From: an uncultured bacterium | Lineage (GTDB): Bacteria > UBA8481 | Assembly (NCBI GenBank): GCA_964499705.1 | Contig: CAZCME010000011.1 | Coordinates: 62,001 to 126,000 of the forward strand | Direction of reading: 5' to 3' | DNA: 64,000 nt | In this document: positions 1 through 64,000 of the stretch, piece after piece | How the letters are laid out: each line of letters starts with the position of its first letter | Numbering within the stretch: position 1 is the stretch's first letter | Position numbers and translations under genes: made by a program | The notes under the pieces: generated by a model | What the model was told of the DNA's origin: nothing | What the model saw: the letters and a program-made list of their open reading frames with translations, nothing else | Databases searched by the model: none

Positions 1-1311
1 CAGGGAGCGGATGGAGAGATCGTTCTCCGGAGCCAGGACTTCCGCGTCGAAGAGATCGCGGAAATCCTGCAGCGCCGTCACCATGGCCGCCGACGCGGCT
101 TTTTCTCCCCAGTCTTCCTCCTCCAGGATGAACAGCATTTCCGTGCCGCATTCATTCGTCACCTGAAGATCGATGCGTTCGCCCGTGAAGAGAATCTCGG
201 CGGGCTGGAATCCGTCGGGCTTCGCCAGCACCGCGTTGCGCCGATTCTCGCTCCCTTCGATCCATTCGATCCGGCCGTAACCTTTGACCTGCGGCGAACG
301 GATTCGAAACCGGTCGCGCGACAAGGCGACGGATATCTCCCTCGTCTCCCCGGCGGGAATCCGAGCCTGGCAGACGATGTGCCGCGTGTTCGCGGGCCCT
401 CCGATGCAGTACACCGCATCGAGCGTTTTCCGCATGATCGGGTGGATCGTGAACCGCACCTCCACGGCCTGGTCGAAATCGAGATCGAACTTCATGCCGC
501 ATGCGTCGCAGGATCCCTCATTCCGGAGATCGCGGAGCGTGGCCACCTCTCCCTTGGCGCCGCGGCAATGCGGGCAGATCGGAACCCATTTCATGTCGAG
601 TATCCCGACCTGGGTCGCCGCGAGAAATGTCCGCAGCACGTCCATCCGGTTCTCGCCCCATTGGTCCGCAAGAGCGAACGGCCGCATGCGGATCAGGTCG
701 TCATCCTGCGCCTCCCGGCAATACTCCAGGAATTTTCCGAGAATCCTCTTCTTCAATTCATGATCGATCCGGACGGCGGCCGCGAGAATCGCGTCCTCGT
801 TCAGATGACTCTTCAGAACGGTCCCCTGGAACGGCTTGCGAACTTTCCCCTTGAGATAATCCTCGATCTGCCGAACACCCCGCGTGAAATCCGACAGCAC
901 CTTGCGGCCCATGAGGTTCGCGACGACGACACCCATCCCGCCCCGGGGAACGAATCTCCCTTCGATATGCACCCTGGTGCGACCGGCGACCGCGCCTGCC
1001 GCGTCGAGTCTTTCGAGAGCGAAGATCCCGGTCATCTTCGCCAGCGGTCCGCCGACATACTCCCGCTCGACGGAAAATCCTTCATGGCGAACCCATTCGA
1101 AGGGATTTTCGCGCCAGGCGAGAGGGACCGGCCCCATCCGCGCGGATGCCATGCGCGCCGTCGTTCCGTCGGGAAGCGGCACATTTCGATATGTGACGGC
1201 GGGAAGGCCGATCGACCGGTTCATCCGGTCGGTATCGGAGACGTACTCCCAGATCTCCTCGGGAGGAAAATCCACGATGACATCCGTGGCGAAGATGATC
1301 GGATCGGCCAT
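1..1311 (-). CDS. DUF5939-type adenylate/guanylate cyclase-associated protein (partial; C-terminus runs off the window)
   Basis: Own translation of minus frame from ATG at 1311 (not in ORF track): MADPIIFATDVIVDFPPEEIWEYVSDTDRMNRSIGLP...RMRPFALADQWG...LDMKWVPICPHCRG...CDACG...YCIGGPANTRH...AAMVTALQDFRDLFDAEVL, open to position 1; the cyclase domain normally follows this point. Confidence 0.75.
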   Translation of the reverse strand, partial: MADPIIFATDVIVDFPPEEIWEYVSDTDRMNRSIGLPAVTYRNVPLPDGTTARMASARMGPVPLAWRENPFEWVRHEGFSVEREYVGGPLAKMTGIFALERLDAAGAVAGRTRVHIEGRFVPRGGMGVVVANLMGRKVLSDFTRGVRQIEDYLKGKVRKPFQGTVLKSHLNEDAILAAAVRIDHELKKRILGKFLEYCREAQDDDLIRMRPFALADQWGENRMDVLRTFLAATQVGILDMKWVPICPHCRGAKGEVATLRDLRNEGSCDACGMKFDLDFDQAVEVRFTIHPIMRKTLDAVYCIGGPANTRHIVCQARIPAGETREISVALSRDRFRIRSPQVKGYGRIEWIEGSENRRNAVLAKPDGFQPAEILFTGERIDLQVTNECGTEMLFILEEEDWGEKAASAAMVTALQDFRDLFDAEVLAPENDLSIRSL

Positions 1312-1352
1312 GAAAAAACGTTACTAGCCCGGGACGGCCGTGACAAGGACAG

Positions 1353-2030
1353 CTATGCCGGTCCCGCGCCTTCCCGCCCGACCGGTTCCAGCAACCTGTC
1401 CAGCAGTTCCGCCAGCATGCCCGCGTCGGGCAGCGCGCGCCCCGCCCGATCGCGAACCGTCGTTCCCGGAACCAAATCCATGGCCGCCTTCAACGACGGG
1501 AGGTTCATCGTGCCGGACGTGCGCAACACAGGTTCGAGAACCTCGCATCCGAAATAGACACCCTCCCCGTCCGCGGCGAATCCATAGGCACGGCAGACCA
1601 GCGGCCGCGATTCATAGATGGAGCATCGGCCGTTTTCGAGAAGCGGACAGGGTCCCATGAGATTGACCGGTTCAACGTCCTGTGGTTTCGCATCCAGCCG
1701 GCCCACGGCGGCATGCACCGCCCCGATGAGATCCGTCGCGACTTCCGCGGGTTCACCCGTGCTGATCCTCGCCGACAACGCAGCGATGCGTTGGCGAATC
1801 CTGTCCCGCAGTCCCGGGTCCAGCGCCGCCACTCCCCGAGCCGCCTCCCTGGCTTCGATGGCCGTGACCGGAAGAGCGGCCGATCGTTCGCAGCACTTCG
1901 AGCACGGATTCGGACAGCGAAACTCCGCCGGCCACGAAGCGCGGTCCCGCGTTTCCGCTTCCGTCCAGGCGTCATACACGACCGAAAGTTTCGCCAGGGA
2001 TTCATCGTCCTTGGTATCAGCAAGTTTCAC
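1353..2030 (-). CDS. YkgJ/UPF0153 family Cys-cluster (Fe-S) protein
   Basis: CPNPCSKCC and CPLLENGRCSIYESRPLVCRAYG motifs; GTG start at 2030 preferred because the upstream in-frame extension is heptamer repeats. Confidence 0.8.
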   Translation of the reverse strand: MKLADTKDDESLAKLSVVYDAWTEAETRDRASWPAEFRCPNPCSKCCERSAALPVTAIEAREAARGVAALDPGLRDRIRQRIAALSARISTGEPAEVATDLIGAVHAAVGRLDAKPQDVEPVNLMGPCPLLENGRCSIYESRPLVCRAYGFAADGEGVYFGCEVLEPVLRTSGTMNLPSLKAAMDLVPGTTVRDRAGRALPDAGMLAELLDRLLEPVGREGAGPA

Positions 2031-2041
2031 ATCCCGATCAT

Positions 2042-2076
2042 AAATCGAAAATCTTAAATCCAATATCTGAAATCCC
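2042..2076. repeat. five degenerate heptamer tandem repeats
   Basis: aaatcga aaatctt aaatcca atatctg aaatccc. Confidence 0.65.
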
Positions 2077-2121
2077 AACTCCTTCATTGACGCCGCCTCA
2101 TGCCCGGGCTTTAATCCATCC

Positions 2122-3594
2122 ATGGGTTCGCGCGTCTCCGAATCATCCTATCTCACGAAGAAAAGCTGCCCTGTCTGCAAGGTTTCCTTCGAAAGCGAAA
2201 AGCTCCTCGCCAAGAAAATCAGCCCGAAATCCTGGGATGCTTCCCTCCGGAACGTCTATGCCACGGCTCCTCCCGTGGAGCCGCTCCTGTATGTCCTCGT
2301 CACCTGCCCCCAATGTCTCTTCACCGCGTCCGAAGGAGATTTCGACGATCCGAAAATATCGGCCAACGCCGGCCTTTCGCAGGTGACCGCCGAGAGCAGG
2401 AAGGTTCTCGACAGCCTCGGGATCAAGCTTGCCGACATGAAAGGCCTCAAGGATTTCCGTATCGGCCTCGCGCAGTATTACCTGGCGGAACTCTGGTATG
2501 ACGCGCGCAGGAACCTTCCGATCCGCCTTTTCCGGCTCGGCCTGACTCTCTACCGCCGCGCCTGGCTCTTGGAACCGGCCCTTGCGGCCGGGATCATCAC
2601 CCTGGATCATTGCCGTCACGACAGGAAATACTGCCTGCATACGGCGGAAAATTACCTGGAGCAGTCCTATCTCTCCGAACGTCTTCCCGACAATCTCTTC
2701 TGCGGCCCCGATTACGGCGTCAACTTCGGCCAGGCCGCTCTGCCGTACATCGTGGCCTGGATCAACTACACCATGGCGGTCAACGACGCGGAATACTCCG
2801 GCGCGGAACGGATCGTGCACCACAAGAAATCCGCCAAGTTTCTCGGGCTCGTCCTCTCGGCGCTTTCCCGGGGAGGCGCACAGGAGCTGAGAAACAAGGC
2901 GTCCGATCTGAAGGACATGCTGAAGGCTGCCGAAAAGTCGATCCCATCGAGCGAGCCGGAACCGCGCGCTCCGGTGGCGGGAACTCCGGCGCCCCCCGTG
3001 GCCTCGACTGCCCACGTCGCGAAGAAGCTCGAATCGTTTCCCGCCGAAACCTTCACACCGGAGACGGAAGTCGTGGAGTGGGAACTCCAGTTCGACGCGC
3101 TGATGGACAAGTACGGCGAAGTGTACGAACAGGGCGCCGCGATCATCACGGAAGGCGAGGAATCCAGCGATCTCTTTCTCATCATCGAGGGCAAGGTTCA
3201 CGTCGTGAAAACGTATTTCAAGCTGGCGGAAAGTTCCTCGAAACTCATTGCCGTGCTCGCGCGGGGAGCCTTCTTCGGAGAAATGTCGCTCCTGGATTCC
3301 TCGCCGCGTTCCGCGACGGTCGTCGCCGTCGAACCCACCAGCGTCATCCGGATCAATCATTTCAACCTCCAGGCGATCATCCAGACCTATCCCGACATCG
3401 CCATCCGTATCATGACCATCCTGGCCAAGCGTCTCCGGAACTACGATTCCTTCGTGCAGTATCAACTGATCCCGCTTCTCCGCGACGTTCAGAACGAAAC
3501 GGCCGAACCGAGCCGGCAGATCGACATCCGGAAGAATCTCCGCGTGGAACTGGAAGGGCTTCTGCAGGAAGTGCGCGACAAAGCATATAGTTGA
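2122..3594 (+). CDS. DUF2225-like N-terminal domain fused to a cyclic nucleotide-binding domain
   Basis: CPVC...PLLYVLVTCPQCLFTA...RRAWL; C-terminal IITEGE...LFLIIEGKV...FFGEMSLLDSSPRSATVVA. Confidence 0.75.
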   Translation: MGSRVSESSYLTKKSCPVCKVSFESEKLLAKKISPKSWDASLRNVYATAPPVEPLLYVLVTCPQCLFTASEGDFDDPKISANAGLSQVTAESRKVLDSLGIKLADMKGLKDFRIGLAQYYLAELWYDARRNLPIRLFRLGLTLYRRAWLLEPALAAGIITLDHCRHDRKYCLHTAENYLEQSYLSERLPDNLFCGPDYGVNFGQAALPYIVAWINYTMAVNDAEYSGAERIVHHKKSAKFLGLVLSALSRGGAQELRNKASDLKDMLKAAEKSIPSSEPEPRAPVAGTPAPPVASTAHVAKKLESFPAETFTPETEVVEWELQFDALMDKYGEVYEQGAAIITEGEESSDLFLIIEGKVHVVKTYFKLAESSSKLIAVLARGAFFGEMSLLDSSPRSATVVAVEPTSVIRINHFNLQAIIQTYPDIAIRIMTILAKRLRNYDSFVQYQLIPLLRDVQNETAEPSRQIDIRKNLRVELEGLLQEVRDKAYS

Positions 3595-4634
3595 GCTCCG
3601 TCATGGCATCCTTCAACGCGGCTGAATTTCGCCGCCGGCTCTTTCCTTGGTTCGCCGCCAACCGGCGCGAGCTCCCGTGGAGAAGAAACCGGACTCCTTA
3701 CTCCGTCTGGATCTCGGAGATCATGCTCCAGCAGACGGTCGTTGCGACGGTCATTCCCTATTTCACGAGGTGGATGAGATCGTGGCCGGATGTGCACGCA
3801 CTCGCCGCGGCCTCCGAGCGCGAAATACTCCGCGCCTGGGAAGGGCTGGGCTATTACTCCCGCGCCCGGAATCTCCTGAAGGCCGCCAGGAAAATCTCCG
3901 GTTCGGGCGGGAAGATTCCCGGCACATATGAGGAGCTCGTGGAGCTGCCGGGCATCGGCGATTACACGGCGAGCGCGATTCTCTCGTTGGCATACGGTAA
4001 ACCGTACCCCGTCCTCGACGCCAACGTGCGACGCGTGGTCCAGAGAATTCTCCTTCTGCCCGAATGGAATCGAACGGGCGAAGTTGAGGCCCGGTCGCTG
4101 CTCGCGAAAGTCATTCCGGCGGCGAGGCCCGGTCGATTCAACGAGGCGATGATGGAGCTGGGCGCTCTCGTCTGCGTCCCGAAAAATCCCCGCTGCGATG
4201 TCTGCCCCGTCGTCCGTTCATGCCTTGCGCGCGCGAAGAACAGGCAGGACGCGATTCCCGCCCGCAGAAAAAAGTCCGTGACCGAACTAAGCTCCGATGT
4301 CTGGCTCACCATGCATCACCGTCACATCCTCGTGCGACGGCGAACGCGGGAAGAAATAGGATCCGGACTCTGGGGATTTCCCGAAGGAGCCTCCCCCGAT
4401 GCGCGGGGTGACGATTCCGGAACCGCCGTCTCTCTTCCGTCCGTCACGCACACATTCACGAGGTACCGTCGAAGGCTTCACCCGCGATTCTTCCTCGCCT
4501 CCGCGCGTTTTCAGCCTCCGGACGGCTGCCGCTGGATTCCGCTCGCGCAGCTTGAACAGCTGCCGTTCCCGTCCGCCTACCGCAGAATCCTGCTTGCGCT
4601 CCACGCTCATCTTGATAACCTGAATCACGGATGA
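3591..4634 (+). CDS. mutY: A/G-specific adenine glycosylase
   Basis: WISEIMLQQT, WEGLGYYSRARNL, LPGIGDYTA, LDANVRRV, C-x6-C-x2-C-x5-C cluster, HTFT. Confidence 0.95.
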   Translation: MSSVMASFNAAEFRRRLFPWFAANRRELPWRRNRTPYSVWISEIMLQQTVVATVIPYFTRWMRSWPDVHALAAASEREILRAWEGLGYYSRARNLLKAARKISGSGGKIPGTYEELVELPGIGDYTASAILSLAYGKPYPVLDANVRRVVQRILLLPEWNRTGEVEARSLLAKVIPAARPGRFNEAMMELGALVCVPKNPRCDVCPVVRSCLARAKNRQDAIPARRKKSVTELSSDVWLTMHHRHILVRRRTREEIGSGLWGFPEGASPDARGDDSGTAVSLPSVTHTFTRYRRRLHPRFFLASARFQPPDGCRWIPLAQLEQLPFPSAYRRILLALHAHLDNLNHG

Positions 4635-5116
4635 AAGCTCTCATCGAGATTCTCAAGGCGACCGAACTCTTCGCGGGGCTGTCGGAGGAGGAAATCACGT
4701 CTCTCGCCGCGATCAGCCGCCAGGCTCAATATCCTTCCGGACAGATCATCTTCGAGGAAGGCGGCGTCGGCGACGATCTCTTCATCCTTCCCGAAGGCCG
4801 CGTCTCCATCGAGATCAAGATCGTCCAGGATACGGTCACGGAGCAGATCTACCAGGCGCGCGACAATGAAGTCTTCGGCGAACTGGCGCTTATAGACGGC
4901 CATCGGCGCAGCGCGAGGACGCGCGCGATGGAGGATCTGAACGTCGTGGCGATGGGCAGCCAGGAACTCCGCAAGCTGATGGACGCCAACCATCACATGG
5001 GATACGTCATCATGGGAAATCTCGCCCGCATCGTCTCCCGCAAGCTCCGCGATACGAATCTCTCGCTCCGGAATGTCCTCATGCAGCAGAAATATATCTT
5101 CGGAGACCTTCGGTAA
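4631..5116 (+). CDS. stand-alone cyclic nucleotide-binding domain protein
   Basis: LFAGLSEEE...IFEEG...VFGELALIDGHRRSA. Confidence 0.85.
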   Translation: MKALIEILKATELFAGLSEEEITSLAAISRQAQYPSGQIIFEEGGVGDDLFILPEGRVSIEIKIVQDTVTEQIYQARDNEVFGELALIDGHRRSARTRAMEDLNVVAMGSQELRKLMDANHHMGYVIMGNLARIVSRKLRDTNLSLRNVLMQQKYIFGDLR

Positions 5117-5124
5117 AAAATCCG

Positions 5125-5802
5125 CTACTTCTTCTCGTCGAACGCAAACCTGTATAAGGCTCCGGCGAAGGCTCCGCCGATGAGCGGACCCGCCCAGTAG
5201 ATCGCCGACTGCGACAATCCTCCGCCCATCAGCGCGGGACCGAGATGGCGTGCCGGATTCATGGCCGCGCCCGTGAAGGGCCCTCCGATCAGAATATCCA
5301 GAGCGACCGTCAGGCCGATGAAGAGCCCGCCGACCTTGGGAGCCCTGGCATCGACGGCCGTTCCGATGACCACGGTGATCAGGAAGAACGTCAGGATCGC
5401 TTCGAGGAGAATTCCCGCGGGAATGGATATGCCTTCTCCCAGGCCGGGAGTCCCCATGTTGATCTGCAGCAGAACTTCGGAGGGAAGGATCATCTTGATC
5501 GTGGCGGCGGCGACGATGGCTCCGAGACACTGCGCGATGACGCACCCGGCCGCGGCCTTCGGATTCAGTTTTCCGCCCACGAGGAGCCCCAGCGACACGG
5601 CGGGATTGAACTGGCCTCCGCTGATGGCGCCGAGCGCGCTGATCATGACGGACAGGGTCAGGCCATGAGCGAGGGCGATCCCCACAAGATTCGGCGATCC
5701 TGCTCCCTGTCGAACGACCCAATCCGCCGCGATCGCTCCCACGCCGACAAATATGAGCGCGAACGTCCCGATAAACTCCGCCAACATGACCTGCAGTTTC
5801 AC
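5125..5802 (-). CDS. MIP family aquaporin
   Basis: AEFIGT, two NPA motifs (GGQFNPAV, AMNPAR), YWAGPLIG. Confidence 0.95.
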   Translation of the reverse strand: MKLQVMLAEFIGTFALIFVGVGAIAADWVVRQGAGSPNLVGIALAHGLTLSVMISALGAISGGQFNPAVSLGLLVGGKLNPKAAAGCVIAQCLGAIVAAATIKMILPSEVLLQINMGTPGLGEGISIPAGILLEAILTFFLITVVIGTAVDARAPKVGGLFIGLTVALDILIGGPFTGAAMNPARHLGPALMGGGLSQSAIYWAGPLIGGAFAGALYRFAFDEKK

Positions 5803-5859
5803 GCAAACGCCTCCTGTGCGGCCCCTACTCTACAATAACTTTCGATACTTCATCCTTCT

Positions 5860-5894
5860 TTTTGCCTTTTGACTTTTTCCTTTTGACTTTTGCC
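5860..5894. repeat. five heptamer tandem repeats
   Basis: ttttgcc ttttgac tttttcc ttttgac ttttgcc. Confidence 0.7.
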
Positions 5895-5908
5895 TTCATA
5901 ATGCCTCC

Positions 5909-6940
5909 ATGTCCACCGATCGGCTCCTCTTTCCGATATATCTCCTCATCCTCACCTTCATCGGAGGAACGCTCGGTTACTTCGCGCTTGGTTTCTACGG
6001 AGCGTCGACGGGTGTCATACCGCAGCCCTGGGAGCTGATGAACTGCGCCTTCATGACCGCGATCTCGTTGACGACCGTCGGTTACGGAGATTATCTCGGG
6101 CTCGACCATTACCCGCTGGCGATGGTCTACACCATGCTGCTGCTTTTTGTCGGCATGGGAATCGTTCTGTACGGCGTCTCCGAGGCGACATCTTTTCTCG
6201 TCGAGGGACATCTTGGTAAGATTGTGGAAAGGAGACGTACCATGAAGGCGATATCCAGCCTCAACAGGCACATCATCGTCTGCGGCGCCGGAGACACGGG
6301 CCAGGGCGCTCTCTCGGAGCTCATGACGATCGAAGAGCCCTTCATCGTCATCGAGAATAACGAGGAGACGTGCCAGAAACTGCTGGAACGGCATCCAAAA
6401 ATGCTTCTTCTGAACGGCGACGCGCTCGACGAGGAGACTCTGAAGAGGGCCGGCATCGAGCGGGCCCGCGCGGTCATCGCCAGCCTCTCCGACGATCGCG
6501 ATACCCTCGTCTGCACGATCACCGTGCGATGTCTCAATCCTTCCGTGCTCATCGTTGCCGGAGCCAAGTCGCTCTCCGTCGGAGCGAAGCTGCGCGCCGC
6601 GGGCGCCAACCAGGTCGTGACCCCGACGCATACCGGAGGACTCCGGCTCGCGTCGGAAGTCATCCGTCCTCATGTCACGACGTTTCTCGATACGATGATC
6701 CGTCATAACGATATCTACCGTTTCGGCGAGGTGGAGCTATCCACGACCACCGCGCTCGTCGGCACCCAGCTCTCGCAGGCCGGGATCCGCGAAAGAACCG
6801 GCCTGAACATCATCGCTGTCCGGGACACTTTGGGCAGCTATCATTATAACGTCGACGTCGAGCGGAATCTGCAGGCGGGAGATGTGCTCATCGCGATCGG
6901 CACGCCGACGATGCTGCAGTCGCTCAAGGAATTATGCTGA
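5909..6940 (+). CDS. two-TM potassium channel with TrkA-N/TrkA-C (RCK) domains
   Basis: selectivity filter TTVGYGD, HIIVCGAGDTG, GDALDEETLKRAGIERA. Confidence 0.92.
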   Translation: MSTDRLLFPIYLLILTFIGGTLGYFALGFYGASTGVIPQPWELMNCAFMTAISLTTVGYGDYLGLDHYPLAMVYTMLLLFVGMGIVLYGVSEATSFLVEGHLGKIVERRRTMKAISSLNRHIIVCGAGDTGQGALSELMTIEEPFIVIENNEETCQKLLERHPKMLLLNGDALDEETLKRAGIERARAVIASLSDDRDTLVCTITVRCLNPSVLIVAGAKSLSVGAKLRAAGANQVVTPTHTGGLRLASEVIRPHVTTFLDTMIRHNDIYRFGEVELSTTTALVGTQLSQAGIRERTGLNIIAVRDTLGSYHYNVDVERNLQAGDVLIAIGTPTMLQSLKELC

Positions 6941-6991
6941 CGATGGGCCGTACTGTTGCAAAGCTCAATTGAGAAGACTCGACAGGGTTAG

Positions 6992-7798
6992 ATGCAACAC
7001 GGCAACGGTGTGACTCTCCTCGATACCCACGTCCATCTCGACCATGTCGACTTCGATCCCGATCGCGCCGATGTTCTGAAGCGATCGCGGGAGTCCGGTG
7101 TCACGGAATGGATCGTGCCGGCAACGACGGTCGGGTCCGCCCGGGCGCTTCTCGCATGCGGCTGGAAAGTCCCGGAGATTCATGTCGCCGCCGGAATTCA
7201 TCCCCACGAGGTTCGGACATCCGAAACGGGGGATCTCGACGACCTCGAAATGTTGTTGTCCTCTTCAAGCGGCATCGTCGCCGTCGGCGAGACCGGCCTC
7301 GACTATCATTACGACGCCGACCTGCGGGAAAAACAGCTTACGTTTCTGGAGCGACACCTGGACCTGGCGGCGCGGTTCCGGCTCCCCGTCATTCTCCATG
7401 CCAGAGACGGATCCGGCGCCAGTGCCTACGCCGACATTCTTGAAAGAATCGAGGCGGGAGGAGCACCATTAAGAGGAGTGCTCCATTCCTTTACGGGAGA
7501 CTACGCGACGGCGAAGCGCGCGATCGACCTGGGATTCCATATCGGGGTCGGAGGGATCATCACGTTCAAGAAGAGCACGGAGCTCCGCGAGACTATCCTC
7601 CGCCTGCCCCTCGACCGGATCATCCTCGAAACCGACGCCCCTTACCTCGCCCCGGTTCCTCATCGCGGCAAACGGAACGAGCCGGCATGGCTGGCGGAGA
7701 CCCATAAGATGCTGGCCGGCGCCTTGCGAAAAGATGCACAAGATATCGGGCTGTTGATAACTGGAACGAGCCGCGCCCTTTTTTCCTTGACCTGTTAG
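6992..7798 (+). CDS. tatD: TatD family hydrolase/DNase
   Basis: DTHVHL, GIHPH, VGETGLDY, LHSF, ETDAPYLAPVPHRGKRNEP. Confidence 0.92.
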   Translation: MQHGNGVTLLDTHVHLDHVDFDPDRADVLKRSRESGVTEWIVPATTVGSARALLACGWKVPEIHVAAGIHPHEVRTSETGDLDDLEMLLSSSSGIVAVGETGLDYHYDADLREKQLTFLERHLDLAARFRLPVILHARDGSGASAYADILERIEAGGAPLRGVLHSFTGDYATAKRAIDLGFHIGVGGIITFKKSTELRETILRLPLDRIILETDAPYLAPVPHRGKRNEPAWLAETHKMLAGALRKDAQDIGLLITGTSRALFSLTC

Positions 7799-7905
7799 CG
7801 CCAAACCGGTACATAGGCTAGACTTTGCCAAGCGATAATAGCAATCTAAACGGTTTGGAAGGTTCGTCGGGAACTTCGACGCGATCTTCAGGGAGGAAGC
7901 AAGCC

Positions 7906-8784
7906 ATGATGAAAGTTTCAGCGCGCCTGAAAAACTACTTCACCTTCGGTTTTCAACTACCTCGTTCCCGTTGGCGTTATAAGTATAACTACAATAATTA
8001 CAATACTGCAGTCATCGCTTTCTTCATTCCCGTTCTCATCGGCCTCGTCCTTTCCGGCTTCAGAAGCACCGGCGATCTCCGCAATGTCACGATCATTGCG
8101 GACGGTCGAGCCATCAATTTTTCTACGACCAAGAACTTCGTCGGCGACGCCTTGACCGCCGCCAACATCGAATACGACAAGGACGACATTGTCATGCCTC
8201 CCGCCATGGCGAGCCTCGTGGACGGCGAAGTGATCACCCTCCGTCGCGTCAAGCGCGAAGTCCTTGAAAAAGAGGTCCTCCTCCCCTACGAAACCAAGAT
8301 TCTCGAAAATAACCGCCTCAGAATAGGGAGCGAAGTCGAGCTCCGCGCCGGCTCCCCCGGCATGCGCATCGACCGGGTCGAGCGCGACCTGATCGACGGC
8401 AACCTGATCGAGGAGAAGGTCGTCGCCAGCGATGTGCTCATGGAGCCGATCAGCCGGAAGATCTACAAGGGAACGAGAACGACCGGGAGCACGATCAAGA
8501 GCCTCACGATGGCGGCCACCGCCTACACAGCAGGAGCCGAATCCTGCTGGCCCTCCGTCGACGGGCTCACCTGTGTCCTCAAGCAAGCCGGTTACGGTGT
8601 CGCCGCCGTCGATCCCCGCGTCATCAATCTCGGCACCCGCCTTTACATCGAAGGCTACGGGTTCGCCGTTGCGTCCGATATCGGCGGAGCCATCAAGGGA
8701 AACCGGATCGACCTCTTCATGTCCAACGTCAAGACCGCCCGGGAGTTCGGCAAGCGCACCGTCAAAGTCCACCTCCTCGACTGA
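7906..8784 (+). CDS. YabE-like DUF348-G5-3D domain cell-wall protein
   Basis: N-terminal TM; ATAYT...AAVDPRVINLGTRLYIEGYGFAVASDIGGAIKGNRIDL (3D domain); start uncertain (7825-7909). Confidence 0.85.
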   Translation: MMKVSARLKNYFTFGFQLPRSRWRYKYNYNNYNTAVIAFFIPVLIGLVLSGFRSTGDLRNVTIIADGRAINFSTTKNFVGDALTAANIEYDKDDIVMPPAMASLVDGEVITLRRVKREVLEKEVLLPYETKILENNRLRIGSEVELRAGSPGMRIDRVERDLIDGNLIEEKVVASDVLMEPISRKIYKGTRTTGSTIKSLTMAATAYTAGAESCWPSVDGLTCVLKQAGYGVAAVDPRVINLGTRLYIEGYGFAVASDIGGAIKGNRIDLFMSNVKTAREFGKRTVKVHLLD

Positions 8785-8796
8785 CCTGATATTCCC

Positions 8797-11992
<3,196 letters not shown>

Positions 11993-11995
11993 TCC

Positions 11996-12373
11996 GTGGT
12001 CGGGCTGCTTCTCGCGGGAACCGGCGGCTTCATCGGATCCGCCGCGCGCCATCTTGTACGCGTCGGCATGCAACGCTTCTACCCCGACGAGCGATTCCCC
12101 TTCGCGACCTTATTCGTGAACATTGCCGGGTGTTTTCTCATCGGCTGGCTGGCAGGGTTCATCGACGTCCGGGGCCGCATGAGCGAAAACACGCGCATCT
12201 TCCTGATGACGGGCATCCTCGGAGGCTTCACGACCTTCTCCGCGTTCGGCTACGACGCATGGGCTCTTTGGCGGGAAGCCGCCTTCGGATCCGCGATCCT
12301 CTATGTCGTCATCACGATCGTGGTGGGACTGGCCGCGGTCCGGGTCGGCATGACCGCGGCAGGCATGCCGTAG
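11996..12373 (+). CDS. crcB: fluoride efflux transporter CrcB/FluC
   Basis: GGFIGSAAR, FPFATLFVNIAGCF, TGILGGFTTFSAF; adjacent to fluoride-sensitive enolase. Confidence 0.93.
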   Translation: MVGLLLAGTGGFIGSAARHLVRVGMQRFYPDERFPFATLFVNIAGCFLIGWLAGFIDVRGRMSENTRIFLMTGILGGFTTFSAFGYDAWALWREAAFGSAILYVVITIVVGLAAVRVGMTAAGMP

Positions 12374-12470
12374 AAATCATTTATCCGGATTTACAGACTG
12401 GACAGAACTCCAGTCGTTTTCACGCCTTGTCTCATCCATGTTTTTATCCTGCCTATCCTGCCCATCCTGT

Positions 12471-12512
12471 AAAAAAAAAGAGCCCGCCGCGGATGACTCC
12501 ACGGCGGGCTTT
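12471..12512. terminator. intrinsic terminator between convergent genes
   Basis: A9-g-agcccgccgcgga-tgac-tccacggcgggct-tt hairpin; A-run gives U-tail on minus strand. Confidence 0.8.
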
Positions 12513-12523
12513 GTATGTCTAAA

Positions 12524-13192
12524 TTACTTGTCGCTGTTTCTCCGGAACGGCGCGGAGAGGAAATCTCCGAGGCCGCGGAAAATTCCGGTCGTCATGTCGA
12601 CGGCGCCCTCGACGGGTCCGACAACCACGGCGGCAACCGGGCCGTTGCGGTTGTACGCATCGGCCATTCCCGTCCAGATCTGGCCGGGGCTGGAGACGAT
12701 CGTTCCGAGTCCCTCGGCCGCCTGGCGACCGCGCTCCACGGACTGCATCGACTCCATCTCACGCCTGTTCCGCGGGAGACGAACGACGAAATCGAGGCGG
12801 CTGACGAGCGTATCCGCCGGAAGCTTGACCTGAACGCCGTTCTTCAGATAGCGATAGTGGTCCACCTTCACGTCGACGGTCTGTCCCTGGGCCTTCATCG
12901 TTTCGTTCTGCAGCAGAGAAGCATTGATCATTCCATTGAAGTCCGTGTAGCCCTTCCAGGAAGCCGTGTTGCCGACGTTCACCCACACCTTGGCGCGGGC
13001 GATCGGGCGATCGAGCATGTCGACGACCTTCACCTGCACCCAGAGCATCTCGTCCGACATCATGCGAAGCGAAGCGTTGTTCGCCACGCGCATCTTCGCC
13101 TCGTCGTCCGCCAGAGCGGGCATCGAGACGCCTGCCGCCATGACGAGTCCCATCGCGGCAATCCCCATATAACGAACTGTTGACTTGTACAT
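12524..13192 (-). CDS. hypothetical secreted protein
   Basis: signal peptide ending PALA; RBS aaggagg; host-like codon use. Confidence 0.7.
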   Translation of the reverse strand: MYKSTVRYMGIAAMGLVMAAGVSMPALADDEAKMRVANNASLRMMSDEMLWVQVKVVDMLDRPIARAKVWVNVGNTASWKGYTDFNGMINASLLQNETMKAQGQTVDVKVDHYRYLKNGVQVKLPADTLVSRLDFVVRLPRNRREMESMQSVERGRQAAEGLGTIVSSPGQIWTGMADAYNRNGPVAAVVVGPVEGAVDMTTGIFRGLGDFLSAPFRRNSDK

Positions 13193-13315
13193 CCAGTACC
13201 TCCTTCAGATTCTTAAAGCGCGTGTACGATAAATCGCCTGCCACCAAAGTCAAGAAGGAAAAGTTGACAGGAAAGTCGGCGGAGGTATACGGTCAGGCGT
13301 CGGGGATCATAAAAA

Positions 13316-13954
13316 CTGCTGACGCTCACATATATCGCATTCGCCGCCCTGGGTTGTCTTTACATCCTCGGCTCGGCGCTCATGGGCCATCTCTTTGATT
13401 TCCACGACGCGGGAGGTCAGGGCGGGGGCCACGGAGATCATGGCGGCGGCGATCACGGAGCCTACGGTTTCAAGGGAGTCGGCTCCGGAAAAGTCACGCA
13501 TTCCGACACCACCCTTCCCACATTTCACTTCCCGCTCTTCTCGCCGCTGGCCTTGGCCACGTTCTTCGCCGCGATCGGCGGATACGGTCTCATGACAAGC
13601 CTCGGCTTCGCGATGAGTGACGGCTCGAGCGTCACGGCATCGGTCATAGCAGCGTTAATAACATCTTATGCCGTCACATATTTCGCCTGGAAGGTGATGC
13701 GGGGTTCCATCGGCACGAGCACGATCCGGCTGGAGGACCTCGTGGGACGGACCGGCGAAGTCCTGACGAGCATCCCCGCGGGCGGCGTGGGCGAGATCGC
13801 GGTGAGAACGGGGACCGAAAGATACCTGGGCCTGGCCCGCGAAGAAAGCGGCGGCGAGATCGCGCGCGGCGCCGGCGTCACCGTGAAAGAACTGTCCGGC
13901 ACCACGCTCATCGTGAGCGAAACGAAACATGAAAATCAACGAGGAGGGTCCTGA
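13316..13954 (+). CDS. NfeD-like (YuaF/YqiJ type) membrane protein
   Basis: His/Gly-rich loop, FSPLALATF, LVGRTGEVLTSIPAGGVGEI OB-fold; precedes flotillin; 5' end may be CTG 13316/13319 rather than ATG 13382. Confidence 0.8.
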   Translation: MLTLTYIAFAALGCLYILGSALMGHLFDFHDAGGQGGGHGDHGGGDHGAYGFKGVGSGKVTHSDTTLPTFHFPLFSPLALATFFAAIGGYGLMTSLGFAMSDGSSVTASVIAALITSYAVTYFAWKVMRGSIGTSTIRLEDLVGRTGEVLTSIPAGGVGEIAVRTGTERYLGLAREESGGEIARGAGVTVKELSGTTLIVSETKHENQRGGS

Positions 13955-13956
13955 AT

Positions 13957-15522
13957 ATGGCGGCAATCGCGGGTATGGGATGGGTTGTGATCGGCGGGGC
14001 GATTCTTGCCGTCGCTGTCGTCGGATACATGCTCGTGTACCTGGCCTTTCTGAAGAAGGCCGGGCCGAATGAAGTGATCGTCGTTTCCGGACGGGGACAG
14101 GTGAAGTTCATCACCGGCGGAGCCGACATGGTCATCCCGCTCTTCCACACGTGGAATTCACTGTCCCTCGAGGTCATGACACTCGATGTAACGACGCCGG
14201 AGGTGTACACGGCCCAGGGCGTTCCCATCGCCGTCGACGCCGTCGCGCAGATCAAGATCAAGAAGGACATCGACTCTCTCCATGCCGCCGCGGAACGCTT
14301 CCTCGGCAAGTCTCCCGCGGAGATCGCGAAGATCGCCCTGGAGACCGTCCAGGGCCATCTGCGAGCCATTCTCGGGACGATGACCGTGGAGAACATCTAC
14401 CAGAAGCGCGACGAGTTCGCGTCCAATGTCATGAACATCTCCGGCGAGGACCTGAAGAAGATGGGCCTCGGCATCGACTCCTTCCAGATCCGCGACATCC
14501 GCGATCAGCACGGTTATCTCGAAGCGCTCGGCAAACCCCAGATCGCCGAGGTGAAGAAGAAGGCCGCCGTTGCCGAAGCGAAGGCGAACATGGAAGCGCA
14601 GATCGCGCAGGCCGACTCCGCGCGCGAGACAAGGGAGCGCCAGGCGGAAGCGCAGAAGCTCGCGCAGGAAGCCGAGGCGAGGAGCTCGGCCTCGATCGCG
14701 GAAGCGTCCGCCGACAAGGATCGGCGCCAGAAGGAAGCCGAAGCCATGTCGCGCCGCAAGGCGGAGATCGCGAACTTCCAGGCGATGCAGGCGATCGCCG
14801 AGGAGCAGCGCCAGGCGAACCTGAAGAAGGCCGAAGCGGACATGGCGTACGAGCTGCAGAAGAAGACGCAGGAGATCCAGGTCCAGGTGCAGGAGATCAA
14901 GAGAAAAGAGCTCGAGCTCGACGCGACCGTGAAGCGAACCGCCGACGCGAAGCGGTACGAGATCGAGACGCTTGCCGAAGCCGAGAGAAAGAAAGTCGAG
15001 ATCGAAGCCGCTGCCGAACGGAACAGGCTGACCACCGTCGCTGAAGGCGAGAAGGCCCGCGGATTCGCCGCGGCGGAAGTGACGCAGGCGCAGGGCCAGG
15101 CCCAGGCCGAGGCCGACAAGGCCAAGGGTCTCGCGGAGGCCCAGATTCGCCAGGCGCAGGGCATGGCGGAAGGCGAGGCGCGAAAGGCGCAGGGTCTTGC
15201 CGAAGCGCTGGCGATGGAGAAGAAAGCGGAGGCCTGGCAGAAATACGGCGAGGCCGCCATCCTCCAGATTCTCGCTCCGATCATGCCGGAGATCGCCAGA
15301 GCGATCGCCGAACCTCTCTCCCGGATCGACAAGATCACGATGGTCAACACCGGCGGAAGCGACGTCGGACCTTCCCGCATCACGAGCGAAGTCGCGAAGA
15401 TGATCGCGCAGGTGCCCCCCGTCATCGAGTCGCTGACCGGCTTGAAGGTCGGCGAGATGCTTCAGAAATATCAGCCGCCGGTCACGCAGGAAACCAAGGC
15501 GGAACCGGGCGCGAAGGCGTAG
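13957..15522 (+). CDS. flotillin (SPFH) family protein
   Basis: AGPNEVIVVSG, AAERFLGK, GHLRAILGTMTVE, GYLEALGK, AEA-rich coiled coil. Confidence 0.95.
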   Translation: MAAIAGMGWVVIGGAILAVAVVGYMLVYLAFLKKAGPNEVIVVSGRGQVKFITGGADMVIPLFHTWNSLSLEVMTLDVTTPEVYTAQGVPIAVDAVAQIKIKKDIDSLHAAAERFLGKSPAEIAKIALETVQGHLRAILGTMTVENIYQKRDEFASNVMNISGEDLKKMGLGIDSFQIRDIRDQHGYLEALGKPQIAEVKKKAAVAEAKANMEAQIAQADSARETRERQAEAQKLAQEAEARSSASIAEASADKDRRQKEAEAMSRRKAEIANFQAMQAIAEEQRQANLKKAEADMAYELQKKTQEIQVQVQEIKRKELELDATVKRTADAKRYEIETLAEAERKKVEIEAAAERNRLTTVAEGEKARGFAAAEVTQAQGQAQAEADKAKGLAEAQIRQAQGMAEGEARKAQGLAEALAMEKKAEAWQKYGEAAILQILAPIMPEIARAIAEPLSRIDKITMVNTGGSDVGPSRITSEVAKMIAQVPPVIESLTGLKVGEMLQKYQPPVTQETKAEPGAKA

Positions 15523-15553
15523 CGCGGGATTCTCCGAAGCGGAACGCAGCACT

Positions 15554-16336
15554 ATGGCGATTCTGGAATCCGATTCTGGATCCATCGAGATCGCGGACGA
15601 TGTGCACGCGCTCATCGTCCAGCTCGCGGCCGACGTCGCCCGCAAGCGCGTCATGACGATGGAACCGGTCGCATTGGGACCGTTCACCGTCGACATCGGC
15701 GGGCCGGGTGTCGCCTACGGAACGATCCGCCTGAAGTCGGGTGACCAGGTCGTGACGACCCTCAACGAGACGCGAGCATTGGCACTGTGCGAGAAATCCG
15801 CGCCGCAGGTGAAGGTGGCGGCTCCCACGCCCACGCCAAGGACGCCTCCCTTCGACGTATCCTCTCCACAGGCCATGACGACATCACCTTCGGAGCTGGC
15901 CCACGATGCCGGTTCTCCACCACCGACGATCTTTGAAACGGAGCCTCCCCCGCTACCGTCGATGGGAGAAGAGAGGGAGTTGAAACTGTCGCAGGAAGTC
16001 GGCTCCCGCCTCGCCTCTCTCATCCTTCACGCCGCCGACGGCAAGGGAAGAATCGTAAGCGACAAGGAAATCCGGATGTTCCGGAATTGGCTCGACCGCT
16101 TCATCGAGGAAGGCTCCGGCCCGGAAGTCGTCGGCGCCGTCGAGAAGATACTGCAGGCTCCCGAAACTCCGCCGGTGCTGAAGGCCCGGCTCATCCAGAT
16201 GATGGTCAAGTCCACGCTGCCGGGAATCCAGGAAGTGCTCGCGGCCGCTCTGCACGAACGTCAGCTTCGCCTGCTTCTGACGGACCCCCGCATCCGCGCC
16301 GGGCTCAAGTCCTTCCTGGATGTGCTTGAGGAGTAG
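15554..16336 (+). CDS. hypothetical protein with Pro-rich linker
   Basis: 260-aa ORF co-oriented after flotillin, host-like codon use. Confidence 0.65.
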   Translation: MAILESDSGSIEIADDVHALIVQLAADVARKRVMTMEPVALGPFTVDIGGPGVAYGTIRLKSGDQVVTTLNETRALALCEKSAPQVKVAAPTPTPRTPPFDVSSPQAMTTSPSELAHDAGSPPPTIFETEPPPLPSMGEERELKLSQEVGSRLASLILHAADGKGRIVSDKEIRMFRNWLDRFIEEGSGPEVVGAVEKILQAPETPPVLKARLIQMMVKSTLPGIQEVLAAALHERQLRLLLTDPRIRAGLKSFLDVLEE

Positions 16337-16449
16337 AGGAAAGAGCTGAGCAAGGCTGGCGGGATGACGCCGCCTCTCCGCGGCGGCTAGAATCCCCAGG
16401 GTTGCGCCACATCCTGTGGCGCGTCAATTTTCAGCCCTCCAAAAATTCG

Positions 16450-16523
16450 TCGGGCTGGCGGGATTTGAACCCACGACCCCCTGCGCCCAAGGCAGGTGCG
16501 CTACCGGTCTGCGCTACAGCCCG
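16450..16523 (-). tRNA. tRNA-Pro(TGG)
   Basis: cgggctgtagcgcagaccggtagcgcacctgccttgggcgcagggggtcgtgggttcaaatcccgccagcccga; CCA not encoded. Confidence 0.95.
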
Positions 16524-16548
16524 TCTGTTCTGAAACTATCCTATCACG

Positions 16549-17661
16549 CTACGCCAATTTCAGAAGCGCTTCAATTCCTCGGTCGAGCATCTCGTCCGAG
16601 GCCGCGTAGCTCAGCCGGAAATGCGTGTCCTTCTCCGAAAAGACATTTCCCGGAATCAGCAGTAGTTTCTTCTCCGTGATGGCCCGCGTGCAGAACTCCG
16701 TTGCGTTTCCGCCCGGAGCTTCCGGGAAGAGGTAGAATGCGCCGCCCGTCGGAGCGATCCTGTATTTCGGCGAGAGCGCGGCGATCATCCGGTCGCGCTT
16801 CTTCCTGTACTCCAGCCGGTGCGGCTCGGGCGATTCCTCAAGCGCCACAAGCCCGGCCTCCTGCGCCATCGACGGAGCGCAGACGAAGGTGTACTGCTGG
16901 AGCGTGATCATCGCCTTGACGATCTCGGATGGACCGAGCGCATATCCGAGCCTCCATCCCGTCATGCCGTGCGATTTCGAAAATCCTCCCAGCGTCAGGA
17001 CATTCTCGTACAGGCTTCCGGGAGAAAACGGCGCCTCGTCATATACGAACGCATCGTAGATCTCGTCGGAGATGAGGAGGATGTTCCGAGCCCGCGCCAG
17101 GGAAATGAGATCCTTCCATTCGTCCGCGGACATCACGACGCCTGTCGGGTTCGACGGCGAACCGACGATAATGGCCTGCGTCTTCGGCGTGAGTCGCGCT
17201 TCCACGCGCGCCGCCGTCAGCTTGAAGTCCGGATACGTGTCCACGATGACGGGCGTGGCATCGAAGACGCGAAGGAGATGCTTGTACATCACGAAGTAAG
17301 GATCCGGAATGATGACTTCGTCCCCGCGACCGAAGAGCGCCAGGAACGCCAGCACAAGGCCGCCCGAAACGCCGGACGTGACGATCGTCTGGTCGATGCC
17401 GCAGGAGATGCCCTTTTCCCTCGCTGCATAGCCTACCAGCGCTTCCCGCAGGGGCGAAACACCTTGCGTCAGGGTGTAGCGATTCTTCCCCGCGCGGATC
17501 GCCTCCGACGCCGCGGCCTTTATGGAGTCGGACACGTCGAAATCGGGCTGGCCGATCGAGAGGTTGATTGGATTCTCCAGTTTTGCGGCCAGGTCGAAGA
17601 CCTTCCGGATGCCGGAAGAGTCGATGAGATTCATGCGGGAAGAGAGCATGACGCGGATCAT
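16549..17661 (-). CDS. PLP-dependent aminotransferase class I/II
   Basis: LSIGQPDF, SPSNPTG, SDEIYD, GFSKSHGMTGWRLGY. Confidence 0.93.
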   Translation of the reverse strand: MIRVMLSSRMNLIDSSGIRKVFDLAAKLENPINLSIGQPDFDVSDSIKAAASEAIRAGKNRYTLTQGVSPLREALVGYAAREKGISCGIDQTIVTSGVSGGLVLAFLALFGRGDEVIIPDPYFVMYKHLLRVFDATPVIVDTYPDFKLTAARVEARLTPKTQAIIVGSPSNPTGVVMSADEWKDLISLARARNILLISDEIYDAFVYDEAPFSPGSLYENVLTLGGFSKSHGMTGWRLGYALGPSEIVKAMITLQQYTFVCAPSMAQEAGLVALEESPEPHRLEYRKKRDRMIAALSPKYRIAPTGGAFYLFPEAPGGNATEFCTRAITEKKLLLIPGNVFSEKDTHFRLSYAASDEMLDRGIEALLKLA

Positions 17662-17696
17662 AATGTGAAATGCACATTGAACAATGAAAAATGAGA
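17662..17696. repeat. five degenerate heptamer tandem repeats
   Basis: aatgtga aatgcac attgaac aatgaaa aatgaga. Confidence 0.55.
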
Positions 17697-17717
17697 AACT
17701 ATGCTATCTGCTTCCCC

Positions 17718-17790
17718 GGCGGCGTAGCTCAGCGGTTAGAGCGGCGGTCTCATAAGCCGTAGGTCGGCGGTTCAAATCCGCCCGCCGCCA
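17718..17790 (+). tRNA. tRNA with CAT anticodon (elongator Met; Ile2 not excluded)
   Basis: ggcggcgtagctcagcggttagagcggcggtctcataagccgtaggtcggcggttcaaatccgcccgccgcca; G1:C72 paired so not fMet; CCA not encoded. Confidence 0.93.
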
Positions 17791-17886
17791 TGTTAGTGCA
17801 GTTTTCTCAAGGGGCGGTTTTTGTGCCACAGAAGCCCAAAATGCCCGGAAAGTGACTGCCCGTGTACCCGGCGTGTACAGGGAATC

Positions 17887-18222
17887 TCATCCGCGCGCGG
17901 TTTTTGATCGGATATTCTGGATGATCTTGGTGATTTTTTCCGGTGTCAATTTCGTGCGTTCGATGACGTCGCGTTGCTCCTGAATCACCGCGCGAGAATT
18001 CGCGCGCAGGGCATCGGTGATCTCGGCAACGTCGAAGAGCCAGGCGGTTCTGCCATCTCCCCTGATCGCGTATGCGGGGATTCTTCCCTGCATGGCCCAT
18101 CGAACGAGCGCGGTCTGATGAACACCGAGAGCTTGCGCGGCTGATGGGGCGGGTTGAAGACGACGATCGGAATTCGGCGCGGGCGGTGGGTCGGTGGGAA
18201 CTTTTTTTACTGCGTTATCCAC
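17887..18222 (-). CDS. excisionase/MerR-like HTH DNA-binding protein
   Basis: SAAQALGVHQTALVRWAMQGRIPAYAIRGDGRTAWLFDVAEI; start uncertain. Confidence 0.7.
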   Translation of the reverse strand: MDNAVKKVPTDPPPAPNSDRRLQPAPSAAQALGVHQTALVRWAMQGRIPAYAIRGDGRTAWLFDVAEITDALRANSRAVIQEQRDVIERTKLTPEKITKIIQNIRSKTARG

Positions 18223-18593
18223 AAGGCTGACTTGTGACAGCGCGAGTTCATTTTGTGCGTACGTGGCGGAATGCGGTGACGACCTTTTTCCGGGGCGGAG
18301 AGCAGTGAGCGAAGAAGGTGTCGTAGCGCTCATTCTCGAAGACCCAGAATACGTGACGCCTGGGAATCTTCCGGCGGCAGATGTGTGGATCGTCCTGCCA
18401 GATTTCCCACGTCGTGGACGTGTTCGCGAATGTCTGGTCGTCGGCGATCTCGAAGAATCCTGTTCGCGTCGCGACCGCCGTAACTGTTGGAGCGAAGACC
18501 CTGTGTCGGGCAATGGTGGTTTTCATACGCACGACTATCCGACGCGGTGTGCACGGCCAAAAGGCAAAAGCTTGTGGCGTATTTATCGCCGAA

Positions 18594-19001
18594 TTACGCG
18601 GCCATCCTTGGCGAGTCGAAAGCGCGGGGCCCAGAACTGAAGACGCTGACTCGACATCGCCTCGACGCTGGCGGCTTTTTTACCGCGCTCCAGGACAGCC
18701 CAGCCGCTCGCGCCGTGAGGACTCGCGCAGTCAATTCGATCGGCTCTTGGACGTAGGAAACCATCCACGCCGGCGTGATGATGACGACCGAGTCACACCT
18801 CTTGCACCTCCAGCGATATCGACCGATCCGATACGGCCCGATCCAGCGCTCTTGGAAGCCGTGACCGCGGAGCGTATGCATTGAGTTGCATGTGGGGCAA
18901 ATCGATGGTCGGGGGTACTTGAGCGTCCGCCACTCGTCGGCGTTCTCGTCAGGTGGCGGAGCATCCTTCCAAATCCAACCCTGCGACGACTTCCTGCTCA
19001 C
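18594..19001 (-). CDS. DUF6431-like zinc-ribbon protein
   Basis: CPTC...LRGHGFQER...RYRWRCKRC...ITPAWMVSY. Confidence 0.5.
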   Translation of the reverse strand: MSRKSSQGWIWKDAPPPDENADEWRTLKYPRPSICPTCNSMHTLRGHGFQERWIGPYRIGRYRWRCKRCDSVVIITPAWMVSYVQEPIELTARVLTARAAGLSWSAVKKPPASRRCRVSVFSSGPRAFDSPRMAA

Positions 19002-19357
19002 GGCGATCTTTCGGAACTTTCATCTGAGTAGATCGAAATCTGACCAGAGCGTCATATATTCCCCATCGGCGAGCCTTGGGGGATCCTTGAATGTCATTGC
19101 CAAGGTGCTGTACGGAGATCAGAGTTGACGGAGATCAGAGTTGGCTGAATCTCTGTGCCGTAAAGGCAGATCCCCATGGGGGGGCATCTCGGTCAAGGGG
19201 CAATAACGCTCCATGCTACGTTCAGTTCCCTATGCGGAAGGCGTCGCCTGCGGAGATGATCGCTGCGAATCGCAAACCTCTGCCGAAATCCTCTGGTTTT
19301 CCGGATGATTTCAATGGGCCCATGGTGTCCGCCGCGCGCAACTCCTGATATACCGCA

Positions 19358-19372
19358 TGGCACTGCCTTTGC
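19358..19372 (+). promoter_or_regulatory. sigma54 (-24/-12) promoter
   Basis: TGGCACT-GCCT-TTGC, ~70 bp before ATG 19445. Confidence 0.75.
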
Positions 19373-19444
19373 TCTCTTCACGCTTGTGTTTGCCTGCGCC
19401 GCATTCTACTCGTGGACTTTCAGCCTGACGGCTGAGATCACGCA

Positions 19445-20266
19445 ATGACCGACAGTCCCGGGTCAAAAGATACCGCCGAAGACCGCGTGGAGTTCGTTAT
19501 CATGAAAACAAGAGAATTTCTCGCGCCCTACATGGATGTCGAGAATTTTTCTTGTGAGCTGGCGGCATTTGAGACTCGCTTCAGGCGGCGCACCGCGAAA
19601 GCCAGAGTTGACGATAGCAAGAGGTTGATCGAATCGCAAACCGTTCTTCTGGCGTATGCGGCATGCGCCGCGGCGGAGATTAGACTTCGTGCGGCTCACA
19701 GAGTAGTCAAGCAGGCGCGGGAGGATGAGGAACTCGCTGACGCATTTCATACTCTTGCAGTAAAGCGAGTGATTCAGGAGATTCAGCGAGGAGGCGACCC
19801 CGCCTCTCTCGCGGAATGGAGGCTCGATTTTGGCAGTTGTGTTCTGCTTCCGATCCGCGAAAGAAGTCATTGGCAACGAAAGACCGCCGAGTTCGTCGTC
19901 GAAATGCTGGATATGTCGCCCGACGAACTGGGGATAATCGCGTCCGCGGTTGAAACCCCGGACAAAGCGCCCGCGAACATCCAGCAAATTGAAGACGAGC
20001 TTAATTCGGGCATGATCGCCTTCTTTGCGGATCTCGCGGAATGGCTGATCGCGGCGCAGGATCAGGATCGCCAGACACTGAAGCGCGTCCTTTCCGACAG
20101 TGGGTTCGCAAAGACTGTTTCTGCCGCCGCGGCAGGGCCGAAACCTCTTAATTTTATCGCGGGGCTGATTGTCGAGATCGGCGCAGTGGCGATAGACGCG
20201 CCCGCCGCTCTCGGAAAGGATGACGATAGACAGCAGCAACTCGTCGTGGCGCGCTATGTTCATTGA
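19445..20266 (+). CDS. hypothetical alpha-helical protein
   Basis: 273-aa ORF, first gene of co-oriented cluster. Confidence 0.6.
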   Translation: MTDSPGSKDTAEDRVEFVIMKTREFLAPYMDVENFSCELAAFETRFRRRTAKARVDDSKRLIESQTVLLAYAACAAAEIRLRAAHRVVKQAREDEELADAFHTLAVKRVIQEIQRGGDPASLAEWRLDFGSCVLLPIRERSHWQRKTAEFVVEMLDMSPDELGIIASAVETPDKAPANIQQIEDELNSGMIAFFADLAEWLIAAQDQDRQTLKRVLSDSGFAKTVSAAAAGPKPLNFIAGLIVEIGAVAIDAPAALGKDDDRQQQLVVARYVH

Positions 20267-20474
20267 TTCGCAGAATCCCGATTGTGATGATGGCCAAAGG
20301 TAAGCGGCTTTGTTCACGCAACTCGCGGCCGCTACGCTCGGCACTCTCCAGCGCCGCCGCCTCCGTTCTACGTTGCGGTGAAGGCCTGAATGATTATCCA
20401 ACACTTCATGTGGTCAGGCGACGCGGAATGACCGACGGGATCGACGTAACCGTCATCCAGAAGGCGGCTCTCGC

Positions 20475-22004
20475 GTGAACGACCGTCACAGCCGGATCAC
20501 GATCGTGACCGGGCAGTGCAATGGCATCCGCGATCAAGACAAGCTGTACACATCATTGGATCTGGTGACCGGATACTTAGCCCGTACGATTCTCGCGTGG
20601 CCCCCCTCAAACCTTCGGTGCGTGCTCGGAGCCATTTTTGCCCGGGTGCCAATATTTTTAATCGGAGGCGCAGGCGTTGGAAAGACGCTTTTGATGAAAA
20701 CGATTGCAGCGCTGGCTGGCGAGGGAACGGCGTATCACTACGATTTATCTACCTGCGACATTTTCCATTTAGTGGGTCTCCCTGACGTGAGCAGTTACCG
20801 CGCGGATGGTAACCAGGACCTCGCTTTTCGCACGCACTCGCGGAGCCTTCTAAGGAATCCCGGCTATATATTGTGGGACGAAATATCTCGTTCCACTTGC
20901 GAAAACCAGGCCCTCCTCATGGAAGCGATCGAATCATCATCCGTGCTCGGATTCAAAATCACCAGCCGTCACATTCTAGCCTCGAATCCGACCGGCAACG
21001 GCTTCAAGAGCGTTCATGGCGTAGATGCGGCCTTGGCGGACAGGGCACTCGTCACGTTGAACGTCGACCAAGGAGCGTGGGTCTCAAATCCGGAGCGAGC
21101 GGGCAGATACGTCGTGCAGGCGCTCGACGGACTGGAATTCGGATCAGCCCCGACTGATGAGGAGAGGGCGGCCTTTGCCTTTCTCTCAAACGCAGTCCCA
21201 ACTGCGGCCTCCTCACTCCTGCAGAGCTTCCTCCGCGACGACGATCGACGAGCGGGTCTTGCGACGTTTACCAAGGAACTGGCGATGCATGCTTCGTCGC
21301 TGGGAAAGGTGATCTCAAACCGGGTCCTCGTACGAACAGCACGTTTCCTGCCCTATCTCATCCTTCTGAACAAGGGAGACACGGAGTCTGCTGTCCGTGA
21401 TTGCGTCACAGCTTGCTTCCAGCACCGGTGCGAATTGCAGGAAGAGGCTGTCTCGCTCTGCGCGCGACATGCCTATGAGGGCTTGATGATGCCGGATAAT
21501 CCGGAGCGCGAGCTGATCTCCTGTCTTGCTCGCGACGGCATCGAGATCTCTCTAAAAATCGAGGCCATGCGGGAAGCGCCGGCCAATCTCGATCCAAGCG
21601 CGTGTCTGTCAACACACATCAAGGGCCTCCTCCCCGCGCTCGACTCGAATGCGGCGCACCTGGAATCTGCGCTTGGCGTGCTACAGGTGTGGAATGCACG
21701 GAATCCTCGCTGGGGTGAGACGTTTCAGATATTCAGAGACGCTCTCGTTTCCCGACGAGCGCGATTGCTTGCGGAGGAAGCGAATGCCGCATTGCCCTCT
21801 GAGCGAGACGAAACCGATCTGGATGTCCCATCCTTTCTACGCTGGAATCGACATCAGGCTGGCAACGTCGGCGTCCCGGTATTTGGTGACAGGGTGAACC
21901 GCGTTCCTGGCGCGGGCATCTGGGCGGATCTCGAGGCGCGCCATGCGAAAGTGCTCCAGAGCATTCCGGAAACGGAGGATGTCAATGACGACGTGCCCTT
22001 CTGA
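20475..22004 (+). CDS. MoxR-like AAA+ ATPase
   Basis: Walker A GGAGVGKT, LVGLP, Walker B ILWDEISR, ENQALLMEAI, sensor-1 ASNP, Arg finger DAALADR. Confidence 0.8.
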   Translation: MNDRHSRITIVTGQCNGIRDQDKLYTSLDLVTGYLARTILAWPPSNLRCVLGAIFARVPIFLIGGAGVGKTLLMKTIAALAGEGTAYHYDLSTCDIFHLVGLPDVSSYRADGNQDLAFRTHSRSLLRNPGYILWDEISRSTCENQALLMEAIESSSVLGFKITSRHILASNPTGNGFKSVHGVDAALADRALVTLNVDQGAWVSNPERAGRYVVQALDGLEFGSAPTDEERAAFAFLSNAVPTAASSLLQSFLRDDDRRAGLATFTKELAMHASSLGKVISNRVLVRTARFLPYLILLNKGDTESAVRDCVTACFQHRCELQEEAVSLCARHAYEGLMMPDNPERELISCLARDGIEISLKIEAMREAPANLDPSACLSTHIKGLLPALDSNAAHLESALGVLQVWNARNPRWGETFQIFRDALVSRRARLLAEEANAALPSERDETDLDVPSFLRWNRHQAGNVGVPVFGDRVNRVPGAGIWADLEARHAKVLQSIPETEDVNDDVPF

Positions 22005-23376
22005 AGCCCGCTCAGCGACCGAGCGCGAGTGCATTGCGTTCGGCATCCGATTGGCTGCCGCATTTCGGGAGCGGGAAAAAACGCTTCGCGATGTGCTGGA
22101 TGCAGAGAAGACGGTTCGACGGGAATCAGGGCGGAATTTCTGTCGCCTGCCCGCCACGCTTGGCCCTGAGCTGACGAATCCCGAGGACAAGGCAACGCTC
22201 CTGCAATTTCTGAGCGAGAGCCTGGTAAAGGACATCGAGGAATCCGGACTGATTGAACGCGGCCGACCGAAGTCCTCTCGCGGCTTTCTCTTCAATGCAT
22301 GGCTTGGGGACAATGAGGAGTTCTGGCTGACTGCGTTGGGTGGATCTGCCGAGGCCATCGCGATTGGTGTATCGACGATGCTCGCCGCAGTGGATCTTCA
22401 GGATACGGAAGAAAATGCACTGATCGGACCTTTTCAGCGGTTCGTCACGAGCACTCGCCTCGGTTTCTCCGTACTTCGCGTCTGGATCCGGGAAAGTAAT
22501 GTGGATGTGGTCCATGACCGGATTGGAGCGGCCTTCTATAACGGAAAGATCCAGCAACCTGTATCTCGTCAACGGAATGGAATACTACTTCGAGAACTGC
22601 GTGAGCGGCTCAAGGCGAATCGCCTCAAAAGCCGCAGGCGCTCTGTCGGACTGATCAATCTATTGATCGGCCTGACGGTTCGGAGCGGCTCGATCGCAGA
22701 ATACAGGCGATCCGAAGCAGATCTCTGGCGCGGGGACGGACGAGGAGTAGATTTATTTTCACCGGAAAGAAATATGATGAGGGTGCTCTACGGTGCCACC
22801 GCGGTCAGTTTCCGCCCGGAGGATCAGAAGGCTGATGATCCAGTTCGGGCCATACGCAGAAAACTTGTGTCGAAGGAGTTGACACCGGAGAGCGCGCTCT
22901 CTGAACTCCTGTTCGCGAAGATCGGCGCAAAAGACACACTGGAGCTTGCCTCGCTCATTGCCATGCTCGATGGCTCGAATCAATGTTGCTCGATTCTCGA
23001 TGGTTTCCGGCAAATCGTGGTGGACTCCTCGCGCAGTGGGAAAAAGCTGAACGCCTTTCTCGTCAAGAATGTGATCCAGGGAATCATGAATGCGCTGGAA
23101 AAGATTCTCGAACCGCAGCCGAACCTCGCACCGAACGAGTATTTTCTGATACCTCAGTCTCCGGGAGCGTGGCTGCTTGTGCCGGGAGCGGTTCCCGCCC
23201 TTCTCAGCTCTTCCGCGCTCTTTCGCATTGTCGAAAGCCGGGACGTCGGCACCGCTCCATTTCATCTGCTGCGCGGCAGCGATAACGGCCAGCCATTTCT
23301 CGATGGATGCATGCCACCCTATTTCAGGAAGCTGGGATTTATTCTGCCGGACGGAATCGACAGGATCGCCGGATGA
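21985..23376 (+). CDS. hypothetical protein between MoxR and vWA genes
   Basis: RBS ggagg; overlaps both neighbours. Confidence 0.6.
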   Translation: MTTCPSEARSATERECIAFGIRLAAAFREREKTLRDVLDAEKTVRRESGRNFCRLPATLGPELTNPEDKATLLQFLSESLVKDIEESGLIERGRPKSSRGFLFNAWLGDNEEFWLTALGGSAEAIAIGVSTMLAAVDLQDTEENALIGPFQRFVTSTRLGFSVLRVWIRESNVDVVHDRIGAAFYNGKIQQPVSRQRNGILLRELRERLKANRLKSRRRSVGLINLLIGLTVRSGSIAEYRRSEADLWRGDGRGVDLFSPERNMMRVLYGATAVSFRPEDQKADDPVRAIRRKLVSKELTPESALSELLFAKIGAKDTLELASLIAMLDGSNQCCSILDGFRQIVVDSSRSGKKLNAFLVKNVIQGIMNALEKILEPQPNLAPNEYFLIPQSPGAWLLVPGAVPALLSSSALFRIVESRDVGTAPFHLLRGSDNGQPFLDGCMPPYFRKLGFILPDGIDRIAG

Positions 23377-24863
23377 AATCCGCCGGCGATCTTCGCGATC
23401 TGTGGGATATCGTCCACGCCGCCGCATTCTCGCTCAGGTTCGGTCCGGAATTGGTCTCGCGCATCCGGCTGACCACGGAGGATAACGGAAGCATCGCATA
23501 CTGGTGCTCAGTGCAGGAACCAGGTGGAGCACAAAGGGCGGGTGCTCCGAGGAGCGACTATCGCATATGCATCAACGCTCCCTTTCTGCACCGCGCCCTG
23601 AATGATTCGCGACCGGATTCGAGATTTTCCTCCGGAAAGGATCGTTGCCGAGCTGTTGTCGAATATCTTTTGGTGCATGAAGCCGGTCATCAGGCGCTCA
23701 GCGCGAAAATGGTCGGTTCCCATCGACTTGCCGCCAATGCCGATGCCACGAGAAGGGCGATCGTCAATCTGGTTGAAGATGCTGCGATCGACCGACTATT
23801 TGTGCACGCGGCACGGAATTCCAATTCGGAACTGGATCAGCGCATCCGGGCTGGAATGAGCGTGTCGAACGAGACCGCATTCTCAAGCAGGCCGGACAAA
23901 GGAATAAGCAATCCCGCCATCTTCGCTTGCGGGGAAGAGTGGGCGGAGAAAGCGGCGCCGGATTCGCGGCTGCATCGTAGGATGTGGGAGCCGCTGCCGG
24001 GCGGAATGTCGATACCGGAAATGTGCGTAGGGCTTAGACCCTGGAAAAAATACATACGCATTCTGCCGGCCCCGGTTCTGGCAGAGTGGGTGCGACCGGA
24101 TGGAACGGGCGAGACCATGAGAGCGTGGGAGAGGCAGTTCGTAGAGGGTATTCCGGGCGTGCCGATCCGGATTCCCGACGAACTGCGAAAGCGCCTATTT
24201 GGCTCTGCGGATCTCCGCGAGCATTTTTGCATCCGACCGGGACCGGACGAAGCGATCTTCGCGCGAATTGCTGAGGAACTGGCTGATCTTTTCGAGCCGG
24301 AGAAGATGACAAAAAGCAGTCCCGCCGTGACGAACCCGACGCGATCCGCGCTGACCCGGATCGCGCTCGGAATTCCCGCCGCGAGTTACAGTAACCATTC
24401 ACGAGGGCCGGCGAAACGTCCAACCGTGCTGATCGATACGAGCGGCTCCATGGTAGCCGGGGCATGGCTCAGTCGTATTGTGCGGTTGTCGCTTCATCTC
24501 GGCCCCCGATTCTTCCCGAGCGAGCTGTACCTACACGAGAGCGGACCCCCGCGACGGACGAGACTGGAAGCTGTCTGCGCCGGCCAATTGTCGGGCGGTG
24601 GCGGAACGTCGTTCGATGCCTATGGGCAACTGCTGAAAGATGGCGTGATCGATCATCGCTCCTCGATTCTGCATATCACGGACGGATGCGGATCGCTGTC
24701 CGAAGAAACCATTCGGGACGTGAACGCCGCAGGTCTGCGAATCCTGGTGCTCCTTGCCGGAGACGATGCATGCGCCAGCGAGGAACCGCTCGATCAATTT
24801 CGGCCGCGGCCGAGGTTCATCCGATGGAATCCGGAAGCTGAAAGCAGGAACGTCGATGAGTGA
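23373..24863 (+). CDS. HExxH metallopeptidase-like + vWA domain protein (DUF2201-like)
   Basis: LVHEAGH, NLVEDAAID; MIDAS IDTSGSM, GGGGTSF, ITDG. Confidence 0.75.
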   Translation: MKSAGDLRDLWDIVHAAAFSLRFGPELVSRIRLTTEDNGSIAYWCSVQEPGGAQRAGAPRSDYRICINAPFLHRALNDSRPDSRFSSGKDRCRAVVEYLLVHEAGHQALSAKMVGSHRLAANADATRRAIVNLVEDAAIDRLFVHAARNSNSELDQRIRAGMSVSNETAFSSRPDKGISNPAIFACGEEWAEKAAPDSRLHRRMWEPLPGGMSIPEMCVGLRPWKKYIRILPAPVLAEWVRPDGTGETMRAWERQFVEGIPGVPIRIPDELRKRLFGSADLREHFCIRPGPDEAIFARIAEELADLFEPEKMTKSSPAVTNPTRSALTRIALGIPAASYSNHSRGPAKRPTVLIDTSGSMVAGAWLSRIVRLSLHLGPRFFPSELYLHESGPPRRTRLEAVCAGQLSGGGGTSFDAYGQLLKDGVIDHRSSILHITDGCGSLSEETIRDVNAAGLRILVLLAGDDACASEEPLDQFRPRPRFIRWNPEAESRNVDE

Positions 24864-25260
24864 TCGAGAGCGGAAGCGATTTCTGCGCTTTTCCCGAAGG
24901 GATCGCGAGTCGTGCAATTGGCTCATCTCTTTTTTTCTACCGATCGAGGCGTTCGTCCCTCTCTCGATTTCTGGAGTGGAGGCCGTAAGAGCGAAGATGG
25001 AGTGGAAGTATGGATCGCTCGAGGGGCTGAACGCGCACATCGTCGAGACTGGCGTGTACAGGCACGTTGTTCGGATCGCCGAGATCGATGTCTACCACAT
25101 TCGCTTCTGGCGCTGGCTCGCATCTGCACCTCAGGAGGAAGCCGAAAATCTATGCCGGAAACATCTGCCGGCACCGTTGGACCCGCCGTCGGCTTTAAAC
25201 CCCGCGATGATTTCTCATACCCAAGTGGAAAGCCATCAATCCAGAAGATCGAGAGCGTAG
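24856..25260 (+). CDS. hypothetical protein
   Basis: start overlaps vWA stop. Confidence 0.45.
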   Translation: MSDRERKRFLRFSRRDRESCNWLISFFLPIEAFVPLSISGVEAVRAKMEWKYGSLEGLNAHIVETGVYRHVVRIAEIDVYHIRFWRWLASAPQEEAENLCRKHLPAPLDPPSALNPAMISHTQVESHQSRRSRA

Positions 25261-25297
25261 GCATAGCAAATATCAATCGAAGGGGGATCCGGTTCTC

Positions 25298-25960
25298 ATG
25301 AGCGACACTGGCCATCGAAAATCTGATTTGCACGTCACGACGATGTGTTCGAATGCTCCGCACGAACAGAGCACGCTCTCGCGCAGAAGATTTTCCGCAG
25401 GACTCGCAGCCTCTGCCGCATGGGCTATCCTTCGACCGCTGACCGCTCTCGCTGTTGTCGGCGAGGCGCCCGTACTTCAGTGCCTCCCAATAAACCTGCT
25501 TGCTGTAGATCACACGGCGCGGCGGCTCGTAGGGCTCTGGTATCATTCGCTGCTCGAAGCGCCGGCAGTCATGATCAAGGCGTCCGACGATGATTTTGAA
25601 CCGGTGCTCGCCCAGGTCCGCCGATCATGTGAGACCTTTTGCATTCTTGAGGCGACAGACGGCGGGATTGATTCGTGTGAGCGGCATCTACGTGCGACAG
25701 GCGAGCCCGAAATCTTAACCGAGCTCACCATCGATGGCTTGGCCGAATTTCTCGGCAGTGAACTGGCCTTAGGCCTGATTCCGAGCAACCATTTTGTAAC
25801 GGTGGCCTCGGCATTCGCGCTTCACCAGAAGCGCCTGATCGCAGACGAGATTCATCCGAATTCGTTCGTCTTCGTCGATCCGATTCGGGCGGGAGGTCGC
25901 TACGTCGGCGAGTGGGTGGGGTTTACAACGGATATTGCGACTACGAGCGAAGAGGCTTGA
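25298..25960 (+). CDS. hypothetical protein with twin-arginine-like signal
   Basis: LSRRRFSAGLAASAAWAILRPLTALA. Confidence 0.5.
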   Translation: MSDTGHRKSDLHVTTMCSNAPHEQSTLSRRRFSAGLAASAAWAILRPLTALAVVGEAPVLQCLPINLLAVDHTARRLVGLWYHSLLEAPAVMIKASDDDFEPVLAQVRRSCETFCILEATDGGIDSCERHLRATGEPEILTELTIDGLAEFLGSELALGLIPSNHFVTVASAFALHQKRLIADEIHPNSFVFVDPIRAGGRYVGEWVGFTTDIATTSEEA

Positions 25961-26055
25961 ACGTCTCGCTCTCATCTTGGATGCCGATGAATGCACCTAT
26001 CCGATCTTGCATCGTACGCCAAATGCGCTGAGTGTGGATTCGAGGAGCTATCGTT

Positions 26056-26295
26056 TCAAAATCGGTCATGATCTCGCGACTCTGATTCGCGCGGTCCTGC
26101 GGGCAATGCTTCCTCGATCGAACTCATCGCTCGCCAGGTGGCTTGCAGCGCCTCGTCCACGCGGCGTTCGATGTTGAGCGCTTCCTCGTCTGATGGGTAG
26201 CGAATATCGCCGGCGAGGTCGTTGGCAGGCTTGAGAAGTCGCTCGATGCATTGAAGCAACCGGTGGAGCCGTGAGAGATGCGGTGCGATGGTCAT
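26056..26295 (-). CDS. small hypothetical protein
   Basis: ATGA overlap with ADP-ribosylglycohydrolase stop. Confidence 0.45.
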   Translation of the reverse strand: MTIAPHLSRLHRLLQCIERLLKPANDLAGDIRYPSDEEALNIERRVDEALQATWRAMSSIEEALPAGPRESESRDHDRF

Positions 26296-27296
26296 TTTTG
26301 CTGGCGACTCCAGACTTCGGTCAGGCCAGTGGCGAGTGTCTCGATGTAATCGGCCTTCCAGCGGCGCTTGTCATGGATCAGCGGAATGTACTGCGAGAGT
26401 GCGGATGGGATTCCGTTGCGGGCGCACGACAGCGAGAGGATCATGGAGGCGTGACTGTCGAGGTCTCCTCCACCGCAGAAGAGTAGCCGCAGGGCCTTGC
26501 ACGGATCGTAGGGATGCTCACTGCAACAATAGAGTGCCCAGCCGACAGAAGTCGGGGTGAAGCCGCTGATGCCGAGAATATCTACAGGATCGGCCTGCTT
26601 TGGCAGCTGGTATCCCTGCGTTACGATTTCGCTCATGACGGTTTCGGGGTGTTGGTGCAGAAGCCCTGGAATTGCCTCGAGAACGGCACTCATCGTGCGA
26701 TCAATCCGCCGGATTTCTGGAAGAATTATCGCGATGGCATCGATTGGACTCTTCCGCGCCGTGACGTATTCTCGGGTAAAGAGCGCGATCGCAACTGCTC
26801 CGGCGACGGCTCGACGATCGGAATGGGTCAGGCGCGCGAGCGCGGCGGCATCCTTCGCGACACTTTCGCGATCCCGATGCCATAACCCGGTCAACCCAAC
26901 TCGCATGGCCGCCCCGTTTCCGGCCATGCCATCCGGCGCAGCGCATGCGTCGCGCGGCGACTTCTCGATAAAGCGCTTGAATGCGTAACGACTTGCATGC
27001 CCGGCGCCAACGAGATGATTTTTCTCCCATTCCCTGCTCATACGGCGCATCACATCGTCGAGATCGATCGCCGCATTCTCGCAGATCGATTCCGCGAGGA
27101 CGAGCGTAAGTTGAGTGTCGTCGGATACCTGGCCTTTGACTCCATGCCGAACTCTTTGCAACATGTTCAGACCCCGGACGATCTTCTCGCCGAGCGGGGC
27201 GCAAAACGCTCTGGTGCGGCCTTCGAATGGGAGACCAATGGCATCGCCGAGTGCGCACCCAAGCAGGTAATCCCGAAATGGAGGAGGCATCGTCAA
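26292..27296 (-). CDS. ADP-ribosylglycohydrolase (DraG/ARH family)
   Basis: GCALGDAIGLPFEG, SDDTQLT, GNGAAMR, LTHSD, GGDLDS. Confidence 0.9.
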   Translation of the reverse strand: MTMPPPFRDYLLGCALGDAIGLPFEGRTRAFCAPLGEKIVRGLNMLQRVRHGVKGQVSDDTQLTLVLAESICENAAIDLDDVMRRMSREWEKNHLVGAGHASRYAFKRFIEKSPRDACAAPDGMAGNGAAMRVGLTGLWHRDRESVAKDAAALARLTHSDRRAVAGAVAIALFTREYVTARKSPIDAIAIILPEIRRIDRTMSAVLEAIPGLLHQHPETVMSEIVTQGYQLPKQADPVDILGISGFTPTSVGWALYCCSEHPYDPCKALRLLFCGGGDLDSHASMILSLSCARNGIPSALSQYIPLIHDKRRWKADYIETLATGLTEVWSRQQK

Positions 27297-27426
27297 GCAG
27301 GAATCATGACAACAAGGTTCTCATGCGCATCCGGCGCGAGCATAATTCGATGGTTGAAAAAGCGCTTCAGCATTCGTTCAATACGCCTGCAGAGAAGTAA
27401 AAGCTCCCTTTGCTCATCAGCCTCCC

Positions 27427-27690
27427 TCATTGTCGGAGTCCACCGGAACGCTTCTTGAAGAGTTCGTTCAGGAGGGAGATCAGTGAATAGCGGCTTTCAA
27501 AAAGGGTCTTCAGGCTTTCATCCGCGATTCGCTTCACAGCGGCGGCGGACTCACTGTTGGTTGCCTCGAGGTGACTTGCGGCGATTTCTATGGCGATCCA
27601 ATTTTGAACCTGTGTTTCGTAATCAGGTACGTACTTTCGCTCGTCTTCCGGCGTGAAGAAGCGCGTATGCATTTTATCACTCAATGTCAC
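27427..27690 (-). CDS. small hypothetical protein
   Basis: GTGA overlap with GNAT stop, RBS gaggag. Confidence 0.55.
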   Translation of the reverse strand: MTLSDKMHTRFFTPEDERKYVPDYETQVQNWIAIEIAASHLEATNSESAAAVKRIADESLKTLFESRYSLISLLNELFKKRSGGLRQ

Positions 27691-28334
27691 GCCAGTTTCT
27701 CCTCACGAGACTGAGGTGATCGCTCGCCCATGCCATCTAGTGGGTTGGGTAACCGGACTGAGTCCTCGGATGGTCTGATCAGATAGTTGTTGAAGCGCTT
27801 CACCACAAATTCATCGGGTAAGTCAGCGCGATAAATGTTCTCGATTCTCTCAACCCTCTTGCCGCCGAGACGCTCTAGCGTTCTGCAGGAGGCAATATTT
27901 TCAACTTCCGCTCGAACCCACACCTCGCTGATTCCGCACGCGGTGAATAACGGCCAGATCATCCTGCAAGCGCGGCCGGCGAATCCATGACTGCGGTGCT
28001 CTTCTTCGACTCCGTATCCGACGTGCCCGAAGAAACATTTTCTTGCCTCGTCGGATGGCCTCAGACGCGCGGCGACGCTGCCGATGACGTCCGAATGACC
28101 GTCGCGATGGAGCGCATATTCGACGATCGGATAAGGGAATTCGATCTCGCCCGGCCGGTAAATTCGCGAAACGTGGATCGTCAGCTCGCCGTCCCGCTTC
28201 CAGCCGCGAAGGGCTTTCAGAATCGGCTCCGGCGCGCGATCGGGAAACCAGCCCGGCACGTCCGATATTTTCGAGCCGAGGCATGCCTGGTCGCTGTATT
28301 GATGATCGAGCGGTCCGCATTCATGCGCGCTCAA
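27687..28334 (-). CDS. GNAT family acetyltransferase
   Basis: GHVGYGVEEEHRSHGFAGRAC, ENIASCRTLERLGG. Confidence 0.85.
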   Translation of the reverse strand: MSAHECGPLDHQYSDQACLGSKISDVPGWFPDRAPEPILKALRGWKRDGELTIHVSRIYRPGEIEFPYPIVEYALHRDGHSDVIGSVAARLRPSDEARKCFFGHVGYGVEEEHRSHGFAGRACRMIWPLFTACGISEVWVRAEVENIASCRTLERLGGKRVERIENIYRADLPDEFVVKRFNNYLIRPSEDSVRLPNPLDGMGERSPQSREEKLA

Positions 28335-28816
28335 TGGATTGTGCCCGCTGCGGGAGCAGACTCCAGATCGCGCTTTGAAAATAGTGCGGTCACTGAGTCA
28401 TCGGATTGCTCGCTACCACGGGGATTTTTGAAGCCATTGAACATCTGTTTACGAATGGTCTGCGCGATGTCCAGAAACTGATCGAGGATCCAGCGGAGAT
28501 GCTCGTCTGTTCCGGTCCAGTTGAGCTTTGCCTTGAGCGTAAGGTTCCGGCGCGCAACCGCGAGTTCGTATCCCGGTGGAAGCAGGCTCACGGAGATCGA
28601 GAATGACATGTGGGCACCTGGATTCAATGTGGGGCCGGCGAAGACAAAACTCGCGCAGATCGCGATCTCGTCTGAATTGCCGTGACCCGCAATAACGTGG
28701 AAACAGGAGTTGTCGCGGGTACGCATGATGCTGAGGGCTCCCGTGGGAACGACGGCAACGCTGAGACCGATGCGCTTCAAGGCGAGAATCAATGGCGAAA
28801 CATGAGGACTATTCAT
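28331..28816 (-). CDS. hypothetical protein
   Basis: MNSPHVSP... overlaps both neighbours. Confidence 0.5.
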   Translation of the reverse strand: MNSPHVSPLILALKRIGLSVAVVPTGALSIMRTRDNSCFHVIAGHGNSDEIAICASFVFAGPTLNPGAHMSFSISVSLLPPGYELAVARRNLTLKAKLNWTGTDEHLRWILDQFLDIAQTIRKQMFNGFKNPRGSEQSDDSVTALFSKRDLESAPAAGTIH

Positions 28817-29492
28817 GGTCAATCGGTAGCCCGCGACTATCGGCTGACGTGGTCGTGCGCGTCTCCATTTCAAGCAGTGGAAATCCTTGTGGTAAATCCG
28901 GATATTCATTTGAGAACAGAATGACCGTGAATTTGATCGTCTCATTCGCTCCTCTGATTTCCAGAGATGACGGCAATTCGCCGACTGCGAGCGTGTCGTT
29001 GCCGCGGATACTGGCGGAGATAATCGGTTGAGGGGTGATTTCGTGAGCCATAGCGACAGCCTCAAAGCCGGTCGGTGAATCCACTTTGCCGGAGCGCGCA
29101 AAAGGCTGTCTGGCGCGGCCTTTACGGGAAAGATGGACAAGAAAGGGAATGCCCGGCACGCTCGCCAGCTTCTTGCGGGGCGCACCGGCAACGTAAAGGT
29201 CGTGTACGGCGGGACGAAACCCACGGGAGATGATCAGCGTCCGCGATGCGTCATCAGCGAGCTGAAGACTTACGTGTGCTTCGAGGAAAAACGCTCGATC
29301 AGTTTTGGTGTCCCGGAGGCCATAGAGGGTGATGCCGATGAGATCTGTGTCGCTGATGTCAGTTTTGGATGAGAAGATCCGGGACATTCCTACGCCAGAT
29401 CGATCCCAGCGATAACAATCCCACCAGTGCGTACGGACCAGGCCGTGTCGGACCTTGGATGGATGAGAAGTAAGGAGATTTCTTTCGGCCAT
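28809..29492 (-). CDS. hypothetical protein
   Basis: first gene of minus-strand operon; ATG 29492 just downstream of a sigma54 motif. Confidence 0.5.
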   Translation of the reverse strand: MAERNLLTSHPSKVRHGLVRTHWWDCYRWDRSGVGMSRIFSSKTDISDTDLIGITLYGLRDTKTDRAFFLEAHVSLQLADDASRTLIISRGFRPAVHDLYVAGAPRKKLASVPGIPFLVHLSRKGRARQPFARSGKVDSPTGFEAVAMAHEITPQPIISASIRGNDTLAVGELPSSLEIRGANETIKFTVILFSNEYPDLPQGFPLLEMETRTTTSADSRGLPIDHE

Positions 29493-29506
29493 GCGGATGC
29501 ATATCA

Positions 29507-29521
29507 GCAGGAGCCGTGCCA
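29507..29521 (-). promoter_or_regulatory. sigma54 (-24/-12) promoter
   Basis: minus strand TGGCACG-GCTC-CTGC. Confidence 0.7.
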
Positions 29522-29869
29522 ACGAAACTGAGAGGTCGGAACTGGTGATGGGTGCTGGACAAATGCTGGGATCAAGCGTGTTAGGCGCGCTTTCGTCCGC
29601 CGTACGTTGCCTGCATGATGCGCCGGAAGAGCCGCAGGTTGCCGCCATCAATTGAAATTCCTGCATTTTTCCGCGCATTCAGGCGCTCTGTGCGAATACC
29701 CGGTGGAGATCATGGTCCCGGATTGAGTAGCAGGCGGCGAGCCTGCGAATAATGGCGAAGCGTCACCGAGTGGTGAAACAGCCACGGCATTTCCTCTCGA
29801 TTTCCTTGTCTTCTCAATGAAATCTGCCATGAATCTCCACAGGCAGTGTGCGTCATCACGAGTTCGGCA

Positions 29870-29884
29870 TGGCCCTTAATTTGC
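29870..29884 (+). promoter_or_regulatory. sigma54 (-24/-12) promoter
   Basis: TGGCCCT-TAAT-TTGC; equivalent position to the motif before the paralogous cassette. Confidence 0.65.
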
Positions 29885-29899
29885 TGGATATTATGCGTG

Positions 29900-32059
29900 A
29901 TGATTCCTGCGGAAAATACCTCAGAGACTCCAGCGAGCGACCACTCGGCGCGTGCGCCGTTCCCCCCCACTCGATTGAGCGATGCTGAATATGCGGTCGT
30001 TAACTCTGCGGCTCACACGGAACTGGAACTCGTGAACAGCACTATCTGTTCCGGCTCCGGTCGGTACGGTGGTGTGTTGGGTGCGAGTTTCCGAAAGTCG
30101 GCTGAATTCTTCTCGGAGTCGCGACGGTTCGCAAGGTTTCTCACCGCGCATGATTCGCGTATTCGGATCGAGGAGCCCGGCTGTATCGAGTTCGACCAGA
30201 CGACCAATCGTCCGCGGTTCGTGGTCGGCGCTCCAGGGCAGACATTTGTGCGTTCCTTTCAGGTGCCGGAGAGCGATTGCTTTTGCGTCTGGGTTCGCGA
30301 ATTCGCGGCGCCGCTCGTGATCGTCGTAATATTGCGGACACGCGACACGAAACCGGAAATCGCCCCGCGCCGTTTTCGCCGGCTCTTCGCGACCAGTTTC
30401 GTCTGTCGAGAGTATTCTTTGCGCGCCGCACTGGCTGAAGAGATTGTGAAAGGCGTCTTCGATGAGCCGTCTGCTCCCGCCTTCAAGTTTCTTCGCGCCT
30501 ATGCGTCGCGGCGCGCGAAGTCGGCTGTCTGGAGCGAGGAAGACGAATCGGAGCAAGGCGCGGATGAAATAAGAACGGCTTCCGATCGACGATCCTTCCC
30601 GCCGAGCTTTGCGGCGCAGGCGATACGAACAAAGGTGATGGCCTCGGTCAGGCGCACTCTCCAGAACATTCTGCTGGCGGCGTTTATCGAGCAAAGGACG
30701 TTCCAGACGGAGAGTCATCGACAATATTTCAGGAATCATCAAAGATGGATGTTTCGCTCGCTGGCGCCGGACACGAGGCGGCGCCGTGGGAGGCTGCGAG
30801 GCGGCGGACAAGCGATGTATCGATCACTCTACGCGCTGCTCTCGCCCTATCTCGCCAACTTCTGGCGACGCATGGTCGATCGCGCCGGCTTCGATCCTGC
30901 ATTCGCGTATCTCATCGAGTCTCCTCATCATGTGGCGTGGATCTTCGCAAAAACCGCTGGGCGCTTTCCGGGATATTACGCTGCGCTTCGACGCCGGCTT
31001 TCAGGCACCAGCATGATGATGGCGCAGATGGCCTTGAAGGTAATAGTAGCCGCCAGAATCGAAACGGGACTCTTTGCCGATGCTGTGTATCATCGCGCTG
31101 ATGGGACACCGGTGTATCTATGTAACAAGCTCGCGGAGATCCGGACCACGAGCAATCCGAAGGATATCCGAGGCGTTCTCCGGATCATTTCGCTTCCGGC
31201 GGATCATGTCTATTCGATCGCATTCCAACTCAAGTTCCATGATGAGAATCTGAGGGAGCAGATTCCCCAGATGAACCGTTGGAGGGATGATGAGAAGTCG
31301 ATCCGCGCCGCGGCGCGCGAGTTCCGAAATATCACGGGGAGTCGTAAGCGGCAGCATATTTGCCATGACATGCTCGTCTACATCGCGGATACAATGCGGA
31401 TGAACATCCCCCCGGACGAGCTGGAAAAAGTCCGGAATGCCTCAAATCTTGCTGTCGCGCTGCGGGAAGCGCGTCGGATTCACGAGATGGTTGACGCGCA
31501 GCGAAGGGGATCCGAACTGGCGCTGGCGCATGGGGAAACGGCAACGATGCCGATTCCGACGCTTCGAGGCCTGAAGGATCTCGAGCTCTTCCGATTAACC
31601 ACCGTCGCCGCCGTTCGGGATGCCGGAGCGGAAATGTCCCACTGTATCGCGACATATGCGAAGAATGCGCTCGCAATTGCGGATCCGCCCTGCTGGTTGC
31701 TTCGCGACGGTTCGGTCTGTTGCCAGGTTACTATTACATTGCTCGACGATGGCGTAGCAGTGCCGAGTGTCCGTCAGTGCTATGATTCTTCGAATCGCGT
31801 GACAGCGGCAAGCCGCAGATTCGCGATGTTCGTCCAGAGTCGTCTGAGGGTCGCGAGGAGGCAACCCGGCTTCAACAATTCGATCAAGGAAGTTATCGCG
31901 GCGCAAAAGCGCCAGGTCGCGGCGCTTGCGAAAAACTGGGCGTGCTCGGGTGCGAACGATGTCATGTCGATGGCGGACGTCGAGGCCCTCGCGAAGAAGT
32001 GGGCCATCTCGGGCGCGAACGTTGTCATGCCGATGGAGGACGACGATGTCGGATTCTAA
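29900..32059 (+). CDS. large protein with C-terminal PcfJ-like domain (copy 1)
   Basis: FRLTTVAAVRDAGAEMSHCIATY resembles PcfJ G-xx-M-x-HC[VI]-xx-Y; start chosen by N-terminal colinearity with copy 2. Confidence 0.6.
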   Translation: MIPAENTSETPASDHSARAPFPPTRLSDAEYAVVNSAAHTELELVNSTICSGSGRYGGVLGASFRKSAEFFSESRRFARFLTAHDSRIRIEEPGCIEFDQTTNRPRFVVGAPGQTFVRSFQVPESDCFCVWVREFAAPLVIVVILRTRDTKPEIAPRRFRRLFATSFVCREYSLRAALAEEIVKGVFDEPSAPAFKFLRAYASRRAKSAVWSEEDESEQGADEIRTASDRRSFPPSFAAQAIRTKVMASVRRTLQNILLAAFIEQRTFQTESHRQYFRNHQRWMFRSLAPDTRRRRGRLRGGGQAMYRSLYALLSPYLANFWRRMVDRAGFDPAFAYLIESPHHVAWIFAKTAGRFPGYYAALRRRLSGTSMMMAQMALKVIVAARIETGLFADAVYHRADGTPVYLCNKLAEIRTTSNPKDIRGVLRIISLPADHVYSIAFQLKFHDENLREQIPQMNRWRDDEKSIRAAAREFRNITGSRKRQHICHDMLVYIADTMRMNIPPDELEKVRNASNLAVALREARRIHEMVDAQRRGSELALAHGETATMPIPTLRGLKDLELFRLTTVAAVRDAGAEMSHCIATYAKNALAIADPPCWLLRDGSVCCQVTITLLDDGVAVPSVRQCYDSSNRVTAASRRFAMFVQSRLRVARRQPGFNNSIKEVIAAQKRQVAALAKNWACSGANDVMSMADVEALAKKWAISGANVVMPMEDDDVGF
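31921..32046 (+). repeat. 63-nt in-frame tandem duplication
   Basis: ALAKNWACSGANDVMSMADVE / ALAKKWAISGANVVMPMEDDD. Confidence 0.8.
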
Positions 32060-32065
32060 TTTTTC

Positions 32066-32944
32066 GTGAACCTCCACGAGCAATTGAGAATCGCATACAC
32101 CAGCGACACTCATGGCAATACGGCGCAATATGCGCAGTTTCTGGAACTGGCCTCCGCGTACCAACCCGACCTCATCATTCTCGGCGGCGATCTGCTTCCG
32201 TGGAAGCGTCGGCACGTGAATCCGGCCATTGTGGATCAACGAGAGTATTTGGTCGATACTCTTGTCCCTATGCTTGCGGCGCATCGACGCACGACGGGTG
32301 CGGACATAGCTCTTCTCATGGGTAATGACGATGTCCGAGTTCATGAGGAGCAATTCGAAGAGCTCTGCGCGAGCGCGCGTCTTCTTACGCTGCAAGAGCG
32401 ATCTCATAGCGTCAGAGGGTGGCAGATTTTCGGTAACTCATGCTGTACGTGGACGCCTTTCAGGCTCAAAGATCACGAATGCTACGACTTGCACTGTGAT
32501 GAGAAGCTTCGCCCCGACTCTTTCGATTATCGCGATCCGGACGCTTTTCTGACAAAGGACCGCAGCGACTGGTATCGGACCCTGGCGATGCGGCTGGAAG
32601 AAATGGCCGGTCAGATTCGTGACTGGTCCCGCGCAATCGCGGTAATCTACCAGCCGCCATTCGGAGGCATACTGGATCGAATGGCCGGGAATCAGTTTGT
32701 GGGAAGCCATGCAGTAAGGAGGTTCCTCAAAAGATACGGTCCTCGTCTGTCAACGCATGGACACATACACGAATCGCCGAGCTATAGCGGCTGCTATTGG
32801 ACGAAAATCGGAAATACAATCTCGATCCAACCAGGGCAGGAAGAAGTCAGATTGCACGCAGTGACGCTGGATACCGCCGACATCAAGGGGACGCTTCGCC
32901 ACACTGTGTTCGGGTCCGCGAGCGAAGAGAAAAATGCTCGCTGA
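32066..32944 (+). CDS. calcineurin-like metallophosphoesterase, Icc-related (copy 1)
   Basis: SDTHG, GGDL, MGNDD, HGHIHE. Confidence 0.85.
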   Translation: MNLHEQLRIAYTSDTHGNTAQYAQFLELASAYQPDLIILGGDLLPWKRRHVNPAIVDQREYLVDTLVPMLAAHRRTTGADIALLMGNDDVRVHEEQFEELCASARLLTLQERSHSVRGWQIFGNSCCTWTPFRLKDHECYDLHCDEKLRPDSFDYRDPDAFLTKDRSDWYRTLAMRLEEMAGQIRDWSRAIAVIYQPPFGGILDRMAGNQFVGSHAVRRFLKRYGPRLSTHGHIHESPSYSGCYWTKIGNTISIQPGQEEVRLHAVTLDTADIKGTLRHTVFGSASEEKNAR

Positions 32945-33683
32945 CACTGTCGGACAGATTGTTTGGATAAAACCGGAATCTTGCAAGCTGTGGTGCGGGC
33001 GGGATGTAACTGAAGGTTGCTGGGTAGAGCGCTCAGTCAAGTTGAGTCCTTATGGCATCGGAACCTATGCAGTCTCCAATCTGGAATTCATGTACTTCAT
33101 TTCGAAGACTTCTTATGATTCGACGGATGATGTCTTTCTCGATCATTGGAAGAGAAGGCGCAAGAATGCACTGAACATCACAGCGGAGATGGCTCCGCAC
33201 CCGGTCGTTTTCGTCTCCCAGGACGATGCTCTCGCCTACTGCAATTGGGCGGGTGCTCGTCTGCCGAGCTTTGAAGAGTGGCAATATGCCGCTCGGGGGA
33301 CGAAGGGTCGGAGGTTCCCCTGGGGTAATGAATTCTCGATCGAGCGCGCCAACACGCGGGTGGCGCGGCGCGGTGGTACGGTCGCCATCGACGCGTATTC
33401 GCCGCAGGGGAACAGCGTTTTCGGAGTCGCGGGGCTTTGCGGCAATGTCCGGGAATGGACGAGCACGCTTTATGAGAAGTCCGGGGCGAATCCAGACGAT
33501 GATCTCTTTCTGGCCTGCGGATCGGCCTTCGATCACCTTTCGACTCAGCAGGATATTCCGCTCAATTGGGCCTACAAGAACCATGCGACGGGCTTTCGAG
33601 TCGTCTATGATGATTCTGAAAGAGCTGAGGCAACAAGGCTTATTCTGCGCGACTACGTGTCATGGGTCGAAGGGCCGCCATGA
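32934..33683 (+). CDS. FGE-sulfatase (SUMF1-like) fold protein (copy 1)
   Basis: HPVVFVSQDDALAYCNWAGARLPSFEEWQYAARG, FPWG, GLCGNVREWT, GFRV. Confidence 0.88.
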   Translation: MLADTVGQIVWIKPESCKLWCGRDVTEGCWVERSVKLSPYGIGTYAVSNLEFMYFISKTSYDSTDDVFLDHWKRRRKNALNITAEMAPHPVVFVSQDDALAYCNWAGARLPSFEEWQYAARGTKGRRFPWGNEFSIERANTRVARRGGTVAIDAYSPQGNSVFGVAGLCGNVREWTSTLYEKSGANPDDDLFLACGSAFDHLSTQQDIPLNWAYKNHATGFRVVYDDSERAEATRLILRDYVSWVEGPP

Positions 33684-34420
33684 GAGCGAGTCACCTGGAG
33701 AAAGCACGCAGGAGCGTTATTCCGACCATGGACGGTGATATCCCCTATTGGACCGTCAGTTTTCCAGCACGCGGAACAAAGGGGGGCAAAGCTCCTTTTC
33801 GACTTCTGCATTTTGGAGGCGCTCCCGCCGACAACGATGAGTATCAACGCCGGAAATCCGCGCCTCCGGAGGAGATCCAGCGTGCGTTGCGTTCCGCCAT
33901 CTCGCTCTCTCATTTCAAACCGGGAGTGCGGCTGATTTACATTCCAAATCCCCCGATGACGCGAACTCGAAGCAACAATGAGCTGTTCATCGAATCGATC
34001 GCGCCGATCACCGACGCGTTTCTCTGTGCCACCGAAGTGCCGCGGGGATATACGCTGGTCTCCAGCTGGTCGGCAGGCTCCGCGTTCATTGCGCCACTCC
34101 TGAAGCGAGCGATTACAGCGGCCTGCGGCCTGCCGGAAGGACTGCACATGACCGCTCCATACATCGTCCCCACGATCAAGGAAGACGGCCAATTCGGGAT
34201 GATACTCGACCAGATAAACGTATCGCTTTCCGTGGGGATCTCGGATCCAGGCAAGCTTCAGACCCTTGCGCTTTCGCAGGGACTTGTTTCAGCGAAGATC
34301 GCACACTCTCTGTATTGGCTGCCATCCGGGCACGACTGGGATGCATCGGCACCTGTCGAGGCATGGGCGCTTCATTTGGCGCGATACGCTCGAGGCGAGC
34401 GGAAGGGCGGTCGGTTGTGA
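33680..34420 (+). CDS. putative alpha/beta hydrolase (esterase-like)
   Basis: nucleophile-elbow-like SWSAG, SVGISD, C-terminal GHDW. Confidence 0.5.
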   Translation: MRASHLEKARRSVIPTMDGDIPYWTVSFPARGTKGGKAPFRLLHFGGAPADNDEYQRRKSAPPEEIQRALRSAISLSHFKPGVRLIYIPNPPMTRTRSNNELFIESIAPITDAFLCATEVPRGYTLVSSWSAGSAFIAPLLKRAITAACGLPEGLHMTAPYIVPTIKEDGQFGMILDQINVSLSVGISDPGKLQTLALSQGLVSAKIAHSLYWLPSGHDWDASAPVEAWALHLARYARGERKGGRL

Positions 34421-34490
34421 TTCTCGATGCCTACGGCTGCGTTTTCGGGAAAGATATTCGCAATATGATCATGGAGGAGGTTCTTTACCC

Positions 34491-35030
34491 ATGATGATCG
34501 TTCTTTCCAATTCGGCCCGGATCGAATGTCTGCAGGGCAACATCATAGATCAAACGGACTGCGACATTCTCGTGAACGCCGCCAACGCCGAACTCCTGCC
34601 CGGCGGCGGTGTATGCGGTGCGATCCATATGGCGGCCGGGCCCGCTCTGGCCGCTGAATGCATGACCCTCAGCCCCATAAAACCGGGACAATGCGTTGTG
34701 ACCGCGGCATACAGCCTTCCAAACAGGTTCATCATACACGCGGTCGGCCCGATTTATGGCGAAGACAAGCCCGAACGCAACCTTCTCGAGTCGGCGTATT
34801 CATCTAGCATTCGAGCAGCCGATCGACGTGGTGCAACTTCCATCGCATTCCCTTCGCTTTCGACCGGCGTGTTCGGTTACCCGATCGAGGAGGCCGCGCC
34901 TGTTGCGCTGACAACAGCTTTAGCATGCGCGGACGAGTGCCGGCATCTGAAGCTCATCCGCTTTGTCCTGTTCACAGACAACGAAATCCACTGCTTTGAA
35001 AAGCATTTGGCATTGCTGAATGCTTCCTGA
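34491..35030 (+). CDS. Macro domain (MacroD/YmdB-type) ADP-ribose processing protein
   Basis: LVNAAN, PGGGVCGAIH, IIHAVGP, SIAFPSLSTGVFGYP; RBS ggaggagg. Confidence 0.93.
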   Translation: MMIVLSNSARIECLQGNIIDQTDCDILVNAANAELLPGGGVCGAIHMAAGPALAAECMTLSPIKPGQCVVTAAYSLPNRFIIHAVGPIYGEDKPERNLLESAYSSSIRAADRRGATSIAFPSLSTGVFGYPIEEAAPVALTTALACADECRHLKLIRFVLFTDNEIHCFEKHLALLNAS

Positions 35031-35057
35031 TCTTTTCATAATGCTCGGCGTACTCAC

Positions 35058-35744
35058 GTGTATCCCCGCAATCAAGTTCGTCGCGAACGCGACGGATATC
35101 GGCGAGTTATGAAACGTGGCGCCAATGTGAGAAAGCGCTCTTCGGCACGACAATATTTGGGACCAATCGTCTGGATTGCGCTTCACGACAACACTGGACT
35201 GATGCATATCGATTGGATTCCCAAGGTGGATTTCATTTCAACGCGTTCTCCCGGTCGCCCGACGCATCTGATTCTCGCAAATACAATGAAGATTCCCGAT
35301 TCCCTGAATATGCGGGAACTTCGGGATCGCGGAGATATCGTTGCAGGGCGAGCGGCTCTCGTGATGAGTGAGTCCGCCCGGGTACTGTACCTGGAATGCC
35401 ACAGCGACTGGGCCGGAACGACGGGCAACGACGAGTATTTCTCGCGGCTCGTTCAGTCTCCCGAGCGCCTACTTTTCGGCGCGCTCACGGAAATTGCTCT
35501 GGGATTCAAGGTCGACCGCGTTGTCGTCGCAGATTTGGGCGGGGGTGCGACGCCGCTGCGGTTCGAAAGCGCGCGAAGATTGGAGCAGCAGGTATTGCGA
35601 ATCGAGCGGTGCGCAGCGATGGGCCAGACGCGTCTTTTGCAGCATGAAGCTTGCCCCTCGGGCGTTGAGACATTGCTTGTGTCGGATCGATTGGCATCCG
35701 ATGACAGCGCTCACATGCATCGCGCGAACCGATCCAGCCAATAG
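35058..35744 (+). CDS. hypothetical protein
   Basis: fills gap between Macro and Gp37/68 genes. Confidence 0.5.
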   Translation: MYPRNQVRRERDGYRRVMKRGANVRKRSSARQYLGPIVWIALHDNTGLMHIDWIPKVDFISTRSPGRPTHLILANTMKIPDSLNMRELRDRGDIVAGRAALVMSESARVLYLECHSDWAGTTGNDEYFSRLVQSPERLLFGALTEIALGFKVDRVVVADLGGGATPLRFESARRLEQQVLRIERCAAMGQTRLLQHEACPSGVETLLVSDRLASDDSAHMHRANRSSQ

Positions 35745-35752
35745 GAGGCTAC

Positions 35753-36604
35753 ATGGGCGAGAATTCGAAGATTGAATGGGCGACACACACATTCAACCCC
35801 TGGATAGGGTGTGCCAAGGTCTCGCCGGGGTGCGATCGTTGCTATGCCGAGACCATGGCGGAGCGTTACGGCTGGGTCATATGGGGAAAGCTCGGCGTGG
35901 GTTCCGGCGAGCGCAAGCGCACGTCGATGGCAAACTGGAAGAAGCCTGTGCGCTGGAATGCTCAGGCGCCTCATTTCGAAAACGAGAACGGGCATCGGCA
36001 ACGCGTATTCTGCGCTTCCCTTGCAGATGTTTTTGACAATCAGATTGACGAGCAATGGCGCGCCGATCTTTTCCATCTCATTCAGAGTACCCCCAACCTC
36101 GATTGGCTTTTGTTGACCAAGAGGCCTCAGAATATCACGCGCATGCTTCCGTCAAATTGGGGCGCCGGGTATCGTAACGTATGGCTCGGAACGACAGCGG
36201 AAGACCAGGCGCATTACGATCAGCGCTGGCCCGTTCTCGCATCGGTTCCTGGGATCCTGCGATTTATCTCCTACGAGCCGGCAATCGGCCCTTTGCGTCT
36301 TGGAGCCTCGAAAGCGCGGCCGGATTGGATGATTTTCGGTGGTGAGAGCGGAGCGCACGCGCGGATATGCCGTCCCGATTGGGCGCGCGATCTCTCGATC
36401 GATTGCCGATCCGGCGGCATCCCATTCTTTTTGAAGCAATGGGGAAGCTACGCGAGCAATCCCCTCGTGCTCGAAGAGGGGCTTTCCCGGAAGGATGCGC
36501 GGCAACGCGACCCGAACGGACAAGGCGGCAAGCTGCTTGACGGGAGAATGATCCATGAGTTTCCTATTTCGCGTCGACCAAATGGCGTTGAAAGCTATGA
36601 TTGA
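35753..36604 (+). CDS. phage Gp37/Gp68 (DUF5131) family protein
   Basis: SKIEWATHTFNPWIGCAKVSPGCDRCYAE, RVFCASLADVF, LLTKRP, GGESG, PFFLKQWG. Confidence 0.92.
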   Translation: MGENSKIEWATHTFNPWIGCAKVSPGCDRCYAETMAERYGWVIWGKLGVGSGERKRTSMANWKKPVRWNAQAPHFENENGHRQRVFCASLADVFDNQIDEQWRADLFHLIQSTPNLDWLLLTKRPQNITRMLPSNWGAGYRNVWLGTTAEDQAHYDQRWPVLASVPGILRFISYEPAIGPLRLGASKARPDWMIFGGESGAHARICRPDWARDLSIDCRSGGIPFFLKQWGSYASNPLVLEEGLSRKDARQRDPNGQGGKLLDGRMIHEFPISRRPNGVESYD

Positions 36605-36694
36605 GTCTTGCGAGAATTCCTCCGTCAGATAATGGGAGCGCGTGCAAAGCACAGCCATCACTTTATTGAGCGAATCCTGAAAAGGAAAAGCACG

Positions 36695-36723
36695 TTGATT
36701 ATTTATCTGTTATAGCATATAAT
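36695..36723 (+). promoter_or_regulatory. sigma70-type promoter of hipBA
   Basis: TTGATT-N17-TATAAT in an AT-rich patch. Confidence 0.7.
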
Positions 36724-36737
36724 ATAAACTATACAAT

Positions 36738-37097
36738 ATGGTAATGCATATTACTAACCGCCGTTCGCAACTTCCGGAGGATTTCCAGAAGTTACTTAAG
36801 TCCGCTCGGAAGAAGTTGGGCCTGAGCCAGGCAGAACTGGGTAAAAAGGTCGGCCTGCCGCAAATGCACATCTCCGGGATCGAGACAGGTAAGATTGTAC
36901 CGCGTTACGACACGCTTCTTGATCTCGTCAGAGTTCTTGGCTTCGACCTCATCCCGGTTCCCAGGCAGATCATCCCCCTGGTGCGCTCGCTGATACGCCG
37001 GCACGAAGATTCCACCTCCGCGTCGTCGAGTGACGCCGGAGAGGGTCCGCTTTACTCGGGCGGTGAAAGCGAGAAGGAATCCACCGATGAATCGTGA
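36738..37097 (+). CDS. XRE HTH antitoxin (HipB-like)
   Basis: RKKLGLSQAELGKKVGLPQMHISGIETG; overlaps hipA start. Confidence 0.85.
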   Translation: MVMHITNRRSQLPEDFQKLLKSARKKLGLSQAELGKKVGLPQMHISGIETGKIVPRYDTLLDLVRVLGFDLIPVPRQIIPLVRSLIRRHEDSTSASSSDAGEGPLYSGGESEKESTDES

Positions 37098-38319
37098 TCT
37101 GAAGAATTTGAGCGTGCTCGCCGTAATTCTTCACGGTCGCCGGATCGGGGTCATCAATCGACTCGGAGGCGACAGCAACGTCTTCTCGTTTGAAGAGGAC
37201 TACATTGACGATCGCGCGCGCGCAACTTTGAGTCTCTCCTTCAAATCACGAAGCGGAAGTCTCCTGACGGAGATCCGACCGACGTCGAGCCGCTTGCCTC
37301 CCTTCTTCTCGAACCTTCTCCCCGAAGGCAGACTCCGCGAATACCTCGCGGAGCGCTCCGGAGTCAAACCCGACCGCGAATTCTTTCTGCTTGCCGCGCT
37401 GGGAGCCGATCTCCCCGGCGCCGTGGTCGTCGCGCCGTATGAACCCAACGCCGCGATGAGTGCGCCCGCGGAATCGGTTGCTCAAGAAGCGCGGCCGCCC
37501 GAGCCGATGCTGCGATTCTCGCTCGCGGGAGTGCAGCTCAAGTTTTCAGCCATGCTCGAAGCTTCCGGCGGACTGACGATTCCCGCGAACGGAATTGGAG
37601 GCTCATGGATCGTCAAGTTGCCGTCAGCGCAGTATCCGGACGTCCCGGAAAATGAGTATCTCATGATGCGGCTGGCCGGCGCCGTCGGCATCGACGTGCC
37701 GAGCGTCAAGCTCATCACTCCGGACCAGGTCTCCGGACTTCCCCGCGAAGCCGGCGCCCTGCAAGGCCGCGTTCTCGCCGTCGAGCGTTTCGACCGCGCG
37801 TCCGGCGGCAGCCGGATTCACATGGAGGATTTCGCGCAGGTCTACGGAATCTACCCGGACGGCAAGTATGAGGGGCGAAGCTACTCGAATATCGCGTCCG
37901 TGTTATGGGCCGAAACCGGCGAGGAGGGGACATACGAATTCATCCGGCGCCTGGTCTTCAACGTCATGATCGGAAACGGGGACGCGCATCTCAAGAACTG
38001 GACGCTTCTATTTCCCGACACCCGCGCGCCCGTGATCGCGCCCGCGTATGACCTCGTCTCGACCGTGCCCTACATCCCGGATGACCGCCTGGCGCTCACC
38101 TTCGGCGGAAGCCGCGGCCTTCATGAGATCACCCGCGATCAGCTCCGTCGCTTCGCCGATAAGGCCGGGCTTCCCATGAAACCGCTCAACGACCTCGTGG
38201 CCGATACCGCGACCCGAATTCGAGACGCTTGGAATGACCTGCCGGAAAAAGAGATTCTGCGCGCCGAAATCCGCGAGACGATTGATGCGCAGATCTCAGG
38301 CGTTGCGGTTCGTCTATGA
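37087..38319 (+). CDS. hipA: HipA family kinase toxin
   Basis: LPPFFSNLLPEG, FSLAGVQLK, VERFDR, IHMEDFAQ, GNGDAHLKN, APAYD. Confidence 0.93.
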   Translation: MNRDLKNLSVLAVILHGRRIGVINRLGGDSNVFSFEEDYIDDRARATLSLSFKSRSGSLLTEIRPTSSRLPPFFSNLLPEGRLREYLAERSGVKPDREFFLLAALGADLPGAVVVAPYEPNAAMSAPAESVAQEARPPEPMLRFSLAGVQLKFSAMLEASGGLTIPANGIGGSWIVKLPSAQYPDVPENEYLMMRLAGAVGIDVPSVKLITPDQVSGLPREAGALQGRVLAVERFDRASGGSRIHMEDFAQVYGIYPDGKYEGRSYSNIASVLWAETGEEGTYEFIRRLVFNVMIGNGDAHLKNWTLLFPDTRAPVIAPAYDLVSTVPYIPDDRLALTFGGSRGLHEITRDQLRRFADKAGLPMKPLNDLVADTATRIRDAWNDLPEKEILRAEIRETIDAQISGVAVRL

Positions 38320-38573
38320 GGACGAGAAAGGGGGATCATGTCCCACAATTCGCTGTTTCTCACGAAAAGAGGTTGCCGATCAAGGGGATCGCGCATGCGG
38401 AAATGGAGCGAAAGTATGTGACTTCGCCTGGCTAGGCGAAACCTGGCGCGCTATTGCGAGAGCGAGCGGCAGAGGATAGCGATTTTCCATCTGAATTCCA
38501 TCATTCAACTTCAGAATGGCGGTCCTCTGCTTGTGTTTGAGCGAGTTCCATACCGAGTATCGTGCGGTTCAAC

Positions 38574-38588
38574 TGGTACGTTTCATGC
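38574..38588 (+). promoter_or_regulatory. sigma54 (-24/-12) promoter
   Basis: TGGTACG-TTTC-ATGC, 15 nt before ATG 38603. Confidence 0.6.
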
Positions 38589-38602
38589 TCCGAAAAAGGC
38601 CG

Positions 38603-40714
38603 ATGGAATCCTCACATCTCATGTCTTCTTCCCTGTCCATCGGAGCCCGGTCGCGCTCTGTCTTTCCTCCCAGCAAGCTTTCACAGGAAGAGCTAACATT
38701 CGTTGAGACCGCCGCACGTGCGGAGCTCGACCTTGTGAACGTGTCCCTTTCATCGGTCTCCGGTCGCTATGCCGGAGAATGGGGTGAGCCCTTCAGGGAA
38801 TGCGCTCGATTCTTTCTGAGAGCTCGCGCGTTTGCTCGCTTCCTGGCCGAATACGATTCCGAACTCCTATTGGAAGATCCTGAATGCATATCCGGCGAGA
38901 TGGAGGCAGGCAGGCCACATTTTATAATCGACGCGCTCGGTCAGGTCTTCGTCCGTTCGTTTCAATTACCGGGGGATGAGTGTCTCGCGATATGGATTAA
39001 AGAATATGCGGCGCCACTCGGCATCATCGTCGTATTTCGAACGCGGGATACGGCGCCAAGAGACACACCCCGACGATGGCGCAGAATATTCGCCACAGCT
39101 TTCACCTACGACGCCTATCCGCTGCGGAGCGATCTGGCGGAGACGATCGCCGCCGCCGTTTTCGATCCGCCTCACTCGCCTTGTTTCAAGCTTCTTCGCG
39201 CCTACGCTACCCGCCGGGCCAAATGGCTCCTCTCGAATCTCGCTAATGATGCCGCCCCGGACGAGCGCAAAACTTGTTTTGAATCCGGTCGGCAAGGGAA
39301 CGACCGCCGCTTTGTCGCGCACACGCTTCGCCAGAAGATCATCTGTTCGGTGCATCGTGCGCTTCGAAATGTCATGCTGGCTGAATTGATCGATCGTCGG
39401 GAGTTTCAGACTGAGACTCAGCGGGCATGCTTTAATCATCACCATCGTTGGCTGTTTCGATCGTATGCGGGCGACACGCGCCGACGGCGAGGGAAACTGA
39501 GCGGAGGTGGATCGGCGACTTACCGAGAGCTATTCGCTCTCCTTTCGCCGTTCATGCCGAGTTTCTGGCGCCGCCTAGTCGCGCCTGATGGAATGGACCC
39601 GGCCTATGCCTACATGATTCGAAACCCCCATCAGATCGCATGGTTGTATCTTCGGACTTCCGGTCGCTGGCCTGGATGGTATCGCGCTTTAAGACGGCGA
39701 TTGAAACCGAGCGGCATGTTACTCGCGCAGAGGATCCTGCAAAACCTGGTCGCGAGCAGAATGAATCTCGGCGTTTTTGCAGACAAGGTTTTTCACGATG
39801 AAGCAGGATCTCCGATCTATCTTCAGGATCGCTTACCCGATCTTGGATCAAACGGCCACTCGAAGAAACTTCGAGGTTTGTTTAGAATCACCATGCTGCC
39901 GCCGCGGCATGTCTATTCGATCAACTTCAATTTAGCTCTTCAGATGTCCTCGCATGAGTGGCTCAATCATGTGGTCGCGCAATGGCCTGACGATGAACGA
40001 TCGATTCGCGTAGCCGCAAAAGAGTTTCGCAAGATTACCGGCTCAAGAGAGCGACATCGCATTTCAGACGCGATCCTTGTATATCTGGCGGATACGCTCA
40101 AGATCCGGCTGGTTGACGGCACATTCACGAATTTTGGAACAGTCGGAAATCTCGCGGCGGCGGTCGTGGAGGCACGGCGGATTCACGAAGCAGATGCGAT
40201 CGCAAGAAACGGGGCGCGCCTGGCGCAAGGGCACGCCGAAATGCCGACGATCGCGTTTCCTCCGATCAAGGGCTTGCAAAAACTCGAGACTTTTCGCCTG
40301 AAGACCGTCGGTGAGATCGCGGAGGCCGGCGCGAATTGCGGACACTGCATTTCATCATATATCGGCAGTGCGGTCGGAGCCGAGTCGCGGGCGAGTTGGT
40401 TGTTGCGAAGCGGAACTGTCTGTTCTCAAATCGAGGGGATGACAGATGGAGAGGGCGGTGTCTTTCGGCTGAAAGTGCGGCAGACGTTCGATGCACGGAA
40501 TCGAGTAAGCCGTTCGTCCCGGCGATTTGCCGCGCAGGTCGCAAAATGTCTTGAGAGTGCCAGAAAGCAACCCGACTTCGAAGCCGGAATCGTGGATGTG
40601 ATAGCGTCACAGAAGCGACGAATCATGGAGTTGGCGAAAATGCATCCGTGTCCGGAGCGGCCGGTTGAGAATAGTGAGAATGACGATGAAGTTGCGTTTG
40701 AAGGAGCCGACTGA
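38603..40714 (+). CDS. large protein with C-terminal PcfJ-like domain (copy 2)
   Basis: full-length paralog of 29900..32059; FRLKTVGEIAEAGANCGHCISSY. Confidence 0.6.
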   Translation: MESSHLMSSSLSIGARSRSVFPPSKLSQEELTFVETAARAELDLVNVSLSSVSGRYAGEWGEPFRECARFFLRARAFARFLAEYDSELLLEDPECISGEMEAGRPHFIIDALGQVFVRSFQLPGDECLAIWIKEYAAPLGIIVVFRTRDTAPRDTPRRWRRIFATAFTYDAYPLRSDLAETIAAAVFDPPHSPCFKLLRAYATRRAKWLLSNLANDAAPDERKTCFESGRQGNDRRFVAHTLRQKIICSVHRALRNVMLAELIDRREFQTETQRACFNHHHRWLFRSYAGDTRRRRGKLSGGGSATYRELFALLSPFMPSFWRRLVAPDGMDPAYAYMIRNPHQIAWLYLRTSGRWPGWYRALRRRLKPSGMLLAQRILQNLVASRMNLGVFADKVFHDEAGSPIYLQDRLPDLGSNGHSKKLRGLFRITMLPPRHVYSINFNLALQMSSHEWLNHVVAQWPDDERSIRVAAKEFRKITGSRERHRISDAILVYLADTLKIRLVDGTFTNFGTVGNLAAAVVEARRIHEADAIARNGARLAQGHAEMPTIAFPPIKGLQKLETFRLKTVGEIAEAGANCGHCISSYIGSAVGAESRASWLLRSGTVCSQIEGMTDGEGGVFRLKVRQTFDARNRVSRSSRRFAAQVAKCLESARKQPDFEAGIVDVIASQKRRIMELAKMHPCPERPVENSENDDEVAFEGAD

Positions 40715-41592
40715 TGAAATCCAGCGTCGATCTCAAAATCGCTTACACGAGCGACGTGCATGGTTGCGATTCTCAGTATCGAGATTTCCTCTCGCTGGCG
40801 AAGGAATATCGAGCGGATCTGATTATTGTCGGCGGAGATCTGTTCCCTAAAAAGCAACCGACGATACAACAGGCGATCGCGGATCAGCATTCCTATCTTG
40901 TCGGAACGTTCATCCCGATGCTCGCGGAACATCGGCGATCGACCGGCGCTGACATTTTACTTCTCATGGGCAATGACGATGTGCGCGTGCATGAAGAATT
41001 GTTCGAATTCACCTGCGCGAAAGCGGGATTGCTCACTCTTCACGAGCAATGCCACACGATCAAGGGTTGGCAGATATTTGGAAATTCCTGCGTGACGTTC
41101 ACCCCCTTCCTCCTGAAAGATTGGGAAGTCTATGATTGCATCAGCAGTGAGGAGTTGCGACCCGATTCAGTCGATTATCGATTCCCGGGAACGATTCTGA
41201 CCAAAGATCGATCTGATTGGCATCGTACGATCGCCATGCGCCTCGAGGAGTCAGCCAGGCAAATTCTTGATTGGTCGCGCTCTATCGCCGTCATCCATCA
41301 GCCGCCCCATGGCGGCATCCTGGATCAATTGTGGAACGGCCAATTTGCCGGCAGCCTTGCGGTAAGGAGATTCATCGAACAGCGGCAACCGGCCCTCGCA
41401 TTTCATGGTCATATTCATGAATCGCCCTCGAAAAGCGGGCGGTGGCATGAGCGCATTGGCAGAACGTGCGCGATTCAACCGGGGCAGGACTTTGTCAAGT
41501 TGCACGCCGTTACACTTTGCACGTCGGATATTCCCGGTTCTCTGCAGCACTCGATATTCGGGACGGCTGAACGAAATCGCGATGATCGCTGA
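40714..41592 (+). CDS. calcineurin-like metallophosphoesterase (copy 2)
   Basis: SDVHG, GGDL, MGNDD, IHQPP, HGHIHE; 292 aa like copy 1. Confidence 0.87.
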   Translation: MKSSVDLKIAYTSDVHGCDSQYRDFLSLAKEYRADLIIVGGDLFPKKQPTIQQAIADQHSYLVGTFIPMLAEHRRSTGADILLLMGNDDVRVHEELFEFTCAKAGLLTLHEQCHTIKGWQIFGNSCVTFTPFLLKDWEVYDCISSEELRPDSVDYRFPGTILTKDRSDWHRTIAMRLEESARQILDWSRSIAVIHQPPHGGILDQLWNGQFAGSLAVRRFIEQRQPALAFHGHIHESPSKSGRWHERIGRTCAIQPGQDFVKLHAVTLCTSDIPGSLQHSIFGTAERNRDDR

Positions 41593-42346
41593 TCTCGTCG
41601 GGAAAGTCGTTTGGCTTCATCCAGAGCCGTGCATGCTTCACGCTGCGAGTGATGTCGCATTTTGCAGATGGGAATTGCGGCCCATTAAATTATCTCCGTT
41701 TGGAATCGGCAAGTATCCCGTGACAAATCTGGAATTCATGGCATTCGTGTGGGAGACGAAATATGACGCGTGCGACGACAACTTCGTCGCTCACTGGAGG
41801 AAGAAGGGGCGTGAGAAGGGACGGGCGGGGTGGATATGTCCTGCCGAGGCAGTGTCTGCGCATCCCGTCGTTTACGTCTCGCACGATGATGCGAGCGCAT
41901 ACTGTGCGTGGGCCGGTGCACGCTTGCCGACCTACGAAGAGTTGCAGTATGCGGCACGTGGTAACACCGGTTGGCGATTCCCTTGGGGTAACGAATTCTC
42001 AATCGTCAAGGCTGTCACACGTGAATCTCCTCTTCGTCGAACGGTGCCCGTCGATGCATATTCACCGCAAGGGGACAGCATCTTTGGTGTCACAGGTCTT
42101 TGTGGGAATGCCTGGGCATGGACGGATTCCGTGTTCGAAAAGTCCGATAGAGATTCGGAATTCGATCTTTTTCTGGCCTTCGGCTCGGCTTTCGACCATA
42201 TGTCCTTCCAGCAGGAGATACCGTTGAATCGGTCGTACAGAAATCATTCGGTTGGAATGAGGGTTTGCTACGACAGGCCTGAAAACGCGGCCGCTACCGG
42301 AGAAAAGTTGCACGCCTTCATAGCAAACATGCCGAAGCTACGATGA
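41582..42346 (+). CDS. FGE-sulfatase fold protein (copy 2)
   Basis: YPVTN, HPVVYVSHDDASAYCAWAGARLPT, FPWG, GLCGNAWAWT. Confidence 0.88.
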   Translation: MIADLVGKVVWLHPEPCMLHAASDVAFCRWELRPIKLSPFGIGKYPVTNLEFMAFVWETKYDACDDNFVAHWRKKGREKGRAGWICPAEAVSAHPVVYVSHDDASAYCAWAGARLPTYEELQYAARGNTGWRFPWGNEFSIVKAVTRESPLRRTVPVDAYSPQGDSIFGVTGLCGNAWAWTDSVFEKSDRDSEFDLFLAFGSAFDHMSFQQEIPLNRSYRNHSVGMRVCYDRPENAAATGEKLHAFIANMPKLR

Positions 42347-42397
42347 AATTTGACTCATCACGAGATGACTTCGCCGTCCATGACGATAAGGGCCGGA

Positions 42398-43342
42398 TCA
42401 GGGAGCCTCGTTGGGCAGAATATCGCGCCATGAATTACAGCCCATCCGGAGGATCCACTCATTCTGCACCAGCCCGATTGTTCCTGATTGCCCATTCCAG
42501 TTCAGAATGGCCATGCTGTGATCCAATAGTCGGTTTCTATTCTTTCCAAAGGTAAGGTCTTCGAGAATCCAGGAGGTGGTCGTGCTTCCATCCAAGGGAT
42601 ACTCGTGCTGGAAACTGATCGGATGAACGTGGCCGAAGAGATGAAAGGCCGGATTTCGTTCTCTGAGAATCCGCGCTATTTGTTGAGAACCTTTCATCCC
42701 CGGAAATGCTCCGAACACAGCATCGTGCGACAACAGAATATCGAACGGCTTCACGGCATAGCGAAGGAGATTGACGGCCTTTTCCGACATCATGTACGGC
42801 GCGTTGTCCCGGGCATCCTCTATGCCCCAGAGTCCCGCAACTTGAAGAGTGTTGCCGTCGGCGCCTTCGATCGCGGCCACGCTCCCGTCGGCAATGCAAT
42901 GAAAGGATTCATAGCAATCGACCGGAAAAGTGTTCGATGGCGCGCCGAACGCGGGGGAACCATGACGCTGAGAGTTCAGGTAATCGTAATCCTCGTGATT
43001 CCCCGCAACGAACAGAATCGGGCAGGAAACCGCCGACTCGTCTCCGAGCCCTGGCATCGGCTCAAAGTAGGCCATTACCTCCTTGTGCGGTCGAACGAAG
43101 AACGTGCTGAACCCCGCTTCCTCAGATTCATAACGTGCCGCCCATTTTCTCGTCGCGTTGTCCAGCCGCGCCGGGTCTGGAAAGCACCCAAGGTCTCCGG
43201 CGATGAGCGCGCCATCGAGCTTGACGCCGGAAGCGATCTGCCAGCACCTGAGACACTGCAGAACGAGTCGCAGGTGACCGTGGACGTCGGAGAAGAGGGC
43301 GATTTTCATAGGGAATTCCAATGGCGGTATGAAATGTTGCAT
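42398..43342 (-). CDS. metallophosphoesterase (distinct subfamily)
   Basis: SDVHG, AGDLG, AGNHED, LLSHD, FGHVH; likely start MKIALF. Confidence 0.85.
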   Translation of the reverse strand: MQHFIPPLEFPMKIALFSDVHGHLRLVLQCLRCWQIASGVKLDGALIAGDLGCFPDPARLDNATRKWAARYESEEAGFSTFFVRPHKEVMAYFEPMPGLGDESAVSCPILFVAGNHEDYDYLNSQRHGSPAFGAPSNTFPVDCYESFHCIADGSVAAIEGADGNTLQVAGLWGIEDARDNAPYMMSEKAVNLLRYAVKPFDILLSHDAVFGAFPGMKGSQQIARILRERNPAFHLFGHVHPISFQHEYPLDGSTTTSWILEDLTFGKNRNRLLDHSMAILNWNGQSGTIGLVQNEWILRMGCNSWRDILPNEAP

Positions 43343-43436
43343 GATTCAAATCTCCGGACGGCGTTCCGAGCAGATCGGAGAACGGCGTTTACTTGCTTAC
43401 GGAGGATATCTGCCGACGAAACTTCTGAACTCTGTT

Positions 43437-44306
43437 TCATGGAAGGTACCGCCCCGCGAAACCGTCAATGTTTACGCCGACACGATTGGCGCCCATGATT
43501 TGACGGGCCGTATGAACGATCTCGTCAAGATAACTCAAATTTATCGACCTCGGTTCCACCGCGGCCATGACTGAAGGAAGATGCGTTTGCAGAGTGCGCC
43601 GACCGTCCGGCGTCCCGTCTCCTTCTATGAAGTGATCGATGACCACGGCGTCAGCACATTCCGAAATTCGATCGAAGAAGCAACTCGGTTCACGAATCGG
43701 CAGAAGCGGCGAGACGGTGATAACAGTTCGTATGCCGTCATCTGTAAGTGTTTTCGCGGCATGCAGACGTCGGGCCACGGAACTGGCGTGCGAAGCAAGA
43801 CCAGGAATGGATTCCATGTCCGTTTCAATGGAGATGTGAACGCGTAATTCACAACGGGACTGAAGCCTGCGGTAGAGATCCAGATACTCAACCACGCCGT
43901 GAGTGTGCGTCTGGAGGATCATGAGGTCAGGAGGTTCCTCAGCCATGGCTTTCAGGAGCTGCTCCGTTATTCGACAATGAGTTTCCTGCGGGAGAAAAGG
44001 CTCCGTGGAGCTCGAAAGGAAGACGCCAAATCGTCCCCGTGCCCGCCGTGCCCAGCTTCGCTCACGTTTCACATTCGCAAGATACGCCGCTGCGGCGTTT
44101 TTTCTGATTTCCAGAAACGATCCCCACGGCCTTCCCTCCGTCACGTAAACGTTGTGTTGAACATAGCAGGCGACCCCGCAGAGTGCGTTTCCAAAGGAAC
44201 ACCCCCGATACGGTTGCGCGGAATGCGACGCCACAGTTGTGAGAAAACCTGTAGTGCGAGCGAGAATGTTCTTGACGCTTGTTTCGGATATATTCATAGG
44301 GTGCAC
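43437..44306 (-). CDS. SPL (spore photoproduct lyase)-like radical SAM protein
   Basis: QPYRGCSFGNALCGVACY (expanded Cys motif), FLSSSTEPF, SIETD, TVSPLLP. Confidence 0.8.
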   Translation of the reverse strand: MHPMNISETSVKNILARTTGFLTTVASHSAQPYRGCSFGNALCGVACYVQHNVYVTEGRPWGSFLEIRKNAAAAYLANVKRERSWARRARGRFGVFLSSSTEPFLPQETHCRITEQLLKAMAEEPPDLMILQTHTHGVVEYLDLYRRLQSRCELRVHISIETDMESIPGLASHASSVARRLHAAKTLTDDGIRTVITVSPLLPIREPSCFFDRISECADAVVIDHFIEGDGTPDGRRTLQTHLPSVMAAVEPRSINLSYLDEIVHTARQIMGANRVGVNIDGFAGRYLP

Positions 44307-44409
44307 ATGACTACTCGGACATCATAGTGATGCGGAGGATCAGCGCAACCACGACGAATACCGCGCTTGATGTCATTGTTGCAGCAATACCGCCTTATAT
44401 GCCTCCGCC

Positions 44410-44613
44410 ATGGGCGAAGAACCTCCAATGAAGGATCTACTTTTTCCCAGCCTCGAATGCATGAAACGTTTGGCAGAGGAGATCGGTCGCCAGCACGCCG
44501 CTTTGAGCTCGATCCGAGAACTCATTCGCCCTTACATCGACCAAGTACCCGGAGTCACCCCGAATCAACTCGAGATGGCCTGCGCTAGGATCATAGTCGC
44601 GAAGTTGAAGTAG
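44410..44613 (+). CDS. small hypothetical protein
   Basis: 67-aa helical ORF. Confidence 0.35.
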   Translation: MGEEPPMKDLLFPSLECMKRLAEEIGRQHAALSSIRELIRPYIDQVPGVTPNQLEMACARIIVAKLK

Positions 44614-45023
44614 ACGCACGGATCATGATCGCGACTCATCGAGATCTGTCCGCGATGAAGGACGCTTATGTCGAGGGCCGAGGCCCTGCACCCGGCGGCG
44701 GACTCTTTCGTGAGGATCTTTATTACCGACTGGCAGTCGCGGAGGATATTCAGATCCCTCCATTGCGTGATCGTCGGGAAGATATTCCGCTTTTTGTGTT
44801 TCACTTCTGGACCCTGTGGATGAAAAAAGACGATGGAGATCAGTCCCTGAAGAGCACTTTGAAGTGCTTCAATGCAGATGCAATGGCTCAGCTGGTTACA
44901 ATGCGCTGGTCTGGAAACGTGCGGGAGCTGGAAAACTTTCTGCTCAACCGCCTTTTTCCCCGTTTGCCCAAGGGCTGTGTGGAGATATCAAGAGACGATG
45001 TCGAAAGCGCGAAGATTTATTAA
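44589..45023 (+). pseudogene. C-terminal fragment of a sigma54 activator AAA domain
   Basis: REVEVDARIMIATHRDL...FREDLYYRL...IPPLRDRREDIP...WSGNVRELEN; in-frame TAG at 44586; no Walker A or GAFTGA. Confidence 0.8.
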
Positions 45024-45208
45024 TAAGTGGCGCAATCACAGTGGAGCTTGCGCAGCTTTTTTTCATGATATTCTCACTCGATATCAACAGGTACAGATTC
45101 GATACTTGCAGTAACCGATGTTAGCCTTCGACAGTCTCCCGAAAAGCTTGAATGGCTGTCTCCTTGCCGTTTTCAAGCAGATTCCATGGCAAGCATCAAA
45201 TGGTAGAG

Positions 45209-45223
45209 TGGCACGCATTTTGC
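45209..45223 (+). promoter_or_regulatory. sigma54 (-24/-12) promoter
   Basis: TGGCACG-CATT-TTGC, full consensus. Confidence 0.85.
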
Positions 45224-45259
45224 GCTGTTGAACGGGGAACGGCGATACCGTGAAAAAGG

Positions 45260-46078
45260 TTGGAAGAAATTAGGATGTTGTGTAGTGTGACCGTATCCGC
45301 TGCCGGGAGCAGTTTTGTGACAAAATCGACGTCGTCAAATGTCGCGAATCAGTCAGCGTCAAAAGAATCGAATAGAATCCATTTTCTTAATGCTGTATTC
45401 GGTTATGAAAATACGATCGTGGTCGATGCATTTGATTTTATTGTCGCTCGAAGTGAGGTTATCGCTTTTGTTGGTGCCTCGGGTTGCGGAAAGACCACGA
45501 TGCTCAAGGCCATTTCGGGAGCTATTCCTCTTCTATCAGGCACAATCTTGCTCGATGGACAGCCGAGGGATAGACAGTGGCTCTCCCGAAATCTCTCACG
45601 AACGCTTCAGAATTCACCTCTCTTCCATTGGCTCACTGTGCAGGAGAATCTCGAACTCGCATGTAAAATAAGAGGTATGCGTGAAATTGATGCGCGCGCG
45701 GTTTTGGCGGAGTTTGCCGCCGACCATGTGTGCGACAGATATCCCCAAAGCCTTTCAGGAGGAGAGCGATGCCGGGCCAGTATCGCGCAGGCAGCAATAA
45801 CTAATCCGAAGGTCATACTACTCGACGAGCCATTCTCCGGACTGGATGTGCATATCAAGGCAGAGGTGGCAAACTACCTTTTCTCGTTCGCCCAGTCGCA
45901 CGGTACAAGTATGATTTTTGTTACTCATGATCTTCACGACGCATGCGAATACTCGCAGAGAGTGGTTCTCCTAAAGCAGGGACCGCCCACAACCGTTTCA
46001 GAGATATTGAACTCGAAACACAGGAATACCCTGGAGCGGATTCGCGGGGAACTCCTGCGATATGGACGAGATTCATAA
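45260..46078 (+). CDS. NitT/TauT ABC transporter ATP-binding protein
   Basis: GASGCGKTT, YPQSLSGGE, LLDEPFSGLD, FVTHD; start uncertain. Confidence 0.92.
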   Translation: MEEIRMLCSVTVSAAGSSFVTKSTSSNVANQSASKESNRIHFLNAVFGYENTIVVDAFDFIVARSEVIAFVGASGCGKTTMLKAISGAIPLLSGTILLDGQPRDRQWLSRNLSRTLQNSPLFHWLTVQENLELACKIRGMREIDARAVLAEFAADHVCDRYPQSLSGGERCRASIAQAAITNPKVILLDEPFSGLDVHIKAEVANYLFSFAQSHGTSMIFVTHDLHDACEYSQRVVLLKQGPPTTVSEILNSKHRNTLERIRGELLRYGRDS

Positions 46079-46824
46079 TGGCAAAGAACCTGCTTCGCTA
46101 TGGCCTGTCACTTTTGATTTTGTTTGCAGCATGGAAGGGCGCGACAGTGGCGTTCGCGATTCCTGTATTCGTCGTTCCGGCGCCTGAACACGTTCTCTAT
46201 ACGATTTTCACGGAGTCAGGTTCATTCCTCTCTCATACGGAATCCACGCTCGTCAACATGGCGGGCGGCATCGCAATCGGCATATCTCTAGGAGTCATAT
46301 TCGGCACCGCCATCGCTTACTCGCCGATTCTCCACTGGCTTTTTGAACCATATCTTGTGATCTTTCAGAGTTTTCCGAGAGAGGCGCTGATCCCTGTTGT
46401 GGTAGTGTGGCTAGGGTTTGGACGCGAACCTAAGATATTCAACTCGGCGCTTCTTTCCTTTTTCCCCATGGCCGTCATTACCGCAAATGGTTTGGTGGAT
46501 ACCAGGACCGAGTATCTTGAGCTCGTCAAAAACTGGGGGGCGTCCCGATGGCAGGAGTTCAGATACTGCCGGTTTCCGAATGCACTCCAGCAGATTGCCG
46601 GCGGACTGCGGATCGCCGTTCCTCTCGGTTTGATCGGGGCCGTATTGGGCGAGTTCATGGGGGGGAACGAAGGTCTGGGTTATGTGGTTGTTTCCTCAGG
46701 AGCGAACTATCGGATGGATAGAAGCTTTGCGGCTTTGGTTATTCTTTCGTTGCTTGGCATGTTGAGTCATGTCACAATTCACTTTGTTCAGAATGTTCTT
46801 CTGGCGAAGTACAAACAGGAGTAG
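46078..46824 (+). CDS. NitT/TauT ABC transporter permease
   Basis: WLGFG, GASRWQEF, GAVLGEF, GLGY. Confidence 0.92.
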   Translation: MAKNLLRYGLSLLILFAAWKGATVAFAIPVFVVPAPEHVLYTIFTESGSFLSHTESTLVNMAGGIAIGISLGVIFGTAIAYSPILHWLFEPYLVIFQSFPREALIPVVVVWLGFGREPKIFNSALLSFFPMAVITANGLVDTRTEYLELVKNWGASRWQEFRYCRFPNALQQIAGGLRIAVPLGLIGAVLGEFMGGNEGLGYVVVSSGANYRMDRSFAALVILSLLGMLSHVTIHFVQNVLLAKYKQE

Positions 46825-46828
46825 AACG

Positions 46829-47821
46829 ATGAGACGAGTATATGGGGTATCTTTATTGGCGTTGGCTATTCTACTCGGAATCAGCTGGGGTTGCGGACGG
46901 AGCAGCGAACAAGAGACGCGTCAGGTAACAACATCGGCCCAGTCGGAAAGAAAGCCTCTGACTCCGTTTGAGCTTCTTATAGACTGGCAGGCTGAGCCGA
47001 CGTATTTAGGTGTATATTACGCCAAGACCATTGGCGAATTCGAAAAACTGGGCTTGGATGTAAACATTACACAGAGTTGGGGCGCCAATGAGGCCGCCAT
47101 CGCCGTCAGTTCCGGTAAATATAAGATCGCGACGGCGTCCGGCGGGGCGACAGCCATAGCAAACAGCAATGGAGCGGGCCTGGTCTCCATGGCGGTGTTG
47201 TATCACTCACTTCCTACATCCGTATACGGGCTGGCGTCCACTGGAATCAGGGGGCCTCATGACCTTGAGGGAAGAACAATCGGTATCTATCCCAAGAGCA
47301 TTACCAGAAATGAATTCGAGGCGTTCGCAAAGCTCAATGGACTTGACATGAAGAAGATTGAGATCGTGGCAATCAGTGGAGCTGACATTCCTTTGGTTCT
47401 ATCAGGAAAAGTTGATGGAGCCGTGAATTATTTTGAGCTCAGTCCTACCATTCTCGCTCTTGATACCTCCTCGTACGATTTGCGACTTTCGGAATTTGGG
47501 GTCGAGGGATATGGTCTCAATATAATATGCTCACGCAAAACACTTCTGTCAGAGCCTGATCTGGTGAACGGTGTGACCCAAGCCATCCTCGCCGGGTATC
47601 GCGCGGCCCTCGCTGATCCGGAAGCGGCTGTAAGCGCTTTTCTCAAGGAGTTTCCGGATAAGGATCCCACCTATGTCAGAGCAAGTTGGGCGAAGGTGTG
47701 TGGTGCCTTGGGGACAAACATTGGCGCTCAGACCGCCGAAGGATGGCAAAAAACCATCGATCTCTACCGCAATACCGGAGTAATCACTGCTCCTGTCACT
47801 CCAGCGAATATTCTTCCGTAG
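46829..47821 (+). CDS. NMT1/THI5-like ABC substrate-binding lipoprotein
   Basis: lipobox SWGC; IDWQAEPTYLGVYYAKTIGEFEKLGLDV, DLEGRTIG. Confidence 0.85.
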   Translation: MRRVYGVSLLALAILLGISWGCGRSSEQETRQVTTSAQSERKPLTPFELLIDWQAEPTYLGVYYAKTIGEFEKLGLDVNITQSWGANEAAIAVSSGKYKIATASGGATAIANSNGAGLVSMAVLYHSLPTSVYGLASTGIRGPHDLEGRTIGIYPKSITRNEFEAFAKLNGLDMKKIEIVAISGADIPLVLSGKVDGAVNYFELSPTILALDTSSYDLRLSEFGVEGYGLNIICSRKTLLSEPDLVNGVTQAILAGYRAALADPEAAVSAFLKEFPDKDPTYVRASWAKVCGALGTNIGAQTAEGWQKTIDLYRNTGVITAPVTPANILP

Positions 47822-47866
47822 ATTGGTTCGCTTGCCTTGCGGGCGGAAACGAGTTACATACCCATT

Positions 47867-48577
47867 ATGAAACTACTGAAACAGTCTGCCGGCGACTTGA
47901 GGCCTAATCAAGCTGACGAGAGTCGGAGACTACTGATTGACAGTCAGAAAGTCTGCTTTCCGGTCACATTGCGTGCATTTGGACTTTCGCTGGTGGTCAT
48001 GCCCGGAGTCTTTCCTGCGCATTGCTTCAATGGCTGGCGAATCTTTACTGGCAATTTCCCTGATTGTTTCGGAGAAGACGTTCTGGAGATCGGGACAGGA
48101 ATTGGCGTTACGGCAATCTACCTCGCAAAAAACGGCGCGCGAACGGTTGTTGCCGTCGACGTTAATCCGCTCGCCGTTATCAACGGCCAGGAAAACGCAA
48201 TATGTAACGGAGTTACGAATATTTCTTTTCGATATAGCGACGTATTTTCCGCTGTCAAGAGCGATGAGAAATTCGACACAATCTATTGGAACCTACCGTT
48301 CATCTACATGAGTGATGATTACTTATTTCAGAGCATGCTGGAGCGGGGGTTGTTTGACCCGGGTTATCGGATAACGGAAAGATTTTTGCGCGAAGCGTGT
48401 ACCTACCTTAATGAGGGAGGGCGCGTGGTTGCTGGGCTGGGCAGCTTCGCAGACCTGCCCCGATTTTCAGGGTTGGCCGACCGATTTGGCTATCGATGTA
48501 CTGAGCTTGCTGTGGAAGCATCAACCGAGGGCAATCCTGTGGACTTTCGGCTTCATGAGTTGAGGAAAGGTCTGTGA
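47867..48577 (+). CDS. class I SAM methyltransferase (MTS/HemK-like)
   Basis: VLEIGTGIG, VDVNP, SDVF, FDTIYWNLPF. Confidence 0.85.
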   Translation: MKLLKQSAGDLRPNQADESRRLLIDSQKVCFPVTLRAFGLSLVVMPGVFPAHCFNGWRIFTGNFPDCFGEDVLEIGTGIGVTAIYLAKNGARTVVAVDVNPLAVINGQENAICNGVTNISFRYSDVFSAVKSDEKFDTIYWNLPFIYMSDDYLFQSMLERGLFDPGYRITERFLREACTYLNEGGRVVAGLGSFADLPRFSGLADRFGYRCTELAVEASTEGNPVDFRLHELRKGL

Positions 48578-50055
48578 CAATCAGTAATGCGCCGAAGGTA
48601 TTCTACGTGATGCCGTTCAGCGGCAGGTCATATGAGGAAATAGTCTCTTTTCGTCAAGGGCTCCACGGCCTTGCGAGTAACCACGGCGTACAACTTCTCG
48701 AGCAGTTCATTGGGGTTGAAGAGAAAGGTCTTTACGAGACCCACGGATACTTGCCGCTCTTCATTGCTGGCAAGGATTTTGACTTCGTTAGAGAGGCTGA
48801 TATCCTTATTGCCGACTATTCGGGAGGTTCGATCGGTCGAGACGTGGAGGTTGTCCTTGCTAAGGAGATACTCGATAAGCGGACAATCGCAATCGTACCG
48901 GACGCGGAGTGCGCACAGAGAATCGCGGATCACCCCTATGTGCGGCTCTACAGCAACTATATTGTGCGAACGGTCGAGGAGGCGTTTTCCCTGGCGGGCA
49001 GTCTCGGTAATTTCCCGCTATCTCAAAAGATCTCCGCGCTCTCTCGCGTGCAAAAGGACAGAATCGACGTTCTACTCCAGAACGAAGCCCGCACCGGCGG
49101 GATCGATGCCATAGAGCGCCTTCTTCCTTCCGAATTGAGGCGCCGCTGGAAAGACCTGTTCGGAACGGAATACACCAGAGTTCTCGGGACCTCGTTTGAT
49201 GAGTATCCGGTTACTCTCCGGATCAATCCTATCTTGTGGAACCGTGCCGCGTTCGAACGGTTTTGCCAATATAACAGCCTATCTTACGAGTCTGTCGAGT
49301 TTTCAGAATACGTGTTTCGAATGGGCCGGTCGGCTTCGCACGAGACGATTCGGAAAACACCAGAGTATGCGGCGGGAAATTACTACATCCAGGAACTCTC
49401 GTCACTGCTCTCACCCATTGCGTTGAACCCACAGCCGGGTGAAAAGATACTGGATCTTTGCGCAGCCCCCGGCTCGAAGACGACCCAGATGGCAGAGATG
49501 ATGCGCGATGAGGGTGAGATACTTGCAGTTGACATATCGCCGGAGCGAATGAGTATTCTTCGGGCGGCTGTGAAGAGGCAAGGGTTATCTATTATCACTC
49601 CGTTGACGGGCGAGAGTGAGGCTATCGGAGATACTCATCCTGAGTTTTTTGATAGGGTCCTTGTCGACGGCCCGTGCTCATGTGAAGGGATATTTCGCTA
49701 CAAGGCTCACAAGTTTTTTGAATGGGACTTTGCGTTGCTACCGAAGCTCATCGACATGCAGAAACGAATCCTCGAGTCTGGATATAGGGCGCTGAAGCCC
49801 GGCGGAGTATTATTGTATAGTACATGTACATTTGGCCCGGAGGAAAACGAGGGCGTCGTAGACTGGCTCTTGAAACGCTACTCATCAGCTACAGTAAGGC
49901 GACCAGAGTTTCCCGGGGTTGCAGTAAGGCCAGCACTGTTGAAGTGGGGGCACTGGCGATATGATGGCCGCATTTCGAATTGCGTTAGACTCTATCCGCA
50001 CGATAATGACACCATCGGTTTTTTTATCGCCCTAATCGTGAAAGAGTTGAAATAG
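48574..50055 (+). CDS. NDT-like domain fused to RsmB/RsmF (NOL1/NOP2) m5C methyltransferase
   Basis: N-term KVFYVMPFSG...DFDFVREADILIAD...SIGRDVE; C-term ILDLCAAPGSKT, DGPCS, YSTCT, PEENE. Confidence 0.8.
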   Translation: MTISNAPKVFYVMPFSGRSYEEIVSFRQGLHGLASNHGVQLLEQFIGVEEKGLYETHGYLPLFIAGKDFDFVREADILIADYSGGSIGRDVEVVLAKEILDKRTIAIVPDAECAQRIADHPYVRLYSNYIVRTVEEAFSLAGSLGNFPLSQKISALSRVQKDRIDVLLQNEARTGGIDAIERLLPSELRRRWKDLFGTEYTRVLGTSFDEYPVTLRINPILWNRAAFERFCQYNSLSYESVEFSEYVFRMGRSASHETIRKTPEYAAGNYYIQELSSLLSPIALNPQPGEKILDLCAAPGSKTTQMAEMMRDEGEILAVDISPERMSILRAAVKRQGLSIITPLTGESEAIGDTHPEFFDRVLVDGPCSCEGIFRYKAHKFFEWDFALLPKLIDMQKRILESGYRALKPGGVLLYSTCTFGPEENEGVVDWLLKRYSSATVRRPEFPGVAVRPALLKWGHWRYDGRISNCVRLYPHDNDTIGFFIALIVKELK

Positions 50056-50057
50056 CT

Positions 50058-52322
50058 ATGCCATCCTCGATCGATCTTCAAAAAGTAGATGAGGCAATGG
50101 AGATCATTGAAGCGCTTCAGGCGAAAAACTGCGGGCAGCAGGAGGCTACAATGTTAGCCACGCTGATCGAGCAGTTTTCACGCCGCGCAATGCCCGAATT
50201 TATCGACCGGATCAGGAACCACACGGTTTTACGTATGGTCAACGCGGATGGCGATCAGACACAGCTTCAGGCGCTTCGAGAGTCATTAGGAGCATGGTAC
50301 AGCGGGATATTGTTCGGGGATCTACTGTCCTACAACTCCGCTGAACGCGACAGCGATAAAAGGATCGAGTCACGTATGAGGGCGCTGGTTCGTGAGGCTC
50401 TAATCTGGATGCCGAACTCAGTCTTCGCCCAGGTTCTTCTCTATTTCAAAGGTGCCGAGACTCCCATCGTAGAGTGCACCGGGACGAGGGGTTTCCAGGA
50501 CGTCTTGCATATTGAACGCCTCAGGAAAGATACAACCGACTATGCAAAACGAAACGGTTCCTCCGTAACTTGGGACATTCATTTTCGAAATTCGGCAAAA
50601 TGGGACTGGTCTGACGGCGTTAATCAGGTCCGATTAGACGGAATTGCAATTGTAGAGGGAGACGAGATTCGTCCGAACACAGGCGTGGTTATCTCGGGTG
50701 CAAAGGCCGAATTCAGAATTATACCAGAATTGTTGGAAGCTAAGCAGGAGGAGTCGGGAGGAGGGGCGTCAAACGGCGAGGAAGATGCTCGAAAACGTGC
50801 GGACGAAAGTGAACCTGGCAAACATTCTAGATTTCTTTCTGACGTTATGTGGCCCTTTTTGAAGGAGATAGATCCTGATGCCCATACAAAGGATGTATTG
50901 GGATTGCTACATCATTCAACCGGATTGGACGTGTACTTCGACGGATTGCCGGACGTCGATAGCAGAGTGAGAGCGCACCTATATTTAGCTTCGCGCGTCA
51001 AAAGATCCACGATTTTAACCGAGAAGCCTGTTTTTCGGTTACCAACTAATTTTCGAAGGACCATGGTATCGCTCCTGTCGAAACTTGCCCACTTCTACAC
51101 AGTACACAGGATGATCGACCAACGGTATGCAGTGACGCGACAGGCCCAAAGATACGACTTGATCAGCCAGCCTCTGGAACGGCTGACGAAGGCTCAGGAA
51201 GAGATTGAGCGAGACGTCAGGATGTTGAGAAACATCATGAATGAGCCTGCAGATGGGATTCTTGCTGAGGTGCGCCGGCTCAGCGAGTTGTTCCGGGAAG
51301 CAGGAACGATGAAATTTAGGACAGCTTCTGGCAAAATTACAATCACACGTAGACACACTGTCAGGAATTATGAACCGAATGAGGCGTTGCTTATTCTTGC
51401 GGAAGCCATAAGGCGACTCCTTCTTCCTCTTAATAAAAGCGCCATCTCTGCGAAATGGCTCTTGTCTATTCGCGCTTTACTCCAAAATGAATACGGCGGG
51501 TTGGCGGATGAAAAATACGCTCAGCTCGAGCGCATGCTGGGTAAGAAATTTCAGAGAGTTCTTGAAAATGTAAATAATTCTGATTTCACAGAGGCCGGGA
51601 AGATTTCTTGTGCCGTCTTATCGGACATTAAGAACTTCTTCCTTCTTCCGTTGAAGGGGGGGGATGAGTCCTATCAAAAACCTCTCATTTGGCCGGCGCT
51701 GTTTGCGTATCTCCCTGCGGGCGTCGAGATTAGGCTATCGATTGTGAGTCCGGACTGGATTCGGAACGAATTTTCTTCTGAAATAATGGATTCTGCCGGC
51801 CTAGCTGAGAAGCTCCCTGTGATCTGTCGACGATCAAACCCCTTCTTTCATTATGGCCCGTTCATTGATTCGTTTCAAAAACTGGTGTTTTCGCACATGC
51901 AGGATGGATCGCGCGACCAGCGAATCAATTCTGTAGTAGTTTGCTACACAATATTCGGTCAAGACACGCCATGTCGTCTTGAATCACTTAATCTGACGGA
52001 GTCGGACGGTATCTCGGTTTCGTTTGGAACAGCAGGAAGGAAATGGATTAAGGATGGAGGAGGCAATATATTAGAGGATCTTTTTACTCGTTTGGCGAAC
52101 CAGGCACAACATGAACTCGATATCGATGTCGAATATGGAAACTTCTTCAGGCCTCTTCAGAAGCTATTCATCACCCGCCGCGCTAGGGGGGGGCTCCTGA
52201 TGAAGTGCAAAAATGATCACGTGAAGTTGCAGTTTGGCGACAGGCTCGTACTTGAGTTTAACGGCTCGGAGTTTTCCATTCATTCCGGCAGCGCGGCGGT
52301 CAAGGAATGGCAAAAGACATGA
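50058..52322 (+). CDS. large hypothetical protein with central coiled coil
   Basis: 754-aa ORF, operonic spacing. Confidence 0.7.
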   Translation: MPSSIDLQKVDEAMEIIEALQAKNCGQQEATMLATLIEQFSRRAMPEFIDRIRNHTVLRMVNADGDQTQLQALRESLGAWYSGILFGDLLSYNSAERDSDKRIESRMRALVREALIWMPNSVFAQVLLYFKGAETPIVECTGTRGFQDVLHIERLRKDTTDYAKRNGSSVTWDIHFRNSAKWDWSDGVNQVRLDGIAIVEGDEIRPNTGVVISGAKAEFRIIPELLEAKQEESGGGASNGEEDARKRADESEPGKHSRFLSDVMWPFLKEIDPDAHTKDVLGLLHHSTGLDVYFDGLPDVDSRVRAHLYLASRVKRSTILTEKPVFRLPTNFRRTMVSLLSKLAHFYTVHRMIDQRYAVTRQAQRYDLISQPLERLTKAQEEIERDVRMLRNIMNEPADGILAEVRRLSELFREAGTMKFRTASGKITITRRHTVRNYEPNEALLILAEAIRRLLLPLNKSAISAKWLLSIRALLQNEYGGLADEKYAQLERMLGKKFQRVLENVNNSDFTEAGKISCAVLSDIKNFFLLPLKGGDESYQKPLIWPALFAYLPAGVEIRLSIVSPDWIRNEFSSEIMDSAGLAEKLPVICRRSNPFFHYGPFIDSFQKLVFSHMQDGSRDQRINSVVVCYTIFGQDTPCRLESLNLTESDGISVSFGTAGRKWIKDGGGNILEDLFTRLANQAQHELDIDVEYGNFFRPLQKLFITRRARGGLLMKCKNDHVKLQFGDRLVLEFNGSEFSIHSGSAAVKEWQKT

Positions 52323-53221
52323 GACGCGCGGATCTAAAAATCTACTGGCATGATCATCGTAGGCATCACCTGTCCCGACCGCATACAGCCGGTTTGGTGG
52401 GATTCGAGACTCTTGCGAATTGGCTAAACGCCCTGCAGATCGAGGCCCCATTCACGTTAAGCAGCGTGAATGGACCCTTTCTTGCTTTAGTTCATGCTGG
52501 AGAATATGAAGACTATGAGGCTTGGGAGAAAGAGGCGGATGATGCTCAAAAGCGATATGTGGTTCTTGTAAGTAGTGAGGGCGAATCCGGCCATAGAGAT
52601 CGTCCACCGGGGGTAGTCGCTCTGTCTGAACCATTGCAGGACTTTATGAAGCATATATCCCAAACCGAAGCAGAGTGGTTCGCATCGACTATCCGGGCTG
52701 GCGACCCGGATTGGACATTTTTTGAAGAGAGAACGCTTGAACTGATGCATGTCCCCGTTCTTGCTCTTCTTTGCCAAGGGTATCTCGCTGTGCACAGCGA
52801 TCCTGATAGCGACGCCGAACCAGAGGTTGATTCTGCTGAGATTGCAAGTTGCAAGGATGCCCTCCATATCATGGGTTGGACCGCGCTGAGGGCTCGCAGA
52901 AAAGAGGCTTCGGAGCGGAATAGGGCCGTCGCCCCTCTATTTGCGGATAGGGCTACTTTGAAGGGAGAAGTCGTCTCTTCAACATGGGATGGTTGGAAGG
53001 CCTTTACCAACCCTGAGGTGGACTGGCGTGGCAAAAGCAAAGAAGAATGGCAGAAGGGTGCGCCGGAAGCAAAATCCGAGTGGCATCTGGTGGAAGCTCT
53101 GTTCGATCAAATAGGCCCTGCTCAAACTCCTGTCACCCCGGGAGTGGTGGCCCGTGCGTATATCGCGGTCGCCGCAAATCTTGGAAATGCCGATGCTCTT
53201 AAAATGATCGGGTCACTCTGA
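52307..53221 (+). CDS. hypothetical protein, N-terminus possibly degenerate receiver-like fold
   Basis: beta/alpha pattern LALVH...YVVLVSSEG; overlaps upstream gene. Confidence 0.55.
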   Translation: MAKDMRRADLKIYWHDHRRHHLSRPHTAGLVGFETLANWLNALQIEAPFTLSSVNGPFLALVHAGEYEDYEAWEKEADDAQKRYVVLVSSEGESGHRDRPPGVVALSEPLQDFMKHISQTEAEWFASTIRAGDPDWTFFEERTLELMHVPVLALLCQGYLAVHSDPDSDAEPEVDSAEIASCKDALHIMGWTALRARRKEASERNRAVAPLFADRATLKGEVVSSTWDGWKAFTNPEVDWRGKSKEEWQKGAPEAKSEWHLVEALFDQIGPAQTPVTPGVVARAYIAVAANLGNADALKMIGSL

Positions 53222-53274
53222 ATGAGCCACTTTATGGCGGAATCCTACGCTATGAATCTTTCCGAGCGCGACGA

Positions 53275-53814
53275 ATGACTGCTTCGGCCTGGCATGAGGC
53301 GTGCAATCGGTTTCATCATAAGTTTCTGAAAAACACGCTTCTGGGTGCGCATCTCGCCTCTCTTGCGGGAGTTTTAGGCCGGCCGGCGCCCGATCTGGAG
53401 GTTGTTCAGGGGCACATTGAGAAAGATTTGCCGATCTGGCGAAATAATAGGGAGACGGCGCAGAGACTGATCGATACCTACGTGGACGAGACCTCTCCAA
53501 GAGTTATTGTCGAGCAGCGGCTTCTGGCCGTTTTATCACGTGAGACCAGATCATGGCTCGGGCCGCTCGTTCACGAGCTTTGGCTAGTCAGAGAGTCGAT
53601 CTTGGAGCGGCAGGACGTGATGAAAACATCTCTTCGGCATATGAATGAGGCATTCGAGGCGCTCATGGCAGCGGCGGAACCGGCGGAATCTATGACTTCA
53701 GAGGATCTTGAAGGGCTCCAGCCCCTCTGTGAAACGCTCAAGGAGCGGTGTGGTGACCTCATTCACGCTTTTGAGGATACTCGATCCGCCGGCAACAGGG
53801 TACTTGTGGCATGA
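53275..53814 (+). CDS. helical hypothetical protein with H-box-like motif
   Basis: WHEACNRFHHKFLKN; ATGA overlap with activator. Confidence 0.65.
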   Translation: MTASAWHEACNRFHHKFLKNTLLGAHLASLAGVLGRPAPDLEVVQGHIEKDLPIWRNNRETAQRLIDTYVDETSPRVIVEQRLLAVLSRETRSWLGPLVHELWLVRESILERQDVMKTSLRHMNEAFEALMAAAEPAESMTSEDLEGLQPLCETLKERCGDLIHAFEDTRSAGNRVLVA

Positions 53815-55601
53815 ACGACCTGCCTCGCATTCTCTTCATCGACGATCAGTATGGCTGGAATCCGAAGGGCGAAAATCGACTCAGAGATTCATACTCACGT
53901 GAGCGCCTCATGTACCAGTCGGCCAGGCCAAAGGTTGTCCTGCGCGAAGAGGCTGTGGCCGAGGTAGTCTTCTGCCCCGGCCAGATCGTCGAAGACGGCG
54001 TGGCGCGCAACGACCTCGATGGAACCCTACTCGCTATTGAATCTGGTTGGTTGGAAAAGGGCCGATGGGCACTTGTGCTCCTTGACCTTCATTTTGCCGC
54101 CGGTCCGATCAGCGCGGACGGCGATTGTGACGGTTTGCCCGAAGACGAGGATCCCAGGCGTTACTTTGGTCTCCGGATACTTGAAGCGATCGCTGCTCAG
54201 CCTCGATTCAGACACTTGCCGATTGTGATTACCTCAGCCATGAATAGAGAGGAGGTCGAGAGCCGATTCTCAAACTTGGGTGCGCTTCATTTTGTTGACA
54301 AGCCTGCACTCACCGCGGACGGACTTCGTGAGATACTTTTTACTCAAGGCTTGTGGTCTGACCCCGAGGCACTGGGGAATTCTCTGCCGTTTCTCATGGC
54401 GCTTCGAGAGATTCGGGTCAGGTGTCGAGGAAAGTCTGAGAACATTCTCATACTCGGAGAAACTGGAACGGGAAAGGAGTTCATGGGCAGGTATGCCCAT
54501 CGTCATTCCGGGCGCTCCGGAGAGTTGGTCACGCTGGGAAATGTGCCCGAGACCCTGATTGAGGACGAGCTCTTCGGTCACGAAAGGGGCGCCTTCACGG
54601 GCGCCGCCGGTGTAAAGCAGGGTCTTGCGGAGCGCGCGGATGGCGGAACGCTCTATATCGACGAATTCGGCGATATTCCCGCGAGTTGCCAAGTTAAACT
54701 GCTACGGCTTCTTGACCGTAATACACGCGAGACGCGCCGCCTGGGCCAGACGGCGCAACCCCGCCGCGTGGACCTTCTCGCGGTAATGGCGACGAATCGC
54801 GTCGATATTCTCGACTCCGGCGATTTTCGCGGTGATCTTCTGCAGCGCGCCAAGATGACTCATCCCGTCATCTTGCCGCCGCTCCGTGATCGCCGGGTAG
54901 ATATCTCTTTGCTCGCCGAGCATTTTGTGCGGCGCTATGAGACAATTCATGGCGCGGAGCGAAGGGAAATAACGGAAGAAGCGATGGATGCCTTGATGGC
55001 ACACGAGTGGCCAGGCAATATTCGGGAACTCGACAACACGATTGATCTGGCGGTACTGAGATTCAAGGGACTTCGCAAGCTCGTTCCCGGACATCTGGGG
55101 CTGACATCGAGCCGTCCACCGGCCTCGGCAAGAGCCGATCGAGTCACCACCGCACGGGGAACTGGAAAGGGCGGCGGCTTGCCCCCGGAAGAACGGAGTC
55201 CGGAAGTCGTATCCGCAGATCATGATATTGTGTTTCAGGATCTTCCTGCCGCACTGGACGCGGTAACCCTAGACCATCTTCAGTATGAGTCGTGGGCAGG
55301 AAAGCTGCCGGAGATTCAGGAGGCAAATAATCGTCTCATTGCGCGGCTTGTCAGGGTTGCGCTGGAGGGCACTCTTCGCCGATCGCTCGACAATAAGAAG
55401 GGAACGGTGCAGATTCACCCAGCGATGAAGGCGTTGACCGGCGACGCGAAACTTACTGCAAGCAAAGCAGCGGATCTGATTAAACGCCTGGCCGGCAATT
55501 CGCCGGTCTTTGTCGAATGGTGTGACGATCCGCTTCTAAAAGAAGCTCTGGAGAAAGCAAAAACCCTGCGCCCGTCGTCCGGCGGAAGAAGGCGCCGGTA
55601 G
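53811..55601 (+). CDS. sigma54-dependent activator (receiver + AAA+ bEBP)
   Basis: ILFIDD/LVLLDL/VDKP receiver; GETGTGKE, ELFGHERGAFTGA, YIDE, ATNR, WPGNIREL. Confidence 0.93.
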   Translation: MNDLPRILFIDDQYGWNPKGENRLRDSYSRERLMYQSARPKVVLREEAVAEVVFCPGQIVEDGVARNDLDGTLLAIESGWLEKGRWALVLLDLHFAAGPISADGDCDGLPEDEDPRRYFGLRILEAIAAQPRFRHLPIVITSAMNREEVESRFSNLGALHFVDKPALTADGLREILFTQGLWSDPEALGNSLPFLMALREIRVRCRGKSENILILGETGTGKEFMGRYAHRHSGRSGELVTLGNVPETLIEDELFGHERGAFTGAAGVKQGLAERADGGTLYIDEFGDIPASCQVKLLRLLDRNTRETRRLGQTAQPRRVDLLAVMATNRVDILDSGDFRGDLLQRAKMTHPVILPPLRDRRVDISLLAEHFVRRYETIHGAERREITEEAMDALMAHEWPGNIRELDNTIDLAVLRFKGLRKLVPGHLGLTSSRPPASARADRVTTARGTGKGGGLPPEERSPEVVSADHDIVFQDLPAALDAVTLDHLQYESWAGKLPEIQEANNRLIARLVRVALEGTLRRSLDNKKGTVQIHPAMKALTGDAKLTASKAADLIKRLAGNSPVFVEWCDDPLLKEALEKAKTLRPSSGGRRRR

Positions 55602-55618
55602 AAACAGCTTCGATGCCC

Positions 55619-57493
55619 TCAGCAGATTCTCGTCACTCGAATAAATCGCAATTGGTGCCACAACTGATATCTCTCGTCTGCATGGCGGCGGATTCTTTTT
55701 TCTTTCTCGGCATGGTGAACGGTTTTCCATTGCAGATCTCCGGAAACCTCGAGGAGATCAAGAGGAACCTCAATAGGCAATGAGACATCAGCCTCAACTT
55801 TATATTTTGAAACATCAATCTTTTGCGTTATGGCCTCTGCTATCTTCTCCCAGTCGAGCAATCCACTTATGACCATGAATATTCGGCCGCCAAGGCTCAA
55901 AAAAGCGGGCCCTGGCTCGATTAGTAATTGTTCCACCAGTTCTTGCCCTTGAAGGGGGTCGCGATCCCGCGCGACCAATGGCTTCTTCTCAGGTAGATAA
56001 GGCGGATTGCACAAAACAACATCCAACTGGTCACGTGGAAGAACGCACGGAGAGGAGTGGCTCAATATGAAGTGCATGCGTGGTTTGTCAGGCTCCTCCC
56101 CGAGAATACTGACAAGATTGTGGCGGCACGTTAACAACGCCCATTCATTGACATCTGTTGCGTAGACCTCTTCCAGAGAATCCTTGTATTGTTCTGTGAT
56201 TCCAGAAAGAAGAAACCCGCTGCCGCAGCCGATCTCGCAGACCCGCTTTGGTCGAAAGTCCTTTTCTTGATACAAAGTGCGGATCAGAAGCGCATGGAGA
56301 TTAAGTGTATCAATCGACGGTCCGGCAACACCCACTTCGGCTTTTACCTCTATCGCGTGTTGCTTGCTCCTGCCGTCGACCCAGCACTGACGTGCCAGGC
56401 GGATCCCTTTGCCTTTCTTAACAAGGTCATCAAGGATCGAATACTCCGAGGAGGGGAGATGTTGAAGATCTCTTATGGGAAGGAGAAGCCGCGGCGCGGG
56501 CAGTCGGCCGAGATATTTTACGGGCGATCCGGTTTCTGCGGCGGCGTCTTTTGTGGGGAGGTGAGCAAGGAGATCCACATAACGTAAGTCCGCCTCGTAT
56601 TGCCCAATGAGAGCCTCTACGTTACCTCTCCCAGGTGCAGGAAACGGGTCGCCGTCGGAGCGGAACTTCAGAAGAAAATCATTTACAACCGCATTAGTTA
56701 CGCTGGCCCATTTACAAAGTTCGCATAGCCGGTTGTAGGTATCGGCGGGAGTATGTCCATCCCGGCGAAAAAGATGTGCGAGAAGGAAATATACGCGAAG
56801 ATATTCTGGGTGGATAACGAGTGCCCGCTTAAGCAGTTCTTTGGCTGTCACTCCATCAGACCATTGAGACTCGGCTTCATTGCAAAGCAAGCTTGCGAGA
56901 TTGAGAGAAACCGCGCGGCGACCGGGCCAGTTGCCGAATATTACGGCATATTCATCCTGGGATATTTCCTGATTTTCTGGAAAGTCATCCCTTTTGCCGA
57001 GCAACTCGCTGCTGGAGAAACCAGGTTCCTTGCTGACAAGTCGATCTGCGAGCGCGGAAGCCTTCTCATTCGCCTTTTTTCGATACGTAAGCCAGTCGAT
57101 CTTCTCACGAAGTTCAATAAAGCAATCATCAGTCAAAGGAAGTTTCTTTAGAAAGAGAGCATCGCAGCCAGAGCGAATGAAAGCTTCATTTACATTGCTT
57201 TGCCCGCTCTGACCGGTCATTCCAATTATCGGAACCTTACGTGAATCGCGTCGCCATTTAAGTAGCTGGTGAAGCACATCCTCCAAACTCAGCTCATCTT
57301 GATTCTCGTCGTAAAAGACGAAATCAAGAATTACGAGATCCACATCATCAAGACTGGTCAGAAGCTCCGGGCTTTTGTATGTTGTTACATTCCAGTCTCC
57401 GTCCCGGCGTAGATTCGCTACGAGCGGTGATAAATGGGAGGTGTCGCACTCGTCGTCGACAAGCGCTATGCGAAGGCTTGATTCGTTGCTCAC
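55619..57493 (-). CDS. receiver domain fused to HemK/MTS-like methyltransferase
   Basis: IALVDDE, LVILDF, PIIGMTG, FLKK; EIGCGSG, TDVN, CNPPY. Confidence 0.82.
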   Translation of the reverse strand: MSNESSLRIALVDDECDTSHLSPLVANLRRDGDWNVTTYKSPELLTSLDDVDLVILDFVFYDENQDELSLEDVLHQLLKWRRDSRKVPIIGMTGQSGQSNVNEAFIRSGCDALFLKKLPLTDDCFIELREKIDWLTYRKKANEKASALADRLVSKEPGFSSSELLGKRDDFPENQEISQDEYAVIFGNWPGRRAVSLNLASLLCNEAESQWSDGVTAKELLKRALVIHPEYLRVYFLLAHLFRRDGHTPADTYNRLCELCKWASVTNAVVNDFLLKFRSDGDPFPAPGRGNVEALIGQYEADLRYVDLLAHLPTKDAAAETGSPVKYLGRLPAPRLLLPIRDLQHLPSSEYSILDDLVKKGKGIRLARQCWVDGRSKQHAIEVKAEVGVAGPSIDTLNLHALLIRTLYQEKDFRPKRVCEIGCGSGFLLSGITEQYKDSLEEVYATDVNEWALLTCRHNLVSILGEEPDKPRMHFILSHSSPCVLPRDQLDVVLCNPPYLPEKKPLVARDRDPLQGQELVEQLLIEPGPAFLSLGGRIFMVISGLLDWEKIAEAITQKIDVSKYKVEADVSLPIEVPLDLLEVSGDLQWKTVHHAEKEKRIRRHADERYQLWHQLRFIRVTRIC

Positions 57494-58065
57494 AGCGAAG
57501 CCTTATTGAAATTTGACAGGAGAACCTCGATATGGCCCCTGGCTTTCCGATACAGGCTGTCGATGGTTTTCACGGTCACTTTTAATTCATCATGCTCCAC
57601 GGAGTTCAGAGCGCGGAGCGCCAGCATACTCTCGTTTAGCCTCTCGATGGCATGTTTTATTCGATTGTGATTCTCGCTGAAATCTGTTCTAGCAAAGAAA
57701 AGATCATCTGTTAGCGGTTGAAGCCATTGTAGATTTGGCTGCCCCTCTGTATTAAGAAAATTCGATGTCGAAAATGGAGTCAGATTCCATGCTGTCAGGT
57801 TCCAGTCCCGAGCGGCGCTATAAGTCTCGTCCCACTTGTCAAAGAGCCAGTTAGCAGCATTATTACGGGAATCCATCTTGCCCATTTCCCTACGGCATTC
57901 GAAGGGACGACTGACTATGTCCGCAAGCTGCCTTAGGAAATCGGTTTTGATAGACCGGGCGCGGTGCCACTTGTGGTCCAAAGCTGTTCGGAGCCGTAGA
58001 AGGGCTTGTGACCAAGGAAATATCGCCATAGCAGAACTATATTCGGCTTCGATAGGATCCGGCAA
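57490..58065 (-). CDS. helical hypothetical protein, remote paralog of 53275..53814
   Basis: LDHKW; WLQPLTDDLFFART...IKHAIERLNESMLAL; GTGA overlap with REC-MTase; start uncertain. Confidence 0.6.
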   Translation of the reverse strand: MPDPIEAEYSSAMAIFPWSQALLRLRTALDHKWHRARSIKTDFLRQLADIVSRPFECRREMGKMDSRNNAANWLFDKWDETYSAARDWNLTAWNLTPFSTSNFLNTEGQPNLQWLQPLTDDLFFARTDFSENHNRIKHAIERLNESMLALRALNSVEHDELKVTVKTIDSLYRKARGHIEVLLSNFNKASL

Positions 58066-58211
58066 GGTCGAGTAGATCTCAGAAAAGTTCCGATCACAAT
58101 TCTGAACGAGACCGCGCCTTGTGCAGGCAGGGATGAAACTGCGAGTATCAATCCGGTTCCGTTGCGGTTTGAATACTGGACGAAGACCGAATATTCCCAG
58201 CAGCCTGTGCG

Positions 58212-58226
58212 TGGCACGTGCTTTGC
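58212..58226 (+). promoter_or_regulatory. sigma54 (-24/-12) promoter
   Basis: TGGCACG-TGCT-TTGC(A), full consensus. Confidence 0.85.
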
Positions 58227-58488
58227 ATTTCTGCTACTCCAGGACGGCGGGCGCGAAAGCGTCGGAGTCCGGGACAGAGTTTCCGCGGCGGCTAATCGCC
58301 GTCGCGGACTTTGTCAACGGGCCTATACATAGAGAATCGCCGTTCTCCTCTGTTTCGGATCAAATCGGTTTTTTCCGATATTTCCTCCTGTTGCCCTCCA
58401 CAAATTCGCGAGTGATCGAAATGTTGCGGTCTTCGTGACCGCACATGGATTGCTACAGATCAGGTAGATGAGGAAAAGGAGGATTTCG

Positions 58489-59394
58489 ATGAGGGCTAGG
58501 GCTGGATTTTATGCTGGAGCGCTGCTGGCTGTGGTGGTGTGCGCTGCTTCTGTGAGAGCGGAGACTGTTGGCGAGACACGTGAGCGGAACGTGATCGATG
58601 TGTTGCTACGGACGGTTTCGGCGCGTCTGTCGAACTGGTTGGTGACGGGCCAACGGCCGATCGACGTCAGTTCAGGTGAATCCATCCGGCGCGAGGCTCT
58701 CGACTTTGCCTTGACGGTCGGCGGCGGAGGTATGTTGGCGGCTCATTCGGATCGGAGCCTTCTCAACGGAAACTACAATCTGGCGGACATCGAGAACCTC
58801 GAAGCGGTTTCGATGATCGACAACTACGGCCGCCGGGAGCACCCGCTCGGATCGTTGGCGTTCGCGGATATCGGAATCGCGAGTGCTTCGGTCGCAACGC
58901 CCTTCAGCCGGCAGAATAAACCGGGCAGGATACTCTTTGACTTCAACATAGCTCCCGCCCGCGGTCTTTTCGAGGCCATGAGCGCGGCCGATGAAATCGC
59001 TTGGGAAGGCGCATCTCTTGTCTTCTACAAGCATTCCGGCCCGCTCGATCGGCTTGACGGCGACGGGTTCATCCCGGCGGGCGTGACGTACAGCGGCATG
59101 TATCCCGTCTTCGGTCCCGGGTTCGGGGCTGATCCAATCGTGGGAGCTCACGAGCGCAACCACCGAAATTTTGGCAGGCTTACCTATGCAGCCGAAGCGC
59201 ACTACCCCCTGAATGACTTCATCGGCGTTTCGAAGGATGACAGTTTCTTCCAGGTGCGCGGCGTCCGCACCGGGCTGCTCGGATACGGGTATCTATTGCT
59301 GGAGCATCAGAAGCCGTATCACGAGCGTCGGTCGGAAGAAATCGCATGGTATTTGACAACCGGTCAGTACCCGCCGGTTCAAATTGGAAATTAG
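58489..59394 (+). CDS. secreted hypothetical protein with HExxH motif
   Basis: RBS aggagg, signal peptide ending VRA, GAHERNH. Confidence 0.65.
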   Translation: MRARAGFYAGALLAVVVCAASVRAETVGETRERNVIDVLLRTVSARLSNWLVTGQRPIDVSSGESIRREALDFALTVGGGGMLAAHSDRSLLNGNYNLADIENLEAVSMIDNYGRREHPLGSLAFADIGIASASVATPFSRQNKPGRILFDFNIAPARGLFEAMSAADEIAWEGASLVFYKHSGPLDRLDGDGFIPAGVTYSGMYPVFGPGFGADPIVGAHERNHRNFGRLTYAAEAHYPLNDFIGVSKDDSFFQVRGVRTGLLGYGYLLLEHQKPYHERRSEEIAWYLTTGQYPPVQIGN

Positions 59395-59408
59395 GAAGGA
59401 GGTCGGCG

Positions 59409-59840
59409 ATGAATACTGCGGCAAGTGCTGGAAATCTGGAGCACTTCGGAATGGCAGTAACTCTTCTGGGAAGCATGCCTGGGTGTGCGGAAAACGATGG
59501 CGCGCTGATCGTGCAGACCTTGAAGACGATTTTCAGGATGGATCCCGCCGTACCGGACCGGCTTCAACGCGACCGATTCGTTCCGACATGGATGGTGGAT
59601 GTGACACGCCTCATCGCTACTGAGCTATCCTCCCGCCCCTCCAGCGCGTCGAAGTTGCTAGAGATCGCTCGGGAGCTGAAGCGCAAGAGCGAATGTCTGG
59701 AAAATGCGATCCAAGCGGCAGACGGATACTTGGGCACTGACAGCAGTAGCGCTCGACGCGACGGGCTGGCCAGCGTGAGCTGGCTTTCGTTGAAGCCCGC
59801 GCGCCGGGACCAGGAGTTCGGCTTTAAGGAGGTGATCTGA
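59409..59840 (+). CDS. hypothetical protein
   Basis: strong RBS aaggaggt. Confidence 0.65.
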   Translation: MNTAASAGNLEHFGMAVTLLGSMPGCAENDGALIVQTLKTIFRMDPAVPDRLQRDRFVPTWMVDVTRLIATELSSRPSSASKLLEIARELKRKSECLENAIQAADGYLGTDSSSARRDGLASVSWLSLKPARRDQEFGFKEVI

Positions 59841-59843
59841 CGC

Positions 59844-60056
59844 ATGAACGACGTTCGGAAGACCGCGCGGCGGGTAGTGATCGTGGGAATTATCGCGGCG
59901 GGAATCTTGCTTCCGGGATGTGTGTTAATGCCGCAAATCATCATCGTGCGGTTCGATGACCTGAGGTCGGATTTGATAGCACTTGAGGCGTCTCTCGAGG
60001 ACGGCGCATGGACGCGCGAGGGTGCTCCAACGATGGCTTGGAGAAGCCGGCGTTGA
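59844..60056 (+). CDS. small putative lipoprotein
   Basis: RBS aaggaggtga, lipobox-like LPGC. Confidence 0.5.
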   Translation: MNDVRKTARRVVIVGIIAAGILLPGCVLMPQIIIVRFDDLRSDLIALEASLEDGAWTREGAPTMAWRSRR

Positions 60057-60216
60057 TTCCGGGGTGGGATGTGAGCGAGCCGAAACCCGGAGAGAGGAGA
60101 GGCTGATGTCAACAGAAATCGGAAGCGATTACTTTCTCGGATAAATATTCGGATGCTCCCTATCGGCTGGAGAAAGAGTTAAGTGTTGGTATGTGAGTGA
60201 ACTGGCCTCAACGCAC

Positions 60217-60918
60217 ATGAGTCAGCTGGTAATCATCACCAGCCTGATTACGTCGATGGTATGCGTGCAGATGCCGCTGGAGATAGCGGCAGGAAAGGAG
60301 ATAAGACAAATGCTCTGGTCGCGTGATTATGGCTTTGTAAGGCGATACGTCGAATTTGTGGTTTTGGAGACCGTTCGTGCAGCGCTGGCGTTATGGATAG
60401 TCCTGTGGCACGGCGTCATCTTCGGTCTTGCGGCGGGCGCCGCGATCATACTATCGAGCGATCAAACGCTCCTTTCCATCGTCGCCTGTTATCTCGGCGC
60501 GGTGATCGCGGGCGTCTTCTTCTACGTCGCGACACCGGGCATTTCCTGGCGAGTCATACGGGATTCCGTCGGTGAGGCGCACCTGGAGGTCGGTGTGCTT
60601 CCTCATGAAACGATGGCGGTTGAAGAGTTTGTTCGATGTATACGAGAAAAATGGTTTCGAAATCTCAACGAAGGAGGCGAGGAAGATATCGAAGCCGATG
60701 AGGTTGTGGCTGCAGCGGCGGAGGCGGAGTCTTTGCCGTGCGACTGTGACGAAGGAGGAGCGGATGCAAACAAAGCTGAAGAAACGGGTATCGGGGATGT
60801 CGCGCGTGAGGATTGCCCTCTCGCGCTCAATGGCGAGGAATTCGTCCTGCGGGACGCATTCCTCATGGACGTGGCGCCGATCGATTCGGGCGCTCAAGGA
60901 GAACAACATGTTCAATAA
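60217..60918 (+). CDS. membrane protein with acidic C-terminal tail
   Basis: three hydrophobic segments then D/E-rich tail; start uncertain. Confidence 0.55.
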   Translation: MSQLVIITSLITSMVCVQMPLEIAAGKEIRQMLWSRDYGFVRRYVEFVVLETVRAALALWIVLWHGVIFGLAAGAAIILSSDQTLLSIVACYLGAVIAGVFFYVATPGISWRVIRDSVGEAHLEVGVLPHETMAVEEFVRCIREKWFRNLNEGGEEDIEADEVVAAAAEAESLPCDCDEGGADANKAEETGIGDVAREDCPLALNGEEFVLRDAFLMDVAPIDSGAQGEQHVQ

Positions 60919-61726
60919 TCGTTGGTGCGTCGGCGCTCTCGTCGGCGCGATCATGCTCGGCGGCGTCGCCTGTTCGAACGACAAGCAAGTTCGGCAGCCG
61001 GTTCATCCGGTGATTACGCCGACACCGTCAAATCAGTATCCGGCGTCCGCGATCACGGCGCCCCAGCCCGTCTTCGCTACTCCTGTCGCGAATCCGGTCG
61101 TTGCTCCTGCGCCTGTCGCGCCGGCGCCCGTGTATGTGGCGACCGCGGTGGTTTCAGCGCCGGAGCCGGTGGATCCGTGGCTGGTATGGAAAAGCGCGGA
61201 GCGTGGTTCGATGAATCGGTTCGAGCCGTCCGGCGAAGATCTCGTGATACCGCTCGGGATACGATCGCTTCCGGATAATGCGAGCGATGCTCAGGCAATT
61301 CGCTGTCTGGCTCTTCTGGACAACATCAGCTCGGAGGTCGAGCGCGCAAAGAGAAATCCCGCTTACCGCGTGGAAGTCTCGACGATCAAGGTTGAAGGAT
61401 TCACCCTCTCGGGCGCAACAGAGGGCCGATCGTCGGAGGTACTCTACGGGCGACTGCCGTGGAAAGCTGTCGAGCAGGGTGTCGTAACGAATCGTGAGAT
61501 CGCCTATCTGGCGGGTAAGCCCGTCGCGGTCAGAGCAGCGCTCGTCGTCCCAAGTTCGAAGCTGTCGAATTCTGAACGCCGTACCATTTCGTCGCTGGCG
61601 CATGATCAGATGTTGCGGGACAGCGCGGCCGTGGATGATCTTGTGACCGCAGGCCGTGCCAAGGCAGTGGCTGCCGAGGTGGACGCTCGCTTTACCGCGA
61701 CAACGTCGAACGATACCTGGCGATAA
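60908..61726 (+). CDS. lipoprotein with Pro/Ala-rich linker
   Basis: RBS aaggag, lipobox GVAC, PVVAPAPVAPAP. Confidence 0.7.
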   Translation: MFNNRWCVGALVGAIMLGGVACSNDKQVRQPVHPVITPTPSNQYPASAITAPQPVFATPVANPVVAPAPVAPAPVYVATAVVSAPEPVDPWLVWKSAERGSMNRFEPSGEDLVIPLGIRSLPDNASDAQAIRCLALLDNISSEVERAKRNPAYRVEVSTIKVEGFTLSGATEGRSSEVLYGRLPWKAVEQGVVTNREIAYLAGKPVAVRAALVVPSSKLSNSERRTISSLAHDQMLRDSAAVDDLVTAGRAKAVAAEVDARFTATTSNDTWR

Positions 61727-61728
61727 CC

Positions 61729-63282
61729 GTGAATTCGCCATCGTCCGGATTCGTTTTCTTGCTGGTTGCGGGCAGCCTTGCGCTGCCCGCGCTTGCGGTC
61801 GCGGAATCCCTCTGGCTGGATGTCAAGCCCGGGACACCGGTTGGCGTGTCCTGGGCCGGGGCCGAGACCATGACGCTCATCGAGGAGGCGTCGGCATCCG
61901 GCAGGACGCAGGAGGAAGCGACGCGCGCCGCGGTGGTCATGGCTCGCCTCAAGCTCTCCTCCTCCTTCGGCATGTCATCGCTTCGCGAGCGAGTCGTCGT
62001 CAGCGAAGATCTCTCCTCTTCGTCATCATCTTCTCGCATGTCGCGTGATGCGTTCGCGGACAAAGTTTCTCCGGATTTACCCATGTCGCTCCTTCGTGCG
62101 ATCAGAATTTCATACTCGGAACTTCATGACGCTGATCGCACGAGTTTCATGGCTCGGGCAACGCTGGGTCTGCCTGCCCAAAATCTGGAGGACGCGCGGC
62201 GCCGGGCTCTGGAAACGTTGAAAGATTTACGCTCGGCCGCAGAAAGGGAGCAATCGAACCAGCGCGATGCCATCATGCGCCAGGGGATAGCGGCGCTGCA
62301 ACGCGCGCGCACCTCGGTCGGGGTCTCGAACTGCATCGAAGAGATCGCGGCGATCGAAGGTTCGTTGGAGGAAGCGGCCAATCTCGGGGTTCCGACGCCT
62401 CAAACCGAATCGCTTCGTACTTCTTGTCGTGTTGGCCGCGAGTGGATCCAGAGATACACGAATCATACATTCAACTGTGACATCATCGAGTCCTCCTCGA
62501 CCGTGTCGCCTCTTGCTCGATTGATCGAGGCTAATGTGATACGGGAAGCCGGCATGCTTGGATTGACCGCACGCGTCCGTCATTTGATGGCGGGCTCCAT
62601 CCGTAGTAGTGCGACGCCTGGTTCGGGAAGCATGTTTCGCGTCGCGCGACGGACGACTCCCTCGCTGATCCGTCTTGCCGATTCGGCCGTCTTCTTTCCT
62701 AACGTCCGGTTTGCCCGCGACGTGAGCGATCGCGATTTCATGACGGAGGGCGCCGATCTCGAAATTAACCTTCCGACATTCGGTCCCGCGGAACGGGCTC
62801 TTTCAGCACTGGGGCCTTCGTCAGTGCCGGCCTTTGATGGTCTCGCGCGTTCGATTTCCATATTTTCCCGCGCCCGATTCAGAGCGATGCCCGATTTGTC
62901 GGCGGACACCGTGGAGGTTTCTGATCGGGCGCGTACTGGAAATCCTGATCGATCTCGGACCGGAGTTCTTCTTGCGATCGATAACGGTCACGGGCTTATT
63001 CACGTCGAAGGCCGGACCTGGGTCTGGGTCTGGCTGCCCAACGTCACCGATCCTGATCTTCCTGGGTGGCGTGTGATTGCGCCCGCTCTCCGGATCTATT
63101 CGAAGCCAGATGCCCGCGGCCTTCGCAGATGGATTCGCTCGGCGCGGCAGAACGAAGGATTTTTGTATCAGGGCGAGGGAGAGGAATGGTTGGAGTTGGC
63201 GGACGAGAGGGGGCGCGTGGTCTCTGTCTGGAAGAACGATTTGAACGGCTCGGCCGGAGGAGAGGGATGGGTGAATCCATGA
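61729..63282 (+). CDS. secreted hypothetical protein
   Basis: signal peptide ending AVA; operonic spacing. Confidence 0.65.
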   Translation: MNSPSSGFVFLLVAGSLALPALAVAESLWLDVKPGTPVGVSWAGAETMTLIEEASASGRTQEEATRAAVVMARLKLSSSFGMSSLRERVVVSEDLSSSSSSSRMSRDAFADKVSPDLPMSLLRAIRISYSELHDADRTSFMARATLGLPAQNLEDARRRALETLKDLRSAAEREQSNQRDAIMRQGIAALQRARTSVGVSNCIEEIAAIEGSLEEAANLGVPTPQTESLRTSCRVGREWIQRYTNHTFNCDIIESSSTVSPLARLIEANVIREAGMLGLTARVRHLMAGSIRSSATPGSGSMFRVARRTTPSLIRLADSAVFFPNVRFARDVSDRDFMTEGADLEINLPTFGPAERALSALGPSSVPAFDGLARSISIFSRARFRAMPDLSADTVEVSDRARTGNPDRSRTGVLLAIDNGHGLIHVEGRTWVWVWLPNVTDPDLPGWRVIAPALRIYSKPDARGLRRWIRSARQNEGFLYQGEGEEWLELADERGRVVSVWKNDLNGSAGGEGWVNP

Positions 63283-63935
63283 AGGCACTGGTATTGTTGA
63301 TTCTCATCATCATCATTTTCGTGAGCATCGTGACAAGCGTCCGCTCCGACTATCAGCATCAATTGCTTAACGCTCTGTTGGGTCGCGAAGCAAGCGCGGT
63401 TGCTCCCATATTGCCCGGAGTAGGGGCATCTCCGGATTCGATCGCGTTGATCGGATTGACCGGGGGCGCAATGGTGCCGCTCTACAGAGCGGCGGACCCT
63501 TTGTCATACGAAGCGACGCCGATCCGCTGGCTTCTTAAGCGCGATCTGGCTCGATATCATTTTGTCAGCGCTAGTCCGGATGGATTCCTTATCATCGCGG
63601 ATTCCAACGATACCACGAGGAATATCCGCGTCTTCGCGGGTGATGTCGCGCCTGATACGAAGGGCGATGTCGGTCTTGATCCCTTTGCGGATTCGCGAGC
63701 TCTTGTCGGTGATCAGGCCGTCGAGATCTTTGACATGGATCCAACCTCGAGGCTGTCCGCACCCGCTCATATTGTGACGTCCGGCGCGCTCATCACGCTC
63801 GCCTACATTCCCGATGACGCTCCAGATGCCGCGCCAACACCATTAGTGCTATGCCGGCGCAGTAACGGACGATTCATTACAGGTATTGTGCCGAAAGCCG
63901 TTCTTGAGCAATCCGAGGAGGCAGATCATGACTAG
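63279..63935 (+). CDS. membrane-anchored hypothetical protein
   Basis: MKALVLLILIIIIFVSIV; ATGA overlap. Confidence 0.65.
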   Translation: MKALVLLILIIIIFVSIVTSVRSDYQHQLLNALLGREASAVAPILPGVGASPDSIALIGLTGGAMVPLYRAADPLSYEATPIRWLLKRDLARYHFVSASPDGFLIIADSNDTTRNIRVFAGDVAPDTKGDVGLDPFADSRALVGDQAVEIFDMDPTSRLSAPAHIVTSGALITLAYIPDDAPDAAPTPLVLCRRSNGRFITGIVPKAVLEQSEEADHD

Positions 63936-64000
63936 AGTCATTCGCAATCTTCTCGTTCTTTTCACGCTATCCGCTGTGATAGCTCACTTCTGGCGACCGG
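63928..64000 (+). CDS. hypothetical exported protein (partial)
   Basis: RBS gaggagg, MTRVIRNLLVLFTLSAVIAHFWRP. Confidence 0.5.
   Translation, partial: MTRVIRNLLVLFTLSAVIAHFWRP

Follow-up and report, generated by a model that had tools for sequence, protein, structure and literature searches.

Which activator, or activators, would serve a cluster of operons that mostly carry a sigma54-type promoter at their head? This question is raised by a 64,000-nucleotide stretch of DNA (the window) from an uncultured groundwater bacterium, whose genome comprises 4,666,278 bases in 45 contigs. The original prediction, made from the letters of the window, held that a mobile element switches on an arsenal of operons through six −24/−12 promoters and one activator of its own. 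Our analysis confirms the observation and partly supports the interpretation.

An island integrated at tRNA-Met

The left boundary of the region is a tRNA-Met gene (Table 1). Its last 51 nt recur at window-equivalent 77944-77994 (C11:139944-139994) as 15 nt, one mismatch and 35 nt (50/51 identical), which places the far boundary there. The island thus delimited measures ~60.2 kb (window-equivalent 17791 to ~77994, C11:79791-139994) or 1.29% of the genome; it is larger than first thought, with ~14 kb extending past the end of the window. Its GC content is 0.51-0.58, compared with 0.60-0.63 outside. The direct repeats and the low GC support a genomic island integrated at tRNA-Met; as to the mobile element originally proposed, no tyrosine or serine recombinase (integrase, resolvase) was found inside the island. 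A search for histidine kinases returned 64 HATPase_c matches genome-wide and none in the island.

The −24/−12 motif is enriched and lies at operon heads

All six of the 15-mers quoted originally are present in the window, at 19358, 29870, 38574, 45209 and 58212 on the + strand and at 29507-29521 on the − strand, at operon heads and in the correct orientation. Their excess over chance was also reproduced. The pattern TGGCAC-N5-TTGC matched three times in the window, against a mean of 0.13 and a maximum of 2 in 100 dinucleotide-preserving shuffles (0/100 reached 3), and genome-wide 3 of its 7 matches fall in the island (binomial P = 7e-5). Allowing at most 1 mismatch to TGGCACG-N4-TTGCW, with GG and GC held fixed, gave 23 sites genome-wide, of which 5 lie in the stretch of island covered by the window, where 0.18 were expected. 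We then compared the island with the host background using a PWM, a heuristic built from general consensus frequencies and not from a curated matrix: of 51 genome sites scoring ≥14 bits, 7 were in the island vs 0.44 expected (P ~4e-6).

These figures bear on the possibility that most of the sites are not productive, either binding sigma54 with no promoter role or persisting as relics of a donor lineage while the genes use other promoters. Indeed, 30690(−) and 53290(+), both among the seven island sites at ≥14 bits, are intragenic, so a high score alone does not make a promoter; no long ORF lies downstream of 30690(−), which is probably not an operon promoter. Widespread intragenic sigma54 binding has been reported in E. 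coli (PMC4591121), and both the truncated bEBP gene described below, a sign of circuitry decay, and the lack of a recombinase in the island would agree with such a reading. Against it, right-strand sites with PWM ≥12 stand at seven operon heads (19358, 29506, 29870, 38574, 45209, 58212 and L083:8819), where ~0.07 would be expected (11 heads × 300 nt, genome density), their geometry fits two coherent classes, and both bEBP genes are intact. We therefore regard non-productive sites as quite improbable.

Table 1. Features of the island, in window coordinates (position 1 is the first letter of the window; ranks are genome-wide PWM ranks)
Feature	Position	Strand	Description
tRNA-Met (CAT)	17718..17790	+	Left island boundary, attL side; ARAGORN and Rfam (74.5 bits)
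−24/−12 site TGGCACTGCCTTTGCT	19358..19373	+	Operon B head; perfect TGGCAC-N5-TTGC; PWM 16.7, rank 7
Operon B	19445..25960	+	273 aa, 509-aa MoxR-clade-like P-loop protein, 477 aa, 518 aa, 220 aa
Operon C	26292..29492	−	227 aa with no family label (28809-29492), overlapping ORF, GNAT (27687-28334), 87-aa ORF, ADP-ribosylglycohydrolase (26292-27296); Pfam
−24/−12 site TGGCACGGCTCCTGCT	29506..29521	−	Operon C head; PWM 15.8, rank 14
Weaker −24/−12-like site TGGCCCTTAATTTGCT	29870..29885	+	Operon D head; PWM 12.2, rank 146
Operon D	29900..38319	+	PcfJ-like 737/719 aa, Metallophos, FGE-sulfatase, 252 aa, Macro, 228 aa, DUF5131, HTH_3 + HipA; Pfam
High-scoring intragenic site TGGAACGTCCTTTGCT	30690..30705	−	Antisense in 737-aa gene; PWM 16.1, rank 9
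−24/−12-like site TGGTACGTTTCATGCT	38574..38589	+	Operon E head; PWM 14.2, rank 41
Operon E	38603..42346	+	PcfJ-like 732/703 aa, Metallophos, FGE-sulfatase; Pfam
5'-truncated bEBP remnant	44625..45023	+	Directly upstream of 45209; AAA_lid_14 (Pfam) and what follows
−24/−12 site TGGCACGCATTTTGCG	45209..45224	+	Operon H head; perfect TGGCAC-N5-TTGC; PWM 15.6, rank 19
Operon H	45275..55601	+	ABC ATPase, permease, NMT1-type binding protein, MTS methyltransferase, RsmB/F-like methyltransferase, 754 aa, 304 aa, 179 aa, bEBP1; Pfam
179-aa helical partner protein	53275..53814	+	Overlaps bEBP1 start by 4 nt
High-scoring intragenic site	53290	+	Inside 179-aa gene; rank 49
bEBP1	53811..55601	+	Receiver-like domain, AAA+ with GAFTGA, disordered linker, helical C-terminal domain; last gene of operon H
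Pair I	55619..58065	−	191 aa and 624-aa MTS-type methyltransferase-like protein, convergent with operon H; Pfam
−24/−12 site TGGCACGTGCTTTGCA	58212..58227	+	Operon J head; PWM 18.7, rank 1 (best in genome)
Operon J, first part	58468..64000	+	308 aa, 164 aa, 4-TM protein, putative lipoprotein, 517 aa, membrane protein
bEBP2	L083:5932-7098 (window-equivalent 69932-71098)		388 aa, PspF-like; last gene of operon J

The host has sigma54 machinery and a short-gap class of sites

The genome holds one copy of rpoN (213 bits) and 27 matches to Sigma54_activat, 21 of them at ≥131 bits, which corresponds to ~21 bEBPs, ~19 of these outside the island. By a crude gene call, 34 of the 51 sites at ≥14 bits are promoter-like and 31 of those 34 lie outside the island; judging by N-terminal sequences, the genes behind these host sites appear to include one of prepilin type, one that is NirB-like and one for a kinase adjoining a bEBP.

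At three island sites, 29506, 29870 and 38574, the ATG comes 14-15 nt after the GC. Among genome sites with PWM ≥13, an ATG opening at least 100 codons was found at offset 13-16 in 14 of 81, compared with 1251 of 63,546 controls (2.0%), and the host sites by themselves gave 12/74 (P = 2e-8), from 12 genes that are not paralogous to one another. Since this geometry is enriched across the host genome, the three island sites look genuine. The short-gap class (ATG 14-17 nt after the −12 C) would give rise to near-leaderless transcripts.

A host so rich in sigma54 machinery and sites raises the possibility that the island promoters are real and mostly driven by host bEBPs, with the island bEBPs serving their own operons alone. 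The island sites share the host consensus together with the unusual short-gap geometry, suggesting that they adapted to such a host or arose in one, and the kinase for the receiver of bEBP1 can only be host-encoded. However, with no known binding motifs for the host bEBPs, no link leads from any of them to the sites, and the island itself carries two bEBPs; we consider it unlikely that host activators do most of the work.

Operons B to E carry conflict-type cargo

Pfam bore out the original ARH, GNAT, Macro, phosphoesterase (Metallophos, three matches) and methyltransferase labels, assigned Gp37-68 to DUF5131, and also returned two FGE-sulfatase matches, HipA and ABC components in the window. 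The MoxR/vWA label of operon B, whose intergenic site has its ATG 72 nt past the GC, fared less well: at E ≤0.01 Pfam gave weak P-loop matches alone, with neither AAA_3 nor VWA. What remains of it is a similarity of the 509-aa protein to midasin AAA+ modules at a summed E of 6.8e-9, with no single stretch significant alone, and, read by eye, HEAGH and VLIDTSGSM (a MIDAS-like DxSGS) in the 518-aa protein. The right end of the island encodes a paralogue of the 509-aa protein, with 67% identity.

The start of operon C at ATG 29492 is placed by the short-gap geometry, this in-frame ATG lying at offset 14 after the −12 C of the 29506 site and opening 227 codons. Likewise, the ATG at offset 15 from the 29870 site (29900) opens a long ORF, matching the host-wide geometry, and an in-frame ATG follows the 38574 site at offset 14 (38603). 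The cassettes of operons D and E (PcfJ-like, Metallophos, FGE-sulfatase) are paralogous, with identities of 47%, 63% and 54%; the PcfJ-like label on the 737/719-aa protein comes from Atlas clusters at 0.95 with low recognition and serves as a lead only.

Operon H ends in an intact NtrC-type activator

The ATG at 45275 lies 51 nt past the GC of the 45209 site and is preceded by GGAAGAA, and the genes of operon H overlap or are separated by ≤54 nt. This operon could encode a transport and modification pathway instead of a weapon. No −24/−12 site with a PWM score ≥8 was found upstream of the convergent pair I on its own strand.

The Walker A/B and GAFTGA motifs reported for bEBP1 are intact in the translation (GETGTGKE, GGTLYIDEFGD and ERGAFTGAAG). 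Its AF2 model (pLDDT 83.9) was aligned by Foldseek with NtrC4, NtrC1, NtrX and LuxO across the receiver and AAA+ domains (3dzd_A, E 2.5e-24, 432 columns; also 1ny5, 5m7p and 5ep0), and among 30 family members D11, D12, D92, S142 and K164 show little or no variation (alignment A2). Unlike those NtrC-family proteins, bEBP1 carries an insert of ~25 residues in the receiver, gives neither Response_reg nor HTH_8 in Pfam, has a C-terminal domain for which the fold search returned no convincing match (best Z 5.3), lacks an adjacent kinase and has the 179-aa neighbor.

The 179-aa protein matched no known family in our searches. With the bEBP as query, a homologue was directly upstream of it in 6 of 8 loci, and W6, H15, W55, S74, P75, H100 and W103 are invariant in the family alignment (A4). 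Prediction of a bEBP1-179-aa complex scored 0.54 (runs 0.00, 0.59 and 0.54) vs 0.00 for the best control, with run agreement of at least 0% of contacts and partner pLDDT of at least 72. The mark was passed by 58/80 solved complexes and 2/110 mismatched pairs, yet scores that pass at ≤0.60 came from just 7 of the 80 solved complexes and from both mismatched passers. The model thus hints weakly that bEBP1 may bind this protein.

A second activator, and possible local control

The site at 58212 has 0 mismatches at 12 specified positions and is intergenic, ~240 nt ahead of the 308-aa gene. In agreement with the exported proteins proposed for this operon, the 308-aa and 517-aa products have signal-peptide-like N-termini in their sequences. 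Past the window operon J encodes two AAA+ ATPases, an M50B-like peptidase and then bEBP2 (Pfam), operon continuity being assumed, for example across the 353-nt gap at 59840-60193. In bEBP2 the motifs are intact (GESGSGKE, GGTLHVDE and RRGAFTGA), the sigma54 domain begins at residue 21, leaving no N-terminal regulatory domain, and HTH_8 was not found by Pfam. PspF-type bEBPs consist of an AAA+ core with no sensor domain and are controlled in trans. bEBP2 resembles them in its core and intact GAFTGA but differs in its place at the end of operon J, where, alongside the exported proteins, AAA+ ATPases and peptidase, Pfam detected no PspA-like partner.

The island therefore holds more than the one activator originally proposed: besides bEBP1 and bEBP2, a third bEBP gene is truncated upstream of 45209. 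This remnant lacks Walker A/B and GAFTGA, matches bEBP1 residues 337-411 in tblastn and has a stop just upstream of '...VDARIMIATHRDL'.

Could bEBP1 still act as the single activator of a regulon that takes in all six or more operons? It is intact and placed at the end of a sigma54-headed operon, and none of operons B to E has its own bEBP close by. Moreover, bEBPs that lack a classical DNA-binding domain can act from solution, which would account for the absence of a common enhancer: we found no k-mer or palindrome common to the sequences upstream of the island promoters. That same absence counts against a single regulon, as do the second intact bEBP and the remnant, and the receiver domain of bEBP1 in an island with no kinase.

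The distribution of the family elsewhere points in the same direction. The bEBP1-179-aa module is kept across phyla, and strong same-strand −24/−12 sites lie downstream of it at three loci (L006, L007 and L008), while 7 of 11 other family loci (L003, L004, L005, L009, L034, L169 and L171) have no credible site near the module. Matches at L003 and L004 were discounted, as they fall inside permease coding sequence. In L003 the gene after the bEBP, on its strand, encodes a homologue of the 624-aa protein of pair I, and in L004 and L007 gene pairs of similar size occupy that position. Where present, the sites adjoin their own module, which suggests local over island-wide control, and we judge control of the whole island by bEBP1 very unlikely.

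Discussion

We favor, at somewhat better than an even chance, a ~60.2-kb tRNA-Met island whose operons are mostly headed by predicted sigma54 promoters readable by host RpoN, with modular activators, self-reinforcing circuits and cargo kept off until a signal arrives. The activator set would comprise an NtrC-type bEBP1, a PspF-like bEBP2 and a dead third remnant. Each intact bEBP gene is last in a long operon with a strong −24/−12 head (45209 for bEBP1, 58212 for bEBP2), so that a circuit, once triggered, would reinforce itself, in line with the positive feedback already thought possible for bEBP1. Sigma54 closed complexes open only with ATP hydrolysis by an activator, and such wiring would hold costly or toxic cargo tightly off pending the signal. 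That putative cargo comprises two MoxR-like/vWA-like modules, GNAT/ARH, Macro, HipBA, two PcfJ-like/phosphoesterase/FGE cassettes, methyltransferases and the exported-protein/AAA+/protease operon.

The arrangement had been thought not to match a described system, and this now needs qualifying, as two published systems are conceptual precedents, each with another type of bEBP, another gene order and other cargo. RtcR-like activators (CARF-AAA+-HTH) head CoCoNuT and other defense superoperons (Bell et al., eLife 2024, PMC11090510). In that description, a bEBP gene accompanies a long array of co-directional conflict or defense genes (reaching >40 kb), sigma54 switch-on is predicted and a feedback loop is proposed. 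Its bEBP, however, has a CARF sensor and lies at the 5' end, whereas the island bEBPs lie at 3' ends, bEBP1 having a receiver-like domain and bEBP2 no sensor domain; the island also has several separate −24/−12 sites in place of one superoperon, and different cargo. PADLOC RtcR models match the AAA+ core of bEBP1 alone (residues 211-416). In the second case, Sfa2, experiments described in print show a cluster-encoded bEBP coordinating a dispersed toxin arsenal through RpoN. The likeness lies in a bEBP within a conflict gene cluster and several arsenal promoters served via RpoN; that case concerns a T6SS with dispersed chromosomal islands, while here the putative targets all lie within one integrated island, which has two bEBPs and in which we saw no T6SS genes.

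Operon B and the right-end paralogue recall the MoxR-vWA ternary conflict systems (Kaur et al., eLife 2020, PMC7159879), as a MoxR-clade-like AAA+ protein is paired with a MIDAS-like protein and further proteins with no family label accompany them in the island modules; given the Pfam result, operon B is a candidate member only. Neither 'sigma' nor 'enhancer' occurs in the main text of that paper (0 matches), so sigma54 control of such modules is not described in it. If the wiring proposed here is real, it suggests that the conflict-type genes of the island stay silent in their host until a signal is received.

Putative sigma54-type promoters at the operon heads

The original prediction had proposed six −24/−12 promoters heading six operons under one island-encoded activator. 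All six motifs were found at the positions it gave, GG-N10-GC spacing was kept in six of six, and each site lies upstream of a gene and points towards it. Three sites match TGGCAC-N5-TTGC perfectly; of the others, one departs from the consensus TGGCACG-N4-TTGCW at one position and two depart from it at two. The distance from the GC to the start codon is 72 nt at 19358, 51 nt at 45209, ~240 nt at 58212 and 14–15 nt at 29506, 29870 and 38574.

In the window the strict pattern TGGCAC-N5-TTGC has three matches, whereas 100 shuffles that preserved dinucleotide composition averaged 0.13 and none of them reached three. We took the host as the more telling control and used its whole assembly as background (4,666,278 bases, 45 contigs, with the window at C11:62001-126000); the pattern occurs seven times there, including the three of the window. 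When GG and GC are kept invariant and up to one mismatch to TGGCACG-N4-TTGCW is tolerated, 23 sites occur in the genome, five of them in the window's island part, where 0.18 were expected. A scan of island against host with an RpoN position weight matrix (PWM), built heuristically from consensus frequencies rather than curated, gave 51 sites of at least 14 bits genome-wide, seven of which fall in the island. Since the island makes up 1.29% of the genome, the binomial P values for these three counts (strict pattern, at most one mismatch, PWM) are 7e-5, 1e-5 and 4e-6. Within the genome the PWM ranks 58212 first, 19358 seventh, 29506(−) 14th, 45209 19th, 38574 41st and 29870 146th. The strongest argument for a real, island-wide wiring is that a correct-strand site of at least 12 bits is found at seven operon heads, where ~0.07 would be expected. 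Sigma70 and terminator scans of L083, the island stretch beyond the window, gave nothing above shuffle level.

A search for RNA runs containing 50058-58500 listed none, the organism being known from metagenomic assemblies only. Contigs from DNA runs X1, X3, X4 and X5 covering 38400-58350 were essentially identical, with few single-contig differences and none in the three covered sites, so that this comparison could not show promoter conservation. In contigs from two runs of another study, 2548 bases (45173-47722) are skipped, a stretch that takes in the bulk of the ABC transporter genes directly behind 45209; the shorter side of this skip is 21 letters only, and it may be an artefact or come from another organism.

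A probable class of sigma54 promoters abutting the start codon in the host

The host has one rpoN gene and 27 sigma54-interaction domain matches, 21 of them strong, and is thus a sigma54-rich organism. When genes were called roughly, by codon usage, 34 of the 51 top sites fell between genes or at the 5' edge of one, in the orientation of that gene; 31 of these 34 lie outside the island.

At 29870, 38574 and 29506(−) a long ORF can be read from an in-frame ATG placed 14–15 nt past the base following the −12 C, which counters a doubt over 29870 and 38574 raised by their lower scores and their location inside the longest ORFs. Genome-wide, 14 of the 81 sites scoring at least 13 bits have an ATG opening at least 100 codons at offsets 13–16, compared with 1251 of 63,546 low-scoring GG-N10-GC sites (2.0%) and 13 of 456 mid-scoring sites (2.9%). 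The offset histogram peaks at exactly these four offsets, and with the island left out the count is 12/74 (P = 2e-8). Examples of such sites are C1:281221(+), C8:122983(−) and C2:196841(+). The 12 host genes are mutually unrelated; judging from their N-terminal sequences, a prepilin-type protein, a NirB-like reductase and a sensor kinase next to a bEBP seem to be among their products. From this enrichment the host seems to have a class of sigma54 promoters that abut the start codon, their ATG falling at about +3 to +6; three of the island sites would belong to it. Their membership makes 29506(−), 29870 and 38574 more likely to be real, with likely starts at 29492(−), 29900 and 38603.

Such a geometry would imply near-leaderless sigma54 transcripts. 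A non-exhaustive full-text literature search returned no description of sigma54 combined with leaderless starts, and the only paper listed with both 'leaderless' and sigma54 terms draws no connection between them. If the class is real, it bears on the fit between sigma54 open complexes and leaderless translation.

Activators encoded by the island

In the predicted activator, here bEBP1 (596 aa), the Walker A, Walker B and GAFTGA motifs are all intact, and the protein matches PF00158 at 128 bits. It does not stand alone as had been proposed: a second intact bEBP and the remnant of a third were found in the island. bEBP2 is a PspF-like protein of 388 aa (PF00158 at 164 bits, GAFTGA intact) whose AAA+ domain begins at residue 21, without a sensor domain. 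The remnant, directly upstream of 45209, is the 132-aa tail of a bEBP in which all parts ahead of the AAA lid are gone, Walker A/B and GAFTGA included. bEBP1 and bEBP2 each close a sigma54-headed operon, an arrangement by which induction would be self-reinforcing.

The bEBP1 family comprises ~70 full-length relatives with 38-47% identity in metagenomes of several phyla, and is set apart by a sharp fall in score below its members, from 277 to 209 bits. Its members have no Pfam receiver or Fis-type HTH (HTH_8, PF02954) on record, and PF02954 matches neither bEBP1 nor bEBP2. A receiver fold is recognisable in bEBP1: in the family alignment of 30 members D11, D12, D92 and S142 are invariant and K164 nearly so, and an AlphaFold model (pLDDT 83.9) is aligned by Foldseek across the receiver and AAA+ regions with NtrC4, NtrC1, NtrX and LuxO. 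The C-terminal domain folded alone is helical (pLDDT 87) and had no Foldseek match at E<=0.001; its best VIA hits, at Z 5.3, were unrelated helical domains, and the NtrX DNA-binding region reached Z 3.9. None of the genome's 64 HATPase_c matches places a histidine kinase in the island, and none was found by Pfam near the module in three loci of other genomes (L004, L006 and L007).

Boundaries and mobility of the island

A direct repeat of the tRNA-Met 3' end (51 nt, 50/51 identical) lies at 17740-17790 and at window-equivalent 77944-77994. GC content drops just after the tRNA gene, from ~0.61 (0.60-0.63 outside the island) to 0.51-0.58 inside, and returns to 0.63 past the far repeat; from the repeat and this return we take the island to be ~60.2 kb long, extending 14 kb past the window. 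An excisionase-like HTH_17 protein is encoded at 17887-18513, adjoining the tRNA. The proposal of a mobile element stands insofar as the tRNA repeat and the GC shift mark an integrated island, but no tyrosine or serine recombinase gene was found inside: the three PF00589 matches of the genome are on contigs C5, C21 and C27 and the single PF00239 match on C15, with none on the island's contig. The island may have been immobilised; alternatively, a recombinase of unrecognised type may serve it, for instance the 303-aa or 349-aa protein near its right end. The stretches next to the att-like repeats, 17791-19357 of the window and L083:12650-13994, have no recognisable integrase or resolvase, and the Rfam search returned two tRNAs only. 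Contig C27 of the same genome (53.9 kb), likewise low in GC (0.569), carries a tyrosine integrase at 18595-19083(−) and a high-scoring −24/−12 site at 1991(−); it could represent another sigma54-wired mobile element.

Gene content

The features of the island are collected in the table.

Features of the island, with the −24/−12 site ahead of each operon
Feature	Position	Strand	−24/−12 site	Content
tRNA-Met	17718-17790
Operon B	19445-25960	+	19358(+)	P-loop protein matching midasin AAA+ modules; 518-aa protein; other proteins of unassigned family
Operon C		−	29506(−)	GNAT, ADP-ribosylglycohydrolase
Operon D		+	29870(+)	Candidate PcfJ-like protein (737 aa), metallophosphoesterase, FGE-sulfatase-like, Macro, DUF5131, HTH/HipA pair
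Operon E		+	38574(+)	Paralogue of operon-D cassette, 47-63% identity
Phosphoesterase pair		−
bEBP remnant	44625-45023
Operon H	45275-55601	+	45209(+)	ABC importer, two methyltransferases, three proteins of unassigned family, bEBP1
bEBP1	53811-55601	+		Last gene of operon H
191-aa and 624-aa pair				Convergent with operon H
Operon J	from 58468	+	58212(+)	Exported and membrane proteins; in L083 two AAA+ ATPases, M50B-like peptidase, then bEBP2
bEBP2	L083:5932-7098			End of operon J
Right-end module	L083:8830-13561 (window-equivalent 72830-77561)		AGGCATGACAATTGCC (weaker, 12.9 bits)	P-loop protein 67% identical to that of operon B

The midasin match of the operon-B P-loop protein has a summed E of 6.8e-9. 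Its 518-aa companion shows, as read by eye, HEAGH and a MIDAS-like DxSGS, with no sequence match in the PDB; neither AAA_3 nor VWA was found in the operon by Pfam, and PADLOC gave neither. Operon B is at most a candidate for the MoxR-vWA ternary conflict systems, which combine a MoxR AAA+ ATPase, a vWA protein with a MIDAS motif and a third conserved component. Beyond the P-loop protein the right-end module diverges from operon B: the next genes are 24% identical, but the two modules are unrelated in their first genes and upstream DNA. A duplicated cassette at 29846-33683 and 38516-42346 consists of a PcfJ-like gene of ~730 aa, a metallophosphoesterase and an FGE-sulfatase-like gene; for the large 737-aa protein the PcfJ likeness, from the Atlas, is a lead only. 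The large cassette protein had no match in PADLOC or the plasmid collection, where tblastn with the 737-aa and 509-aa proteins as queries likewise gave none. NCBIfam and PADLOC returned nothing for the 754-, 304-, 179-, 273-, 477-, 518- and 220-aa proteins. Among the five genomes of the phylum in the collection compared, the 754-aa protein is confined to this one.

bEBP1 and its 179-aa partner in other genomes

Near-full-length members of the bEBP1 family were found at eight loci among species-representative genomes, and in six of the eight a homologue of the 179-aa protein encoded just ahead of bEBP1 lies immediately upstream of the bEBP. The 304-aa protein has homologues in three loci (L003, L004 and L007) and the 624-aa methyltransferase-like protein in L003. 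The neighbourhoods are alike in kind, with ABC components, MTS-type methyltransferases, large proteins of unassigned family and similar-sized pairs after the bEBP. With the partner profile occurring in 3/401 and 1/401 sampled genomes of two phyla, centre genomes counted, the module is a rare one. A metagenome scan with the bEBP1-family alignment listed 80 loci, mostly generic bEBPs, with at least one partial family member (L084) among them. The Desulfobacteraceae genome holding L007 has a second copy of the module on another contig, G008:C187 (L171) 3386-5730, with 304-like, 179-like and bEBP genes.

Complex prediction for bEBP1 and the 179-aa protein gave 0.54 (runs 0.00, 0.59 and 0.54) against 0.00 for the best control, which weakly suggests a predicted interaction. 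In the Atlas the 179-aa protein had no feature match and by structure only generic helical rows, among them Hpt at TM 0.44/0.53, under the tool's bar. Its family profile searched against the PDB gave coiled coils only (E>=0.065), with Vipp1/PspA-family chains at E 1.7-2.6.

Two Acidobacteriota loci have a strong same-strand −24/−12 site 200-250 nt after the bEBP (L006:12095-12310; L008:4033-4282), and the predicted targets are homologous small exported cysteine-bearing peptides with signal-peptide-like N-termini, which could be a secreted signal or RiPP-like. The L006 peptide ends in TLICTGCR; that of L008 is cut by the contig end. In L007 a perfect site follows the gene pair after the bEBP, with a Shine-Dalgarno sequence and then an ORF of 63 aa behind it; its relative position is that of 58212 if the 191/624-aa pair is counted as inverted in the window. 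This likeness, the sole evidence linking a specific promoter to bEBP1, hints that 58212 may be tied to it. Sites at L004:482 and L003:135 were rejected as promoters since they lie inside the conserved C-terminus of a LivM-like permease. At the family loci other than L003, L004, L006, L007 and L008 nothing was found near the module.

Regulation of the island and comparison with known systems

No shared upstream element was found, so the sequence lends no support to one master activator. Where three upstream regions had 8- or 9-mers in common, the two divergent regions that overlap each other were always among them. Words resembling TGCGAAT, spotted by eye, number 12 in the window, with ~7 per 64 kb over the whole genome, which is no clear enrichment. 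No common inverted repeat was found upstream of the island promoters, and footprinting of paralogues gave no alignment of upstream DNA, either between the two cassettes or between modules B and K. Either island bEBP, perhaps acting from solution, or host bEBPs could serve operons B, C, D and E. Judging from the sequence, the region is most likely a mosaic island in which sigma54 gates the operons, with two resident activators of different types and a third that has decayed.

The original prediction had recognised no described system. This holds only in part: bEBP control of defence or conflict genes is already in print for RtcR-type superoperons and T6SS. RtcR-like CARF activators head CoCoNuT superoperons, where a bEBP is predicted to switch on a long array of defence genes (PMC11090510); in the island there is no CARF, the bEBP1 N-terminus being receiver-like and bEBP2 having no N-terminal domain, and both bEBPs lie at 3' rather than 5' ends. 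PADLOC RtcR models match the AAA+ core of bEBP1 only. Sfa2 is a cluster-encoded bEBP shown to coordinate a toxin arsenal (PMC8855297), and the main text of a paper on MoxR-vWA conflict systems has no occurrence of sigma54 (PMC7159879). The island differs from the printed cases in its activator types, their operon-end position, the number of separate promoters, the cargo and the short-gap class.

A bolder reading, which we advance tentatively and consider rather unlikely as a whole, is a self-contained sigma54 circuit in which two bEBPs of unrelated types would act as self-reinforcing switches, and a varied conflict arsenal would stay fully off until a signal is sensed by a new family of bEBPs, obligately paired with a 179-aa protein, with part of the arsenal and a sixth of the host's sigma54 promoters being near-leaderless.

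Sigma54 closed complexes provide an absolute off-state, and sigma54 promoters are to our knowledge alone among bacterial promoter classes in showing next to no basal activity. That suits them naturally to serve as a safety catch on toxic or costly genes. As far as we know, the way in which defence and conflict islands are switched on is usually left out of discussion. The bEBP1 and 179-aa module, rare but spread across phyla, offers a defined pair for study. If the island is nearly all sigma54-headed with its own activators, it would be a clear example of transferred cargo travelling with its regulatory logic, and reliance on the recipient's RpoN would constrain where such islands function.

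Follow-up and report, generated by a model that had tools for sequence, protein, structure and literature searches.

In a 64,000-nucleotide window of an uncultured bacterial genome (the whole stretch of DNA analysed here), we found two co-linear three-gene cassettes on the + strand, at 29900-33683 and 38603-42346 in window coordinates. Each encodes a large protein with a predicted PcfJ-like C-terminal domain, a calcineurin-type metallophosphoesterase and a protein of the FGE-sulfatase / C-type-lectin fold. To judge from their sequences, the two cassettes are old, diverged duplicates of one operon, and purifying selection acts on all six of their genes. We speculate, with a probability of about 35%, that the triad is an island-borne conflict module in which the lectin-fold protein would act as the binding subunit, the phosphoesterase as the effector and the PcfJ-like protein as their partner.

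Gene order, divergence and selection

The large gene of cassette 1 (29900-32059) encodes 719 aa from the ATG at 29900, in a frame that is open from a GTG at 29846; its counterpart in cassette 2 (38603-40714) starts at the ATG at 38603, in a frame open from an ATG at 38516. The metallophosphoesterase genes (32066-32944 and 40714-41592) both encode 292 aa and match Pfam PF00149 with E-values of 2.7e-11 and 1.4e-12. The FGE-fold genes (32934-33683, 249 aa; 41582-42346, 254 aa from the ATG at 41582 and open from 41405) match PF03781 with E-values of 4.6e-33 and 8e-33. The phosphoesterase gene follows the large gene after a gap of 6 nt in cassette 1 and overlaps it by 1 nt in cassette 2; with the FGE gene it shares 11 nt in both (32934-32944 and 41582-41592). 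An earlier note on this DNA had described an identical gene order, an FPP motif at residue 21 of both large proteins, phosphoesterases of 292 aa and a shared 11-nt overlap; the coordinates and junctions bear this out, the FPP position being true when counted from the ATGs at 29900 and 38603.

In pairwise protein alignments, the two copies are 47% identical for the large proteins (over 672 aa), 63% for the phosphoesterases (286 aa) and 54% for the FGE-fold proteins (248 aa); at the nucleotide level the copies agree at 53-61% of positions overall and at 33-43% of third positions. dN amounts to 0.35-0.55 and synonymous sites are saturated, so that several dN/dS estimators gave no value; where computable, dN/dS is at most 0.09-0.26. 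Indeed, this is in line with the old, selected module that had been proposed. The accompanying statement that all six ORFs are intact holds for the frames, which are open, but not for every conserved residue. In motif IV of phosphoesterase 1, a Tyr takes the place of the His found in 31 of 32 family members, and the large protein of cassette 2 carries a Thr in its Q-C-x-D motif where 28 of 29 PcfJ-like relatives have Cys, i.e. a near-invariant family residue is substituted once per cassette, in different proteins. Contigs from 4 runs in 2 studies cover each of the 30 bins into which 28000-44500 was divided, with no single piece spanning this interval and with one contributing sample that may be the source sample.

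A sigma-54-like motif precedes each cassette on the + strand. The first (29870-29885, TGG-N10-TGC) has one mismatch to TGGCAC-N5-TTGCW and lies 30 nt before the ATG at 29900, the second (38574-38589) has two mismatches and lies 29 nt before the ATG at 38603. The motifs claimed at the same offset do exist, but across the window 31 sites occur at two or fewer mismatches where 22.6 are expected, so that the motifs alone are not significant. The genome contains rpoN, and genes for enhancer-binding proteins lie at 53811-55601 as well as outside the window on the same contig. Transcription would probably proceed from sigma-54-type promoters under the enhancer-binding proteins of the same island.

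The phosphoesterase and the FGE-fold protein

Against PF00149, the phosphoesterases score 44.7 and 48.9 bits, above the cut-off of 21.5, and in copy 2 the five metal-ligand motifs are all present. By sequence, we place both as divergent members of a widespread calcineurin-type family of ~287 aa ('Icc-related'), for which 1703 homologues were found and whose closest solved structures are Aquifex aq_1956 (2yvt) and E. coli YfcE (1su1). They have the length of this family and its motifs DxH, GD, GNDD and GHxH in common, but are at most 39% identical to any outside member. The outside members also differ in their housekeeping-type contexts, adjoining genes such as KsgA, MetK and NadA and no FGE or PcfJ genes; their sole recurrent neighbour is a PEP-utilising-like protein, seen at 10 of 80 loci.

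Is the FGE-fold protein itself an enzyme? A catalytic formylglycine-generating enzyme was rejected: the FGE-sulfatase fold is present, but the active-site Cys pair is absent, as the earlier note had observed, the C-terminal segment of either copy containing no Cys. In the same segment, the relative P0156 carries a C-x5-C pair, which we take to be the catalytic FGE cysteines. Among the nearest sequence relatives, two short FGE proteins are followed by TIR-FGE fusions. A diversity-generating-retroelement target was rejected as well. A blastn search (word size 7) of the FGE genes against the whole genome returned only self and paralogue and hence no template repeat, the genome's two RVT_1 genes lie on contigs other than the cassette contig, and no hypervariable stretch was seen in the FGE genes in the sequencing runs. 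Where retroelement targets have their variable ligand-binding region, the corresponding stretch of the two copies is identical at 24 of 34 positions and more conserved than the 54% average of the protein, which lends no support to the suggestion that the two cassettes have two specificities. The more general premise that FGE-fold domains serve as ligand-binding modules agrees with how they are treated in the portions of PMC7159879, PMC10907252 and bioRxiv 10.1101/2025.11.14.688446 that we draw on.

Complex prediction lends weak support to a pairing of phosphoesterase 2 with FGE-fold protein 2. The score of 0.42 is weak (runs 0.06, 0.42 and 0.51, one of the three having failed) and compares with 0.01 for the best control; the runs share at least 75% of their contacts, and the partner's pLDDT is at least 80. 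Of 80 solved complexes 58 attained the mark, as did 2 of 110 mismatched pairs; at scores of 0.60 or less, however, only 7 of the 80 solved complexes passed, but both of the passing mismatched pairs did.

The large protein and its predicted PcfJ-like domain

Both large proteins consist of an orphan N-terminal region followed by a PcfJ-like C-terminal domain. For the first ~450-480 aa, a profile search of 1.84 billion representatives returned only the protein itself below 1e-10. In copy 1, the PcfJ-like domain comprises residues 482-675 (~195 aa; 31289-31870, + strand) and keeps the family-conserved His, Cys and Asp; hhalign against 23 relatives gave a probability of 99.8% (E 3.7e-28). Copy 1 remains below the gathering score of Pfam PF14284 (14.7 bits vs 25, E 0.027) and copy 2 has no match to it, and among the first 10 relatives this profile is matched by four, one of them above the cut-off. 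A Foldseek search of BFVD returned seven matches to the domain at E <= 0.001 (probability 0.97-1.00), the named ones being mostly PcfJ-like phage proteins, and relatives of this kind occur in many named tailed phages. As the targets are multi-domain proteins, the matches have low TM-scores (0.26-0.34). In ESM features, 28 of the 30 nearest clusters belong to PcfJ sets. The predicted structure of the domain in copy 1 has a pLDDT of 87.5 and the full-length model one of 57.7, half of the protein being without a confident fold. On the grounds of profile comparison and modelling, we regard the C-terminal ~195 aa as a real PcfJ-like domain, as had been claimed.

With the PcfJ-like family (PF14284; tailed phages and conjugative plasmids) the cassette protein has the H-C dyad, the C-A-Q Cys and the Q-C-x-D motif in common. 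It differs in adding the ~450-480-aa N-terminal region without detectable relative and, in copy 2, in lacking one conserved Cys. The association of such domains with phages and conjugative elements, also put forward earlier, fits the tailed-phage matches and the relatives found on viral contigs of 125-190 kb. On a viral contig the domain is embedded in an ORF of at least 2489 aa, and at viral locus L087 a giant ORF joins it to a poly(A)-polymerase/CCA-adding head and HD phosphohydrolase domains, this being one fusion represented by two near-identical loci. The large protein itself matched no phage or plasmid record. The C-terminal tail of copy 1 is acidic and has Phe as its last residue, resembling the tail of the same genome's SSB. 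A literature search on the function of the PcfJ-like family found no paper.

Genomic island, occurrence elsewhere and known systems

The cassettes lie in a lineage-specific genomic island adjoining tRNA-Met (17718-17790). Synteny with a family relative ends directly after the aminotransferase gene at 16549-17661, and the island begins at the tRNA gene, with an HTH_17 gene adjoining. Its genes include HipBA, a macro domain, an ADP-ribosylglycohydrolase and a DUF5131 protein that matches the PADLOC candidates PDC-M41B/M30B; among the scanned ORFs of the window and the remaining contig, none was recognised as an integrase, conjugation or virion gene. The cassette region is specific to the source genome: the large protein was found in none of the 4 other genomes of its phylum, which is very small (five species-level genomes), and in none of 60 sampled relatives.

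The expectation that the triad would co-occur in other genomes was not borne out. No FGE or large-protein homologue lies within 6 kb at any of 80 genome loci of phosphoesterase-family homologues, neither the phosphoesterase family nor a PcfJ-like gene is present at any of 80 metagenome loci of the closest FGE relatives, and none of nine PcfJ loci (3 viral, 6 genomic) contains the phosphoesterase; one of the nine does have an FGE gene, but it is unrelated, membrane-anchored and convergent. Together with the 4 phylum genomes, this absence from all loci searched means that the generality of the triad is not supported.

The PADLOC check for a defence system returned nothing beyond a partial match of the phosphoesterases to PDC-S10 (E 1e-12 to 5e-13), a marginal match of large protein copy 1 to PbeA (E 0.0078) and no match for large protein copy 2 or the FGE proteins. 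The best-scoring phosphoesterase match spans about one third of the PDC-S10 profile (positions 125-201 of 223), and PDC-S10 is itself a single-gene candidate system, with candidate status only.

Related combinations are described in the portions of several papers considered here. Predicted conflict systems repeatedly use FGS/CLec domains and calcineurin-superfamily phosphodiesterases as variable modules (Kaur et al. 2020, PMC7159879), and PF00149 + NACHT + CLec in retroelement targets is read as an antigen sensor (Dore et al. 2024, PMC10907252). Metallophosphatase + FGE-sulfatase architectures occur among retroelement targets, for which PcfJ-like motifs are listed (Wu et al. 2018, PMC5758913), and FGE sensors are fused to proteases and MPE-like effectors (bioRxiv 10.1101/2025.11.14.688446). 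With the phosphoesterase-NTPase-CLec/FGE sensors, as presented in those portions of PMC7159879, PMC5758913 and PMC10907252, the cassettes share a phosphoesterase, an FGE fold without FGE chemistry, cytoplasmic proteins and paralogous copies at the locus. They differ in that the modules are separate, translationally coupled genes, in that a STAND, NACHT or other NTPase, vWA or MoxR component is absent, as are a template repeat and a linked reverse transcriptase, and in the added PcfJ-like protein. A STAND/NLR-like phosphoesterase-NACHT-CLec sensor was rejected, since the six proteins contain no NTPase domain and the phosphoesterase and FGE genes abut.

Discussion

Most likely, the triad plays a part in the conflict of cells with mobile DNA, and we narrowly prefer a host-protective (defence) direction over counter-defence. 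The cassette may be a split, NTPase-free form of the phosphoesterase + switch + lectin-fold sensor design predicted for bacterial immune sensors. The lectin-fold protein would be a non-catalytic ligand-binding subunit that pairs with the phosphoesterase to gate or aim it, and the phosphoesterase would provide the catalytic output, most likely as a nucleotide or nucleic-acid phosphodiesterase. The large protein, as third partner, could bring the pair to foreign DNA that enters or replicates, by means of its PcfJ domain and, in copy 1, of the SSB-like acidic tail ending in Phe. For the writer/eraser/reader module proposed in the earlier note, no candidate writer was found. In favour of the module we count the shared gene order and junctions, the selection on both copies, the PcfJ-like domain, the FGE fold lacking the Cys pair, the published combinations and the island context. 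Against a defence module speak the missing co-occurrence elsewhere, the absence of the large protein from the other phylum genomes and the sampled relatives, the lack of a known-system match, the housekeeping-like phosphoesterase family, the weak complex score and the large protein's half without a confident fold. In a more elaborate version, which we consider a long shot, the cassettes would form an obligate pair and jointly one NTPase-free immune sensor, with a PcfJ-like protein domesticated from a phage or plasmid at its core. Cassette 1 would contribute a complete PcfJ-type His/Cys site alongside its altered phosphoesterase metal site, cassette 2 a complete phosphoesterase alongside a PcfJ-like domain with one cysteine lost. 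The orphan region of ~450 aa would then serve as a new domain for sensing or scaffolding, and the lectin-fold subunit would gate the phosphodiesterase output, while the complex would be brought to single-stranded foreign DNA by the SSB-like tail.

Since PcfJ-like proteins are typical of invaders, they favour a role in counter-defence or establishment, and it is conceivable, if less probable than the defence reading, that an integrated mobile element carries the cassettes for this purpose. The PcfJ-like protein would then act on DNA entry as in its phage and plasmid relatives, the phosphoesterase would destroy nucleotide immune signals, in the manner of the phage signal-degrading enzymes discussed in the portion of PMC7824862 considered here, and the lectin-fold protein would bind a host factor. 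The large viral contigs and named tailed phages carrying relatives, the viral ORF of at least 2489 aa, the SSB-like tail of copy 1 and the start of the island at a tRNA gene beside an HTH_17 gene all fit this idea. Yet the scanned ORFs of window and contig lack integrase, conjugation and virion genes, no phage or plasmid record matches the large protein, and two diverged, selected copies in a cellular genome suit host use at least equally. Pnkp-type repair systems use calcineurin-type phosphoesterases for RNA end healing, and the giant ORF at L087 repeats the pairing of a PcfJ-like domain with a phosphoesterase through its HD phosphohydrolase. A nucleic-acid end-processing or repair module, with the PcfJ-like domain and the phosphoesterase acting jointly at the ends of RNA or DNA and the lectin fold in an accessory role, nevertheless appears improbable to us: the argument comes from one fusion at two near-identical loci, the cassettes contain no ligase, kinase or methyltransferase partner, and the FGE fold is left without an obvious role.

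We think it quite unlikely that the triad serves an ordinary small-molecule or protein-modification pathway with the FGE-fold protein as an EgtB/SenA/PvdO-type enzyme. Partial matches to NCBIfam SenA, EgtB and PvdO (E 1e-15 to 1e-6) do point that way, but they score 58-65 bits against curated cut-offs of 360-500 and span the shared fold only; moreover, there is no DinB-like iron-binding domain, biosynthetic neighbours are absent and the region is specific to the source genome. Decay of duplicates without current function could account for the near-invariant residue substituted in each cassette and for the module being seen in one genome only, but is hardly credible for six frames that have stayed open along 249-719 codons while synonymous sites diverged to saturation, and with dN/dS of 0.09-0.26.

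Because the module has been seen in a single uncultured genome of a five-genome phylum, the value of the finding is limited. PcfJ-like proteins are frequent in large tailed phages and conjugative plasmids. As a cellular operon joining a PcfJ-like protein, a phosphoesterase and a lectin-fold protein, it offers a testable handle on the PcfJ-like family. The pairing of a phosphoesterase with a lectin-fold sensor is otherwise known only from predicted fused NTPase proteins; if the conflict-module reading is true, such a pairing would be possible as separate subunits without an NTPase switch.

RESULTS

Here, we found that the triad of a PcfJ-like large protein, a calcineurin-type phosphoesterase and an FGE/C-type-lectin-fold protein is encoded twice, and that this duplication is real, old and under selection. 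According to the ORF list and translations, cassette 1 consists of the large gene at 29900-32059 (+; ORF open from GTG 29846), the phosphoesterase gene at 32066-32944 (+) and the FGE-fold gene at 32934-33683 (+), and cassette 2 of the corresponding genes at 38603-40714 (+; ORF open from ATG 38516), 40714-41592 (+) and 41582-42346 (+). The public gene call has a cassette 1 large protein of 719 aa starting at ATG 29900. Between the large and phosphoesterase genes, cassette 1 has a 6-nt gap and cassette 2 a 1-nt overlap. The shared gene order, the FPP starting at residue 21 of both large proteins (given ATGs 29900 and 38603) and the 11-nt overlap of phosphoesterase and FGE genes in both cassettes, all pointed out in the earlier note, were borne out.

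In BLASTP comparisons of the copies, the two large proteins are 47% identical (672 aa aligned), the phosphoesterases 63% (286 aa) and the FGE-fold proteins 54% (248 aa). The DNA can be aligned only in short stretches of 66-69% identity, which excludes an assembly duplication. Third-codon-position identity is 33-43% and dS is therefore saturated; dN lies at 0.35-0.55, and dN/dS, where the estimator converged (several failed), was 0.26 (large gene), 0.09 (phosphoesterase gene) and 0.135-0.20 (FGE gene). The earlier reading of an old, selected duplication rather than an artefact is upheld by these values. The region 28000-44500 has depth in 30/30 bins from contigs of four runs in two studies, with no one piece spanning all of it and one run-set possibly being the source sample; RNA data sets were absent from the runs listed. 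In sequencing run X3, a contig of low depth (2.7x) jumps from 36926 back to 32272 across 25 unmatched letters; it is most likely a chimeric unitig, although a rearranged variant is conceivable. Genome-wide, the large gene occurs exactly twice, and the only two FGE-sulfatase genes are those of the cassettes. The cassette 1 operon may include a fourth gene: 22 nt ahead of the FGE stop begins a 252-aa ORF (33662-34420) that belongs to no known family, lacks a counterpart behind cassette 2 and is without a paralogue in this genome.

The large protein was recognizable in its C-terminal part. Pfam gave only a sub-threshold PcfJ match for the cassette 1 protein (14.7 bits against a cut-off of 25) and no other, and a word-indexed search returned the protein itself only. 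With a profile of both copies, HMMER found 28 proteins at E <= 0.001 among 1.84 billion representatives, self alone falling below 1e-10 and the remaining 27 matching profile columns ~483-720 only; four of the first ten relatives matched PF14284, one of them above the cut-off. Profile-profile comparison with 23 relatives reached a probability of 99.8% (E 3.7e-28) over residues 482-675, and by ESM features 28/30 nearest clusters belonged to PcfJ sets of 584-671 aa (score 0.96). The full-length AlphaFold model had a pLDDT of 57.7 and was poor outside residues ~455-680; since the N-terminal ~450 residues stayed below 50-55, fold searches with it were uninformative. Modelled alone, the C-terminal 246 residues (pLDDT 87.5, pTM 0.72) start with a helical bundle and continue with a three-stranded sheet that has one helix before and one after it. 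Foldseek found no PDB match for this domain at E <= 0.001, and the best VIA Z-scores, 6.2 for a LonA N-fragment (76 residues) and 5.7 for half a GNAT fold (86 residues), were under the tool's meaningful level; these comparisons neither assign nor exclude any solved fold. Against viral models there were seven matches at E <= 0.001, and those named PcfJ-like come from Acinetobacter, Listeria, Enterococcus and Bacillus phages. The PcfJ-like C-terminus proposed earlier is thus confirmed by the profile-profile comparison and these viral matches.

Sequence searches beyond this set were negative: the large-protein profile found nothing below E 0.9 among PDB sequences, PHROGs had no match for either copy, tblastn against plasmids and phages had none, three relatives (P0013, P0027 and P0008) had none in phages, and of 356 pattern matches of the alignment in metagenomes none was confirmed. 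A literature search for PF14284 returned no paper, and the accessible portions of PMC5512222, PMC7159879 and PMC7824862 do not mention PcfJ; phosphatase-FGE and PcfJ-like target architectures are listed in supplementary tables of PMC5758913 and PMC10907252. The unrecognised region described earlier holds for the first ~450-480 residues, Arg-rich motif included, which had no relative in any search. This orphan region is conserved between the copies as much as the rest, with a peak of 70% near residues 295-334; by ESM features, residues 1-460 scored at best 0.80, which is a lead only.

The phosphoesterases match PF00149 at 44.7 and 48.9 bits and belong to a bacterial and archaeal family of ~287 aa with the motifs DxH, GD, GNDD and GHxH; among 1703 homologues the highest identity was 39%, and the closest solved structures, 2yvt and YfcE, are uncharacterised or generic. 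Both cassettes depart from their families at one near-invariant position each, in different proteins: phosphoesterase copy 1 carries Tyr where 31/32 aligned family members have His, presumably the motif-IV metal ligand, and large-protein copy 2 carries Thr in place of the Q-C-x-D Cys that is Cys in 28/29 PcfJ-like sequences.

The FGE-fold proteins match PF03781 at E ~1e-33; matches to SenA, EgtB and PvdO were partial and far under their cut-offs. Outside this genome, two short FGE proteins come closest (39-43%); TIR-FGE fusions, among others, are next at ~30%. As the earlier note had it, the catalytic Cys are missing: in both copies there is no Cys in the C-terminal segment where the relative P0156 has a Cys pair, which we take to be the catalytic FGE pair. 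The proposal of two specificities is not supported: across the FGE stretch that matches the variable region of retroelement targets, the copies share 24/34 residues. No template repeat for either FGE gene was found anywhere in the genome, whose two reverse transcriptases are on other contigs.

The predicted complex of phosphoesterase 2 and FGE 2, the cassette 2 products, scored 0.42 (runs 0.06, 0.42 and 0.51) against 0.01 for the best control; at least 75% of contacts are common to the runs, and the pLDDT of the partner is at least 80. The score mark was reached by 58/80 solved complexes and 2/110 mismatches, and scores of 0.60 or under among these came from 7 of the 80 solved complexes and both mismatches that passed. 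The models thus weakly suggest a pairing of phosphoesterase 2 with FGE 2.

Is the triad found in other genomes? The neighbourhood search raised in the earlier note returned no co-occurrence at 80 phosphoesterase, 80 FGE and 9 PcfJ loci or in the four other genomes of the phylum. On the phosphoesterase side (the best 80 of at least 592 confirmed loci, among 600 pattern matches listed, one genome per species), tblastn gave no match to the large or FGE protein; the neighbours were a PEP-utilising-like protein (10/80) and otherwise housekeeping genes. A two-sequence phosphoesterase alignment gave 79 pattern matches in genome contigs, none confirmed. On the FGE side, neither the phosphoesterase family nor a PcfJ-like gene occurred at the best 80 of 416 confirmed metagenome loci. 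Pfam PcfJ was present in 7/401 sampled genomes; six of the seven loci were used, the seventh, on a 2.9-kb contig, being left out, and were joined by three viral loci (11 closer alignment rows). None of these nine had a phosphoesterase. The single FGE gene among them, on a 3.1-kb contig, was read as coincidence, being membrane-anchored, coiled-coil and convergent. The large protein was absent from the four other genomes of the phylum (completeness 86-96%) and from 60 sampled relatives. So far, the triad is confined to one uncultured genome, from a groundwater habitat.

The first 17.7 kb of the window carry housekeeping genes (a MutY-like gene, enolase, aminotransferase), followed by tRNA-Met (17718-17790), an excisionase-like HTH_17 gene (17887-18513) and a long run of mostly unknown genes. 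Past the aminotransferase, the gene order of a family relative carries on along a different contig of this genome, and the methyltransferase gene at 48.6-50.1 kb has no counterpart in four relatives; the cassettes thus lie in a large genome-specific region, which suggests an island of at least 46 kb within the window. GC falls from ~0.60 to 0.51-0.58 across it. No att-like direct repeats of the tRNA end were found, nor any integrase or conjugation gene among the scanned ORFs.

Beside cassette 1 lie an ADP-ribosylglycohydrolase (26292-27296, -), a GNAT acetyltransferase (27687-28334, -) and a macro-domain protein (34266-35030, +); ADP-ribose-handling enzymes thus flank this cassette, and no ADP-ribosyltransferase was identified nearby. 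A 228-aa ORF without family match (35058-35744) precedes the gene of a DUF5131 (phage Gp37/Gp68-type) protein (35753-36604; PADLOC candidates PDC-M41B and PDC-M30B, E ~1e-48). Immediately before cassette 2 comes a toxin-antitoxin pair of HipB-like HTH and HipA kinase genes (36738-38319), itself preceded by a good sigma-70-like promoter at 36695-36723. Convergent with cassette 2 are a third metallophosphoesterase (42398-43342, -), unrelated to the cassette enzymes, and an adjoining radical-SAM gene (together 42398-44306, -), whose product has a weak match, well under the cut-off, to 'radical SAM mobile pair protein B'.

The sigma-54 motif noted earlier at the same offset is present, as TGG-N10-TGC 30 and 29 nt before the ATGs of cassettes 1 and 2 with one and two mismatches to the consensus, but the window shows no enrichment of sites with up to two mismatches (31, where 22.6 are expected; 3/100 shuffles reach 31). 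A pattern built from both cassette sites, circular for these sites themselves, finds one more, the perfect consensus at 19358. Perfect sites (TGGCAC-N5-TTGCW) lie at 19358-19373 and 58212-58227, each ahead of a + strand ORF (starts 19445, an operon start, and 58468). The genome has rpoN, and two sigma-54 enhancer-binding proteins are encoded nearby, one inside the window (53811-55601) and one past its end (contig position 131932-133098). Sigma-70 promoter and terminator scans stayed at shuffle level. From sequence, it is plausible that the cassettes are under sigma-54 promoters, and a sigma-54 regulon may extend over much of the island; transcripts from the cassette sites would be almost leaderless, given ATGs 29900 and 38603.

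The tail of large-protein copy 1 is acidic, ends in Phe and resembles that of the genome's own SSB, which terminates in acidic residues and I-P-F; in copy 2 a similar stretch is present but does not form the end. Among 27 PcfJ-like relatives, ten end in an aromatic residue, six of these in P-F or P-Y. The relatives P0008, P0014, P0015, P0018, P0022, P0024 and P0033 and the cassette 1 protein (29900-32059) have a short tail ending in P-F, P-Y or V-F, often acidic before, as in the bacterial SSB C-terminal tail. Such a tail may be a common docking motif of this subset. The copy 1 tail also contains a 63-nt (21-aa) tandem duplication of 81% nucleotide identity (31916-32046), absent from copy 2.

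A PcfJ-like domain also occurs on a 190-kb viral contig (locus L087, 13-7479, with a near-identical locus, L088), in an ORF of at least 2489 aa that joins it to a poly(A)-polymerase/CCA-adding head domain and an HD domain; its product looks like a polyvalent phage protein.

DISCUSSION

What is new here is the gene combination and the ~450-aa orphan region; the fold or family of each component is known. In the accessible parts of the literature, FGE/C-type-lectin domains are treated as binding or sensor modules (PMC7159879, PMC10907252, bioRxiv 10.1101/2025.11.14.688446), predicted conflict systems are described as using calcineurin-type phosphodiesterases as variable modules for effector or signalling roles (PMC7159879), and single proteins joining PF00149, NACHT and CLec are described (PMC10907252). 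Compared with these fused proteins, the cassette resembles the phosphoesterase and lectin-fold pairing divided over separate genes and without the NTPase.

Based on this literature on the folds, on the phage relatives of PcfJ and on the likeness of the tail to that of SSB, we read the triad as a conflict module. We speculate that the lectin-fold protein would be the binding subunit and the phosphoesterase, judging by its family, the output, and that the PcfJ-like partner would provide the link to foreign DNA, pointing to incoming DNA because its relatives are phage proteins. Such a module could serve a mobile element as counter-defence, as the PcfJ family is typical of invaders, or it could protect the host. 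Two selected copies in a cellular island, with neighbours like those of defence islands, slightly favour defence over counter-defence.
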